From: Cyanophora paradoxa CCMP329
Taxonomy: Eukaryota > Plantae > Glaucophyta
NCBI GenBank assembly: GCA_004431415.1
Contig: QPMI01000128.1
Span: forward strand, 1 to 44,802
Direction of reading: 5' to 3'
Length of the DNA stretch: 44,802 bases
The notes beneath the pieces are model-generated. The model worked only from the letters and a program-made list of their open reading frames with translations, was not told the origin of the DNA and searched no databases. How positions within the stretch are numbered: the first letter of the stretch is position 1; every line of letters starts with the position of its first letter. Below are positions 1 through 44,802 of the stretch, piece after piece. The translations under genes and the position numbers were made by a program.

Positions 1-78
1 TCGTCTGTCCGCGGCCGTCGATCGCATCTGTCAGCAGCGGTCGGTCGTCTGTTCTCAGCCTGGCAGCGCGTCAGCACG

Positions 79-3000
79 ATGGGGTGCTGCTCCTCGGCGC
101 TACGCGAGCGGACGCGGGCTGAGCCGGGACGGGAGGCGCCCGCTCCCGGCCATGGCCATGGGGGTCCAGAGAGGGACTTCAAGCCGGGAGTTCGCGTACG
201 CGAAGTCGTCGTCCAGCTCGACGTCGACGCCGAGCCACCGGCCGCGGCCGCGGCGCCCGCGGCCGCCGTCACGGTCAATTCCAGATCTAGAGACTTCCAA
301 CCGTCCGCGGGAGCGGCAGCGACCGCCCCAGCCGCGGCCGCTCCGCCTGCAGCCGCCCACATGTACGTTGCGGGTCTGCAAGGCATGCCCGCGATCGAGA
401 AGAAGCCGATCGGCATGCATATGGACGGTGCGGCGCAAGTGACGTGCGCCGCCGCCCGCCTCCGGCGATCCGCGGCCGCCGCAAACACCCGATCGCGCCT
501 GGCCGCCGAGGGACCTCCGCCCCCTCGCGAGCGCGCCGTCCGCATCTTCGTCTCTTCCACCTTCGGTGCGCCTCATGATCGGCTTGCAAGTGTACTCCTG
601 TGTACTCCTCGACGTGTACTCCTAGACCGCCAAGCTTTAAGATGAGCCTCATGATCGGGCCTAGGCTTAGGGCCTCTTTCCCTGGACCTAGGGCCTTCCC
701 TCGCCTTAGACTCCTTGACTAGCTAGTTCCGCCCAGCCCTAGCCCGTCCCCAGCCGCCAGCTCTGCCGCTCGTGATCCCGGTCGCCTCACTAGACTCGCC
801 CCGCAGAGGACATACTAGTACTGCTTAGCCCTAGCCGCCAGCTTCAATTTGATTGTGACGGTCGCCTCACTGGACTCGCCCCGCAGAGGACATGGCGGGG
901 GAGCGCGACGCGATCCGCGCCGTCGCGCACCCGCGGCTGCACGCCCTCTGCGCCGAGCGCGGCCTCTTCCTCCACGTCGGCGACCTCCGGTGCGCTCGCA
1001 CGCGCGGCACGTCGGCGCGTGCGCGGTCCGGCGCGTTACATAGAGCGCTATATCTTAGATCCGGCTATAGCTAGGCAGGGCGGTGCCCGGATCCCCGCGC
1101 ACCGCCGTTTCCTGCAACTCGGCCCCCGAAGTTCGCGACCGTGAATCTCTCTTTGCGCAGGTGGGGCATCCGAGATGAGGAAGTCGCCAGCGGCGAGGTG
1201 AGCCGCCCATCCCCCCCTCCGCCCCCCCCCCCCCCCCCACCGCCCTTTCCGGCCCGCTAGGCCCCTGCCCCTCCTCCGCTCTCCCTTCCCCCCTACCCCC
1301 CTACCCCTCCCCCTCCGTCCTTCATCCCTCCCCGCCCCCCCCTCTCCTCCACCCCCTTCTCCTCCCTCTCGCCATCCCCGCCCGCTGCTGCCCACCCCCG
1401 TTCTCCCCCTTCCATTTCCCTTCTACCCCCGCGCCGCGTCACCTCCCTCGCCCCGCCTTGCTCCTCATCCCCCGACTCCCCCCTCCCCTCCCCCCCCCCC
1501 CCGGCTTTCTTTCCCTTCGCCTCGCGCCCTTCTTCCCCTTTCCACCCTTCTCCCGCCCCCCCCCCCCCCCCCCCTTCCCTCTTCAGCCTCGTCAGCCTCT
1601 CCCTCTCTGCTCGAACTCCAGCGAATCGCTCTGACAGCCGGCGCCCGTCCTGCTTTCAGGTCATCAGGATCTGCCTTCGGGAGGTGCACCGGAGCTCTTA
1701 TTTCGTCGGTCTGATCAAAGGTTCGCCTCTGAAGGTTTACGATTGATTGAGTCGGAAGCTTGCGATATCGATTGAGCCAGAGACATGATTGCGCGCCGCG
1801 CAGGGCGCTACGGATGGCACATGTGCCCGACTGCACAGACAGACAAGGAAAGGAAAGGCAACGAGGACTTCCGCTTGTGAGCAGCTCCAGCTCTCGAGGG
1901 CGCCGGCAGGCGGGCAGGCGAATCGTCCTTCAATTACTTATTTGAGCGACGTACCCCCCCCCCGCAGGAACCTCGAGGTCGCGGCCCCCGAATTCCCGTG
2001 GGTACATGAGTTCAGCAACCGGTCTGTAACGGAGATCGGTGCGCAGATCCCGGATTTCGGGCAATAATAATATCTATGGCGCTTTGTTGAGGCTTCATGC
2101 CTCACCTGATTATGACGATCGTTCCGCAGAGATGCGCGCCGGGGTACTCCGTAACCCGCAGGTGATCTCGATCTCGTCTTATATTTCGATTCATATCGCC
2201 TCGATTCGCTTCCTCATTCGCCGCACGCGCGCCCCGCTCAGGCCGCGCGTGGAAGGACGCTCTTCTACTTTGCCGAAGGGGCGGCGCCGGATGCGAGGGA
2301 AGGGCGCTACGCCGCGGAGCAGCTCGAGAAGCTCAAGGAAGAGATCCGCGGCACGGGCCTCCCCGTCGCGGGGTACATGACGACCGAGCTCGAGAGACTG
2401 GCCGTCGACATGAGCCGCGCCCTCGGCGAGGTGCGATCAGATCGGATCAGATCGTATCGTATCGTATCGTGTTCAAACTCAAGTGCGGGGAACCGGCTCA
2501 GATGATCGAGCGCGACTTCCCTCTGGGCCGCCAGGAGACGTGGCTGCAGCAGGAGCGGGTCGCGCAGGCTTCGTTCGCGGATCCGCTGAGGCGAACGTTC
2601 GTCGGAGACCCGCGGGAAGCAGCCGCCCTCGACGCATACGCCGCAGGGGCGGCGAACCCGAGCAAGAAGCTCGTGCTGGTTTGCCCCGAGAAGTCCAGCG
2701 GGCTTGGGACGAGCTGTGCGTTCTCTTCCTTTGTGTCATGTGCATTCTACTTGTTGCTAACTCTCGAGTTCCCGATTCGTGCGCCAGCTCTGCTGGCGGA
2801 CTGGTCCGCGAGGTGGGCCGCCCAGCACCCGAAGGACTTCACAATCGCGCACTTCGTCGGCGGCTCGCGCGGCAGCTTCCAGTTCTCGTCCATCGCCCGG
2901 TCCGCATCGCTAGCTGCTGCAGGCAAAATATGAACCAATCCACTATAATTATACAGCTGCAGTAAACGAGCGTGATCTATCACGATCATATAAAATATCA

Positions 3001-6000
3001 GCAAGCAAAAATTAAAGCGCTGTGTGGATCTAGACTTCCAAAGTCGAACTGCGTTTAATTTTATTTGATTTGGTGCTGCGCAGGCGTATCCGCGAGGAGG
3101 TGGTGGAGCGCTGGCCGGGCCAGGCGGACCTCGATTTGGGCGGGCGGGAGACGGAGGTCGTGGCGCGCCTGAAGAGGTGGCTCGAGGCCGGCAGCCACGA
3201 GTGGCCGGGGACGCTCGTGCTGGTGCTGGACGCCCTGGAGCGGCTGCAGGGCGACGTCGGGGTGCGCTCGCTGCAGTGGCTCCCCCGACGGTTGGGCCCG
3301 GCCCTTCGGATCGTCGCGTCGTGCGCCGATGGTGCGTGCGTGCGTGCGGGCTCGGATCTCGCGTGTGTTGTTTAATTCTCCGCCAAAACGTTAACGTACT
3401 CTGGAGCAGGCCCGAGTTGGCAGGCGTTCAGAATCGCCGACTCCGAGGCCGGGGAGCAGTTCCACTCGCAAATCACCGTGGCGAACTTCGACGTCGATCG
3501 GCGGCAGGAGATCGTCCACCGCGTCCTGCGCGAGCAGGGCCGCAAGCTCGACCCCGACCGCGTCCGCCGCATCGCCGACGCGTACGCGTGCGGGAACCCG
3601 TGCGTTCTTTCTGTTTAATTCGCGATCCATTCCATTAATATTATAAATGGTGCATCGTTATTCATCGCTCATTCTTTGAATTCCACTCTACGTACCAGGC
3701 TGTTCCTTCGGACACTTCTGGACGAGCTGTCGGCCGTGGCGGTGCACGCGACGCTGGACGGAGCCATCGCCTCGTGCCTCGGCTGCGGGGACGCGGAGTC
3801 CCTCTTCCGCCTCGTGTTCGCGCGACTGGCGCGGCAGTACGTATACGGCAGGGGCGAGGAAGGAGAGGAGCGGAACCCGGTCGCGCTCGTGGCGGGCGCG
3901 GTGGTCTGCTCGCGCCACGGGATGACGGAGGGCGAGCTGAAGGCGCTGCTCCGCGTGGGCGAGGGCGGTTCGAATTCGATGACGGAGGTGCGCAGTTTTC
4001 GAAGTCAGAGTCGGCGTTAACGTTTCGCTGAGCGTTAACGTTTCTGGGGCGACAGATCCAGTGGAGCCTGCTGTGGCACGGCATTCTTCCAACGCTCGTG
4101 AGCCGAGGTGCGAGCAGTCGAATCCGTTGACGTCCGAACCAGTTTAGCAGATCTCGATATAATTACGCTGTGTGGACTAACTAACGCTTTCTTTAATTAT
4201 CAGATGGCGTCTACGGTTTCGGCCACCGCTGCGCTGCCCAGGTGCGCGCGGGCGACTGTTCTCTCGTCGTCTCTCGCGCCTCCCAACGACGTCGACCTGC
4301 AGGCGGCGGCGTTCCAGTTCGGCCTGTCGGCCCAAGAGTACGCGTTCGGGAACCCCGTCGGGGATCCAAAGGACACGGAGGCGCGGCAGCGCCTGCACGG
4401 GCGGCTCGGCATCTTCTTCGCTGCGCGGGAGCCGTCGCAGCGGCGCGCCGAGGAGGGACCCTGGGCGCTGGCGCGGGCGGGGCGCGCAGATCTGCACGGG
4501 GAAGCCATCGCGGCGCTCCTGTGCGAGGCGGACGTGCTGGGCGGGCTGGAGCTGGCAGAGCTCGCCGACCTGTGGCGCCTCAGCGGCCGATCCCGCGAGG
4601 CCGCCGCGCGCTTCGAGGCGCGCCTGGCCGCCTACGCGGCGAGCCGCGGCCAAGACCCGTTCTTCCGCGGAGAGGCGGAGTACCTGTACCGCGCCGGGCG
4701 CGTCCTCGAGGAAATGAGCCGCCCCGCGGAGGGCATTCCTTTCCTGCAGGTGCTATATATATTAGTATATAAGCTACGAACACGATATGGTTTCGATTCG
4801 ATCTAATGTCACTAATTACTTCCTCGCGGCGCAGCGGGCGCTGGCGATGGACGAGGCGGACCCGGAGGTGGGACCCGGGCACCCCCAGACAGCTGAGGCG
4901 CTGCACGAGCTGGCAAGGCTGTACCAGGCGGACGGGCAGTACTCCGCGGCGCTACCGCCGCTCCAGGTTCGAATCCGTCGCGAGCCGAGCCGATCATATC
5001 GTATTGTATCAGATCAGACCATACGCGATCTGACAAGGCACGCGTACGCAGCGTGCCCTCGAGATCAGCGAGGCGGCGTGCGGCGCCGCGCACGCGGGCA
5101 CCTCGCGCGTGGTGCACAGCCTCGCGCGACTTTACCACGAGATCGGCGAGTACGAGACGGCGCTTCCGTTGTACGAGGTGCGCGCGGCGTCACAATACAC
5201 ATAATGATCAATTTAAATCAGCTGCGAAAACGATGGACGCTGGAGCACTCTAGTCGTATTTAACGAAGGGAACATAGAGGCTTTTCTTGTCTCAGTGTGT
5301 GCGATCGCGAGCTGACGCCGCCGCCGGCGCAGCGGCACCTCGAGACTGAGAAGGCGGCTTGCGACCCGAGCTTGGCCACGGCTGATGCAAAGCACGACCT
5401 GGGCAAGCTGTTCCGCGACATGGGCGACGTCCTCACCGGGAGCGAGCTCGTAGAGGTCCGTGAATTCTCGATAAAAACAACATTTATGCTGTTCGCGTTT
5501 GCGTCACCTCATTTTCGGCCGCGGGGGACGGGGCGCAGGAGGCGTGGCGGGATGCCGTGGAATTGTGCGGGCCGGACCACCCGGAGGTCGCGACGCTGAG
5601 CCAGTCCTTCGCCCCGTCGGTCGGCTCTCCCGACGCCTTTGAGTTGCGCATGCATACGCGGAGCATGCTCAAATCCGACAAGAAATTAAATACGCATGAA
5701 TTGAACGCGATGTGCCCGTGGCGCAGAAAGCCGTGCTGATCAACCGCAACGCGTTCGGGGCGGAGCACCCGCGGACGGCCGCGGCGGAGCGCGTGCTCGG
5801 GGCCTTCTACCACGCGACGGGGGACTACGCGAGGGCGCTGCCCCTGCTCGAGGTGCGATTGCACCCGAAGCGACGTCGACTCGGTTCTAGATCTGAGATC
5901 TAGATCTTGAACTTGGATCATAGCGACCTAGATCTGAGATCTAGAACTTAGATCATAGCTACTCAGGTGCGAATCGGCCAAAGTAATCTAGAGCGCATGC

Positions 6001-7322
6001 GCATGCACCTCATAGCTAGGCCTTAGCACCTCATAGCTAGGCCTAGAGCGCTCTCTAGACCTAGGCGCAGGAAGGCGCTGCCCCTGCTCGAGGTGCGATA
6101 AGTCCGTACCAAGGTCTAGAGAGCACATTTACTACGATACATATCTCACAGATCTAGAGGCCTAGGTCCGTCACAGCGTGTACACTGGGCGGCTGACGGG
6201 GCGCACGCACGCGCGCCGGGCGCAGAAGTCCCTCGCAAGGCTGCAGGAGGCCTGCGGCCCGGGCCACCCCGAGGCGTGCGAGGCGCTGCACGCTCTGGCC
6301 CGGCTTCGCCGCGACATGGGAGACGGCGCCCAGGCCCTCGATCTCTGCCAGGTGTGTAGACGGCTGCGGGGATGCATATATATATGTGCCTGGCCTGCTT
6401 CTAGTTCTAGAGAATCGCCCTGACGGCTGACGGCTGACGGCGGCCGCGGGCTGGGCCGCTCGGGCGCAGCGCGACCTCGCGATCCGGGAGGAGGCGCGCG
6501 GCCCCGAGCACCCCGACACGGCCGCGGCGCTCGACGCGCTCGGCTGCCTGCACGCCGAGCGCGGCGACTTTGCGGCCGCCCTCCCGCTCCTCGAGGTGCT
6601 CATGCGCGCCTCTCTTCGAATTTCCGAAATTTCCGCGTTGCCTGCGCCTCGCCTGACCTCGACACGCGCGCGCGCGCAGCGGTCCCTGAGGATCCGCCGG
6701 GCGAAGTTCGCGGCGCAGAACCCGCTGGCCAAGCAGGCGCAGAAGACGCTGGCGCTCGTCGAGCGGCTCGCGCGGACTTCTTCGGATTTGGGCTGCGCCG
6801 AAGCGACGCGGCTCCTGGAGGCGAGCGAGCCTACCCCCCTTCCCTTCCACTTCCCCCCTAAGCTTCTCCGCGCAGGAGGCGCTGGCCGCCCAGGAGCCGG
6901 CGCTGGGCGCCGCCCACCTCGACGTCGCGGAGGCGATGTGCGCGCTGGGCGACGCCGCCGCCGCGCGGGGCCAGCGGCAGGAGGCCCTCGCGTACTTCAA
7001 GGTCAGATCTGATCTGATCTGATTTAATTCTGATCTGATTCAATCTGATCTGATTCTGATCTGATCTGACCGGCTGGCGCAGAGGGCGCTGGTGGTGCGC
7101 CGGGAGCAGCTGGGGGAGGAGCACCCGAAGACGCTCCGCGCCGCCGCCGCCCGCGCCGCGCTCCGGCCGGAATTTGATCCGGAGGTCGACGCCGTGGCGA
7201 AGTCTCCGGACGAGCAATACAGCTCCATGTTCATGAATTTCGGGGTAGCGGGAGCCACGAAGCCCAAGATCAAGGCCCCGGCCTGCATCTTACCGCCCGG
7301 CCCGCGGCGAATCAGAACCTGA
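79..7322 (+). CDS. Host multi-exon gene: NPHP3/TEP1-like protein (DUF4062-type N-terminal domain, NACHT-like region, C-terminal TPR repeats); exon limits approximate
   Basis: Exon pieces separated by GT...AG introns read VRIFVSSTF / DMAGERDAIRAVAHPRLHALCAERGLFLHVGDLR / WGIRDEE, then HFVGGS, LVLVLDALERL...LQWLP, and many kinesin-light-chain-type TPRs (GPGHPQTAEALHELARLYQADGQYSAALPPL; GAEHPRTAAA; GPEHPDTAAALDALG). The N-terminus is MGCCSS. The DNA is GC-rich. Confidence 0.75.
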
Positions 7323-8560
7323 AGCCTAGAGCAGATATATTATATCCAGCTGGCCATGGGTCAAAACGGTGCACGTGATTCAATTTTAGGTAGCACATAT
7401 TTGCAAATCAGAATACAATGAAGAATTCAAGGCCGTTGCTTTCGACGTCGACCCAAGAAGATCTAAATCTGCGGGCATGCAGTGCTTCAAACCTTTTTAG
7501 ACACTAGTACTCTATAGCTATAGCTAGATCTGCGGGCGTCTCGGCCGGGGGACCCGGGAGCCCCTCGCGGACCTGGTACGCGCGCAGCCCGTCGCCCCAG
7601 TCGCCCTTCTCTTGGGAAGCAGCTGCCCCCTGCCCCCACCCTTGAGCCGGCCCCCTGCTGTGTAGTACCCCCCGCCCCCTGCCGGTCGCGGCGGAATCGC
7701 TTTTTATAATTAGAGCCGCGTCTCAAACTTATCTTGGATACCGCCGAGCTCGCTGCACTGGCTCATAATATTAATATTGTAATGTTCTTTTTTTTTGTGA
7801 ATTACCGGCCACAGTCTCTAGACACCAGCACTGCGGGGGCTGCCCAGGGGGCATAAAGACAAAAAAGCAAAATAACTAAGACAAGAGCACGAAGAAAGAT
7901 AAGACAAAGAACCAAAATCGACAATAAAAAAGGAAAGACACAGAGCTCGAGACAGATCGATAGCGAGAAGAGACGATAAATCGAGCAGATGTAGGGACAG
8001 AGGATAACTGACACGAAGAAAAGCCAGAGCTAGAGATACCATCAATATCAGAAGGAATTACATCACTAATGTTCAATAATGCGAAATGTACAATGATATA
8101 CACATGTACAGCTGCCAGGGTCCGAAAAACGCTGGAGAGGTTAGGCGAGCGAAACGTCCAGGGACGGCCATATGCATGGCCACATACATGCACGCACTAG
8201 CTTGTCGATTGGCTATTTGCAGCGAAAACATTCCTTTGTTCCCAGGAGCACAAGATCTAAAAAGAGAAGGAAAGACTAGCCTAGTATACGCAGCTTGTCC
8301 TCTTATCCTACGTATACGACGGCGCGCACGCGCATCTCTCTCGGGGGGCGGCCCTCGCGCTCGCAGAGGACGCGGACCGCTCCGGTGGGGAGAGTGGGAA
8401 GCTGCGTGCAGACTGCCCGGAAGGGGCGCGGGGGTTGGGGGGTTGGGGTGGGTGGTGGGTGGGTGGTGGGGGGGGGGGGGGGGACGGTGAACGCGGGTAG
8501 CTATAGCTGCGTGCAGCGGCGAAGGGGCAGACTCGCGGGACGAAGGGGCAATCTGGAGGC

Positions 8561-8631
8561 ACACATAAAGGAAAACAAATATTTAACCCTCGCGTTCCGC
8601 TCAGGTTAAATATTTGTTTTTCTTTATGTGT
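8561..8631. repeat. 28-bp inverted repeat (hairpin) at the left boundary of the outer element
   Basis: ACACATAAAGGAAAACAAATATTTAACC (8561-8588) pairs with GGTTAAATATTTGTTTTTCTTTATGTGT (8604-8631), with one mismatch and a 15-nt loop. Confidence 0.9.
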
Positions 8632-8857
8632 TTTAATACAAATTTAATATGAATTTAACATGAATTTATAGATATTTTATATAAATTAAACATGTAATAA
8701 TATATATTTATATGTAATTATCGATATAATCATGATGAAATTAATGTACAATTCGATATAATCACGATATGTACAATGTAAAAATGATATGATCGCGATA
8801 TGTTCTATGTAAATCGATATGTTTAATTAATTAATAGTGTGATTCATTTAATGATAA

Positions 8858-9081
8858 GGTGGGGCGGTGGGGTCTGGTTGGGTCTGTTTTTCGAATTGCT
8901 ATAATTTTCTTGGCGTTCTAAATTTTTCTGAAAAGTGACCCCACCACACCCCACCACCCCACCCTATCGATTAATTTATATTTCCATACCTAATTATATG
9001 TTAATTTCAATCTAATTTATATCAATTTGAAAGAGGGGGATGCTATAATTTATGGTAATGGTGGGGTGTAAGGTGGGGTGT
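8858..9081. repeat. G-tract/C-tract non-coding module, copy 1 (~225 bp)
   Basis: GGTGGGGCGGTGGGGTCTGG...GACCCCACCACACCCCACC...GGTGGGGTGTAAGGTGGGGTG; aligns with 9279-9504 and 44194-44422. Confidence 0.85.
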
Positions 9082-9136
9082 AATTTGTTACGGAATCAGT
9101 GCGGGAATATCTACTATATCGAAGCCGCATTTAACA

Positions 9137-9226
9137 TGTAAATACCGTTAGATCTGTACATGGTTGGGTGTAAATACCGTTAGATCTGTACACGCACACG
9201 TTAGATCTGTACATGGTTGGGTGTAA
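9137..9226. repeat. Three direct copies of CGTTAGATCTGTACA (iteron-like)
   Basis: Copies at 9146, 9178 and 9199, lying between the two G/C-tract modules. Confidence 0.85.
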
Positions 9227-9278
9227 TCTCGCACGTATTTGGGTCTAAAATACTATAATATCATATATTTATCGATAC

Positions 9279-9504
9279 GGTGGGGCGGTGGGGTCTGGTG
9301 GGGCATGTTTTTGAAATTCATTATTTTTTGGGATCCGCTTAAAATTTTCTGGAAATTTGACCCCACCACACCCCACCCTCCCACCCTATCCATTAATTCA
9401 TACATCCCACACTTATTTATATGTTAATTTCAATCTAATATATAGCAATTTGAAAAGTGGGAATGCTATAATTTATGGTAACGGTGGGGTGTAGGGTGGG
9501 GTGT
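9279..9504. repeat. G-tract/C-tract non-coding module, copy 2
   Basis: Direct, diverged copy of 8858-9081. Confidence 0.85.
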
Positions 9505-9528
9505 CATTCCTTACTGATTCACGTAAGA

Positions 9529-9927
9529 TTAACTCGGAAATCGCGCTACTCTATGCCTCTCCGCTCTCTCCAAACCGCTAAACATACACGTTATCCTACC
9601 TTCTATCTCCTCCATTATTACTGATGTCTTACGCTCCGCTTCCGTACCACAAGTAAAAATATCGATTGCTAACATTCCCTGATCTGAATAGCAATGAGCG
9701 GTTAAATGGCTCTCATCGAGAAGTAAAACCATCGCAAAACCGGGTGGCGAAACACCACCATCGAAAATCTCGCAATGCTTGTGAACTACTCGGATACCTT
9801 GCTCTTGAATAATAGACTGAAAAAATTGCATTAACCATTCTGTTGTGGTCTTCAAGTTTTCCAACCCCACCATCAATGGATGATCGAACTTGTAATCTAA
9901 CATTACATGGAAACCGCGATGATTCAT
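9529..9927 (-). CDS. speD: S-adenosylmethionine decarboxylase proenzyme, small prokaryotic class 1 type
   Basis: GFHVMLDY...PPGFAMVLLLDESHLTAHCYSDQGMLAIDIFTCG: E-S-H autocleavage site and DxFTCG motif; 132 aa. Confidence 0.9.
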   Translation of the reverse strand: MNHRGFHVMLDYKFDHPLMVGLENLKTTTEWLMQFFQSIIQEQGIRVVHKHCEIFDGGVSPPGFAMVLLLDESHLTAHCYSDQGMLAIDIFTCGTEAERKTSVIMEEIEGRITCMFSGLERAERHRVARFPS

Positions 9928-10112
9928 TTATGAATTATATAGAAAAATTAAAAACAAATTGGTAGGATGCGAACCATCTTAGCCAAAGTATTCCCATATG
10001 AACTTGTCGATATCATAATGGTATATTATCATAAAACATGTCCAAGTTGCTTTGATACTTGCATTATAACCAAAGGAAAATGTGGGCAAATGCTTATTTC
10101 TCTTTCGAAACT

Positions 10113-10388
10113 TTAATCAAAGTACAACATAATCGGTTTCTCTTCTATAACTATTCCCGATGTAGTCTTTTTTCTGTATGCATGGGATTGTTTCTTTGAA
10201 CATTCCCTACATCCGGTTCTTCCTTTTACATGGTTAAATGGATACGTTTGTATGGTCTTGTTACATTGTAGACACTTTACGGCGACCTTCTCCATTGCCT
10301 TCTTATACACAGTTTCGCTATAATCGAATTTGTCCAATCCATGAACCATTATCGCAGATTCAATAAACTTTCTTGTTTTTTCATCCAT
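10113..10388 (-). CDS. Small zinc-ribbon protein (DUF723-like module typical of homing-endonuclease N-termini)
   Basis: KFIESAIMVHGLDKFDYSETVYK...KCLQC...NHVKGRTGCREC; no nuclease domain follows. Confidence 0.6.
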   Translation of the reverse strand: MDEKTRKFIESAIMVHGLDKFDYSETVYKKAMEKVAVKCLQCNKTIQTYPFNHVKGRTGCRECSKKQSHAYRKKTTSGIVIEEKPIMLYFD

Positions 10389-10410
10389 TCCCTATATATA
10401 CCTTAGAAAT

Positions 10411-11241
10411 CTATGGTGCAGTATCTGACCCAAAAATGGGGAAATATCGGTTTGTACCGTAATACTCCGCATACGTATTCTGTTTCGCAATAGCATCAGT
10501 TCTTTCAGCATAAAGGATGCATTTGTAGATACCAAACCTGGTTGCTCTTACTAAAAACTGGTAATCTTCTAATCCAAAATTTACACCATGATATGCAATA
10601 CCGAAATTATCGTAAGGAGTGATAACCACCGTAATATTGGGTGTTCCACCTTCCACTTGACAAACAGCGTAAACATCTGGTGGAATATCCACGACTACCT
10701 TGTAGTGGTCTCCAATCTCTACAAGAGAATCAACTACTGATGTTTGTTCATTCACAACAATTGGGAAAATCTTAATAATATACGGTGCATTCATACTGGG
10801 GACGTAAGTGCGAATACGCGTTAAATTATCAATGGGATTGGGTTGATCATTTACGAAAAGAGGCGCACCAACAGCTCCACCAATCCGAAGACCATCACCA
10901 ATATACGCTCCCCCCGTCTTGCAGTTAATAGCTCCCGAACGAGATTCAAAAGAGTAAGTAGAAAGAGGATCGCCGTAACTGTCTGGGTCTCCATAATGGG
11001 CGCTAAAATTTGCATTTGTTACAAGAAGTTTTGTTGTCTTAACTATACCATTATTTTTATCACATCTGAGTTCTTGTAATCTCAGTTTATGGGTGGAACC
11101 GAAAGTATTCATGGTTGGTTGCACTTCTGTGGATTGGAGACCTTCCACATCATCAAATGTTGCATGTTGTAAAACGTGATTTGCTGGCGCAGCTAATGAT
11201 AGTTGCGGTGTTATTATTCGCTCTGGTGCTGGGGTAGTCAT
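10411..11241 (-). CDS. Putative structural/fibre-like protein, paralogue A
   Basis: 276-aa ORF; shares ELRxDKNxGxVKTTxLLVTNANF and GGAxxGxGxRxxG with the neighbouring ORF. Confidence 0.6.
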   Translation of the reverse strand: MTTPAPERIITPQLSLAAPANHVLQHATFDDVEGLQSTEVQPTMNTFGSTHKLRLQELRCDKNNGIVKTTKLLVTNANFSAHYGDPDSYGDPLSTYSFESRSGAINCKTGGAYIGDGLRIGGAVGAPLFVNDQPNPIDNLTRIRTYVPSMNAPYIIKIFPIVVNEQTSVVDSLVEIGDHYKVVVDIPPDVYAVCQVEGGTPNITVVITPYDNFGIAYHGVNFGLEDYQFLVRATRFGIYKCILYAERTDAIAKQNTYAEYYGTNRYFPIFGSDTAP

Positions 11242-11264
11242 TTTACATTAAAGTGATATATAAT

Positions 11265-12110
11265 TTATGGTGTGGGATCATCGATTACATCAGGTTCCGC
11301 ATAAAACCCTGTTTGAGAGAGAGTATCAGGAGTAACACCTCTAAGAGCTGAGACAGCAGCTATATCTGTTCTGATACCCATAACTGTAATTGTATATTTT
11401 CCAATATCTGTAACAAACAGATCATAGGTGAAATTGTTATTATAAACACAGAATCCTGTGCCAAAATGATCATATCCTTGAACACTGAAATGGTATCTGT
11501 GACCTGGCTGGTTATTGTTGGCTCTACATAAAGAAAGCATTGCAGAAGGAATGACCAACCCTCTCATTACTCTTTTGGTTCCTTCAATCAATTCAGAGTT
11601 TTCAAGTGTGACAGTATAACCTTGGTAAAACTGAATAAGTGGCTGTTGTGCAACTGGTATATATAATCGAATTCGTTGGGGATTCTCTACATTTTGTTCA
11701 AGAGTATCTGGGATATCATTGTATGCAATCGATGATGAAAGTTGACCGGATACACGACATCCACCGCCAAAAAACGCGCCACCTGAACGAATTGTAGCCG
11801 CCGCTGAGTTCTTATCGAAATCGAGAGCTTTTAAATCCACACTGTATGCATCAGGTCCTCCATTTGTCGGTTGAAAGAAGTTAGCATTAGTTACGAGTAG
11901 TCGAGTAGTTTTAACCACACCCGAGTTCTTATCGGCTCGGAGTTCTTTTACACGAATCATTGTATTTTTATCGAAAGAGTTACCGTTAGAATTGGGTCGC
12001 TCTGTGGATTCTAAACCGCGGACTTCATCATTAACTTCATGTTGCCGAAAGTGCATAGCTGGTGATCCAAGCGAATAAATGGGTAGTTGCACACGATTAT
12101 ATTCGCCCAT
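11265..12110 (-). CDS. Putative structural/fibre-like protein, paralogue B
   Basis: 281-aa ORF; N-terminal half clearly aligns with 10411-11241. Confidence 0.6.
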   Translation of the reverse strand: MGEYNRVQLPIYSLGSPAMHFRQHEVNDEVRGLESTERPNSNGNSFDKNTMIRVKELRADKNSGVVKTTRLLVTNANFFQPTNGGPDAYSVDLKALDFDKNSAAATIRSGGAFFGGGCRVSGQLSSSIAYNDIPDTLEQNVENPQRIRLYIPVAQQPLIQFYQGYTVTLENSELIEGTKRVMRGLVIPSAMLSLCRANNNQPGHRYHFSVQGYDHFGTGFCVYNNNFTYDLFVTDIGKYTITVMGIRTDIAAVSALRGVTPDTLSQTGFYAEPDVIDDPTP

Positions 12111-12146
12111 TGCTTCTTTTACTAAGAAGGAAAGAAAAATAAACCA

Positions 12147-12455
12147 TTAAGCCAATGTGATAAGATTAGATCCAAGAGATTGGTAAGCGATTGTTAGACA
12201 TTGGATGTTTGATGTCATCGCTTTAAGGTTAGAATCACATTCGCCGTAACGTGCTACGGGATCACCATAAGCCGATTGCGCAAGTACATTAACCAAGAGG
12301 TTTTTATATTCATGAACAACAGGTGACAGTTTGTTGGTTTGTTGTATTGTTTTTTCGACAGTTTGTAGTGCGGCTACAAGTTTGATAGTATCAAAAGCGA
12401 GAGCGACAGGCTCAGAAGTAGTGGAAGAAGATCCACCGAGTGGATACGTCGCCAT
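12147..12455 (-). CDS. Hypothetical protein (102 aa)
   Basis: ATG-started ORF packed 3 bp downstream of the fibre gene on the same strand. Confidence 0.55.
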   Translation of the reverse strand: MATYPLGGSSSTTSEPVALAFDTIKLVAALQTVEKTIQQTNKLSPVVHEYKNLLVNVLAQSAYGDPVARYGECDSNLKAMTSNIQCLTIAYQSLGSNLITLA

Positions 12456-12458
12456 TTA

Positions 12459-15400
12459 TTATACTGTGACATTTTTAATTTGGTCTATTTGATCTTGTAG
12501 ATCTTTGCATTTCTTAGACAATTCTTTAACAGCTTCTATGAGAACTGGAATTAAACCCGTGTATTCGAGAGAAAGGTAGCCATCATCTTTTTTAACATTA
12601 ACTACCTCTGGTATTACCTTTTGAACATCTTGTGCAATTAAACCTAATTTAGTTCCGTCTTTTTCACTCCCGATTCGTTTAAAACTCACTCCTTCTAATT
12701 TTTCGATTGCTGAAAGAGCGCCGGATATCTTTTTAATATCTGTTTTGTATCTTATGTCACTTCCTTGTGTTAAATATCCTCCTATCCACATCCAACCCCC
12801 ATGATACATGTAACAAATATCAGTATCTTGCTCATTTCGGAATACAAGGGGAATATCTCCCCCTCCTTTCAAATATGTAGAAGTTTGGTTACCGAAATGG
12901 ATACGATGGTATCCATCACTTGAACTAAACCAAGTCCCCACAGTTCCTGTTAATATATTTGGTTTACTATAAACATTATTCCAATGAATATAGCCGGTGT
13001 GACCACCATAACTATGTCCAACCCATATTTTCACGAAACTTATACCCATAATATGAATTCTTCCAATCTTTGGATATATCCGAATTCTTAAAAACCGATT
13101 CCCAAGGAAGATAGGGACATTATTTAAGCCGCTGTGGTTGTTGTCTGCTGATCCTGCATATGGATGATAGTTATTAACGGTTGTAATGAAAATCGCGTTA
13201 CCTTGTCTATTAATGCCCCAAATTTCGAAAAGTCGTGTGTTGCTCCAAGGTAAATGTGTTAAATATGCTGTGCCTGAATGCATTCCACTCGGTATATTGT
13301 ATTCAATCCAAGCCGAAGATGTCTGGTCATCAGTTTCATTATTATGTGCATAACCACCATAACTATAATACGGATCCCATGAGGTGCCTGTTCCAAATGT
13401 CCAACTTCCGGAATAACTATATGGATTATTTCCTGCAACAGCGCCATCCTCTTCATAAAACAATGGAATTGAATTACCATGTATTTGTAAATTTGTAGTA
13501 GCATTAATAGTAGGTGCTGTAATAGTGTTATTCACCCAAAAGTTACCGTTACCATATGATTTTAAGATTGCTGCATCCGCTGAGTTTCTAAATTCGACAG
13601 ATACACCATCACCATTTTCATAACCTCGAATATATGTGGTTTGATTATTTCCAAACCAAAACCGTGGAACATTATCAGTTGATTTTAACCAATTGTCCAC
13701 TGTCCATTTTGCCGTTCCTGGAAGGTCTGCGGCTGAGTAAAATGATGGTTTGCTAAATATATTATCCCAACTTATCAAACCATTCATGGGTGCTGTTCTA
13801 CCTACTTCTTTTGTCCATCCAAGCATTCCAATGTGAATTCGTCCTTTTTTGCGAAAATTCCAATATGTGAGAAATTCCCACAAAATACGGAAGTCCATAA
13901 TAAACTCGAATGCCAAGCTGTGTCGGCTGTGTTTTGAACATTTTGATACGTATTTACTCTCATAATATAATTCCATCGACTATTGCGGTATCCGTAAATA
14001 TCAAAATATCGCCCATTCGTCCAACATAAGTATTGTATGTGACATGTTCTCATTCCTGTCGGCACAGCACACTGCATATATCCATCGCCGCTTGCATCGT
14101 CTGTTTGGTTGCAATAAAATCCTTCTACTGGGTTATCTGTTGTGGGTTTCCATCCTGTGGACCAAGCGCCGGCTGGGAATGATACACCTGCGCTATTCCA
14201 ACCACTCACCACATCAAAATCGGAATATTTGCCGACAGGATTAAAAGCGATATTATCATAATGAATTAATCCAACATCATTATCGGTTGCTCTCTGACGA
14301 CTCCAACCAAATATACCTGTAAAATAAATGCGACCTTTAACACCTTTTACAACAATCTTTTTATAGAAATCACAGTTAATAGAAGTATATATAATAGCGT
14401 TATAGGTTCCATCTTGAATTCCGCTATCTTGTATTGCTTGATAGTGATTAACACGTTTTAGGAAATGCTGATATCCATTAACAGTTTCACCGTAAATATC
14501 GAAATATCTACAATTATGCCAATTTAAAAGTTGAATATAAAACTATTTCATACCTTCTGGAATTGTCCAACGCATCCAACAACCCGTAACATCTGCATCA
14601 TTCTCAGGTATGGTGTAACATCCTGTTTGTCCCGTTCTATGTCCTGTCCAATTAACAGTCCAATTATTTGCGCTTCTGTCTGTCGAAACCACATCTAATT
14701 GATCGAATTCGTAACCTTTCGGTATGGTGGTTCCACCAATTTGTAAAGTGGTAGCATTCACAGTTCCTGTTACAGTTCCACCTGTGAGAGGTAGATAATT
14801 CGCAAGTGCCGCCGCTAATTCTGCATCGGTTGCGTAAGTGCTTAAATCTGCTGAGGTAAGATATCCTTTATTGGTTAGGTAATCATCTGTAACCACACCC
14901 GAAAGGGTTGTATTGTGTAAGTTTTTCGCCGCCATTCTCTGATTGATTTCTAAGGCGCCACCTGATGTTGTTTTTATCCACGCCATCTCACATTTACCGT
15001 GATCATCTGTGGGTTGTCCTGCAACAGGAAGATAGTTTACAACTTTCTCCCTTGTGAATACTATCTTAGGTCTTGCTCCATCATATGCGCTTTGATCCGT
15101 TACATTTACTTGAATTGCTGCTGAAAAATTCTCTACTTGTCCTGTTTCACCCGGGTGATAATTCGTAACATAGATACTGGGGAAAGTATCATTTACTCCT
15201 ACATTGAAATCGCCACTATACACTCCATTTACGATTGGATCCCTGGGTAATCTTACTGCAAGAGTTCCCACCATCGGTGTGCCTTCTTGACCTGTAAACG
15301 ACCCATTGAGACTAACGTAATGATCATTCAAAAATAGCCTTTCATGTGTATTAATCGATTGGTAAAGTGTGACTCCATTAAAAACATTTCCGATTGCATT

Positions 15401-17882
15401 CAATTGTGCAAAAACTGGCTGTTCGTCTATTTCGCTCCAAATGTGACGATGTGTAGATGGTGTAAATGTTAGAGGGACATTATCAATGTCTTCCCAATCG
15501 TGCCTATGGGCGCTGGGTGGAAACGTTAGAGGGACATTATCGAGATCTTCCCAATCGTGCCTATGGGCGCTGGGTTGAAATGTTAAAGGCACGTTATCGA
15601 GATCTCCCCAATCGTGCCTATGGGCGCTGGGTGGAAATGTTAAAGGCACGTTATCGAGATCATCCCAATCGTGCCTATGAGCATCAGGTGGAAACGTTAG
15701 AGGGACGTTATCAAGATCTTCCCAATCGTGCCTATGGGCGCTGGGTGGAAACGTTAAAGGCACGTTATCGAGATCTAACCAATCGTGCCGATGGTCTCCC
15801 GGAGGGAAATTTTCGGGTGGATTTGGGATATTTTCCCATCGAAAATAATCCTCTGTAACAACTCTCGATATATCTTCATTGTGTATATTTTTGGCGCTTG
15901 CTCTTTGATTGATTTCTAATAAACCTTCACCAACTCCGCCATTATAATTCGTTTTTATCCATGCTACCTCACATCTTCTATAATCATCTCGATCTCCTAT
16001 AAAAGTATTAGGTAAAAGACGCTCCCGAGTAAATACTAATTTCGGTCTCGATTGGTCAAAATCACTAACATCTGTTACATTAATTTGTATTGCTGCATCT
16101 TTGTTATCATAACTGTCTGGGTCTAATGGAAGTGACGGTATCGGAGGTAATACTTCTGTCATCGGGATGTCCTCAGGGTAGTAACTTGTTAGATAAATTC
16201 CGGGTTTTGTCTCATACAAACCAAAATTACCGCTAACTTCTAAAATCCCATCTCTTCTGGGTGGTCTAATGAATAATTCGGCTTCCATTCCTGTGCCTGC
16301 TTCTATTCCCATGCGATTAAGGTAGTGGTCATTTAATTGTAATCTTTCTGGTATCTCAATGTTTTGATAGAGACTTACACCATGTTGAAAATCTGTTAAT
16401 ACATTTCCTGCGGATGCGAAAGTAGGTTGTAAGTCGATTTCGTCCCAATTATGCCTATGGTCTGCTGGTGGAAATTCAGGAGGTATGTTATCGAGATCTT
16501 CCCAATCATGTCTATGGTCTTCTGGTGGAAACTTTTCAGGTTTGCCTAAGATCTCATCCCAATCATGGTTGTGATCCTCTGGGGGAAATCGTTCCGGTTT
16601 ATTATTAATTTGCTCCCAATCAATGAATAACTCAAAAAGCTCCGGTTGTAATCCATCTGGTAAAAACTCCTCATCTGGTTCGTTGTTCTGCTCATACTCA
16701 AACTCTTGTGGATCTAAACCATCTGGTAAAAACTCCTCATCTGGTTCGTTGTTCTGCTCATACTCAAATTCTTGTGGATCTAAACCATCGGGTAAATACT
16801 CTTCCTCATTCGGATCATATTGATCATATTCATACTCTTGCGGGTCAAAACCGTCAGGTAAATACTCTTCCTCATCTGGGACAAATTGGTAATCATCAAT
16901 CTCTAAAATATCGATTTCAGGTGGTAAATATTGTTCGTCTATTTGTTTTTTTGGTTCTATAATAGGTTTGTTTCGCACCTGTTCCCAACTTACGATATGT
17001 TGCCCAAATGCTACCGTTTCATCAGCTGTATATTCTCTTCCTGGTTGTTTCTTTGGTGTAAGATCTGGTGGATCCCATGGAAGTGGAAAAGGAACGGGAA
17101 CAGGTCCGTAATGTTCAAATATTTCTCTGATTGTCTTCTCACTTACAAGTTTCTCACCGTTTGCGTACACATTACTACCATGAATATTTCGCCACTGTCT
17201 GGTTCGAATTCCAAGGTCTTTTGTGTTTGAAAACAAAGGAAGTAAATGTCTATCCATTTCGACAAGATCAGGATGTAAATGTATAGCAACAGGTTGGGTA
17301 GTACTACTATTAATGGTTATTGATGGTTTTTTTCGTGTACATCTTTCGGAATAAAGAACCCAAAAGGTTCATTTCTCGCAAAATCATAAGTAATGTCTTT
17401 TGGGTAAACATCATATGTGTTACATACTTGATTTGTAGTGGGAAAACTACCAACTTGCAAGATTTGTGATGACTCGACGATTGGTGTGCTACCTTCATTA
17501 TAAATTCTTAGACCTGTATTTTGTTTACCTTTCTCATCTTGTACATTAAAAATTAATCGCCCGCTATCGAAACGTGTGGGAATATCGGGATGGGTTTGAC
17601 TTGTTTTAAGTTTTCGTTGCCTTCTTGTTGCTTTGATTTCCGCAACCGCGTTTTTTTAACATTGCCCAAACTGAAAGCAATACTAACATCTTCTTTGTCT
17701 GGATCTGTTTGATTCAGCGATAAAGCATGTTCTCTGGCTTGTGTCTTACTGGGTTTATCGGCGCTCTGATCGATAGAAGCCGATCCTTTGATGGTTATAT
17801 TATCGAAATTCACATGTTTCGGGTTTGTTTTACCACCACTTCCTGGTATTGTTTGTAAATTTGCTGGATAATTGAAACTCAT
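12459..17882 (-). CDS. Giant (~1,800 aa reconstructed) fibre/spike protein with HxHxW tail-fibre repeats and C-terminal peptidase S74-type intramolecular chaperone; interrupted in this sequence
   Basis: ORFs 17553-17921, 14543-17257, 13802-14212 and 12459-13976 join into one frame if one A is added at each of three A-runs (17651-17657, 17327-17333, 13845-13850) and the in-frame TAG at 14543-14545 is read through. The C-terminus GSDIRYKTDI...GLIAQDVQKVIPEVV...LEYTGLIPVLIEAVKEL plus coiled coil is the S74 signature. Confidence 0.8.
15430..15830 (-). repeat. Coding tandem repeat, 57-bp unit (HRHDWEDLDNVPLTFPPSA), about 6.5 copies
   Basis: Seen in both DNA and translation; three related units also lie at ~16440-16620. 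Confidence 0.9.
16635..16880 (-). repeat. Coding tandem repeat, ~66-bp acidic unit (PDEEFLPDGLDPQEFEYEQNNE), about 3.5 copies
   Basis: Seen in both DNA and translation. Confidence 0.85.
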
Positions 17883-17931
17883 CCCTGCATGCTCTACATA
17901 TAGAGATTTATTAAATTTCAATAAAGTAAAG

Positions 17932-19491
17932 ATGCCTCAAAAAATTGTTTTAGCGTTGTCGGGCGGGGGTGCGCGTGGTATCATCATAACAAGGTTACTA
18001 ACAGAAATTGAAAATAGAACTGGTAGACGTATAATAAATCTTGTTGATCTTGTAAGCGGAACATCCACAGGTGGTATAATTGCTATTGGGTTAAACATCA
18101 GACATCCTGAGATGCCCTATGAACCAAAACTAACCGCTAACGATTTGCATAATATATATCTTACACAACTTCCGTTAATTTTTGCGAATCCACGAAATAT
18201 CATCGAAAATGCTCTTTTTAATACAAAATACGATGTTGCACCATTGGAAAGTGCGATTTACTCAGTTACTGGTGAATCGCTTATAAAAGATTCTCTAAAA
18301 GACATTGTGATTACATCATTTGATACTCAATATATGAAACCAATATTTATAACAAACGATAACAAGTACAATTTTTTGCCGAATAAAATAGTAGCGCGTG
18401 CTACATCTGCTGCTCCTACATACTTTTCACCTGTAAGTGTTGTAGATTTCAATAATGGCGTAATTGCTTCTCTGATTGATGGCGCAATTTCAGGAAACAA
18501 TAACCCAAGTGTATGCGGTTATAGTCATGCAAAAAAGATTTATAATGATGATGATGAAATTATAGTTATAAGTATCTCTTGTGGTGAGGTTGACGCAAAT
18601 TTAGAATCTGAATATTTCGGATATGCTTATGAGACTGTGAATAGCTGGGGTATTCTTTCATGGATTGCTTCAACAGAAGGAAGCCCATTAATTAATATGC
18701 TAATGGCTGCAAGCGAACTATCGGCTCTTGATAAGATGGAAGAATTACTACCTCCAAATCTTGACCAAGGATATAATAGATATTATCGCCTTTCTGTTCC
18801 GCTTCCAAATGATATAGTTCGATCACTTGATGATACTTCTAAGATACCTGAAATGCTCACATTCACTGAGTCGTATATTGCTGCAAATGACGCTATGATA
18901 AATAGACTCTGTGAGTTACTTGTAACAAACTACGAGATTAAGAACCCTGTCAGATCATATGTATCATCCACTCTTAATAACATACCTCCCATCGATGCTA
19001 ATTGGTATCTTCTGCCGGATAATGCGTTTACCGCTTCTTCTGCAAAATTCGGAAAAGAGGCATTTAAAGCCCGTCCATCATTAACTGGATGGGAAGCGAA
19101 TGCATCCGCCATAAACGGAGTATGGGAAACACCTACTGAATATTTGCAAATTGCTTTTCCATATACATTTGAGGTCGCTTCTATAATTGCGTATGGTTCA
19201 GGTATAACAACTGCCTTTATTAAGACGTTCAATGTTGCGACATTGCAAGATGGTTTAACATGGTCATTCATTAAATCTGATGGTGTAAATAGAATCTTTG
19301 TGTGTGAAAATATAAATAATGCTAATAACTCTGGAGATGTATCATATGCTACGGGTTTCCCACTTATAATTAACGATGAATTTAATATTCGTTATTCTTT
19401 GAGAATTCAATATATTCGAATTTATCCATTAGTATATATAAATGCTCCAACTATGAGAGTCGATGTGACGGGTTCATTTATTAGAAATTAG
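17932..19491 (+). CDS. Patatin-like phospholipase fused to a C-terminal discoidin (F5/8 type C)-like domain
   Basis: Patatin motifs LALSGGGARG, GTSTG (GxSxG), ATSAAPTYF and LIDGA. C-terminus LPDNAFTASS...W...EYLQIAF...DGLTW...YIRIYP...MRVDVTG. Likely ATG at 17932. Confidence 0.9.
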   Translation: MPQKIVLALSGGGARGIIITRLLTEIENRTGRRIINLVDLVSGTSTGGIIAIGLNIRHPEMPYEPKLTANDLHNIYLTQLPLIFANPRNIIENALFNTKYDVAPLESAIYSVTGESLIKDSLKDIVITSFDTQYMKPIFITNDNKYNFLPNKIVARATSAAPTYFSPVSVVDFNNGVIASLIDGAISGNNNPSVCGYSHAKKIYNDDDEIIVISISCGEVDANLESEYFGYAYETVNSWGILSWIASTEGSPLINMLMAASELSALDKMEELLPPNLDQGYNRYYRLSVPLPNDIVRSLDDTSKIPEMLTFTESYIAANDAMINRLCELLVTNYEIKNPVRSYVSSTLNNIPPIDANWYLLPDNAFTASSAKFGKEAFKARPSLTGWEANASAINGVWETPTEYLQIAFPYTFEVASIIAYGSGITTAFIKTFNVATLQDGLTWSFIKSDGVNRIFVCENINNANNSGDVSYATGFPLIINDEFNIRYSLRIQYIRIYPLVYINAPTMRVDVTGSFIRN

Positions 19492-20785
19492 AGCTTTTCA
19501 GTTCCATTAATTGTAAGTTTCTTTAATTCTCTTGTTACTTTGTTTTTTTTCTTTAATCTGGATTGTAATAGCGGTTCTTCTGGGACATCATCCGCTTTTT
19601 CGATGCCTTCCTTACGAATTGCCGAATCAACCCGCGCTTCTTCTTTGGCTTGTTCAAGTGCATCCACTGTTGGTACTTCGTGGAATTCAACACCTTTAAT
19701 GGGTAACAATTCGTGAAAAGCAAACCTCCCTTCGACCATTTCGCCATTCGGATTTCGTAACCGAAACTTAAAACCCTCTCTACCCTCGACAGTATAAACA
19801 ATCCGCGACCAATTGACACCCTGTTTAGCGAATGGGTTCTTTTCTATTCTCACTCTCACAAACATACCTTCTTTGATACCATCTAAGTAAGCCATCGACT
19901 TCTTAAACTTTTCATCTTCTAAACCTATAATTTCTCTATAATGCTCATCTGTGGTTTCTGCTGGTTTCCTCTTAGTTGCTGAATGAACAGTATGATTATA
20001 ATTATACTCAATGTCTCCCAATACATCAAAGAATCGCGCGGTGTTGTTTGCTATACAATAGTTCGTGATAAGCCGCTTGATCTGCTTGTTAAACGCTTCT
20101 ATTCTACCTTGGTTTCGATGATCTGCGACATCGCTAATCTGATGATCGATGAACTTTTTAGCAAGGTATGAGGTAAACATTTTATTTGTAAATTCGCTTC
20201 CACTATCGCTTTGAACGCGTACAATTGGTCGCGGTACTCTTTGTTGTAGTTGCTGAAACGCCGAAAGAGCCGTTATTGCGCTTTTATCTCTCATTGGGAT
20301 GATAAAACCCGTTCTAAGAGTTGATTCCATCACGGACAAAAATGTATCGTATCCATCATTTTGCTTCTTATAAGCCGGGAAAAACAGAAGATCAATTACG
20401 TAGGTATCGAGAGGTTGCCGAATCGGAATCATTGGGTCTCTCTTTCTTGAAAGAGTCGGTGCGTTTATCTGAACGACTTCCTGTTTATCATACCATTCTT
20501 TCATCTTCTTGTAGTTTTCCTCAGGAAGTTCTTTTCTCATTGCACCAAAACCTTATAACCGGTGCGCGGATCATAAAACTTCTTCGCAATCTTTGATTCT
20601 TTCGTTACAGTCTCAGTAGGTAATGTCTTCGGGATCAGTCCTTTAACCATCTCAGACTTCTTTAAGATTCGTGTGTTCTTCTCTTCGACCGGAATGGTTA
20701 TAGGTAGTGTGTAACCTTGATCATCTTTTAAACTTTTCTTTACGATTTTTGGAGTAGGTCTTAAACCAATCTGTGCTGAGGGCAT
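19488..20785 (-). CDS. Retroviral-type (rve, DDE) integrase of the outer element; one apparent frameshift near 20550
   Basis: YVIDLLF, VQSDSGSEF, GRIEAFNKQIK, YNHTVHSATKRKP. The upstream ORF 20537-20785 ends in KFYDPRTGY, the usual Polinton integrase N-terminal YDP..G motif, and joins the main ORF if one base is added. Confidence 0.9.
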
Positions 20786-20970
20786 CTTTACTTTATTTTC
20801 AATATATTAATAATGGATAATCCGGTTTGGACAGAACACCCGATACCAAACTACTTTGAAATTGCACCGACAGACCCGGGGTTAAAGTGCATATGGTTGT
20901 TAAATCTGATCCGAGGTATATTATTGCTTGGGGATCGCAAAAATAAAAAGAGAAGTATTGAACAAGTATA

Positions 20971-22105
20971 TCAGACACCGAATGGGAAACTGTGAATGCC
21001 GTCGTCAAATATTTTCCGTTTGCTATCGAGTTGGTTTAGAGCCACCCTTCTGCTCTCCAAGTCATATAAGTTGTGGTCTTGTCGTTGCTTGTTTCTTACT
21101 GTTACTGTTTTTGTGATGCCTTCAAATAGACATTTCTTAAAATCATCAAAGTGAATTTCTTTCGAAGAAGTCCCCGACATCTTTACTTTTTCGTTGGTCT
21201 CAGTTCTGAAAGCGTAAAGTTTCGATCTCAGACCTACATACTCTACGATCTTTGCATTTGGAAACTCATTTTTATATTTACCAGGAACCATGCGATTCTC
21301 GAAATTCATTAGAGGATGTGATTTATCATAGTTACTTCTATCGAGATGTTCACCTATCTCTTTCATATCTTCGTTGAGATTCTTGGTTTTCAGGAACAAA
21401 CAAAACGAATCGGTATCGTGAAACAGTAGTTTAGCTGAGTCCCATTTCTTCCTGATCACATCATAGAAGAATTGATAATTATGTAGTTTCGCGAAATCCA
21501 AAACGAAAGCGCCAATTGCTACGGGTTTATCTAAGTTTACATGCTTCGAATACATTTCAAACGCTATCGCATTTTCGTTTATTACATTGGTTGCCTTGAT
21601 AAGAGGACTTGCTGCGTATTTCTTACACAATTTCTCACTATTAGCGATCTTGACAGTTGAGCGACCCCTACAAGATTCCAAGCATTTTCCATAAATTGCA
21701 TTGTTCATTAGTTTGAAAAAGTCACTTTCAAAAGTGTTAGTTGATTCGTGGCGTAGAAGAGTATTTAGACCAATATAAGATTTCATGAATGGTGAGGTTG
21801 CAAATGAGAGAACTTTATGTATCTTAGTAATAATTACACCTTTTTCGACGATGTAGTTAAGAAGAGGTCGAGCAATCACGTACTTATATTTAGGTGTAAA
21901 AGACGCTGTGAGTTTGGGGTCTTTGCTAATCTTCTCACCTGTCATTTCTAAAAGTTTTCGTTGATAATCTCCGAGCATATCTTTGGTAATCAATTCTTTA
22001 TTCACAATGAGTGGGAAATCATAATGATCTTCAAGGAATGTCGGGTATTCAAGATCAACTTCAATAAATGCACTTCGCCCTTCAACCTCTTTAAGTGCCT
22101 CTGTG
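20971..22105 (-). pseudogene. 3' half of the outer element's protein-primed family B DNA polymerase, disrupted by insertion
   Basis: FIEVDLEYP, motif B FFKLMNNAIYGKCLE, motif C FHDTDSF, GKYKNEF and VGLRSKLYAF. The reading frame is cut at the TSD at 22101-22105. Confidence 0.93.
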
Positions 22106-22495
22106 AGCTCAGCTTGGCGCGGTGTCTCCAACAATTAAATCCGCGGATCCTTACCATTCACCGTAACAGCACCGAATCTAATCGAAAATCACCGTAAGGC
22201 TCAGTGTCACGATCGATAATTTCGGTTTCACGACCGATCTTCATCGATTCACTCGATCCAATTCATCTTTTTATGCGCGGTGTCTCCCACAATTACGCAC
22301 GATTTCGCACGATACACAGTGAGACGACCACTGCACGATCGATAACCGCACCATTTACCGTCGTAAAGAGAATTCGTCTTTTTTCGCGCGGTGACTTCGT
22401 TAAGTCGGCAGAATGCCTCTTCTCCCACGATTCACAGTAACTTTTAACCAAAAGTTTAATAAAAATAAATCATGCACGACTTCTTAGATTATACT
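22106..22495 (+). repeat. Left terminal inverted repeat of the inner PLV
   Basis: Reverse complement of 39901-40280; starts with AG. Confidence 0.95.
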
Positions 22496-23522
22496 TTCTT
22501 CTCACAACATTACTTCGGTTCGGTTTGATTCCTTCTTTCTTCAACCTTTGATTAACTGTATTCGTTTTCTTTACTCTTGTTATTCGTTTTTGCGATGGAA
22601 TCTTAATGACTTCATTAACTTTCACTTTCTGTAATTCTTGCTTCTTGAAGCGTCGCTTAACTTCCTTCTCGTCCCCATCCATATCTTCCAACACTTTGAA
22701 TCTATTCCCATCAGACCTTCCAACTTTATAAACCTTTTGACTAAACCTCGCACCTTCCTTTTCAAATGCACTCTTCTTACCTTCTAACACTCGAACAGTA
22801 TCACCTGGTTTAACATCGACTCTCTCATTTCCCTTCACGTTATTATTGTGAACAGTATCCCGAAGGTAAATATATAGTTGTTTATCTTCGTTAGAATACA
22901 CTGTATTTGGTGAATCATTCTTCAAGGCACTATGGGGTGAATTGTTATAAATGGCGAGAACTTCGGTCACTAAATCAATCCACTTACTTGTCCCATTCGA
23001 TGTCATTGCCTTCCGTAAATACTGCTTGAAAGTCCTGGTGAATCGATCGATAATTCCGAGTTTATCACCAACTGTAATGTGTTCATCCTTAGCGACATCG
23101 GTATACAATCGCACCCCATGTTCTCCACACCAATTGCGATACATTGCGCTGGAAAACTCATTATCTCCCGATAGAGCAGCAACTTTACCTGCGTCCTGTT
23201 TGAATCGATTTAGAATACTTGGGATGTTCTCGTTCGTTTTGAAAGGATACACGAACGCCTTTCTGCTCAGAATATCAACAAAACTAATCATCTTAAAAAT
23301 ACCATTGTTTGCAGTTTGAAATCCTTTGAAATACATAATATCTACTTGGAAGGAACGTGGTTTCGCAACAATCCTTAGGAATGATTTAGGCTTTTTCGGT
23401 TTCTTGAATATCTGATGCACTTCTGAGTTTAAAAAGCGTTTTTTCAATTCTTCCTCATCAAAGTTTACTTTATCATTAATCAATTTCTGGCGATACTTCT
23501 TGTAAGATAACACGTTATCCAT
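22470..23522 (-). CDS. rve-type integrase of the inner PLV
   Basis: FQVDIMY, FVDILSRKAFVYP, LSGDNEF, LGIIDRFTRTFK (third acidic residue is D), YNNSPHSAL. Confidence 0.9.
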   Translation of the reverse strand: MDNVLSYKKYRQKLINDKVNFDEEELKKRFLNSEVHQIFKKPKKPKSFLRIVAKPRSFQVDIMYFKGFQTANNGIFKMISFVDILSRKAFVYPFKTNENIPSILNRFKQDAGKVAALSGDNEFSSAMYRNWCGEHGVRLYTDVAKDEHITVGDKLGIIDRFTRTFKQYLRKAMTSNGTSKWIDLVTEVLAIYNNSPHSALKNDSPNTVYSNEDKQLYIYLRDTVHNNNVKGNERVDVKPGDTVRVLEGKKSAFEKEGARFSQKVYKVGRSDGNRFKVLEDMDGDEKEVKRRFKKQELQKVKVNEVIKIPSQKRITRVKKTNTVNQRLKKEGIKPNRSNVVRRKYNLRSRA

Positions 23523-26500
23523 TATTGAGCAGCGCAGTTACATCTAATATGTGACAGGAAACAATTTTTGGTAGTATGGGGCAACGCATTATTGATTCGA
23601 TCAATAGAAATTACGTTCAGATCGAAGTCCATACCTCCATAACAACGAAGACAGTGACCATATTGCTTGCCGTAGCGTTTCTTGCACCACTCCCAATTGA
23701 CATAGTCCTTCTCATCAAACGGTCTGTTTGCCTTCTTGTCTTGCTCCTTGTACTGCTCAATTCTCTCGCTGAACTTCTTCATGTTCACAACGTGTTCTGC
23801 CCACTCATACCCATCATGGTAAATCTTCACACGACTTAGCTCGGTAGTTCGGGTGATTGCTGTGTAGAACCATTCCGCAGAAACGAAGGGCGCACCCGCT
23901 TCATAGATCACCACATTACCGCTCTTGCAATCGATTGTATCACCCTGAATCACGTGACAGGTATAAGCGTAAGGAAGTGAGAAATATCTCATTGCAGGTG
24001 GGTCTAATGTGATCACTTCCTTTGTAGCGATATCTTCGATGACGAACTCTTTGTCGTCATATGCCTTGATGGTGTACGTAAATCCATTGTGAATAGTCAC
24101 ACCATTTTTCACGATCCTTTGCTTTGCGACAATCTCCACACCTTTCGCGAAAATCGGGACATCTTCCCCGTAGTTCAATTTATGCAATTGCAGGTTGACT
24201 TCCGCAGCCTTGCGATTGGTGTACACTATCGCCCTGTCATCTTTCCCCAAAGTATCGACCGTTTCAAACCTGTACTTTTTAATGACATCGGGAACACTCA
24301 ACCGATTCTCGAAGAGATCCTTTTTTATTTCCTCGACAGTATCACGGTCTTCATGGGTCTTGTGACGCTTATTAACCTTCAATACTAACTCGTTCTTGAA
24401 CAGGAGACGCAGAATGTATGAGTAGTATTCTTTTTGGTCAACCGTCATATCCTGAATGGGCGGATTTTGGTGTGGGTCACCTGTGGCGATGTAGACCTTA
24501 TCCGGGAACAACACTTCCATAATGTATGCAAGCGCCGCCAATTCTGGAACTGTGAATTGACAGATTTCGTCGATAACGATGCAGTCGTACTCAACCAATC
24601 CGGAAGCATTACCACCCACAATCTCGTCCATGTTTGAATCGTCGACTTTTAGATGCAGAGCATCGTAGATGGTCTTAACATTTGCAAGACCATGTTGTAA
24701 CTTCATGTCGCGAATCCTCTTATTTGTCGGAACAATGAACAGGGGATTTTGGAAACGCTTACCAAACTGAACACCAATGTAGGTCTTTCCCACTCCTGGA
24801 ACGACACCTAATATAATCCATCGCTTCTGAGCAGCAAGAGTTTCGCAAATTGCCGTGGTATTATACTCATCAACTACCGAGTAAATAATGTGATTCGACT
24901 TCTCTAATTGCACGAAGTTCTCCTCGCGCTCCAATTTCCCGTAGTGAATGCGCTTGAAATTAAACTCCTTATTGTTCCCGATATACTTCTTTGTGAAATT
25001 GGGGCAATGCTTGATGCTGAATTCACCAATGTTGTCGTAGCTGTGACGGTCGAAACTCACAAGAGGGATCGGATCACAAGAGGTCGTGTAGACACAATCA
25101 GTATTAACAGAGACTGGATTAAGTCCTTTCTTACTGAGTTCGATGCACTTCTCGTATAGATTCATTCTCATAAGAGAATACATGAGATTGTGAAACGGTA
25201 GGAACCCATCAGTAAGAAACTTTTCTGCTACTTGATTCACATAGTAGATGCACGGTTCTGTGATTTCTTCCTCTGCGATGACGTAACAGGTTGGGTCATA
25301 CGATGCTGGATCTTTACCAAACACGTATGGTTTTACCTCTCCGCCATATTGCTTTTGGAATTCAATCGCATCGTCACGCTTGTTAAAGATCGTGGTCTTT
25401 ACTTTGTGGTTCTTCTGTTTTCCTATTTGCCCAATATTAGCAACAAGCATCTGCTTCTTGTCTGTTGGGTCAAGGTCACTCTCCATGATTTGCTTAATCA
25501 CGTCGCCTGCATAGTTTGGAACCAATTTATATGGTCGAAGAACCCCCTTAATCGTAATGTCCTCTTTCAGATCCTCGTAGTATTTTTTGAGAACCATACC
25601 TGGGATGACATTGTACCGTGAATCGATAAGCATGCGCTTATAACGGTCGTAGATGTTCAGTTCGTATTTCGTTCCATCTGCATTTTTCATCGGTTTGAAA
25701 TACTTTGATTTCAACTGAACGTAGTAGAAGTTGTACTTTTCGATTTCCTCAGCAGAAGTGATCGTGGTCTTCTGGAAATTATCGAATTTACTAATTACTG
25801 GGACGAATTCAATCTGTTTTGCAATAATTGCAGGATAGGCTTTGCACATGTCGTGTTCGTAGATATTCTCGCTCCACCCAATCTCATCAATGGTCTCCTT
25901 CTCCAAATCAAAGAACCCGCGCAGGGCAGTCTGTGAACCAATGCGGAACGCTGTTGAAGTTTGGTCATTGTACGTACTCTTGTTAGCATTGTTAACAAGA
26001 CTCAGATACATTTTCAGATTGAGCCGCTCGAATTTCTCACGATATTCAGCGTCCTTGAATTTCACCGCATAAGCAGTCTCCACATCCGTATCTGAACCGG
26101 GTGGGGTAACCGTTATGCTCTTCTCACCGTATGTGAAATGAATGTGTGTAATCTTCCGCATTGGGGAGAATCCCGCGTGAACCTGGTAGTTCACATCCAC
26201 AATGAACTCTTTCAGAAGATCGTCCAAGAACCCACTGTAACAGATTGAAATTTTACTCTGGCTCTTCATCTCCTCCGAATTGATGATCTTCACGATATCC
26301 TCAGGAGTTGCAGCAAATTCTCGATGTTTTCTTTGCTTGATAATCTTGAATCGCGACCCCACCGTAAGATTCGTGTCAGAGTTTGACTTCGATCCGTTGA
26401 AAGAGTGAGTGAGAGATTTGAGATTCTCGTTCAGAAGGTATAAGTGACCATTTTCGATTTTCACATAGGCGACCGATGGTGTGAGGTGGGTATTCCTCGT

Positions 26501-27607
26501 TTTCGGTTTGAAAGTGAGTTCAGGTATCTCGGTCTTGTCGTCTTTGTCGATGGTAACCATCCCGATACGGTAAGTTGACAGAACCTTTTCTACAATTTCC
26601 TCAAATGTAAAGCCCCAATCATCACCTTCTACTGGGTCACGTCCACGAATCATTTTGAATATACCGTTGTGGCTCCAATCAACCGATTTATACTTGCCTT
26701 TGGAATTGGCTTTCTGGAACGCTTGGGCGAAGTGCATAACAAGAACATCAGGAACGCAGCGACCTACTTTGAAGTTGTCACCTCGTACGAAGAGTTCCCC
26801 CAATGTCTTTGCTTGTGGGTTGGTCTCAGTTCGCAGATACTTGGAGATGATCATTGGGGCATGTTGCGAATCCCGTAGTGCTTGCTGTTGTCTCGGTACA
26901 TACGCTTGATTGTCTGTGGTAATGATTCGCTCGAATGTGACAATATCCCCGTAAATATCATTTTGAACTTTAACGAAGAATCGGAAATCACGATTGCCCA
27001 CATTCGCTTGTGCGATCGCTAACATGAACTCTTGGATATTCTCAACACCCATCAGAGCTGGGAAGGTATTGAACGTGTTTTTGATTTTGTCAAGTGACTT
27101 CAACAGATCCTCTTTCGAACACTGAATCGCGAGAGGTTGGTTAGTGCTTGTCTTCTTCATCTCGAAGTAGAACATACCGCCATCCTCAACCACATTGGAA
27201 TTAGCGGGCAGGTTCGGGATCTTATCGGGTGCGATATCCTTGTAAACTCGGACATGCAGAGTTACCATATTTCCGGGTGAGTTCTGGATATACTCGCGAA
27301 GGTTATCCATCATTTCTTGGAAGGGATCCCGACGCTTGCGCTTCTCACGCTTCTCGATATTCTTAGCCGTCCTCTCCGCCTTTGCCTCCTTCTTCTGTTG
27401 CTTACGCTCAAACCGCTGATACAGCGAACGATTGATTTCCCTAATGATATCATCCAACTTGTCCTCTCGTGGTCGCTGGTAAGTCACCACATCAAGAAAC
27501 TCTTCAAACTTCTCACGGTTGATCTTGTCGTCTACAAACGCTTGCATAGACTTCGCCACAATCTCTTGCTTCTTCTTTCTCAGCCTTAAATTCGATGCTC
27601 GCGGCAT
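23522..27607 (-). CDS. Fusion of a divergent PolB, an SF1 (RecD/Pif1-like) helicase and a C-terminal HNH-like zinc domain (1361 aa)
   Basis: Pol motifs: A EHDMCKAYP, B KQMLVANIGQIGK, C SVNTDCVY. Helicase motifs: GVVPGVGKT, IVIDEI, ATGDPHQNPP, YAYTCHVIQGDT, YTAITR. C-terminus CLRC...SIDRINNALPHTTKNCFLSHIRCN. Confidence 0.88.
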   Translation of the reverse strand: MPRASNLRLRKKKQEIVAKSMQAFVDDKINREKFEEFLDVVTYQRPREDKLDDIIREINRSLYQRFERKQQKKEAKAERTAKNIEKREKRKRRDPFQEMMDNLREYIQNSPGNMVTLHVRVYKDIAPDKIPNLPANSNVVEDGGMFYFEMKKTSTNQPLAIQCSKEDLLKSLDKIKNTFNTFPALMGVENIQEFMLAIAQANVGNRDFRFFVKVQNDIYGDIVTFERIITTDNQAYVPRQQQALRDSQHAPMIISKYLRTETNPQAKTLGELFVRGDNFKVGRCVPDVLVMHFAQAFQKANSKGKYKSVDWSHNGIFKMIRGRDPVEGDDWGFTFEEIVEKVLSTYRIGMVTIDKDDKTEIPELTFKPKTRNTHLTPSVAYVKIENGHLYLLNENLKSLTHSFNGSKSNSDTNLTVGSRFKIIKQRKHREFAATPEDIVKIINSEEMKSQSKISICYSGFLDDLLKEFIVDVNYQVHAGFSPMRKITHIHFTYGEKSITVTPPGSDTDVETAYAVKFKDAEYREKFERLNLKMYLSLVNNANKSTYNDQTSTAFRIGSQTALRGFFDLEKETIDEIGWSENIYEHDMCKAYPAIIAKQIEFVPVISKFDNFQKTTITSAEEIEKYNFYYVQLKSKYFKPMKNADGTKYELNIYDRYKRMLIDSRYNVIPGMVLKKYYEDLKEDITIKGVLRPYKLVPNYAGDVIKQIMESDLDPTDKKQMLVANIGQIGKQKNHKVKTTIFNKRDDAIEFQKQYGGEVKPYVFGKDPASYDPTCYVIAEEEITEPCIYYVNQVAEKFLTDGFLPFHNLMYSLMRMNLYEKCIELSKKGLNPVSVNTDCVYTTSCDPIPLVSFDRHSYDNIGEFSIKHCPNFTKKYIGNNKEFNFKRIHYGKLEREENFVQLEKSNHIIYSVVDEYNTTAICETLAAQKRWIILGVVPGVGKTYIGVQFGKRFQNPLFIVPTNKRIRDMKLQHGLANVKTIYDALHLKVDDSNMDEIVGGNASGLVEYDCIVIDEICQFTVPELAALAYIMEVLFPDKVYIATGDPHQNPPIQDMTVDQKEYYSYILRLLFKNELVLKVNKRHKTHEDRDTVEEIKKDLFENRLSVPDVIKKYRFETVDTLGKDDRAIVYTNRKAAEVNLQLHKLNYGEDVPIFAKGVEIVAKQRIVKNGVTIHNGFTYTIKAYDDKEFVIEDIATKEVITLDPPAMRYFSLPYAYTCHVIQGDTIDCKSGNVVIYEAGAPFVSAEWFYTAITRTTELSRVKIYHDGYEWAEHVVNMKKFSERIEQYKEQDKKANRPFDEKDYVNWEWCKKRYGKQYGHCLRCYGGMDFDLNVISIDRINNALPHTTKNCFLSHIRCNCAAQ

Positions 27608-27843
27608 ATTGCTTGTTTCCTATTCTATACAAATAAATTATTTCTTTAAGTGATTTTCATAGCAAGACGTCATTTTTTGACCAATTGGGAAAATCAACCG
27701 GTCAAGCAAATTATAAAAATAAGGAAAGGGTCGACCATCATTCGATGGCTCTAAAAATAACTCGAATGGGTGTGTTTATCTTTTTAAAGCGCGTTTACCG
27801 CGATTTCGTCTTTCTCAGAGCAAGCGCGCCAAGAAAAACGAGA

Positions 27844-28098
27844 TTAGAAGTAAATGGATGGGCGTCCACGATTAGAATAGGGAACACCATACAGATACTT
27901 GATGTAGCACACAGCGTTAGCGGTGTACTGGCGTTGTGAACTTTCCATGATTTTCATTGCCCGGTAACATTCATCAGAATTGTAAATCTCAGTCATTTGT
28001 TTGGAGAGTTTGGTACTATACTTCTTCAAATACTCCCGTCCTTTCTCGGTCTTGCGGTAGCGGTAAATGGCGCGTTTCTGGGCTTCGCTGATCGGCAT
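27844..28098 (-). CDS. Small basic protein, probably DNA-binding
   Basis: MPISEAQKRAIYRYRKTEKGREYLKKY; flanked by AT-rich intergenic DNA. Confidence 0.6.
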   Translation of the reverse strand: MPISEAQKRAIYRYRKTEKGREYLKKYSTKLSKQMTEIYNSDECYRAMKIMESSQRQYTANAVCYIKYLYGVPYSNRGRPSIYF

Positions 28099-28423
28099 TC
28101 TCTCCTTGTTCCTCTTCTGATATATAGCAAGAAATCTTTAAATCCTTTTTGTTATTGGTATATACCTTTTTCAGGAACATCGTCATTTTTTGCGCATCAA
28201 TGCAAGAAGATGCCGGAAAAATAATTCGAAGGTCACCCCTTCAAGTTTCTACGAATGAACCCCGCAGAACAGGTGATTTTAAAGCGTGATCATGGATATC
28301 ACAACTTTTCTACAACGCCACTTATAAAAATAAGTAAACGTGAGCGCAAACTCTCGGAATGGATGTTTAGCGCTATTCTTTAAAGAGATTATTTTAGCGT
28401 GAGAATGATGCGTGAGCCGTCGC

Positions 28424-29188
28424 TTAACGACGGTAGCCTGGACGAATGCCCAACTTAGCGAACCCCGAAACCATCGGCGCCGCATTGGAAATCGAGTTAA
28501 GTGGGTCAGATTGCGATGTAGCCACCCTCAGGATTGATTTATTAAGCACCGGCAAATCGGTTTTGTTCGATTCCTGATAATCGATAGTCTTAGCGATTAA
28601 TTCAGTCGGTGATTCCTTGACAACCTTAATGGGATCAGGTAGCACATCAAAAGTAACTTCGGGTTTCTTCTCTACCTTCTCTTTGGTTATAGGTTGCTCT
28701 TTGATCTTCTTCTCTTTTTGTGTCTCATCGGCGATTCCCTCAATGAGACTTTTAGCGTGTTGGTATGTGATCGTTTTTAGACCGCCTGTTACCGCTCTAA
28801 TAAAGTAACGGTTGCGGTGGTCTTTCTCAGAATAGGTTGAGTATAGACGTTCACCGCCATCGAGGAGTTTAAGAAGGGTCGACGATGTCGCTACCTTCTC
28901 AGTGGTCGATGATTTGAACTGACCCTTTTTAATTCCGCGCTTTGCACCGGGCATACGATTAAGCGGGACTTGATTAACAAGGGCGTTATCATCATGCACA
29001 TCTTTTGTTGATGCTTGTGTATATTGGTTTCTGTCTTTGTGAACGTCACGATCAATGTCACCATTACCATACGCTGCAACACCCTTGGATTTCTTGTACC
29101 AATTCCTTCCTTTCATTTCACCATCGCCAACGTCCGCTTCCACCGCTGGTTTGGCTAAGAAATTCTTAGGTTGAGTCTTGCGAGGCAT
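28424..29188 (-). CDS. Lysine-rich hypothetical protein (possible core protein)
   Basis: ~254-aa ORF starting MPRKTQPK, directly downstream of the penton gene. Confidence 0.6.
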   Translation of the reverse strand: MPRKTQPKNFLAKPAVEADVGDGEMKGRNWYKKSKGVAAYGNGDIDRDVHKDRNQYTQASTKDVHDDNALVNQVPLNRMPGAKRGIKKGQFKSSTTEKVATSSTLLKLLDGGERLYSTYSEKDHRNRYFIRAVTGGLKTITYQHAKSLIEGIADETQKEKKIKEQPITKEKVEKKPEVTFDVLPDPIKVVKESPTELIAKTIDYQESNKTDLPVLNKSILRVATSQSDPLNSISNAAPMVSGFAKLGIRPGYRR

Positions 29189-29220
29189 TTGAAATAACAC
29201 AACAAAAATAATTTACAAAA

Positions 29221-30123
29221 TTACATATTACGGGAGAACGGCAAGTAAACGCCTTCTAACTCTTTTATGACGTTTTTCAATGCCTTCTTTGTCAGATCCT
29301 TGTCATCTTGTGTTATCAGTTCAAGAGTCATCGACCAATCAGTGGTAATATCGGTTTCTACACCATTCCAATACGTGAGACGCACTTTCAGTGTTTCAAC
29401 TTCTACTTCCCCATTCTGCTCATGCAAGATCATAGAGTTATTCGATGAATCATATTTCAGAAGACTACCTACCGTTTGGTCGATCTCAATTTTAGCAAGC
29501 GCTTTATCGTCGCTGGTGTTCTTGCTTACGTAATTGCCTTTGAAGGGGTCAACATGTAGAAGGATGTAAGAATTGAACAGAAGATCAAGTGGTATTACGC
29601 TATCGACGTAATGGTTGTAAGTGATTGAACCAATCTCAACTGGCGCATCAAGTGGAGCGGAAGCATAACCATTTTCCGAACTTGCAGGTGTAAGATCAGG
29701 GAAACCAAGGAAGTTCGCTAAGATCCTACTACCAAATCGTAGGTTAAATACTGCATCCGACATGAACCTTAGAGATATGGTAACAGGATCGTATGTCACA
29801 TGGAAATGGCGAGTGTAGGTAGTTCCAACTGCACCATATGACTGTGAGGCGAGTTTTGCATTTAGTAGATTCACCAAACTATCTGTTGTGTATGTACCTT
29901 TCGTAATAATATTACTTCTGGTCTTAATCACATTTGCAGCATCGTAAGTAGATGTAATGAGCGTTCCATTTTCGCTGAGATTGTAGATGTTGTTGAACAT
30001 TTCGAAATTGGTAACGCGACACGCTTTAACCTTCTGGATTGCATGGGGAAGTTTGTAAGTAAAGTTTGTTGGGGTTCCATCATCTCGGTCTCTGGAATCA
30101 ATATTAAGATAATGACGCGTCAT
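29221..30123 (-). CDS. Minor capsid (penton) protein, PLV/virophage type
   Basis: N-terminal YLNIDSRDRD..TPTNFTYKL, middle LANFLGF, YILLHV, and C-terminal LKVRLTYWNG...DWSMTLEL. Confidence 0.85.
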   Translation of the reverse strand: MTRHYLNIDSRDRDDGTPTNFTYKLPHAIQKVKACRVTNFEMFNNIYNLSENGTLITSTYDAANVIKTRSNIITKGTYTTDSLVNLLNAKLASQSYGAVGTTYTRHFHVTYDPVTISLRFMSDAVFNLRFGSRILANFLGFPDLTPASSENGYASAPLDAPVEIGSITYNHYVDSVIPLDLLFNSYILLHVDPFKGNYVSKNTSDDKALAKIEIDQTVGSLLKYDSSNNSMILHEQNGEVEVETLKVRLTYWNGVETDITTDWSMTLELITQDDKDLTKKALKNVIKELEGVYLPFSRNM

Positions 30124-30175
30124 TCTGTTTAATAATGTAAATTAAAAATTTCTTTTCGTATTTTAAACATAAGAC

Positions 30176-31402
30176 ATGTCGCTTGCTGGGACAACTTTAA
30201 AGGAACTCCTCGTTACTCCCGGATCGGATCAAATTTATCTATCTCCCGGTCTTCAAATCGGAACCAACCCCAAGTATAAGCCGTTCCTTGAACAAGTCCG
30301 TCCACGCGGTAATACCTTTGGGTTTAAGACGACCGCTTACTTCGATCTCCCACGCAAGCAACTCCTCAGTGGCGTTTCGCTTTATTTCAAAGTGACCACT
30401 GGTGGTGGTGTTGCTTGCACTCTTCCCAATGGCGGCGCTTCATTCATCAATGAGATCCGCTTCGTACATGGTGGGTTTAAGTACATCATCCCCGGTGATT
30501 GGATTACTGTGAATGCCCTTATTGATACTGATCATTCTACCATGGGTAGTCTGCATGCTTCTCTTGGTTTCTTCAAGGAAATCGAACGTGACAGCACCAA
30601 TGAATCAATGGAGTACATTGTAAGAATTCCCGCGCAATTCTGGGATGATGCCTATTTCCCTCTTTGCGTTCTGGCGGATATGCCCACGATTGAGGTTGAT
30701 TTCCGCGATGTTGGAATAGTCGAAGTCCCTGCTGGTGGATCGGCAATCATTGCAGACTGTTCCCTCATCTGTCAATTCGTTAATATTGCTTCTGCGGAGG
30801 CTGAGACTCTGTTAAAGACGGCAAATGAGCAAGGCGGTATTCGTATCCCTATTACTGAGGTGATCCACAAGAAGACTCGTGCGCTGAAAACTGCCGATGC
30901 TGGGGAAACCGTCGAGGTGACGCTTGCTAATGTTTCTGGTCTGGTTCACAGTGTTCTGATGACGGTACGTGAGGTAAACAAACTCAATACTTACACTCAC
31001 TCTGACTTTTGTGGTCACGTTTCGGATGTTAAAATTGATCAGTTCCAAATCTTCCACAACAACCGTTCGCTCGATATTTCCAACAAACCAATTAGCGGTT
31101 TCCTCTCCGCTATTAATCACATTCCTACTCATTATAAGGGTGTTACAGTTGGTAATGTCTCTTATGGATTTGAGGCTGGTAATGTTTACGGAATTGTTCT
31201 CAGCAAGAGCGGCAAGGATTCCCTCCACAACTCCGTCATGGGATACCAAGATTTCTTCAACTCTTCAAGTTCGTACATGGATCTGACTGTTTCCGGTTGC
31301 ACTGATGCGGCGCCGGTTCAGGTAGATATTTACGCGCTCCGTCACAATGTCATGGTTCTCAATGGCTATAACATTTCCACACTGAAAGTTTCTAACTTCT
31401 AA
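30176..31402 (+). CDS. Double jelly-roll major capsid protein (PLV/NCLDV-like)
   Basis: 408 aa, beta-rich. FGFKTTAYFDLPRKQLLSGVSLYFKV and YIVRIPAQFW...FPLCVL...IEVDF match DJR MCP patterns; VDIYALRHNVM near the C-terminus. Lies between penton and ATPase. Confidence 0.82.
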   Translation: MSLAGTTLKELLVTPGSDQIYLSPGLQIGTNPKYKPFLEQVRPRGNTFGFKTTAYFDLPRKQLLSGVSLYFKVTTGGGVACTLPNGGASFINEIRFVHGGFKYIIPGDWITVNALIDTDHSTMGSLHASLGFFKEIERDSTNESMEYIVRIPAQFWDDAYFPLCVLADMPTIEVDFRDVGIVEVPAGGSAIIADCSLICQFVNIASAEAETLLKTANEQGGIRIPITEVIHKKTRALKTADAGETVEVTLANVSGLVHSVLMTVREVNKLNTYTHSDFCGHVSDVKIDQFQIFHNNRSLDISNKPISGFLSAINHIPTHYKGVTVGNVSYGFEAGNVYGIVLSKSGKDSLHNSVMGYQDFFNSSSSYMDLTVSGCTDAAPVQVDIYALRHNVMVLNGYNISTLKVSNF

Positions 31403-31538
31403 GCGCGGTTTCGCCCGCGCGCAACGACCGAAGGAAGTAAAGTTCTTTTCGTTCTTTAAAGTAGGAAGCCTGCGAATTGCGTATAGGTTAGCGTGTGATT
31501 TTGTTTTTTATCTTATTACTGTAACGGACACACAGTAA

Positions 31539-32261
31539 ATGGATATAGATTTAAACGATATTCCCGAATTCGACCCGGTAAAAACAGCTAAACTCCCTTC
31601 TGGTAAGACAACGTATTGTAAATATCTACTTTATGAACTGCGGGATAAGATCGATCAGATTGTTATATTTAGTTCCACTGCGTTCACTGGTCAATTCAGA
31701 GATATTACGCATCCCGATAACATCTACGAGGAATGGGATGATAATGTAGTAGTGAAACTCATTAGTATGCAAAAGAAACGAATCGAGAACAATGAGAAGC
31801 GTAATAGTTTGGTAATTATTTTAGATGACATGATTGGATCTAATTTGGATATGCATAACTCAGCTGTGTTATCTAAACTGGTAACAAGTGGAAGACATTA
31901 TGGTATAACTGTTATTTTCAATGTCCAACGTATATGCTCTATTTCTACTACAATTCGTCGTAACGTGGAATTCGTGGTATTTTTCAATATTCTTGGGAAC
32001 GAAAAAGAGTTTAACTGTGCATTCGATGAATATAACGGTGGATTGGACAAGAAGACTTATAAAGAACTACATAGACTTTGGGGTTACAATTACCAAACAG
32101 TCATAACTGGACTGCAAGGTTATGATATAAAGACCTATACAGATCGGGCGATTTTAACAGATGATGATATGAAGGCTTTTCGCAAGTTTGTGAAGCGACG
32201 AGCGATAAAAAAGAGAGTATCAATACGAATAAGTAACGAGCCGACAACGATAACGGTGTAG
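31539..32261 (+). CDS. A32/FtsK-HerA family genome-packaging ATPase
   Basis: AKLPSGKTT (Walker A), LVIILDD (Walker B), SGRHYGIT, NVQ, TIRRN. Confidence 0.9.
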   Translation: MDIDLNDIPEFDPVKTAKLPSGKTTYCKYLLYELRDKIDQIVIFSSTAFTGQFRDITHPDNIYEEWDDNVVVKLISMQKKRIENNEKRNSLVIILDDMIGSNLDMHNSAVLSKLVTSGRHYGITVIFNVQRICSISTTIRRNVEFVVFFNILGNEKEFNCAFDEYNGGLDKKTYKELHRLWGYNYQTVITGLQGYDIKTYTDRAILTDDDMKAFRKFVKRRAIKKRVSIRISNEPTTITV

Positions 32262-32700
32262 ATGGAGAGCGCTTTTCACGAGCGTTCCGGCGCTTTTTTC
32301 AGATTTTAGAGGCGATGATCTGGTGAAGAGTTACGATTATTTCCGTACTTCCGGTAGTTCGTGTATATATGCACATATATATACACTTTTTTACCGGAAA
32401 TTCCGTTCGCGTCAAACGGCAATCAGGAAATTTCATCTGCATCATCAATGAGTCTTCTGCAACCTATCGACATCAACACTCATTCGCAGAGTTCCATCGA
32501 CCTCAACACTGATTCATAATTCTATCTGCATCAACAATCATGGACATCATCGAAATCATCGAAAGTCAAACCAGAGTACGAGTTTAGTATCGAATACAAC
32601 AATCACTGATGTTGCGTATCGAATACAACAATCATCACTCTTCGAAATCGTCATCGAAATCTGATTGGTCGACGTCGTCATTGAAATCTAACAGACAACT

Positions 32701-32980
32701 TGTCGCATCCGACATTATAGCGGATGCTCATTTATATGTGAGCCGCTAGGGCTCTAGATCACGTCAGCCTTCGAGCTGCTGGACCGACGGCGCCTAGGCT
32801 AGTTAGAGCGCCGCGGTCACTTGTATTCGTGTCGGGGTACGCCGTATCTGGACGGGTACACCCAGTGAGTTGGATCTTAGCGACGACAGCAGTGACACTC
32901 GCCATTCCCCGCCCTGCCGAGCTTGCACTCCGCACGGGCTTCCGCGCGCACGATTAGACACACTAATCTCGCACGCGACA
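32701..32980 (+). repeat. 5' LTR (280 bp)
   Basis: TG...CA ends with a 6-bp terminal inverted repeat; direct copy at 39387-39667. Confidence 0.95.
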
Positions 32981-32998
32981 GGCGCCACTGCCGGGAAT
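32981..32998 (+). promoter_or_regulatory. Primer-binding site, probably tRNA-Asp type
   Basis: GGCGCCACTGCCGGGAAT immediately after the LTR. It resembles the tRNA-Asp PBS TGGCGCCGTTGCCGGGGA of plant Athila elements; the leading T is absent. Confidence 0.7.
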
Positions 32999-34239
32999 TT
33001 GATCGAGCTTGAGCTCTCTTTTACAACGCGCCCCGGCCTCTTCCCCCTCCGTTCCGAAATCCCGTCCGCGGGATCCGAACCGGGGATCTTGGCTCGTAGA
33101 GCAACAGCTCTACCAACTGAGCCAAGAGGGCCGTTCCGATGTGAGACTCGCGTCTCGGCGCCTGGTGCGCCACTGCCGGGAATTTGATCGAGCTTGAGCT
33201 CTCTTTTACAACGCGCCCCCGGCCTCTTCCCCCTCCGTTCCGAAATCCCGTCCGCGGGATCCGAACCGGGGATCTTGGCTCGTAGAGCAACAGCTCTACC
33301 AACTGAGCCAAGAGGGCCGTTCCGATGTGAGACTCGCGTCTCGGCGCCTGGTGCGCCACTGCCGGGAATTTGATCGAGCTTGAGCTCTCTTTTACAACGC
33401 GCCCCCGGCCTCTAAGGGATTTCGGAACGGAGGGGGAAGAGGCCGGGGGCGCGTTGTAAAAGAGAGCTCAAGCTCGATCAAATTCCCGGCAGTGGCGCAC
33501 CAGGCGCCGAGACGCGAGTCTCACATCGGAACGGCCCTCTTGGCTCAGTTGGTAGAGCTGTTGCTCTACGAGCCAAGATCCCCGGTTCGGATCCCGCGGA
33601 CGGGATTTCGGAACGGAGGGGAAGAGGCCGGGGGCGCGTTGTAAAAGAGAGCTCAAGCTCGATCAAATTCCCGCAGTGGCGCACCAGGCGCCGAGACGCG
33701 AGTCTCACATCGGAACGGCCCTCTTGCTCAGTTGGTAGAGCTGTTGCTCTACGAGCCAAGATCCCCGGTTCGGATCCCGCGGACGGGATTTCGGAACGGA
33801 GGGGGAAGAGGCCGGGGGCGCGTTGTAAAAGAGAGCTCAAGCTCGATCAAATTCCCGGCAGTGGCGCACCAGGCGCCGAGACGCGAGTCTCACATCGGAA
33901 CGGCCCTCTTGGCTCAGTTGGTAGAGCTGTTGCTCTACGAGCCAAGATCCCCGGTTCGGATCCCGCGGACGGGATTTCGGAACGGAGGGGGAAGAGGCCG
34001 GGGGCGCGTTGTAAAAGAGAGCTCAAGCTCGATCAAATTCCCGGCAGTGGCGCACCAGGCGCCGAGACGCGAGTCTCACATCGGAACGGCCCTCTTGGCT
34101 CAGTTGGTAGAGCTGTTGCTCTACGAGCCAAGATCCCCGGTTCGGATCCCGCGGACGGGATTTCGGAACGGAGGGGGAAGAGGCCGGGGCGCGTTGTAAA
34201 AGAGAGCTCAAGCTCGATCAAATTCCCGGCAGTGGCGCC
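32982..34239. repeat. Palindromic tandem array of ~186-bp units (~2.3 forward, ~4.4 inverted; switch at ~33413-33416)
   Basis: Near-identical units with a period of 185-186 bp; each holds a PBS copy and a 72-nt tRNA-like segment. Confidence 0.95.
33534..33605 (+). ncRNA. Degenerate tRNA-like module with Pol III box A/box B (other copies: + 33718-33788, 33903-33974, 34089-34160; - 33060-33131, 33246-33317)
   Basis: GCCCTCT-TG-GCTC-AGTTGGTA-GAGC (perfect D arm, box A) ... GGTTCGGATCCC (box B-like) ... GGACGGGA. Acceptor, anticodon and T stems are only partly paired. Confidence 0.65.
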
Positions 34240-34518
34240 TGTCGCGTGCGAGATTAGTGTGTCTAATCGTGCGCGCGGGAAGCCCGTGCGGAGTGCAAGC
34301 TCGGCAGGGCGGGGAATGGCGAGTGTCACTGCTGTCGTCGCTAAGATCCAACTCACTGGGTGTACCCGTCCAGATACGGCGTACCCGACACGAATACAAG
34401 TGACCGCGGCGCTCTAACTAGCCTAGGCGCCGTCGGTCCAGCAGCTCGAAGGCTGACGTGATCTAGAGCCTAGCGGCTCACATATAAATGAGCATCCGCT
34501 ATAATGTCGGATGCGACA
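34240..34518 (-). repeat. Third, inverted copy of the LTR
   Basis: Reverse complement of 32701-32980, with a PBS on one side and a PPT on the other. Confidence 0.95.
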
Positions 34519-34882
34519 ACTCCTCCTCTCGGATCCCGCGTCCGCGCGGGTCTAAATAAATACATATCAACCGGCTACTGCCGGGAATCGAAAAAGGCTC
34601 AACGTCCGTCCGTGGCCGGCAACTGCCGGGAATAGAAAAGACACCAAGTCCGGCTATGTACATGTCCATGCCCGCGTCGACTGCCGGGAATAGAAAAGAC
34701 TGATGCCCGGCAAGTGCCGGCACGACTCCAGCGTGTAGTGCCCAGGGGCGAGGTCCAACTTCGGGCCGGCGGCCCAGGCAACCCGCACGAGGCGAGCGGA
34801 AGGGACGGAAGCCGAGGGGGCCCTGCCCTCATCGCGATTGTGCAGCACGTTAGCTGCAAAGGCACACGCTGCAACAGCAACG
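34519..34882 (-). repeat. Inverted copy of the element's PPT and 3' untranslated region
   Basis: Reverse complement of 39032-39386. Confidence 0.92.
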
Positions 34883-35358
34883 GAGGCGCCATTCTGCCGG
34901 AATCGAACCTTCAAGGGTCGCTGGACTTCCAGGCTCTGCCCGCGCCGCGCGCCTCGCCGCGCCGCCTCGCATAAGCTTAGAGAGATCCGGGACGAGCTTT
35001 CCGGGCGACCGCCACTTGTGGCGTGCTACGCTGCACACTTCGGCCGCGTCGCCTCTGGGCGGCTGATTGTGCTTCGGAAGTGACTCTAGTGTCCCTCGCG
35101 GGCTTCGGTGCATCCCCAGACCGAAGCGCACGCACGAGCTCTCGCGAGAGTCTCAATCATTGTCTGTGTCCTTCGCCGGTTGCACGCTTCGCGTCGCAAA
35201 CTGTGCCCCGGAGTCTGCCAGCGGCAGTTCTCTGAGTGTCCCTGAGTCGGTTCTCGCACGCCACGAGAAGACCGTGTCCCGGATCTGCAGTGCGCTGCAG
35301 ATCAAATCTTGCGCCCTGGCATTCTGTTCTCGTGGCTATACGCTGCAAAGAGAGCAAT

Positions 35359-36913
35359 ATGTCGAACACTTCTGAACTGATCAGTTCTGAAGTCCGTAGC
35401 CGGCTGTCTGCCCTCGCGCACATCGAGCCCGCCCAGGGCTATGCTGCTGTGCATGTGCAGCAACTCGCTGCTGGCTCCGCTGCGGCGGATGATGATCCCG
35501 TGCGGATCGCATTCCTGCCTGCAAATCCTCGCCTCGCCGATGGCGACCGGTTCCGGAAGGACGTGCGGAACTTCCAGTCGTCCCTGCCGACTAAGTACTT
35601 GTTTGGCCCGATTCTGCCGGTAGCCAGGAGTACTCAAAGTCAGAGGCGCTAGCCGGAGTGATTGTTGGGCGGATCCGCCCCGGAGCTCTCCGCGCTGAGA
35701 TTGAGCGCAAGCGCGACCTCTATGAGGCCTCTGTCACTGCCCTCGAGCATGACCGCACCAGGCTCGCTCGTCTCGAAGCTGTCCGGCAGACCTGCGGTCC
35801 GCCGAGGATGATGCTGCTATCCTCGCGCTGCAGCAGAGCTGCGTGCGTGATCAGGCCTCATCGTGGCCGTGCGCGACTCGTACTTGCGTGCCCCCGGGCT
35901 GCTTGACACGATCACTGCGTGGATTCATGAGACCCGCCCGCACGCGGCCCGCCGGCTCTCACTGAGCCGTACACGGGTGAGGACCCCGCTCGTGGCACGA
36001 CTGGTTCTTGCCCCTCGTACGGCACACGCTGCCGCCGGCCAGCAGTTTGCTGCGTACTACGCGGACTGCCTGCGCACCGCGCTCGAGGCCCGCTCGACGA
36101 GCGAGGACCTGAATATCAGAACCTTGATGTTCGGATGGCCGGGTTCGCCCAGGCGAACGAGCGCACGCTGCGCGAGTTCCTCACGGCGCTGCGGCAGCGC
36201 CTCCTCGCCAATAACGGCGCTATCTCGCCGCTTGAGCTTGACAATATTTTCGTCGAGCAGTGCAAGCGCCACGGCTGCCGCGCCGTGTTCCCGCCTGCGC
36301 TGGCAGCTGCCGATCGCGAGCTGCCCGAGGCAAAACGGACCCGTATCCTGCAGGCACAGTTTGCCGAGGATGAGTCCTCGTCCGCCGGCACCCCTGCCGC
36401 TGCACGAGCCTCGAGCTCCTTGGCCCTGCTGAGCCTCGGATGCAAATTCCACGGCCCAGCCCTCGATTTCTGCACGTGGGTCCTCTTGGCCGTGCAGTCC
36501 CGCTCGCCTGCCGCTGTTGCGGAGGTGCTGCGGCGCATGTCCGAGCTCGGGTACCCGGAGTACCCCCCTCAGACTGCTACGGGTGCTCGGATGACCCCAG
36601 CGTCCCGTTGAGGCGCGACGTCATTGGGCAAATGTGTGCCCCAAGCGCACCCCGTTCGCCCCAGTACGCCCTGGGTCCGCCGCGGCCAGTACTATCGGCA
36701 AAAGCGATCCCAAGAGGATGCTGCCAACAAGCACGAGTACTGGTCCGACGAGGAAACCAGGACCCAGACGAAGTCTGCGGTCGCTGCGGCGAGGCAGGGC
36801 ACCACCACAGTGCCTGCCCGACCCCCCACACGGGCTGCTCGCTCGAGCTCTGCGCTTCCCGCGCCTCTAGCTCAGCGGCTCCACCCGCGCGCCCTGCGGC
36901 GGAGCGTGAGTGA
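35359..36913 (+). CDS. gag: Gag-like protein with CCHC zinc knuckle, frameshifted in this sequence
   Basis: A chain of overlapping + strand ORFs begins at MSNTSELISS and includes helical segments (ERTLREFLTALRQRLL). It ends with CGRCGEAGHHHSAC (CX2CX4HX4C) at 36776-36817 and lies downstream of the PBS. Confidence 0.7.
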
Positions 36914-39374
36914 GCAAGTGCACCAGCTGCACTAGGGTCTGGCTGGCTTGGGCAGCCGCCAGAAAAGCCCTGCTCGTAACCGCGATCCGATTTTCGCGGA
37001 GCCTGGGCCTCCCCTGCGAGAGCCCCATGTGTCGCTGTAATAAGCGGCCCATATACCTGCCTCTGAGCAGGGTGTATATTTGTACATTTGTACATAATTT
37101 CAGACGTCGGGGACGACGTCTTCCGAGAGGAGGAGTGAGCACGGGCATGCTGCACGAGCAGTGCAAGCGCTGCCGCTCGCCTCCCGCCCCGAGGCTTGCT
37201 TGAATCTGTGGCCGCTGGCCAAGATCGAATAGCACTCGCGAAAGAAGAGCCCCAATCGCGTGCTTTCGAGCACCCTGAGCGGCCACGGTGCCCCTCTTTC
37301 CGAGAGGAGGAGTACCTCTTTCGCTGAAGCCTGCGAAGAGGCGCACGGCCGTGCCGCAATTGCGAGCCCTCCTGCTTCCCTCAATTTAGATCCGTGGCCG
37401 GTGGCCGAGATCTGATCTCAACCCCAAGCGGGTACCAGTCTTTCGAGAGGAGGAGTCCCTCCGAGACTCTCTCGTCGAAAGCCTGCGATTTCGCGCGGCG
37501 CACTGCAGTTGCTGAGTGCGGCCATGGGCCTTGCGAAATCCAGAAATTAAAAGTGGCCTCAGGCCTTGCGGTCAGAGCTTCAAAGGCTTGAGCTGATCAT
37601 GAGCCGAGCCGCCAAGCTGCAGCTGCAGCTGGCCCTCGCGGGAGGCTTTGAGCTCGAACCCCCACACTTGAGCGAGCAAGCGGCCTTGCTGCCGTTGCGA
37701 GATGAGACGTGATCACGGAGCCTGAGCTCGGGATGCACCCTCAAGAGAAGCTTGATGCATATATGCTGAGGCACGATGCCCAGCGGCGACGCCTGATGGC
37801 ATGCCGTGAGCTTGACAGGCGGCCCGTGACCCCTGCAAAAATCGTGAGCCTCGACTTGAGCACAAGTGCCCTCGAGAGCTCGAGCCTGAAATAAGTCCTG
37901 GCGCGCCCCAGGCGGCAGCAATAGCAGCTCTGCCATGAGCTTTGCAGTTCTTTGAACTCAAGTCTGGTGACGCCGCCAAGTTGGCGCCAGGCCGCGCGGT
38001 CTGTTCCGGATCATCGGATCCGGACTGAACGTTAGCGGGCGAGGGGCCAGTGCCCCGCCCAAAGACTGGTGAACTGCCGACGAGTTGCATCCAGGCGGCA
38101 CACTGTGGCTGCAGCCGATGGTGCGACGGGCTGCGAGCCCTGCTCACAAGCTAAGAGCTTTGAGACCGGCGGCCAGCCTGTTGAGGCGGCGCCAGAAGGA
38201 CCCCACGATCGTGAGTCTCGTCTCGCATGTGGCCGGCCCGGCCCCAGGCGCGGTCGTGACGGCGGGTGGTTCTGGCCAGGAGCGGCTTGAGAAAGCCGGC
38301 TCCAAGCCGCTCCCGCCCCACACGAGGCGAGACAAGAAGCGGCGATGCTGCCTCCGGCGAGCGAGCACAAGAGGCACCCGTGAAGGGTTGGCTGAGAAGG
38401 CCAAGCGCCGCGAATATCGCGAAAGTCCCGAGCAGAAGTGGTGCGCTGCGGGCGGCCGTTGTCCTTGAGCACAGCTCGGCACGGTGACAGGGCGGAAGAC
38501 CTTGCAAAGACTAGCCGAGCCCTAGGCACGCGCTTGCGTCTGCAGAAGGGTCGGGGCGGCTGTGACGCCGGTTCTGCCCGGGTACAGCGACAGGGATGAC
38601 AAATTCCCCTCCGTGTAAACCTGGTGTGGTACCAGGGCGCCTTGCGTCGGCAGGGTACACGCAGGCGGTCGTGACCGGGTTCCTGCCCCGGGTACGACGA
38701 CGGGGAACAAAAAATACCCCAGCAGGCTCCGCACCAGGACGCTTGGTGGCGGACCGCCTGAGAGGGCCACGTCCCTTTTAATAGATGTCACCCGCGGTCG
38801 GGCAGCGGTACTCCCGTCGCGCAATGGCGTGGAAGGGCACCTTGTGGCGCGTTAGCCTCGCCCTGGAGATTCTAGCTCCACCGCCGTCGGGGGATCCGAT
38901 CCGACGCCGTGATAATGCAGTGAAGGCACGGTGTTGCCTGAGCAGCGGCGCTAGTCGAGCTGCTTAGCCCTAAGTTTTGGACGGGCATTTCGCTGTGGGC
39001 TGCTGAGCGCTGTCGCGAGCGCTGCGCCCCGCGTTGCTGTTGCAGCGGTGCCTTTGCAGCTAACGTGCCTGCACAATCGCGATGAGGGCAGGGCCCCCTC
39101 GGCTTCCGTCCCTTCCGCTCGCTCGTGCGGGTTGCCTGGGCCGCCGCCCGAAGTGGACCTCGCCCCTGGGCACTACGCTGGAGTCTGCCGGCACTTGCCG
39201 GGCATCAGTCTTTTCTATTCCGGCAGTCGACGCCGGGCATGACATGTACATAGCGACTTGGTGTCTTTTCTATTCCCGGCAGTTGCCGGCCACGGACGGA
39301 CGTTGAGCCTTTTTCGATTCCCGGCAGTAGCCGGTTGATATGTATTTATTTAGACCCGCGCGGACGCGGGATCC

Positions 39375-39385
39375 GAGAGGAGGAG
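39375..39385 (+). promoter_or_regulatory. Polypurine tract
   Basis: GAGAGGAGGAG, one base upstream of the 3' LTR. Confidence 0.85.
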
Positions 39386-39386
39386 T

Positions 39387-39667
39387 TGTCGCATCCGACA
39401 TTATAGCGGATGCTCATTTATATGTGAGCCGCTAGGGCTCTAGATCACGTCAGCCTTCGAGCTGCTGGACCGACGGCGCCTAGGCTAGTTAGAGCGCCGC
39501 GGTCACTTGTATTCGTGTCGGGGTACGCCGTATCTGGACGGGTACACCCAGTGAGTTGGATCTTAGCGACGACAGCAGTGACACTCGCCATTCCCCGCCC
39601 TGCCGAGCTTGCACTCCGCACGGGCTTCCCGCGCGCACGATTAGACACACTAATCTCGCACGCGACA
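39387..39667 (+). repeat. 3' LTR (281 bp)
   Basis: Direct copy of the 5' LTR, followed by the TSD CAACT. Confidence 0.95.
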
Positions 39668-39900
39668 CAACTCTCGTTATATATACCGCATATATACACA
39701 AAACCTCCGTATCTCGTTTGGTCAAACGGAATTTCTGGTGAAAATGTGTGTATATATGCACATATATACACGGAGACGTCGACTCTATCGCCGGCAGTCA
39801 AGTTGAGTCAACCGATAAACGCATGTAACTCTTCACCAACTGCTCCGTTTCTAATTCTGAAAACAGATTCGGAATCGTCGGACGCCCTCTTCAAGGTTCG

Positions 39901-40280
39901 AGTATAATCTAAGAAGTCGTGCATGATTTATTTTTATTAAACTTTTGGTTAAAGTAACTGTGAATCGTGGGAGAAGAGGCATTCTGCCGACTTAACGAAG
40001 TCACCGCGCGAAAAAAGACGAATTCTTACTGTGTATCAAGCGGAATCGATCGTACAGTGGTCTTCATACTGTGTATCGAGCGGAATCTTGCGGAATTGTG
40101 GGAGACACCCGCATAAAAAGATGAGTTGGATCGAGTGAATCGATGAAGATCGGTCGTGAAACCGAAATTATCGATCGTGACACTGAGCCTTACGGTGATT
40201 TCGATTAGACTCGATGCTGTTACGGTGAATGGTAAGGATCCGCGGATTTAATTGTTGGAGACACCGCGCCAAGCTGAGCT
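39901..40280 (-). repeat. Right terminal inverted repeat of the inner PLV
   Basis: Ends ...GGAGACACCGCGCCAAGCTGAGCT, followed by CTGTG. Confidence 0.95.
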
Positions 40281-43200
40281 CTGTGATCTCTCCCATCGAT
40301 AATCTCCAATCGGTAGTGGTTGGCTAAGTACATAACCATAAAGATTATTCGCGTCCAACAATACTATGTGATCATCCGGTTCTTCTACTTTTGCATATCG
40401 TGTGGGCATGGTAGCAAATCCGCCGCGAATGGCTTTCTCAATAAATTCGTATTTCTCTACATCATCGATAAGTTCAATCTTAACTTTCGTATGTTTGAGC
40501 ATAGCGTCCCAGGATAAACCAGGTGCGCTAACGTAATGTGCGGGATCTAATCCATATTGAGAATATGCAAGTTTACGGAATTCTTCGAATTTAGACATAA
40601 GATCATCGACATTCTCACTTTGGAAATCCATAAAATGTGATGCATCTATGAATTTCCACATGCCCCATTGAAGGGATAGGTATTGATTAAAGTTCTTGCT
40701 TAAAATTTCAACACGTAGTTTATCGTCTTGTTGTGCGATCTTGCGGAATATCCCGTGTCCACATTCATCCATTTTCAACCACAATTGCTACTTTGCTTGT
40801 GTTTGAGATTCGGCGATGAAGGTTACAGTTTCGGCATGCTTTCCCGATAAAATCACCGGATTGGGACAATGATCGCGAACCGGGAAGTTTTCGTGGGTGA
40901 ATCTCTGAGAACAAATATAACAGTGTTTTGTTATCTTGTATTCTGCCTTTTGATCTTCAGTGAGTGGATGCATTGGGATATTTCTAAAAAGCGTTTCAAT
41001 TACTTCGGGTCTGATCTCTTGTAGAGTTGCAAAAGAGAACTGAGTGGATCATTTCCTTCAAAATGGTATAGTTTCATTTCTTCACCCATAACTCTCAGTG
41101 AGACTGCTTTAATCTCTCTTTTACTTCTCAGTGTATCTATTGCTACCGAATGATCTTCAATTTTAACATAACAGATCACAGGAAGCCAAACCGTTTTTCG
41201 TAGATGTTGTAGACGAATTCTATTGTACTTCCCGGCTTCGGACATTTGCCTTTGCTCTCCCTCCAATCGATACATCGGTTTGCTTCTGTATGTAGGTCTA
41301 ATTTCTCCTGAGTTCTGAAACGTGATAGACAGGTTTCACAATAGTAAATGCGCCCGTCACATGCTTTATCGAACGTGGTCTTTAAAAGACGATAAATGAC
41401 ATGATGTTATGTAGTGTCCCCTATCGTCTCGGTGTTTTCAATGAGTAAAAGGTTAATCTTGGTCTTTCGTCTTGGTTACTTGATTGATGAAGAGGATAAA
41501 AAACTGTTTCTCATTATCAGCACCGTAAATATTAATAGAGAGATCCGGGTTCAATTCTTCGAAACGATCGATTACCTCAGCATCACATGCTACCGGGAAC
41601 TGAATACCGTCAAAATTGAGTTCATTTAACCATCTGCGATATTGGTAAGGTTCGTTACTCTTATGTTTGTTAATGTCCTTCGATGAAGGTAAGCCAAAAT
41701 AGCATATTTAAAACAAATCTTGCCCATCGATATTTTTTACGTTTATTGTAGCTTTCTTGGATGCGATCCATTCGGGAGTTGCGAAATGTGCGGGATCTAA
41801 TCCATATTGAGAAGACACCGCGCATAAAAAGATGAATTGGATCGAGTGAATCGATGAAGATCGGTCGTGAAACCGAAATTATCGATCGTGACACTGAGCC
41901 TTACGGTGATTTTCGATTAGACTCGATGCTGTTACGGTGAATGGTAAGGATCCGCGGATTTAATTGTTGGAGACACCGCGCCAAGCTGAGCTCTGTGATC
42001 TCTTCCCATCGATAATCTCCAATCGGTAGTGGTTGGCTAAGTACATAACCATAAAGATTATTCGCGTCCAACAATACTATGTGATCATCCGGTTCTTCTA
42101 CTTTTGCATATCGTGTGGGCATGGTAGCAAATCCGCCGCGAATGGCTTTCTCAATAAATTCGTATTTCTCTACATCATCGATAAGTTCAATCTTAACTTT
42201 CGTATGTTTGAGCATAGCGTCCCAGGATAAACCAGGTGCGCTAACGTAATGTGCGGGATCTAATCCATATTGAGAATATGCAAGTTTACGGAATTCTTCG
42301 AATTTAGACATAAGATCATCGACATTCTCACTTTGGAAATCCATAAAATGTGATGCATCTATGAATTTCCACATGCCCCATTGAAGGGATAGGTATTGAT
42401 TAAAGTTCTTGCTTAAAATTTCAACACGTAGTTTATCGTCTTGTTGTGCGATCTTGCGGAATATCCCGTGTCCACATTCATCCATTTTATCAACCACATT
42501 GCTACTTTGCTTTGTTTTGAGATTCGGCGATGAAGGTTACAGTTTCGGCATGCTTTCCCGATAAAATCACCGGATTGGTGACAATGATCGCGAACCGGGA
42601 AGTTTTCGTGGGTGAATCTCTGAGAACAAATATAACAGTGTTTTGTTATCTTGTATTCTGCCTTTGATCTTCAGTGAGTGGATGCATTGGGATATTTCTA
42701 AAAAGCGTTTCAATTACTTCGGGTCTGATCTCTTGTAGAGTTGCAAATAGAGAACTGAGTGGATCATTTCCTTCAAAATGGTATAGTTTCATTTCTTCAC
42801 CCATAATCACTCTCAGTGAGACTGCTTTAATCTCTCTTTACTTCTCAGTGTATTATTGCTACCGAATGATCTTCAATTTTAACATAACAGATCACAGGAA
42901 GCCAAACCGTTTTTCGTAGATGTTGTAGACCGAATTCTATTGTACTTCCCGGCTTCGGACATTTGCCTTTGCTCTCCCTCCAATCGATACATCGGTTTGC
43001 TTCTGTATGTAGGTCTAATTTCTCCTGAGTTCTGAAACGTGATAGACAGGTTTCACAATAGTAAATGCGCCCGTCACATGCTTTATCGAACGTGGTCTTT
43101 AAAAGACGACTAAATGACATGATTGTTATGTAGTGTCCCCTATCGTCTTCGGTGTTTTCAATGAGTAAAAGGTTAATCTTGGTCTTTCGTCTTGGGTTAC

Positions 43201-43507
43201 TTGATTGATGAAGAGGATAAAAACACTGTTTCTCATTATCAGCACCGTAAATATTAATAGAGAGATCCGGGTTCAATTCTTCGAAACGATCGATTACCTC
43301 AGCATCACATGCTACCGGAACTGAATACCGTCAAAATTGAGTTCATTTAACCATCTGCGATATTGGTAAGGTTCGTTACTCTTATGTTTGTTAAGTCCTT
43401 TCGATGAAGGTAAGCCAAAATAGCATATTTAAAACAATCTTGCCCATCGATATTTTTTACGTTTATTGTAGCTTTCTTGGATGCGATCCATTCGGGAGTT
43501 GCGAAAT
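40103..43507. repeat. ~1.7-kb tandem duplication (40103-41787 and 41813-43507) covering the outer TIR part, the TSD and part of pPolB
   Basis: Near-identical copies that differ mainly by single-base indels, joined by a short linker. Confidence 0.9.
40281..41787 (-). pseudogene. Duplicated fragment of the outer pPolB 5' half
   Basis: YGLDPAHYVSAPGLSWDAMLKHT, IRGG, motif A LLDANNLYG, CYIC...VRDHC. Confidence 0.85.
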
Positions 43508-44144
43508 AACAACCGCCAACCGGCGCATATGACATAATGACACCTCTTAGTATTTCAATGCGTTGCAAACGGTAACTATCTACTTGGATCATTTCTTCTT
43601 GCATTTTCTGTAATGCTTTACGAACTTCGGTGTTAATGTTACGGGATTTAGTGATTACAAAATAATCGCTGTGTATGAATTTCGTTATAAAAGATTCGAG
43701 GATTTGCAACTTTGGTAAATCTACAAACGAAAGTTAGACGAACCTTAACCGCTCTTAGTTTGATCTAAGCGGGGTTTAATGCGTTGCGGTAGACTTGGTG
43801 CGATTCTTTCAAGAAAATCGATAGCATCTACAACTACTACTACTCGTTTCGGCGCGATAAGTTAACCATGAATACGCTTGATTCATTGCTTGTCCATCTT
43901 CAATGTCCGGGTCAATTGCTCCTAATCTTTGTCCTTCACCCATAAATTCCTCCATTCTCTGCATGCGATCATAAAGATCATTTGCTATTTCTGTGAGTTG
44001 ACCTAATCGTGGTCTTCTATCTAAAATGGCGCTTCTCTATCAAATTCCGCTTCGGTAATCTCCACCGGTTACTAAGAGAGTTCCTAACAATCCGATAATT
44101 TCATTTTTCTTTTCTTTGATGAGTCGATTAGTTTGGCGGGGCAT
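41993..44144 (-). pseudogene. 5' half of the outer Maverick-type pPolB (frameshift-rich)
   Basis: Starts MPRQTNRLIKEKKNEII at 44144. Contains GGCYFATPEWIASKKATINVKNIDGQDCFKYAI, INLLLIE...HY...FSRL, C2H2-like CETC...LH, endonuclease VII-like CYIC...VRDHC, and motif A DANNLYG. Joins 20971-22105 in frame across the TSD. Confidence 0.88.
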
Positions 44145-44193
44145 CTTTATTATAAAGGAACATTTTTATTTTGGATATTCAACGCGTTCGATA

Positions 44194-44422
44194 GGGTGGG
44201 CGGTGGGGTCAGGTGGGGCATGTTTTTTAAATTTTAGAATTTTGAGCGTCCCCAACTTTTCTTAAAATTTGACCCCCACACACACCACCACCTTCCCACC
44301 TTCTCTATATTACTTTATTCACATACAAATCAATCTATAAAATAGTTTATAAAAATAAGAAAATGCAAGGAGGTTATGGGGAGTGTGGTGTAGGGTGGGG
44401 TGTGGGTGTTTAGGGTGGTGTG
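44194..44422. repeat. G-tract/C-tract non-coding module, copy 3
   Basis: Same orientation and layout as the copies at 8858 and 9279. Confidence 0.75.
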
Positions 44423-44427
44423 ATTGT

Positions 44428-44802
44428 TCACGCTTCAACGTCGGAATCTTCGAATTTCGTCCCGGCTTTCTTGGCGGGAATCTTAGGGTTTGGTTCTTCC
44501 TTAATCGAAATCATCATCAATTAGCTTCAGCTTACGGAATTTCCGCCAACATTTTCGTTCCAGATGAAATGGTAGTATGGCTTACCATTTGCGGTTTTCC
44601 ACAAGAATGTATGAAGTGCCGCGCATCTCCGTATAGAAACGCTTACTGTTGTAATCGTTCTTATATATTTTCCGTAATGAAGGTCTTGAATAAACTCCCA
44701 TGTAGAAGCGAGACGGCTTAACTTACACTTGATTTCGGTAATCTCCCCACCATCCATTAACCACTTTGCAAACATGAGAATGATAGGTGCGGAGATTTGC
44801 TG
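44428..44802 (-). CDS. 3' end of a frameshifted gene entering from the right, possibly a primase-helicase C-terminal winged-helix region
   Basis: Frame fragments ISAPIILMFAKWLM, YNSKRFYTEMR, TANGKPYYHF and an acidic tail; only a weak pattern resemblance. Confidence 0.3.

Follow-up and report, generated by a model that had tools for sequence, protein, structure and literature searches.

The window, by which we mean the whole analysed stretch of 44,802 nt from Cyanophora paradoxa CCMP329, contains host DNA followed by three elements placed one inside another: an LTR retroelement lies within a small Polinton-like virus (PLV), and the latter within an outer element that is likely a PLV as well. 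The host part (1–8560) comprises an intron-rich gene with TPR repeats on the plus strand (TPR_12, E 1e-19) and its flanks. The GC content changes from level to level, being 0.63 in the host, 0.38–0.40 in the outer element, 0.42 in the inner virus, and 0.63 in the LTR element.

At the presumed left end of the outer element there is a 71-nt hairpin (8561–8631; z −10.2, 0 of 200 shuffles), where the GC content falls from 0.63 to 0.38 and whose arm is unique in the window. It is followed by two copies of a semi-palindromic unit of about 255 nt (8846–9521), a third, diverged copy being situated in the same orientation upstream of the outer pPolB gene (approximately 44170–44420). We considered this third copy as a candidate right TIR and rejected it, as its direct alignment is much better than the inverted one. 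The outer element continues from 44144 to the window edge at 44802, and its right end lies beyond the window. The genes between the left end and the inner virus are mostly on the minus strand and encode an S-adenosylmethionine decarboxylase (9529–9927, E 7e-13); a pair of paralogues (276 and 281 aa) sharing 33% identity, with only a weak Atlas lead to Ig/fn3-like tail domains (10411–12110); and a 505-aa fibre with a Peptidase_S74 chaperone and a repeat-rich fibre-like protein of 904 aa (12459–17257). A patatin-like phospholipase is encoded on the plus strand (17932–19491, E 1e-16), and an rve-type integrase with the D-D-E motif, on the minus strand (19488–20540).

The remaining identified gene of the outer element, pPolB, is in two pieces, both on the minus strand: the C-terminal part (20971–22105) ends at the sequence CTGTG (22101–22105), and the N-terminal part with an Endonuclease VII domain (40286–44143) is frameshifted in the assembly and partly duplicated. 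Full-length relatives align up to the right TSD of the inner virus and resume at the left one, hence the inner virus splits this gene. Neither an MCP nor a packaging ATPase of the outer element was found within the window. Among eight viral loci with a related pPolB, seven have a Pox_A32 match and four, an MCP match; thus, the outer element is likely a PLV whose part in the window holds no capsid or ATPase gene. The sequence-only reading had called it a PLV outright: the pPolB and the rve integrase are indeed present, and the assignment itself is only likely, as it comes from the relatives of pPolB.

The inner virus occupies 22106–40280. Its TIRs (22106–22495 and 39901–40280, about 390 nt) align with 361 identities, 19 mismatches, and 10 gap columns, the termini are AGCT..AGCT, and the TSD CTGTG is present on both sides, at 22101–22105 and 40281–40285. 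The LTR element (32701–39667) has TG..CA termini and the TSD CAACT at 32696–32700 and 39668–39672; its 5′ LTR (32701–32980) and 3′ LTR (39387–39667), both on the plus strand, are identical in 280 of 280 aligned bases with one gap. The probability of a 5-bp match at a fixed position by chance is about 0.0008 and 0.0014 for the two TSDs. Thus, the coordinates and TSDs given earlier for both the TIRs and the LTRs proved accurate.

Given that all these elements belong to repeated families, we aimed to distinguish between true integrations and an assembly or library artefact creating the nest or a part of it. The copies of repeats to the right of approximately 33 kb are rich in indels and poor in substitutions, and long open frames are few there, which points to a poorly polished long-read consensus and speaks for an artefact; besides, the fold-back and the duplication junction described below are known from the assembly alone. 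Vice versa, both insertions have matching TSDs at both ends, the frame of pPolB runs through the inner insertion, and independent short-read contigs carry both the empty pPolB site and the TIR/pPolB junction. Hence the insertions are real, as the sequence-only reading had maintained when it treated them as integration events and not contig joins, and the nest of the LTR element in the inner PLV in the outer element is confirmed at the coordinates given above; we regard an artefactual origin of the nest or a part of it as highly improbable.

The frame of the outer pPolB should be considered together with a tandem duplication of 1.7 kb at 40103–43507. Its copies (40103–41787 and 41813–43507) include the terminal 178 nt of the TIR together with 1.5 kb of the outer pPolB, differ by one mismatch and 26 gap columns, and are joined by a filler matching 40536–40561; the duplication therefore carries a second TIR tip with a TSD (41993–41997). 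At this second copy the two halves of pPolB are in frame (493 bases on one side, phase 2 on the other); the first copy is one base short compared to a contig from run X2. In general, to the right of approximately 33 kb the repeat copies differ by 1–4% of indels and almost no substitutions, and the fraction of long open frames is 0.16 in the outer pPolB region versus 0.83–0.86 further left. As the copies differ almost only by indels, the many frameshifts in this part are probably consensus errors.

The LTR element, about 7 kb long, is inserted in a 667-nt non-coding spacer of the inner virus. The 5′ LTR is followed by a fold-back segment (32981–34883), which consists of about 2.3 forward and about 4.4 inverted 186-nt units, an inverted third LTR (34240–34518), and an inverted 3′ region extending to approximately 34883. 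The LTR sequence involved in the fold-back is unchanged. The rest of the interior (34884–39386, plus strand) comprises a frameshifted gag-like region, the 3′ region, and a purine tract (39372–39386). The gag-like region has a CX2CX4HX4C knuckle (36776–36817), identified by the pattern and weakly matching zf-CCHC_2 (E 0.004, below the curated cut-off). No Pfam match for reverse transcriptase, RNase H, integrase, or recombinase was observed in any of the six frames of the element, translated past stop codons, the sensitivity being reduced by the frameshifts. The lack of pol-type matches and the presence of the knuckle suggest that this is a gag-only non-autonomous retrotransposon of the TR-GAG/LARD class. 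Two other assignments were rejected: an autonomous Ty1/Ty3/BEL element, by the zero Pfam matches for pol in six of six frames, and a Ngaro/DIRS element, as there is no tyrosine recombinase match, and an ordinary LTR pair with a TSD is present instead of split repeats.

The 186-nt units after the 5′ LTR contain motifs that resemble an A-box, a B-box, and a PBS. Neither ARAGORN nor Rfam calls the unit a tRNA, and its predicted fold has no cloverleaf. In a contig from run X4 the LTR end passes directly into position 34892, the 1.9-kb fold-back segment being absent; thus, a plain form of the LTR element without this segment exists. No papers on inverted-LTR or autointegration structures were found in the literature search. 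Two observations argue against the rearrangements being artefacts: the filler in the duplication was copied from sequence close by, and within the inverted segment there is a join of the 3′ region, the LTR, and the leader, which a simple fold-back read of the locus would not yield. It is rather unlikely, in our view, that the fold-back and the duplication alone are artefacts; for the nest itself this is much less probable.

After subtraction of the LTR element, the inner virus is 11,203 nt long, 80% of which is coding, with seven ORFs, all of them open. The left TIR is followed by three genes or gene groups on the minus strand: an rve-type integrase (22470–23522), in which the third acidic residue is D, the same as in a relative (L008); a Tlr1-like pPolB–SF1 helicase fusion of 1361 aa (23522–27607); and two ORFs of 84 and 254 aa with no assigned function (27844–29188). 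The fusion protein has RecD-like SF1 helicase matches with a Walker A motif near residue 938, and PolB-like motifs near residues 586, 717, and 834, conserved in both aligned homologues; we read the latter as probable PolB motifs A, B, and C of a palm domain that has neither a profile match nor a fold. A candidate minor capsid protein of 300 aa (29221–30123, minus strand) adjoins the MCP gene and weakly matches an ORF of a viral contig, L012 (E 9e-4 for this single pair); its single-sequence model has pLDDT 36, and a word-based protein search gave no homologues. The MCP (408 aa, 30176–31402) and an A32-like packaging ATPase (31539–32261; Pox_A32, E 4e-12) are on the plus strand, and the right TIR closes the element.

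The MCP is predicted to fold as a double jelly roll (pLDDT 65, pTM 0.73), the top structural matches being the PBCV-1 and iridovirus capsids (E 3e-18); it has a score of 0.98, with low recognition, in Atlas. Only six relatives with 23–40% identity were found among 1.84 billion representatives, the sole named one being a glaucophyte protein (about 25% identity, EukProt), and neither the word-based protein search nor the PDB sequence search gave a match. Searches for related loci with the inner MCP, the inner ATPase, and the outer integrase returned no loci. One of 134 candidate viral contigs, L012 (18.2 kb), has an inner-type replicase with an rve integrase after it, and also encodes an ATPase. 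The pattern of the inner TIR ends had no matches in metagenome contigs and three, none of them extending further, in viral contigs. No match to a maturation protease was observed in the seven inner ORFs, two of which are unannotated. Taken together, the double-jelly-roll capsid, packaging ATPase, rve integrase, polymerase–helicase fusion, TIRs, and 5-bp TSD support the assignment of the inner element to Tlr1-type PLVs, in agreement with its initial identification as a PLV.

The ATPase lacks about seven residues, forming a hydrophobic strand before the P-loop, that are present in all five aligned relatives, and thus this gene may be damaged in this inner copy. Hence the claim that the LTR insertion lies in non-coding DNA and leaves every inner gene intact is correct as regards the spacer and the seven open ORFs, but is not fully established as regards the ATPase. 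More generally, the sequence-only reading captured the levels and their coordinates and overlooked the split outer pPolB, the third LTR, the 1.7-kb duplication, the 71-nt hairpin, and the gap in the ATPase.

To compare the locus with independent data, we considered short-read runs. Twenty of the 24 runs listed, from 17 studies, contain at least half of the words of 17500–27400; they have a single organism label, and the window may itself derive from one of them. Contigs were compared in four runs over 17000–32990 and in two runs over 39640–40350. All 30 bins were covered in all four runs by many variants, and hence all three levels are multicopy families. Among the contigs listed, two from run X16 contain the empty pPolB site, that is, the left flank, a single CTGTG, and the right flank; a search for empty-site alleles had been suggested from the sequence. 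The TIR/pPolB junction is present in one contig from run X2, with 30 letters of the TIR followed by 70 letters of the outer element, one letter under our bridging rule. At the other insertion, contigs of both X16 and X2 pass from non-LTR sequence into the spacer at 39667, precisely the position expected for the start of the empty site, and the bin 39688–39711 is wholly made up of two LTR-free contigs per run. None of the contigs listed for these two runs has the junction of the 3′ LTR and the inner spacer; contigs drop rare forms, so that absence from the genome is not implied.

If the inner virus is a specialised parasite, it would integrate with a preference, or even site specificity, for the outer pPolB, or the composite would be amplified as a unit, and the virus would borrow entry proteins, namely the fibres and the lipase. 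In favour of this, the junction contig in run X2 (TIR end plus outer pPolB) is unbranched and has depth 244, the depth of the inner core being 375 and that of the TIR ends, 707; the ratio of the junction contig to the inner core is thus about 0.65, the respective ratio in X16 being based on one depth bin. However, the window itself contains the inner/outer junction twice, and the contigs with TIR ends all break off precisely at 40280, as would be the case if the flanks differ between copies. The gene content is consistent with parasitism, as none of the seven inner ORFs encodes a fibre or lipase and the outer element encodes both, and 11.2 kb is below the 14–40 kb given for PLVs (PMC12220804). 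On the other hand, a single locus was observed, mavirus-like rve integrases are described as having no sequence specificity (PMC8547959), and breaking the polymerase of a helper would bring little gain to a virus equipped with a replicase of a type for which activity has been predicted (PMC11161782). We therefore deem such specialisation unlikely. An extended variant, in which the 11.2-kb virus would be a satellite of the endogenous PLV, with a minimal genome and a new capsid lineage, repeatedly integrating into and disabling the pPolB of the larger family and using its fibres and lipase, seems to us quite unlikely.

Alternatively, the elements could have simply piled up. For rough estimates we took the shallowest contig as one unit and the contig totals as the genome size, bearing in mind that contig depths are not copy numbers. 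In such depth-based units there are about six inner, 33–39 outer, and 56–108 LTR copies. On the same rough basis, before selection and other viral families are considered, the probability that the outer family received one or more inner copies is 3–10%; the chance of some LTR element residing in an inner copy is about 3%, and that for one given inner copy, about 0.5%. Two facts speak against a chance pile-up. The exact triple is improbable under random insertion (about 0.5% times 3–10%, for a window chosen after the fact), and the depth ratio of 0.65 in X2 exceeds that expected for one junction among about six copies, although local duplication may explain the latter. Moreover, targeting does occur in a comparable system, as Ngaro retrotransposons of Cafeteria prefer virophages, where 91% of type 1 reside (PMC8547959). 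Still, the depth-based figures amount to a mild enrichment at most, and selection against insertions in the gene-dense host could supply it.

Another alternative is that the inner virus serves as a vehicle for the LTR element: residing in a neutral spacer, the latter would undergo excision, replication, and packaging as a part of the viral genome and spread from cell to cell. The insertion misses all seven ORFs (the chance of this is about 0.2) and leaves both TIRs, and the inner genome, enlarged to 18.2 kb, still has a size usual for PLVs, the free relative with the same order of the replicase and integrase, L012, being on a contig of 18.2 kb; the shuttle idea has also been proposed before (PMC12220804, PMC8547959, 10.64898/2026.07.28.741278). 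Against it, the element lengthens the inner genome 1.62 times and is itself rearranged, the ATPase has lost the strand before the P-loop, and the LTR-free spacer contigs, two listed per run, indicate that inner copies free of the LTR element exist and are well represented. Hitch-hiking of this kind is, in our opinion, very unlikely.

The separate components of the nest have published counterparts, and such nests are common in protists. In Halocafeteria seosinensis, five PLVs and nine virophages are inside other viral elements, with one three-level case (10.64898/2026.07.28.741278). Those nests resemble the present one in that viruses with TIRs and TSDs reside in viruses, there are up to three levels, transposons occur inside viruses, and some elements have terminal palindromes; the differences are that the invading transposons are MULE and LINE, that the three-level case is a virus in a virus in a virus, and that the palindromes are mostly on non-pPolB elements, unlike the present hairpin, which belongs to an element with pPolB (10.64898/2026.07.28.741278). 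The inner virus shares with Tlr1 of Tetrahymena and the pPolB-S1H PLVs the MCP, packaging ATPase, rve integrase, and polymerase–SF1 helicase fusion with an altered motif C (PMC5499653, PMC11161782), and no maturation protease was detected in that group or, as far as its ORFs are annotated, in the inner virus; the fusion, described in PMC5499653, was later predicted to be an active polymerase (PMC11161782). Compared to this group, it is only 11.2 kb long with seven ORFs, its MCP has six distant relatives, and its minor capsid protein is a candidate.

LTR elements in PLVs are exemplified by a Ty3/Gypsy element in a PLV of Hydrurus (PMC10120064), a Copia element in that of Guillardia, and, in the PLVs of cryptophytes, numerous GC-rich retroelements, whose intergenic placement has been ascribed to purifying selection (PMC12220804). 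As here, a GC-rich retroelement with direct repeats resides in an AT-rich PLV, sometimes between genes; but those elements were recognized by their reverse transcriptase, whereas ours has no pol match and contains a fold-back that includes a third LTR (PMC10120064, PMC12220804). The Ngaro elements of Cafeteria virophages are similarly GC-rich retroelements of about 6–7 kb in an endogenous small DNA virus, but they have a tyrosine recombinase, split repeats, and a measured preference for virophages, unlike the TG..CA LTRs and 5-bp TSD observed here (PMC8547959). Identical LTRs, a purine tract, a TSD, a length above 4 kb, and at most gag are shared with LARD and TR-GAG elements, among which three-LTR and reshuffled copies are common; in the three-LTR copies the LTRs are tandem, whereas here the extra LTR is inverted (PMC13570524). 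Hence we deal with elements of known kinds in a known kind of arrangement, as LTR elements in PLVs, PLVs in PLVs, and a three-level viral nest have all been published. In main texts, mostly open-access, we found no report of exactly this combination (LTR element, PLV, PLV) or of a PLV family that targets another one; supplements may list such loci.

On balance, we favour, with moderate confidence, an account in which independent insertions piled up and persisted since the genes they struck belonged to viruses and not to the host. The outer element would have integrated first. The inner virus, using its own rve integrase, would then have inserted into the outer pPolB, so that this outer copy could no longer replicate alone; the order of these two events follows from the sequence. 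The LTR element would have been mobilised in trans by an autonomous partner residing elsewhere and supplying the reverse transcriptase and integrase; most likely this occurred very recently and with the inner virus already in place, the recent date being indicated by the absence of substitutions between the LTRs. Afterwards, error-prone repair or template switching could have given rise to both the fold-back of the LTR element and the duplication at the junction, the latter being younger than the inner insertion, as it spans the boundary of the inner and outer elements. Besides selection, a mild preference for viral DNA that is AT-rich or silenced may contribute. The locus is most likely a decaying dead end.

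The locus is a clean example of parasites stacking in a eukaryotic genome, dated by their order, and shows one route by which an endogenous PLV is knocked out, namely by another PLV. It also adds a very small Tlr1-type virus whose capsid protein has almost no known relatives. If the inner virus does target the outer family, this would provide a direct handle on the conflict between endogenous PLVs and on the needs for a helper. If the satellite reading is true, we would have a virus parasitising another virus within one host genome, with no giant virus as the target, and the LTR element could ride along.

In the gag-only LTR retrotransposon (32701-39667) lying in the spacer of the inner Polinton-like virus, every 186-nt tandem unit (32982-34238) contains a PBS-like motif, and the antisense strand of the unit has motifs similar to an A-box and a B-box. 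The unit resembles a tRNA-derived piece multiplied within the leader; ARAGORN and Rfam called no tRNA in it. The LTR insertion itself is flanked in the spacer by a 48-nt AT-rich inverted repeat (32360-32407 and 39725-39772), the left copy of which is also self-folding (z -4.9).

The TIRs of the inner virus differ mostly in their middle stretch (22279-22433 vs 39962-40109). As the short-read contigs carry repeat-number variants in this same stretch, the divergence of the TIRs is partly real.

The host gene to the left of the outer, likely Polinton-like element (1-7320) contains numerous short introns and encodes TPR repeats at the C-terminal end, with NPHP3-like matches; its apparent end is approximately 1.2 kb from the element. 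The outer element, which encodes a pPolB, has a near-perfect terminal hairpin (8561-8631), and a protein-primed polymerase alongside a hairpin primer would be an unexpected combination. It also carries an S-adenosylmethionine decarboxylase gene of the polyamine pathway (9529-9927) and a gene for a 904-aa fibre-like protein with tandem repeats of 19 and 22 residues and a duplicated domain (14543-17257). A Polinton-type relative of the outer pPolB is found together with a Sputnik-type virophage capsid on a viral contig (L004, 6-12044).

Some stretches of the capsid and ATPase genes of the inner virus (29800-32500) have a contig depth, which is not a copy number, several times that of the replicase. 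The contigs over this region show variant starts, and the MCP-ATPase spacer also occurs in them in a variant form. The inner capsid module may be common to a second, more abundant family with another replicase, and this family could be that of the outer element.

Follow-up and report, generated by a model that had tools for sequence, protein, structure and literature searches.

Nesting of integrated virus-like elements of the kind described here is already in print. Nested PLVs and virophages with GC-rich transposons inside them have been reported in other protists (bioRxiv 10.64898/2026.07.28.741278; PMC12220804). In Halocafeteria seosinensis, the accessible part of the report describes small dsDNA viruses with terminal inverted repeats (TIRs) and target-site duplications (TSDs) nested up to three levels, together with GC-deviant DNA transposons that lie inside the elements and sometimes break a replication gene (bioRxiv 10.64898/2026.07.28.741278). 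The AT-rich EMALEs of Cafeteria burkhardae, which reside in a GC-rich host, are interrupted by GC-rich Ngaro retrotransposons of 6-7 kb; they integrate through an rve integrase with short TSDs, and their repeats hamper assembly (PMC8547959). According to the available sections of the same article, integration of mavirus and EMALEs leaves TSDs of 3-6 bp and has no sequence specificity (PMC8547959). A further relevant precedent is the Tlr1-type replicase of a PLV-type element, in which a PolB-type domain precedes an SF1 helicase and a tail resembling a nuclease (PMC12721341, citing Krupovic, Yutin and Koonin 2016); in the published fusions, as far as the accessible text goes, the exonuclease domain is missing and the polymerase is inactivated or truncated (PMC12721341).

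Here we analyse a locus of Cyanophora paradoxa CCMP329, contained in a stretch of 44,802 nt that we call the window, in which nesting can be read to the base at three levels: a repeat lies in a virus-like element, which lies in another virus-like element.

The interrupted polymerase and the ends of the insert

The inner element splits the minus-strand protein-primed DNA polymerase (pPolB) of a larger outer element. The features around the two junctions are as follows, with the strand where one applies.

20971-22105, minus strand: C-terminal half of the outer pPolB, with motifs B and C (ORF intact; homology to P0001)
22101-22105: left TSD copy, CTGTG (sequence)
22106-22495: left TIR of the inner element (self-BLAST, repeat finder)
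39901-40280: right TIR of the inner element, full length (self-BLAST, repeat finder, sequence)
40281-40285: right TSD copy, CTGTG (sequence)
40286-41787, minus strand: N-half of the outer pPolB, copy 1, a truncated duplicate with many single-base indels (frames, repeat alignment)
41788-41812: 25-nt filler at the duplication junction (read by eye)
41813-41997: second, partial copy of the right TIR with CTGTG (repeats, motif search)
41998-44100, minus strand: N-half of the outer pPolB, copy 2, to the N-terminus, start approximate, holding motif A (Pfam DNA_pol_B_2, BLASTP, frames)

The boundaries, read from the sequence, place the inner element at 22106-40280 (18,175 bp). Its termini are inverted repeats, for which self-BLAST and the repeat finder give arms of 391 nt at 22105-22495 and 40281-39901, with 92% identity. 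We took the TSD as 5 bp, although up to 7 are readable, CT being common to the TIR end. Five flanking bases match by chance once in 1024 cases, and these odds, together with the empty site described below, exclude chance as the origin of the TSD. A 13-nt motif, GCGCGGTGTCTCC, occurs in the left TIR at 22117 and 22275; all five of its matches in the window fall within the TIR arms, where 0.01 would be expected by chance. The TIR-end pattern had no match in IMG/VR.

The C-terminal half of the polymerase has 9575 homologues at E<=1e-3, the best of which, P0001, is an intact protein of 1083 aa that is 47% identical and aligns over residues 727-1078 (BLASTP, 2e-103). Copy 2 of the N-half gives a weak Pfam match to DNA_pol_B_2 (E=2.7e-5) and is 57% identical to residues 558-715 of P0001 (BLASTP, E=4e-63). 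On P0001 the N-half stops at residue 715 and the C-half restarts at 728, and the 12-residue variable linker is filled by 10 residues of the window, so no pPolB sequence has been lost. A search of PDB sequences with the pPolB profile gave no hits. The break lies 13-20 aa past the invariant D/L/Y of what we take to be motif A and about 120 aa ahead of the presumed motif B; motifs B and C fall within the intact C-half ORF, and the motifs are invariant in 14/14 sequences. At the insertion point the linker is hypervariable, its length in 14 homologues lying anywhere between 0 and about 60 residues. The N-terminal part of the split gene would stop about 30 codons inside the TIR, and the broken copy therefore cannot make a complete polymerase.

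These results agree with much of what an earlier, sequence-only reading had proposed: that removal of the insert and one CTGTG rebuilds a continuous minus-strand pPolB frame is borne out by the two halves abutting on P0001 and by an empty-site contig that keeps the frame, and disruption between motifs A and B follows from the P0001 alignment and the motif positions, in this copy only. The TIR-bounded insert in pPolB is real, but its proposed span of 22090-42010 had to be corrected to 22106-40280, position 42010 belonging to a second copy of the right junction.

Duplicated junction, empty sites and mode of insertion

The right junction is present twice because of a 1.7-kb tandem duplication (40103-41787 against 41813-43507, 98.4%). 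Its second copy is made up of the outermost 181 nt of the TIR (41813-41992), which begin at the 13-nt motif within it, then CTGTG at 41993-41997 and the second pPolB N-half; the window itself thereby contains two occupied right junctions. The filler between the copies is a reverse-complement copy of codons from within the pPolB N-half, with microhomology on its flanks. At 11 indel sites the short-read contigs depart from copy 1 of the N-half, in each case in the direction of copy 2, and the frameshifts in the N-half have the look of indel errors made in the assembly. Between the two copies of the junction there are 23 small indels and 1 substitution, a pattern characteristic of an unpolished long-read consensus, and one may ask whether repeats were mis-joined in the long-read assembly, giving rise to the nesting or, if not to that, to the duplicated junction. 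Both elements are multicopy, the short-read contigs are fragmented, and none of the contigs listed spans 41787-41813, all of which would fit such a mis-join. We nevertheless consider it highly improbable. As regards the nesting, the geometry of TIRs and TSD is exact, short-read 31-mers of run X1 connect the TIR end to the N-half flank, and 20 runs from 18 studies contain no less than half of the words sampled from 20500-23500 (no RNA datasets with window sequence were among the matches listed). As regards the duplication, the templated 25-nt filler with microhomology resembles a real replication-based rearrangement, and a right-junction depth of about 2 units fits two copies.

Short-read contigs from other runs of this organism pass through the unbroken site without interruption, which is what an alignment of uninterrupted copies had been expected to reveal. 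In 3 of 4 runs (X1, X4 and X20), a contig connects 22106 and 40291 through 5 intervening letters, the shorter side of the joint having only 27 letters; read by hand, the joint has one CTGTG, a preserved frame and one conservative change. The joint was not seen in X2, whose contigs are the most fragmented of the four runs. In 2 of 3 runs, contigs of the N-half flank, taken from the best 18 of 80 loose ends, extend on their left side into the sequence of the C-half flank, with 2 of 30 letters differing. The loose ends listed (18 of 80; 24 of 672) included none at the TIR tips that would reveal other flanks. The depths in X1 are 869 for the empty-site contig, 265-380 for contigs of the inner element only, and 244 for the contig from TIR end to N-half, which has 30 letters on its TIR side, one below the minimum that the tool sets for a bridge; the lowest depths that recur are about 110. 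Contig depth is, according to the tool itself, a poor proxy for copy number, and these values correspond only roughly to some 8 unbroken sites, 2 occupied right junctions and 3 inner copies. By this rough measure, and with one locus read, they point to outer copies that are for the most part empty and to inner ends situated mostly at other sites.

The reading that we favour, with a probability of roughly 70%, is that the inner element sits in the outer pPolB because its own integrase landed opportunistically, and untargeted, in AT-rich proviral DNA. Unbroken copies of the same pPolB in the same genomes speak for a chance landing rather than a targeted attack. Both integrases, inner and outer, are of the rve type. 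That of the inner element would insert it by cut-and-paste or copy-in, with a staggered 5-bp cut and without site specificity, and a provirus of about 39% GC in a genome of about 65% GC would be an attractive or tolerated target, hence the nesting. The broken outer copy would be one of roughly ten, so that other copies could make up in trans for the loss of its pPolB, and the disabling would not extend to the outer family. Integration of the outer element would have come first, followed by insertion of the inner one and then by the arrival of the GC-rich repeat and the duplication of the junction.

One observation runs counter to a chance landing: a replication gene was struck by an invader with its own replicase, which is the outcome to be expected under a competition model. 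In such a model, the inner integrase would prefer the resident pPolB gene and the element would act as a hyperparasite, disabling a competitor while supplying its own replicase. The position of the insertion between catalytic motifs, the pPolB fold and helicase encoded by the inner element, and the sub-terminal 13-nt TIR repeats, which may mark defined integrase binding sites, are compatible with this. We think it unlikely for a number of reasons. First, this is a single event, and the evidence on insertion preference consists of one insertion site read. Second, the depth of the empty-site contig in X1 is about 3.5 times that of the contig with the occupied junction. Third, only some 2 of 6-7 TIR ends adjoin the site by rough depth, and the window holds two. 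Fourth, a non-conserved linker is a poor recognition target. Fifth, the available text on related integrases reports them as non-specific (PMC8547959), and none of the papers listed by our literature searches proposes such targeting. The sequence-only reading had placed chance insertion into AT-rich DNA beside inter-virus competition or replacement; the empty sites and the linker favour the former, and the latter is not upheld by the X1 depths, the hypervariability of the linker or the behaviour of related integrases.

A bolder version of the same idea, in which the inner element parasitises integrated viruses by homing to resident pPolB genes, silencing their replication and riding on their fibres and lipase, strikes us as very unlikely. 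If true, the system of host, giant virus and virophage or PLV would gain a fourth trophic layer, and the GC-rich transposon would parasitise the inner parasite in turn. The evidence for warfare between integrated viruses is weak, since one broken copy among about ten is expected from random insertion into AT-rich DNA.

Gene content of the nested elements

The inner element encodes the following features, the last being the third level of the nesting.

22470-23522, minus strand: rve-type integrase, 350 aa (Pfam rve, E=0.0017, under the curated cut-off)
23522-27607, minus strand: replicase, 1361 aa (Pfam, AF2, Foldseek)
28424-30123, minus strand: two ORFs of 254 aa and 300 aa (no Pfam, PHROG or homologue match)
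30176-31402, plus strand: ORF of 408 aa (no homologue)
31539-32261, plus strand: A32-type packaging ATPase (Pfam Pox_A32, E=4e-12, 46.6 bits against a cut-off of 22.8)
32352-39809: third-level insertion, a high-copy repeat of 7,458 bp, mostly GC-rich (about 63%) (contig joint, repeats)

The replicase consists of an N-terminal region, a divergent protein-primed PolB fold, an SF1 helicase (Pfam AAA_19, AAA_30 and UvrD_C_2 at residues 918-1258) and a Cys/His-rich tail. In its AF2 model (pLDDT 74, pTM 0.70), residues 230-900 fold like the polymerase of phi29 and others of the protein-primed type: each of the top 9 Foldseek matches in PDB is a phi29 polymerase (E from 5e-9 to 2e-7), aligned over 502-535 columns of chains of 562-572 residues, and the 40 matches in BFVD are mostly pPolBs, that of mavirus included. 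Profile-profile comparisons with canonical pPolBs were not significant (probability 0.4% and 0.1%), and it is therefore by its fold that we identify the domain as a pPolB; the best path of this comparison does align motifs B and C. Polymerase activity is possible, given the near-full alignment of the model to phi29 polymerase and the Asp of motif A and Thr-Asp of motif C, which are invariant in 15/15 sequences. On its predicted structure, the protein is a fusion of the Tlr1-helicase type, with the PolB domain N-terminal to the SF1 helicase, and the proposal that the invader brings its own polymerase-helicase is thus supported by Foldseek for the one part and by Pfam for the other. Pfam found no HNH domain in the tail, whose Cys/His pattern is seen in 3 of 4 aligned sequences.

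The replicase and then the integrase, beside the TIR, form a replication/integration module at one end of the genome, in an order shared by 6 of 22 relatives from metagenomes, most of the remaining contigs being cut. The inner integrase, which is 25% identical to the outer one (E=2e-18), has phmmer matches to integrases in 18 of 25 IMG/VR loci. By position, the 408-aa ORF is a candidate for the major capsid protein and the 300-aa ORF, by position alone, for the penton. Neither has a relative in the IMG/VR scan or in word-seeded searches, relaxed Pfam and PHROGs searches gave noise only, and phmmer against the ORFs of 47 loci gave nothing below E=0.04. The single-sequence AF2 model of the 408-aa ORF has a pLDDT of 29.7; its hhalign probability against a 5-sequence PLV capsid profile is 0.7%, against 0.0-0.6% for 7 control proteins, and BLASTP of the capsid candidate against the capsid-like ORF of locus L026 gives E=0.22.

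The 7.5-kb block has internal inverted repeats of 650 nt (34240-34889 and 39024-39667) and a palindromic array of 186-nt units. A contig joint from 32351 to 39810 bypasses it in 4/4 runs. Its 12 ORFs contain no Pfam family, and neither a reverse transcriptase nor a recombinase; identification as a Ngaro-like retrotransposon was dropped on the absence of Pfam families. The whole window gave no tRNA or Rfam match, and the tRNA-like repeat units at 33000-34300 are not tRNA genes by these scans. Among the proteins of the window, a cluster look-up of 6 homologues returned no informative names.

In the outer element, we could place the following.

8561-22105, minus strand: left arm of the low-GC integrated element (GC drop, Pfam, PHROGs)
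9529-9927: AdoMet decarboxylase
Left arm: two paralogues of 276/281 aa
12459-13976 and 14543-17257: fibres (PHROGs tail-fibre matches)
17932-19491, plus strand: patatin lipase
19488-20540: rve integrase (Pfam rve, E=5e-4, under the cut-off)

The left arm begins at a 71-nt palindrome adjoining GC-rich flanking DNA, where GC drops from about 65% to about 39% (at about 8560). The outer integrase has phmmer matches down to 8e-38 to integrases, in 18 of 25 IMG/VR loci. The 281-aa paralogue was dropped as a capsid lead, ESM Atlas giving only weak fn3/phage-tail leads (0.91, low recognition). The 16.3 kb of the outer element within the window contain no capsid, ATPase or protease genes, TIRs or TSD, and the element exceeds the right end of the window. 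It probably has its own morphogenesis module upstream of pPolB, by analogy with the 7 of 25 IMG/VR contigs with a related pPolB that also carry an A32-like ATPase.

This division of genes raises the question of whether the nested pair propagates as a unit, to which the outer element would contribute fibres and lipase, and the inner one capsid, packaging ATPase and replicase. Within the window, the outer arm has fibres and lipase and no recognisable capsid gene, the inner element has the A32 ATPase, and most long ORFs are open in both elements. Such a composite is nonetheless hardly credible: the inner element retains both TIRs and the TSD, and so is still a discrete insert; the 7.5-kb block is missing from other inner copies, so the family moves alone; the outer element extends past the window and its relatives can pair pPolB with an A32 ATPase; the inner capsid genes are candidates only; and the pair would exceed 36 kb within the window alone.

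The interest of the locus lies in its base-exact nesting at three levels and in an empty site that is recoverable within the species. The stretch spanning the left junction consists largely of the two multicopy families, and the 20 runs that contain no less than half of its sampled words offer a natural population. In it, one could measure how often the insertion is present or absent and whether the inner element favours polymerase genes. The lineage of the inner element is, moreover, little sampled, its replicase being at most 28% identical to any sequence found and its presumed capsid genes having no detectable relatives.

Comparison with known systems

In one close parallel, that of Halocafeteria seosinensis, the host has 47% GC, against about 65% here, and the element lineages are different ones (bioRxiv 10.64898/2026.07.28.741278). 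In the accessible part of that study, disruption of a replication gene is among MULE insertions, whereas the pPolB is broken here by a virus-like element, and no claim of competition is made (bioRxiv 10.64898/2026.07.28.741278). As in the EMALEs, an AT-rich element integrated in a GC-rich host is interrupted by mobile DNA; unlike Ngaro, the invader is here virus-like, with TIRs, integrase, replicase and packaging ATPase (PMC8547959, in its available sections). The GC-rich block differs from Ngaro as well, showing no reverse transcriptase or recombinase.

The outer element resembles the Polinton/Maverick and mavirus types in having a pPolB of about 1080 aa directly before an rve integrase, as in the IMG/VR loci L011 and L005, and its phage-like fibres recall those described for cryptophyte PLVs (PMC12220804, accessible part). 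It departs from Polinton/Maverick in the 11 kb of further fibre, lipase and AdoMet-decarboxylase genes downstream of the integrase. The inner replicase shares with the Tlr1 type the order of an N-terminal PolB-type domain and a C-terminal SF1 helicase; it differs from the fusions described in the available text in that its model spans nearly the whole of phi29 polymerase, and in its Cys/His-rich tail, where the Tlr1 type has GIY-YIG (PMC12721341).

A split polymerase and its empty site

The DNA switches between about 65% and about 39% GC, with the long open frames located in the low-GC parts; the ORFs of the GC-rich flank yield only TPR-like fragments.

Features of the window
1 to about 8560: GC-rich flank
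8561-32351: low-GC DNA
8561-8631: 71-nt near-perfect palindrome, exactly at the GC-rich/low-GC boundary
20971-22105, minus strand: C-half of the outer polymerase, an intact 377-residue ORF ending at the left junction
32352-39809: mostly GC-rich DNA, a 7,458-bp repeat block within the inner element
39810-44802: low-GC DNA, continuing past the window end
41788-41812: 25-nt filler at the join of a duplication, a reverse-complement copy of codons inside the polymerase N-half, with microhomology at its flanks

The inner element, a virus-like insert, reads from the sequence as 22106-40280 (18,175 bp), flanked by a target-site duplication (TSD), CTGTG, at 22101-22105 and 40281-40285; self-BLAST and a repeat finder give inverted arms (TIRs) at 22105-22495 and 40281-39901 (391 nt, 92%). 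It interrupts the protein-primed family B DNA polymerase (pPolB) of a larger integrated element, the outer element, between motifs A and B, as the sequence-only reading had claimed. The C-half carries conserved blocks that we take to be family B motifs B and C, and motif A is in the minus-strand frame ending at the right junction; Pfam DNA_pol_B_2 is a weak match to the right-junction frames (E 1.4e-5 and 2.7e-5). Searched exhaustively, the C-half has 9575 homologous proteins at E<=1e-3, and on the top one, P0001 (1083 aa, 47% identical), the N-half aligns to residues 558-715 (57% identity, E=4e-63) and the C-half from residue 728 (E=2e-103), with ten residues at the break in the window versus twelve in P0001. 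When 14 full-length homologues are aligned, the region of the break is a linker varying in length from 0 to about 60 residues. It is bordered by invariant residues, D, L and Y of motif A on one side and a Gly on the other, and all 14 sequences keep motif B (K..N..G K) and DTDS unchanged. Since the halves abut on P0001 and the break lies in this linker, the split is clean and nothing is missing. The N-part continues for about 30 codons into the TIR before a stop, and the window copy of the outer polymerase is certainly broken.

Uninterrupted copies were sought in short reads. For 20500-23500, half or more of the sampled words occur in each of twenty sequencing runs that come from 18 studies and carry a single organism label; the Logan contigs of four (X1, X2, X4 and X20) were aligned on 21500-41499. 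A contig in X1, X4 and X20, not in X2, connects 22106 with 40291 over five intervening letters. Transcribed by hand, this contig begins in the C-half flank, crosses one CTGTG and goes on in the N-half flank, with the frame kept and one conservative amino-acid change, which bears out the earlier claim that removing the insert and one CTGTG restores a continuous frame; its shorter side is short (27 letters). Independent support comes from a second contig alignment (40150-42100), where, among the loose ends listed, contigs on the N-half flank extend leftwards into C-half flank sequence (two in X1; three in X20, median 44 letters), the extension agreeing with window 22069-22098 in all but 2 of 30 letters. 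Together, these joints and extensions imply that uninterrupted copies of the outer polymerase are present in the same genomes. The nested structure is real and precisely defined.

A doubled junction and a third nesting level

The insertion itself stands as first read; its proposed end at 42010 does not, because this is a second copy of the right junction, the complete TIR being in the first. The right junction is double, which had been overlooked: 40103-41787 and 41813-43507 are 98.4% alike and form a 1.7-kb tandem duplication, each unit of which takes in 181 nt from the TIR's outer end, the TSD CTGTG and 1.5 kb of N-half pPolB sequence. The filler lies directly against an internal occurrence of a 13-nt motif (5 matches in the window vs 0.01 expected) that is otherwise found 12 nt in from each TIR tip. 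The first copy of the unit (copy 1) and the second (copy 2) are distinguished by one substitution and 23 indels, each 1-3 bases long. Short-read contigs disagree with copy 1 at 11 of those indel sites, always matching the copy-2 state, and give no difference from copy 1 at five sites where copy 2 is without a base; the frame breaks of copy 2 coincide with those five sites. This pattern suggests that the N-half frameshifts are assembly errors rather than decay. Over 34700-39500 and 40290-43500, the contigs of the four runs have single bases inserted or omitted at many places, so the window assembly has indel errors in its repeated parts and frameshifts there are not to be taken as pseudogenes.

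The block at 32352-39809 is a third nesting level, also overlooked in the sequence-only reading. All four runs contain the joint from 32351 to 39810, and the block is therefore missing from other copies of the inner element. It sits in the intergenic tail of that element, and has very high contig depth. Within it are inverted repeats of 650 nt and a palindromic array built of 186-nt units. The array includes a tRNA-like stretch, and AT-rich palindromes lie close to both block ends. No Pfam family was found in its 12 ORFs, and tRNA and Rfam scans of the block gave no match and no tRNA call.

Gene content of the two elements

Without this block, the inner element is about 10.7 kb and consists, in order, of a TIR, an rve integrase, a 1361-aa replicase, three ORFs without relatives, an A32-type packaging ATPase (Pfam, E=4e-12) and a TIR. 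The integrase is under the Pfam cut-off (E=0.0017) and has clear phmmer matches to integrases of PLV-type contigs. A word-seeded search gave three replicase relatives (23-28% identity), and metagenomes gave 22 loci, with an rve integrase directly downstream in six and an A32-like ATPase in three (L026 and L043 by phmmer, L045 by Pfam). Pfam recognises only an SF1 helicase in the replicase (residues 918-1258), and profile comparison with canonical pPolB was not significant. An AlphaFold2 model of residues 230-900 (15-sequence alignment; pLDDT 74, pTM 0.70) has phi29 DNA polymerase chains as its first nine Foldseek matches in the PDB (E 5e-9 to 2e-7, 502-535 columns) and 40 matches at E<=1e-3 in BFVD, mostly protein-primed polymerases, with that of mavirus at rank 2; the ESM Atlas lead agrees on a protein-primed polymerase. 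All 15 aligned sequences have an Asp at the motif A position and a Thr-Asp at the motif C position. The predicted fold and the helicase match identify the replicase as a pPolB/SF1-helicase fusion, like those of Tlr1 and some PLVs (PMC12721341), and the invader does bring its own polymerase-helicase, as first proposed. The Cys/His-rich tail of the replicase (23522-23900, minus strand; C..C ... DR.N...H ... C.C) is common to three of four aligned homologues and not recognised by Pfam, and is possibly a nuclease module, either HNH-like or zinc-binding. For the 408-aa and 300-aa ORFs, no homologue, fold or profile match could be detected; adjoining the ATPase, they are candidate capsid genes by position only, and L026 has a weak Capsid_N ORF at the corresponding position.

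The outer element encodes on the minus strand a pPolB of about 1080 aa and directly afterwards an rve integrase, an order shared by related IMG/VR contigs, L011 and L005 among them. Beyond lie a patatin lipase (plus strand), two phage-like fibres (PHROGs E down to 9e-30; Peptidase_S74), two paralogues of 276 and 281 aa with weak fn3/tail leads only, and an AdoMet decarboxylase. The latter, small and at 9529-9927 on the minus strand (Pfam AdoMet_dc, E=6.6e-13), is an auxiliary metabolic gene. The 904-aa fibre (14543-17257, minus strand) has arrayed repeats of 19 residues (57 nt) and of 22 residues (66 nt) that are rich in His, Asp, Trp and Pro, and its matches to phage tail-protein PHROGs are in the repeat-bearing parts. 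A unit of about 250 bp recurs in three direct copies (74-82% alike) in intergenic DNA at 8846-9098, 9267-9521 and 44188-44430; it has a G-rich run (GGTGGGG...) opposite a C-rich run and possibly serves as a common promoter or regulatory module. The palindrome at 8561-8631 is presumed to be the left terminus; terminal palindromes beside TSDs come up in bioRxiv 10.64898/2026.07.28.741278 (Halocafeteria) for some endogenous virophages and PLVs. No capsid, ATPase or protease gene was found in the 16.3 kb of this element within the window, and it continues to the right of 44802. Because 18 of 25 related contigs have a similar integrase and seven an A32-like ATPase, a morphogenesis module upstream of the outer polymerase would be the default expectation. 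A composite virus pairing the outer and inner elements is possible but unsupported.

Chance or competition

The sequence-only reading had offered chance insertion into AT-rich DNA and inter-virus competition, in which the resident's replication gene is disabled or replaced. The latter is possible but unsupported, and a number of observations speak against an insertion aimed at the polymerase. First, the target is a non-conserved linker. Second, contig depths in X1, although a poor measure of copy number, were about 110 in the rarest variants, 265-380 in contigs of the inner element only and 707 at the TIR tip. A contig from the TIR tip to the N-half, with 30 letters in the TIR, one fewer than the bridging rule requires, had a depth of 244, and the empty site 869. 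These depths correspond roughly to three inner copies, eight unbroken outer sites and two occupied right junctions, the last being the number present at the window locus alone. Third, related integrases are reported (PMC8547959) to integrate without sequence specificity and to leave 3-6-bp TSDs. Literature searches listed no paper proposing that the polymerase of a resident element is targeted. The best reading is the chance option: a small PLV-type element would have entered a resident provirus by ordinary action of its integrase, AT-rich proviral DNA in the Cyanophora genome being a likely landing place, and transposon insertion and junction duplication would have followed. PLVs and virophages nested in one another, with GC-rich transposons within them, have already been described (bioRxiv 10.64898/2026.07.28.741278 and PMC12220804); the arrangement is of a known kind, nested virus-like elements, of which the window provides a new example.

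Follow-up and report, generated by a model that had tools for sequence, protein, structure and literature searches.

PLVs are known to encode proteins of 1,000–1,400 aa. As Krupovic, Yutin and Koonin described in 2016, these contain the polymerisation domain of a pPolB devoid of its exonuclease, followed towards the C-terminus by an SF1 helicase and, at the very end, by an HNH domain, the last named from an HHpred result (PMC5499653). Krupovic et al. (2024, PNAS) have refined this family to the architecture TP-vOTU-palm-S1H with HNH or GIY-YIG (PMC11161782). The family, pPolB-S1H, is likewise found in Tlr1 of Tetrahymena thermophila, which combines an RVE integrase, the Tlr1-like helicase, a packaging ATPase and capsid genes (PMC4642659, PMC11161782) and in which the C-terminus of the protein is GIY-YIG (PMC5499653), and in the transpovirons of mimivirids (PMC5499653, PMC11161782), which lack capsid and packaging genes. 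Mavericks/Polintons encode their pPolB, exonuclease domain included, as a stand-alone protein and also possess a Ulp1-type maturation protease; the pPolB of mavirus (TP-vOTU-palm) is devoid of most of the exonuclease domain and of the first motif C Asp (PMC11161782). Mavirus encodes its S3H helicase separately and also has a maturation protease. According to Yutin et al. (2015), a maturation protease is encoded by none of the PLVs (PMC4642659), the sizes of which have been given as 15–30 kb (PMC4642659, PMC10120064) or 14–40 kb (PMC12220804).

Here we describe a PLV residing in a window (that is, the whole stretch of DNA analysed) of 44,802 nucleotides from Cyanophora paradoxa CCMP329. The element spans positions 22106–40280, with both ends read from the sequence, and has a net length of 11,203 bp once 6,972 of its 18,175 bp, namely an LTR-type insert of 6,967 bp and the accompanying 5-bp duplication, are removed; this agrees with the ∼11.2 kb estimated in an earlier note made on this DNA. 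Its terminal inverted repeats, each of ∼390 nt, were detected by self-BLAST as the pair 22105–22495/40281–39901 (92.6% over 391 columns), their outer ∼180 nt agree to 98–99%, and the left repeat covers the final 26 nt of the integrase ORF. Seven intact ORFs of 84–1361 aa are present (Table 1), and we consider it likely that the integrated element is copied by protein-primed DNA synthesis via the largest of these, a 1361-residue fusion protein encoded on the minus strand (23522–27607) and hereafter called the replicase.

Table 1. Features of the PLV and of its secondary insertion, in window coordinates.
Feature	Position	Strand	Basis
Left target-site duplication, CTGTG	22101..22105	.	Same five letters at 40281–40285
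Left terminal inverted repeat	22106..22495	.	391 columns, 92.6% complementary to 39901–40281
RVE (retrovirus-type) integrase, 350 aa	22470..23522	-	Pfam rve; two-sequence profile
Replicase residues ∼1290–1361, CxxC/HNH-like zinc module	23525..23740	-	Conserved residues, family alignment
Replicase residues 917–1258, SF1 (RecD/Dda/Pif1-like) helicase	23834..24859	-	Pfam and family profile
Replicase polymerase core, protein-primed PolB type	24968..26074	-	AF2, Foldseek, VIA, BFVD, motif columns
Replicase residues 252–403, OTU-like cysteine protease (vOTU) domain	26399..26854	-	AF2 fold match, invariant Cys/His
Replicase residues 1–251, variable charged N-terminal region, predicted terminal protein	26855..27607	-	Terminal protein role from PMC11161782
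ORF, 84 aa	27844..28098	-	Family matches sub-threshold only
ORF, 254 aa, low complexity	28424..29188	-	ORF call
ORF, 300 aa, candidate minor capsid (penton) protein	29221..30123	-	Position and ESM Atlas features
ORF, 408 aa, candidate MCP	30176..31402	+	ESM Atlas features
A32/FtsK-type DNA-packaging ATPase, 240 aa	31539..32261	+	Pfam Pox_A32
Secondary insertion, GC-rich non-coding LTR-type element, foreign to the virus	32701..39667	+	Direct repeats, duplication, polypurine run
Right terminal inverted repeat	39901..40280	.	Self-BLAST and end sequence
Right target-site duplication, 5 bp, CTGTG	40281..40285	.	End sequence

The replicase contains all of the polymerase motifs quoted in the earlier note, that is, DMCKAYP (D586), KKQMLVANIGQIGK (K718, G726, K730) and NTD (N835–D837). 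N835 sits in the place of a metal-binding Asp. An AF2 model built with 51 sequences (pLDDT 84.5, pTM 0.82) predicts a phi29-like PolB fold for the region in which a palm had been proposed: (i) phi29 DNA polymerase accounts for all nine Foldseek matches in the PDB at E ≤ 0.001 (E 2.5e-9), (ii) VIA yields a Z-score of 15.3 for phi29 versus 7–9 for other (RNA-primed) PolBs, and (iii) the 39 matches in BFVD at E ≤ 0.001 are, where named, mostly protein-primed PolBs, including those of mavirus (the best named match; 7.5e-10), tectivirus and phi29-like origin, with a few poxvirus or unnamed entries. Between residues 403 and 586 the family alignment holds no acidic column that is invariant or at least 90% conserved, consistent with the exonuclease motifs having been reported missing from this ORF. 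Since the VIA alignment to phi29 covers chain residues 6–558, a degenerate remnant of the exonuclease fold may persist.

Downstream of the polymerase core, the helicase is matched by Pfam AAA_19 (E 1.6e-5; 25.6 bits versus a cut-off of 25.1) and, under their cut-offs, by AAA_30 and UvrD_C_2, while the family profile matches RecD2 (2.8e-11) and Dda (3.5e-11) as well as RecD, TraI and Pif1. All SF1 motifs are intact, with GVGKT as Walker A and with G938, G940, K941, E1014, Q1047 and R1253 invariant. The C-terminal module exhibits the pattern C1319-x2-C1322...H1344...N1348...C1356; in the family, C1319, C1322, R1337, H1344, N1348 and C1356 reach a conservation of 90% or more (CxxC...R...H...N...CxxC), and 38 of 41 relatives have kept the module. 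Within the last 110 aa, no Pfam HNH model gives a match even when E values of up to 10 are allowed, so that the name ‘HNH’ rests on the motif pattern and the literature; likewise, sequence searches of the PDB found no match to the module and hhalign returned no alignment to an HNH_3 protein. As the earlier note had it, the large ORF does unite a PolB palm with an SF1 helicase and an end resembling HNH.

What had been overlooked is an internal OTU protease domain. The OTU domains 4bou, 7y5m and 3by4 match residues 22–173 of the AF2 model with Z-scores of 5.8–6.1 over 100–111 aligned residues. A Z-score of about 6 is below the level that the comparison tool rates as safe, and this modest match gains weight only because C284 and H388 are invariant in all 41 family members and because the assignment has been published. 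The same alignment shows D586, K718, G726 and D837 to be invariant. Residues 1–251 have no family match, and relatives align only from about residue 230 onwards.

A search with residues 1–900 retrieved 166 relatives at E ≤ 0.001, and among the matches listed most are 1,250–1,400 aa long (best 2.1e-36, 29% identity); Pfam matches to SF1 helicases occur at the equivalent place in 28 of the 30 relatives checked. With its SF1 helicase, a pPolB palm in which motifs A, B and xTD are kept, the vOTU Cys/His pair and no exonuclease, the 1361-aa ORF is a member of the PLV protein family known as Tlr1-like helicases or pPolB-S1H. It is of the same size class as the described fusions and shares their domain order (variable N-terminus, vOTU, palm, SF1 helicase, C-terminal HNH-like module); there is no architectural difference, only sequence divergence, with the nearest relatives found being 29–31% identical. 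The earlier note had taken the architecture to be new, but the order of the fusion has been published for PLVs (PMC5499653, PMC11161782), and, as far as the fusion is concerned, the element therefore falls inside an already described PLV group, an outcome that the note itself had named as refuting its claim.

The same note had suggested that replication may be started by nicking and not by protein priming. Replication would then be initiated by a nick from the C-terminal HNH module and proceed by helicase-driven strand displacement, with a polymerase that is crippled or not protein-primed. It accords with this scheme that the first motif C Asp is replaced, by N835 here and with Asp in none of the 41 relatives, that no exonuclease residues are conserved, and that the HNH-like module has been kept so widely, which suggests a functional part of the protein instead of a passing homing-endonuclease insertion; moreover, the polymerase was initially regarded as inactive in the 2016 paper (PMC5499653). 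However, no variation is seen at the motif A Asp, the motif B Lys or the second Asp of motif C, the fold is nearest to that of protein-primed polymerases, and polymerases without the same Asp, including those of mavirus and pipolins, are catalytically active according to the 2024 paper (PMC11161782). The place of the polinton pPolB protease that is predicted to free the terminal protein (PMC11161782) is taken by an OTU domain whose Cys and His are invariant, and the element ends in long inverted repeats. The usual first His of HNH is replaced by Arg in at least 90% of relatives, which renders the nuclease activity of the module uncertain. Initiation by nicking is hence improbable, and protein priming is the better supported of the two modes. 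Consistently, the polymerases of the pPolB-S1H family were predicted in 2024 to be active and protein-primed, the activity on the grounds that the first Asp is likewise missing from those of mavirus and others (PMC11161782).

Following the published reading of the family, protein-primed replication of the element might proceed as follows. The N-terminal region would act as the terminal protein, from which synthesis is primed at the inverted-repeat termini, and would be released from the polymerase through cleavage by the OTU domain; the helicase would unwind in front of the exonuclease-less polymerase. The integrase would insert the linear genome, thereby creating the 5-bp duplication, and the 408-aa and 300-aa proteins may form a capsid that would be filled by the ATPase.

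The ATG of the integrase shares one base with the stop of the replicase. Pfam rve matches the integrase with E 0.0017 and 19 bits, under the cut-off of 32.6; a two-sequence profile of this integrase and that of the neighbouring element, the D..D..(D/E) positions of which align with each other, matches the PFV integrase core at E 2e-6. The packaging ATPase is matched by Pfam Pox_A32 (E 4e-12; 46.6 bits versus a cut-off of 22.8) and by a PHROG terminase large subunit (1.9e-7), and has a homologue on the related PLV contig L036 (E 1.5e-8). No member of the adenain/Ulp1 family was found with Pfam in the seven ORFs (E ≤ 0.1) or in 106 further stop-to-stop frames of at least 45 aa (E ≤ 0.001), searches that a very divergent protease could escape. 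The protease thus appears to be missing, as had been stated, although this absence is a published PLV trait (PMC4642659) and not a distinctive one. With Mavericks the element shares the RVE integrase, terminal inverted repeats, a short target duplication, the A32 ATPase, a capsid module (a candidate one here) and a pPolB-derived replicase. Unlike them, it has neither the maturation protease nor a stand-alone, exonuclease-bearing pPolB, its sole polymerase being an exonuclease-less palm fused to a helicase, and its initial classification as a PLV and not a classical Maverick holds. It differs from mavirus in that helicase and HNH-like module are fused to the polymerase and from Tlr1, compared by description only, in its HNH-like end and in having fewer genes, whereas the combination of integrase, helicase fusion, packaging ATPase and capsid genes, here candidate ones, is that of Tlr1.

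The 408-aa and 300-aa ORFs, arranged head to head, are candidate capsid proteins on the strength of language-model feature similarity. For the former, an ESM Atlas feature score of 0.98 links it to viral clusters in which 10–18% of members carry Capsid_N or Capsid_NCLDV, while sequence searches and Pfam found no relative and a single-sequence AF2 model (pLDDT 29.7) gave no usable fold; for the latter, a score of 0.98 links it to unnamed, all-viral clusters with members of 306–378 aa, and a family search gave no match. As neither sequence nor structure searches gave proof of a jelly-roll, one might regard the element as a transposon without a capsid, akin to Tlr1 or the transpovirons, in which these two ORFs are not capsid proteins. 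We consider this highly improbable: the A32 packaging ATPase, absent from transpovirons, is sensible only in conjunction with a capsid, its gene adjoins a divergent ORF pair whose lengths are typical of MCP and penton, and the Atlas matches of both ORFs are all-viral clusters, some of those for the 408-aa ORF with NCLDV capsid families.

The insertion site of the element is the pPolB gene of another PLV-like element in the window, which is larger, of low GC content and equipped with canonical pPolB motifs. In turn, the LTR-type insert, flanked by a 5-bp duplication (CAACT at 32696–32700 and 39668–39672), has 281-nt direct repeats starting with TG and ending with CA as well as a polypurine run preceding the 3' repeat, and none of its 82 frames of at least 60 aa contains a Pfam family. 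The sequencing runs of the same organism hold other copies of the PLV without this insert, with contigs from all four runs joining 32658 to 39679, as well as outer-element copies that are free of the PLV, with 22106 joined to 40291 in contigs of three of the four runs (the shorter side comprising only 27 letters). As the inverted repeats are just 92.6% alike and the insert is present, this particular copy of the PLV is probably dead.

Since both the fusion gene and the absence of the protease have been described before, we classify the element as a compact new PLV and not as a new kind of element. What remains distinctive is its small size, its divergent candidate capsid gene and its nesting in the pPolB gene of another element. 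The smallness pointed out in the earlier note stands, with 11,203 bp being below all of the published ranges cited above, and for this reason the element could have been reduced and require some functions in trans. It would then be a non-autonomous derivative relying on a giant virus or on a larger PLV, e.g., one from the family of the outer element, for what its core gene set does not provide, and not an independent ‘minimal’ lineage. The contigs carrying replicase relatives (12–30 kb, one of them of 18.8 kb and with more genes), the nesting in a PLV-like element and the GC content of 40–45%, far from the ∼65% of the host, are in line with such dependence. However, all seven ORFs are intact and represent replication, integration, packaging and two capsid candidates, further copies are present in the genome, and the non-coding stretches show no gene remnant, so that we regard a non-autonomous derivative as unlikely.

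Finally, it is tempting to speculate, long though the odds are, that the 11.2-kb seven-gene form is truly autonomous and that its HNH-like module, conserved across the family, is not a selfish homing endonuclease but works within the replicase by nicking integrated copies where their inverted repeats border the chromosome, thereby letting protein-primed synthesis start from the chromosome. If so, the element would represent the smallest complete gene set so far for a eukaryotic double jelly-roll virus.

The 1361-aa replicase of the polinton-like virus (PLV) element falls inside a family already published as the 'Tlr1-like helicases' and modelled as TP-vOTU-palm-S1H. According to the accessible text of Krupovic, Yutin and Koonin (2016, PMC5499653), Tlr1-like helicases are proteins of 1,000-1,400 aa present in PLVs, Tlr1 and transpovirons, which join a pPolB polymerisation domain without exonuclease domain to a C-terminal SF1 helicase; those of PLVs end in an HNH domain. 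For the modelled family, the accessible part of a 2024 PNAS paper (PMC11161782) reports that (i) the Cys and His of the OTU domain are conserved, (ii) the C terminus is either HNH or GIY-YIG, and (iii) the polymerase is predicted to be active, since others without the same Asp (mavirus, pipolins and more) are catalytically active. According to the accessible text of Yutin et al. (2015, PMC4642659), no PLV encodes a capsid maturation protease, and polB-SF1 fusions and RVE integrases are usual PLV modules in that of a 2026 preprint (10.64898/2026.06.19.733378). The fusion, the absent exonuclease, the HNH end and the absent maturation protease are all already in print, and the replication picture of these viruses is therefore unchanged. 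The earlier note had considered the triple fusion in an element without maturation protease to be new; the combination, with an HNH-like end, is indeed present, and the claim of novelty falls because each of its elements is in print and the family is known.

Residues 1-900 of the replicase have 166 relatives at E <= 0.001 in a library of representatives at 50% identity; among the matches listed, these are mostly 1,250-1,400 aa long, the best having an E-value of 2.1e-36 at 29% identity. SF1 helicase families occur at the same relative position in 28 of the 30 relatives scanned, so that the pPolB-helicase fusion is a rule of the family and not a local accident. Invariant throughout a 41-member full-length alignment are C284 and H388, D586 of motif A (DxxKAY[PT]), K718 and G726 of motif B, D837 of motif C, and the helicase Walker A along with other helicase motifs. 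Motif C opens with N, K, H, A, R or S, and with D in none of the 41 members; the 'NTD in place of DTD' to which attention had been drawn earlier is thus a family signature. Scanning IMG/VR with the replicase alignment yielded 34 loci, mostly on contigs of 30-150 kb, which match only helicase residues ~1010-1323 and at which none of the other six PLV proteins has a match; we therefore do not regard these loci as relatives of the PLV. Alignments restricted to the palm returned nothing in IMG/VR and one 5.8-kb contig in metagenomes, while searches for related loci gave nothing with the query P0003 and led to L036, a related PLV contig, with the query P0013.

AF2, given 51 sequences, models replicase residues 231-905 with confidence (pLDDT 84.5, pTM 0.82). 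All nine PDB matches returned by Foldseek at E <= 0.001 are phi29 DNA polymerase, to which VIA-align aligns 369 residues with a Z-score of 15.3; RNA-primed family B polymerases reach Z 7-9 over model residues 282-651, and OTU domains (OTUD3, tick-virus OTU, yeast OTU1) reach Z 5.8-6.1 over model residues 22-173, corresponding to protein residues 252-403, which contain the invariant Cys and His. Among predicted viral structures 39 match at E <= 0.001, those with a name being mostly protein-primed polymerases and the best of them the mavirus polymerase (7.5e-10), and the family profile matches RecD2, Dda, RecD, TraI and Pif1. When this profile is compared by hhalign with the canonical pPolB half of the outer element, that is, the second low-GC virus-like element into which the PLV inserted, the match is not significant (E 0.78), and the best alignment has motifs B and C in register. 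A short beta-alpha-beta stretch is located between OTU and palm (residues ~427-511; model 197-282; window 26075-26329); the phi29 alignment begins with residue 6 of the chain and residue 197 of the model, so that this stretch, in which no acidic residue is conserved, may represent a degenerate exonuclease remnant.

Of the 41 members, 38 carry a CxxC ... R ... H ... N ... CxxC module at the C terminus of the replicase, and the remaining three are truncated there. An Arg (R1337) occupies the usual first-His site of HNH in at least 90% of the relatives, and a conserved His follows seven residues on. Pfam has no match for the module, HNH is absent from the PDB-sequence matches of the replicase family profile, and hhalign of the module against the HNH_3 protein of L036 returned only an unrelated 27-column stretch (probability 4.6%). 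Its conservation together with the Arg fits better with a fixed function than with repeated invasions by inteins or homing endonucleases, and since Arg replaces the usual first His, nuclease activity should not be assumed. The same substitution speaks against the nick-primed start of replication proposed in the earlier note, which is less well supported than protein priming. The module is the one point that may deserve the attention of specialists.

The PLV comprises seven ORFs, encoding a 350-aa integrase, the 1361-aa replicase, unknowns of 84 and 254 aa, two proteins of 300 and 408 aa arranged head to head, and a 240-aa ATPase, the last of which is clearly a packaging enzyme of the A32 type (Pox_A32 E 4e-12; 46.6 bits, cut-off 22.8). 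Pfam recognises the integrase only weakly (rve, 19 bits, below cut-off); the protein is 24.6% identical to the integrase of the outer element (E 2e-16), and a profile of the two matches the catalytic core of PFV integrase (E 2e-6). Neither a Ulp1 nor an adenain protease is found in the seven ORFs or in 106 further frames; in its net length, its seven genes and this absence, the PLV is as the earlier note had described it. No relative of the 408-aa MCP candidate came from word-based protein searches (E <= 0.001, and E <= 10), from IMG/VR or JGI metagenome scans, from phage records (tblastn), from PDB sequences or from Pfam at E <= 10; its similarity to the MCP candidate of L036 is not significant, and its AF2 model made without an alignment is unusable (pLDDT 29.7). 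In the ESM Atlas its score is 0.98 with all-viral clusters of 394-433 aa, NCLDV capsid families occurring in 10-18% of their members, and that of the 300-aa protein is likewise 0.98, with unnamed viral clusters; these scores, the sole support, make the two proteins candidate rather than proven capsid proteins.

Features of the PLV, its LTR-type insert and the outer element in the window
Feature	Coordinates	Strand	Remarks
PLV terminal inverted repeat	22105-22495 / 40281-39901		391 columns, 92.6% alike (self-BLAST and repeat finder)
PLV target-site duplication, 5 letters	22101-22105 and 40281-40285		identical on both sides
HNH-like module of replicase	23525-23740		residues 1290-1361
LTR-type insert	32701-39667		GC-rich; between ATPase gene and right inverted repeat
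5-bp duplication of LTR insert	32696-32700 and 39668-39672
Outer element	7500-22105 and 40281-44802		low-GC, larger, hosts PLV; extends beyond window
pPolB, right flank	40282-40787	-	Pfam DNA_pol_B_2 positions 157-259; ends just past motif A-like DANNLYG
pPolB, left flank	20971-22104	-	NAIYGK, HDTDS, GKYKNE: canonical motifs B, C, KxY
RVE integrase, outer element	19488-20540
Patatin-like lipase with discoidin domain, outer element	17932-19491
505-aa protein, outer element	12459-13976		Peptidase_S74 (endosialidase-chaperone) domain
904-aa repeat protein ORF, outer element	14543-17257	-

At the sequence level, the repeats place the first base of the PLV at 22106 and the last at 40280; their outer ~180 nt are 98-99% alike, and a 5-bp duplication is what a retrovirus-type integrase is expected to leave. 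After removal of the LTR insert and one copy of its duplication, the net length is 11,203 bp. The GC content is 60-70% at 1-7000 and 33000-39000 and 35-45% in two blocks (~8000-32700 and 39700-44802), the PLV lying within the low-GC part. Of the words sampled from 22800-32700, 84-86% are present in 20 DNA runs representing one organism and 19 studies, and no RNA run is among those listed as containing this region. Contigs from four of the 20 runs were compared with the window. A joint that skips the entire PLV (22106-40291) occurs in contigs from three of the four runs; it is weak, its shorter side of 27 letters being below the 31-letter rule, yet it coincides exactly with the ends that the repeats predict. 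Joints free of the LTR insert occur at 32658-39679 (side 58) in contigs from all four runs and at 32700-39679 in those from two. Since contig joints skip each insertion, copies of the outer sequence without PLV and copies of the PLV without LTR insert exist in the same organism. The PLV itself assembled in those runs only as pieces of ~450-1,340 nt, many of them 90-99% alike, which fits a multi-copy family, contig depth not being a copy number. The copy in the window is probably inactive, because of the LTR insert and of inverted repeats that are no more than 92.6% alike. Four presumed-RNA runs gave a few short pieces 90-95% alike and one 268-nt contig of depth 2, which is neutral on expression. 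No 8-mer is common to at least three genes among the upstream regions of all seven, and Rfam has zero matches across the window.

A tandem duplication of ~1.7 kb (40103-41787 / 41813-43507, 98.4% alike) covers the outer 178 nt of the right inverted repeat and, in the adjoining pPolB gene, ~1.5 kb, and accounts for a lone second PLV end at 41813-41993; unequal crossing-over or an assembly artefact are its candidate sources. In the non-coding right arm of the PLV, AT-rich palindromic motifs (GTATATATGCACATATATAC-like) beside a GTCAAACGG / CCGGAAATTCC motif flank the LTR insertion site at 32355-32420 and 39675-39775, and may be promoter or origin elements.

The insert has 281-nt direct terminal repeats that start with TG and end with CA, a 5-bp duplication and, immediately upstream of the 3' repeat, a polypurine run, and none of its 82 frames of at least 60 aa contains a Pfam family (8 at E <= 0.01, 74 at E <= 1e-4); we therefore consider it a non-coding LTR-type element, the structure recognised in the earlier note being correct. 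A TIR transposon was also considered, since the end sequence of the insert recurs in inverted orientation at 34240-34889, and was rejected because direct repeats bounded by TG..CA, a polypurine run and the duplication point to an LTR-type element. An inverted copy of the terminal repeat lies at 34240-34521, next to a near-perfect palindrome of 186-nt tandem repeats (32980-34240); a tRNA-like stretch within the latter is called by neither ARAGORN nor Rfam, and ARAGORN finds no tRNA in 32000-40300. LTR elements inserted in PLVs are already known from elements of cryptophytes and Cafeteria (PMC12220804, accessible text).

The PLV sits in the pPolB gene of the outer element, splitting it into two halves, the left of which receives no score from Pfam. 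By our reading of the sequences, the halves are one base out of frame in the window copy, and in bridging contigs of other copies the gene is continuous in one frame. A capsid gene was not recognised in the visible part of the outer element. Within the 904-aa ORF, tandem repeats with units of 57 nt and 66 nt keep the reading frame (15375-15830 and 16630-16886), and G-rich direct repeats (GGTGGGG motifs, 76-83% alike) near both ends of the low-GC block (8834-9521 and 44170-44319) may mark the ends of the outer element or be regulatory repeats.

Folds, conserved residues, inverted repeats, target duplication and presence or absence among copies are observed, and the published reading of the family suggests how they probably act together. 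Protein priming would then begin with the N-terminal region of the replicase, which would prime synthesis at the repeat ends and be released by the OTU domain, with the helicase unwinding for the exonuclease-less polymerase. The integrase would then insert the PLV genome, and a capsid built from the 408-aa and 300-aa candidate proteins would be filled with it by the ATPase.

A size of 11.2 kb is unusual when compared with the published PLV ranges of 15-30 kb (PMC4642659, PMC10120064) and 14-40 kb (PMC12220804), each as given in the accessible text. Contigs with replicase relatives measure 12-30 kb, and L036, from an 18.8-kb IMG/VR contig, differs from the PLV in having more genes, including stand-alone HNH_3/NUMOD4 and GIY-YIG genes. 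A statement on PLVs of ~11 kb was not found in the accessible parts of the literature (including PMC7805220, PMC10120064, PMC12220804 and 10.64898/2026.06.19.733378), the supplements of which may hold smaller ones. The element provides, from a GC-rich eukaryotic genome, a well-bounded, compact example of a PLV combining an RVE integrase with a pPolB-S1H replicase, with clean ends, a target duplication and signs of several copies, and both the insertion of a PLV into a PLV and that of an LTR element into a PLV are seen here. Such a virus may need as little as seven ORFs in 11.2 kb.
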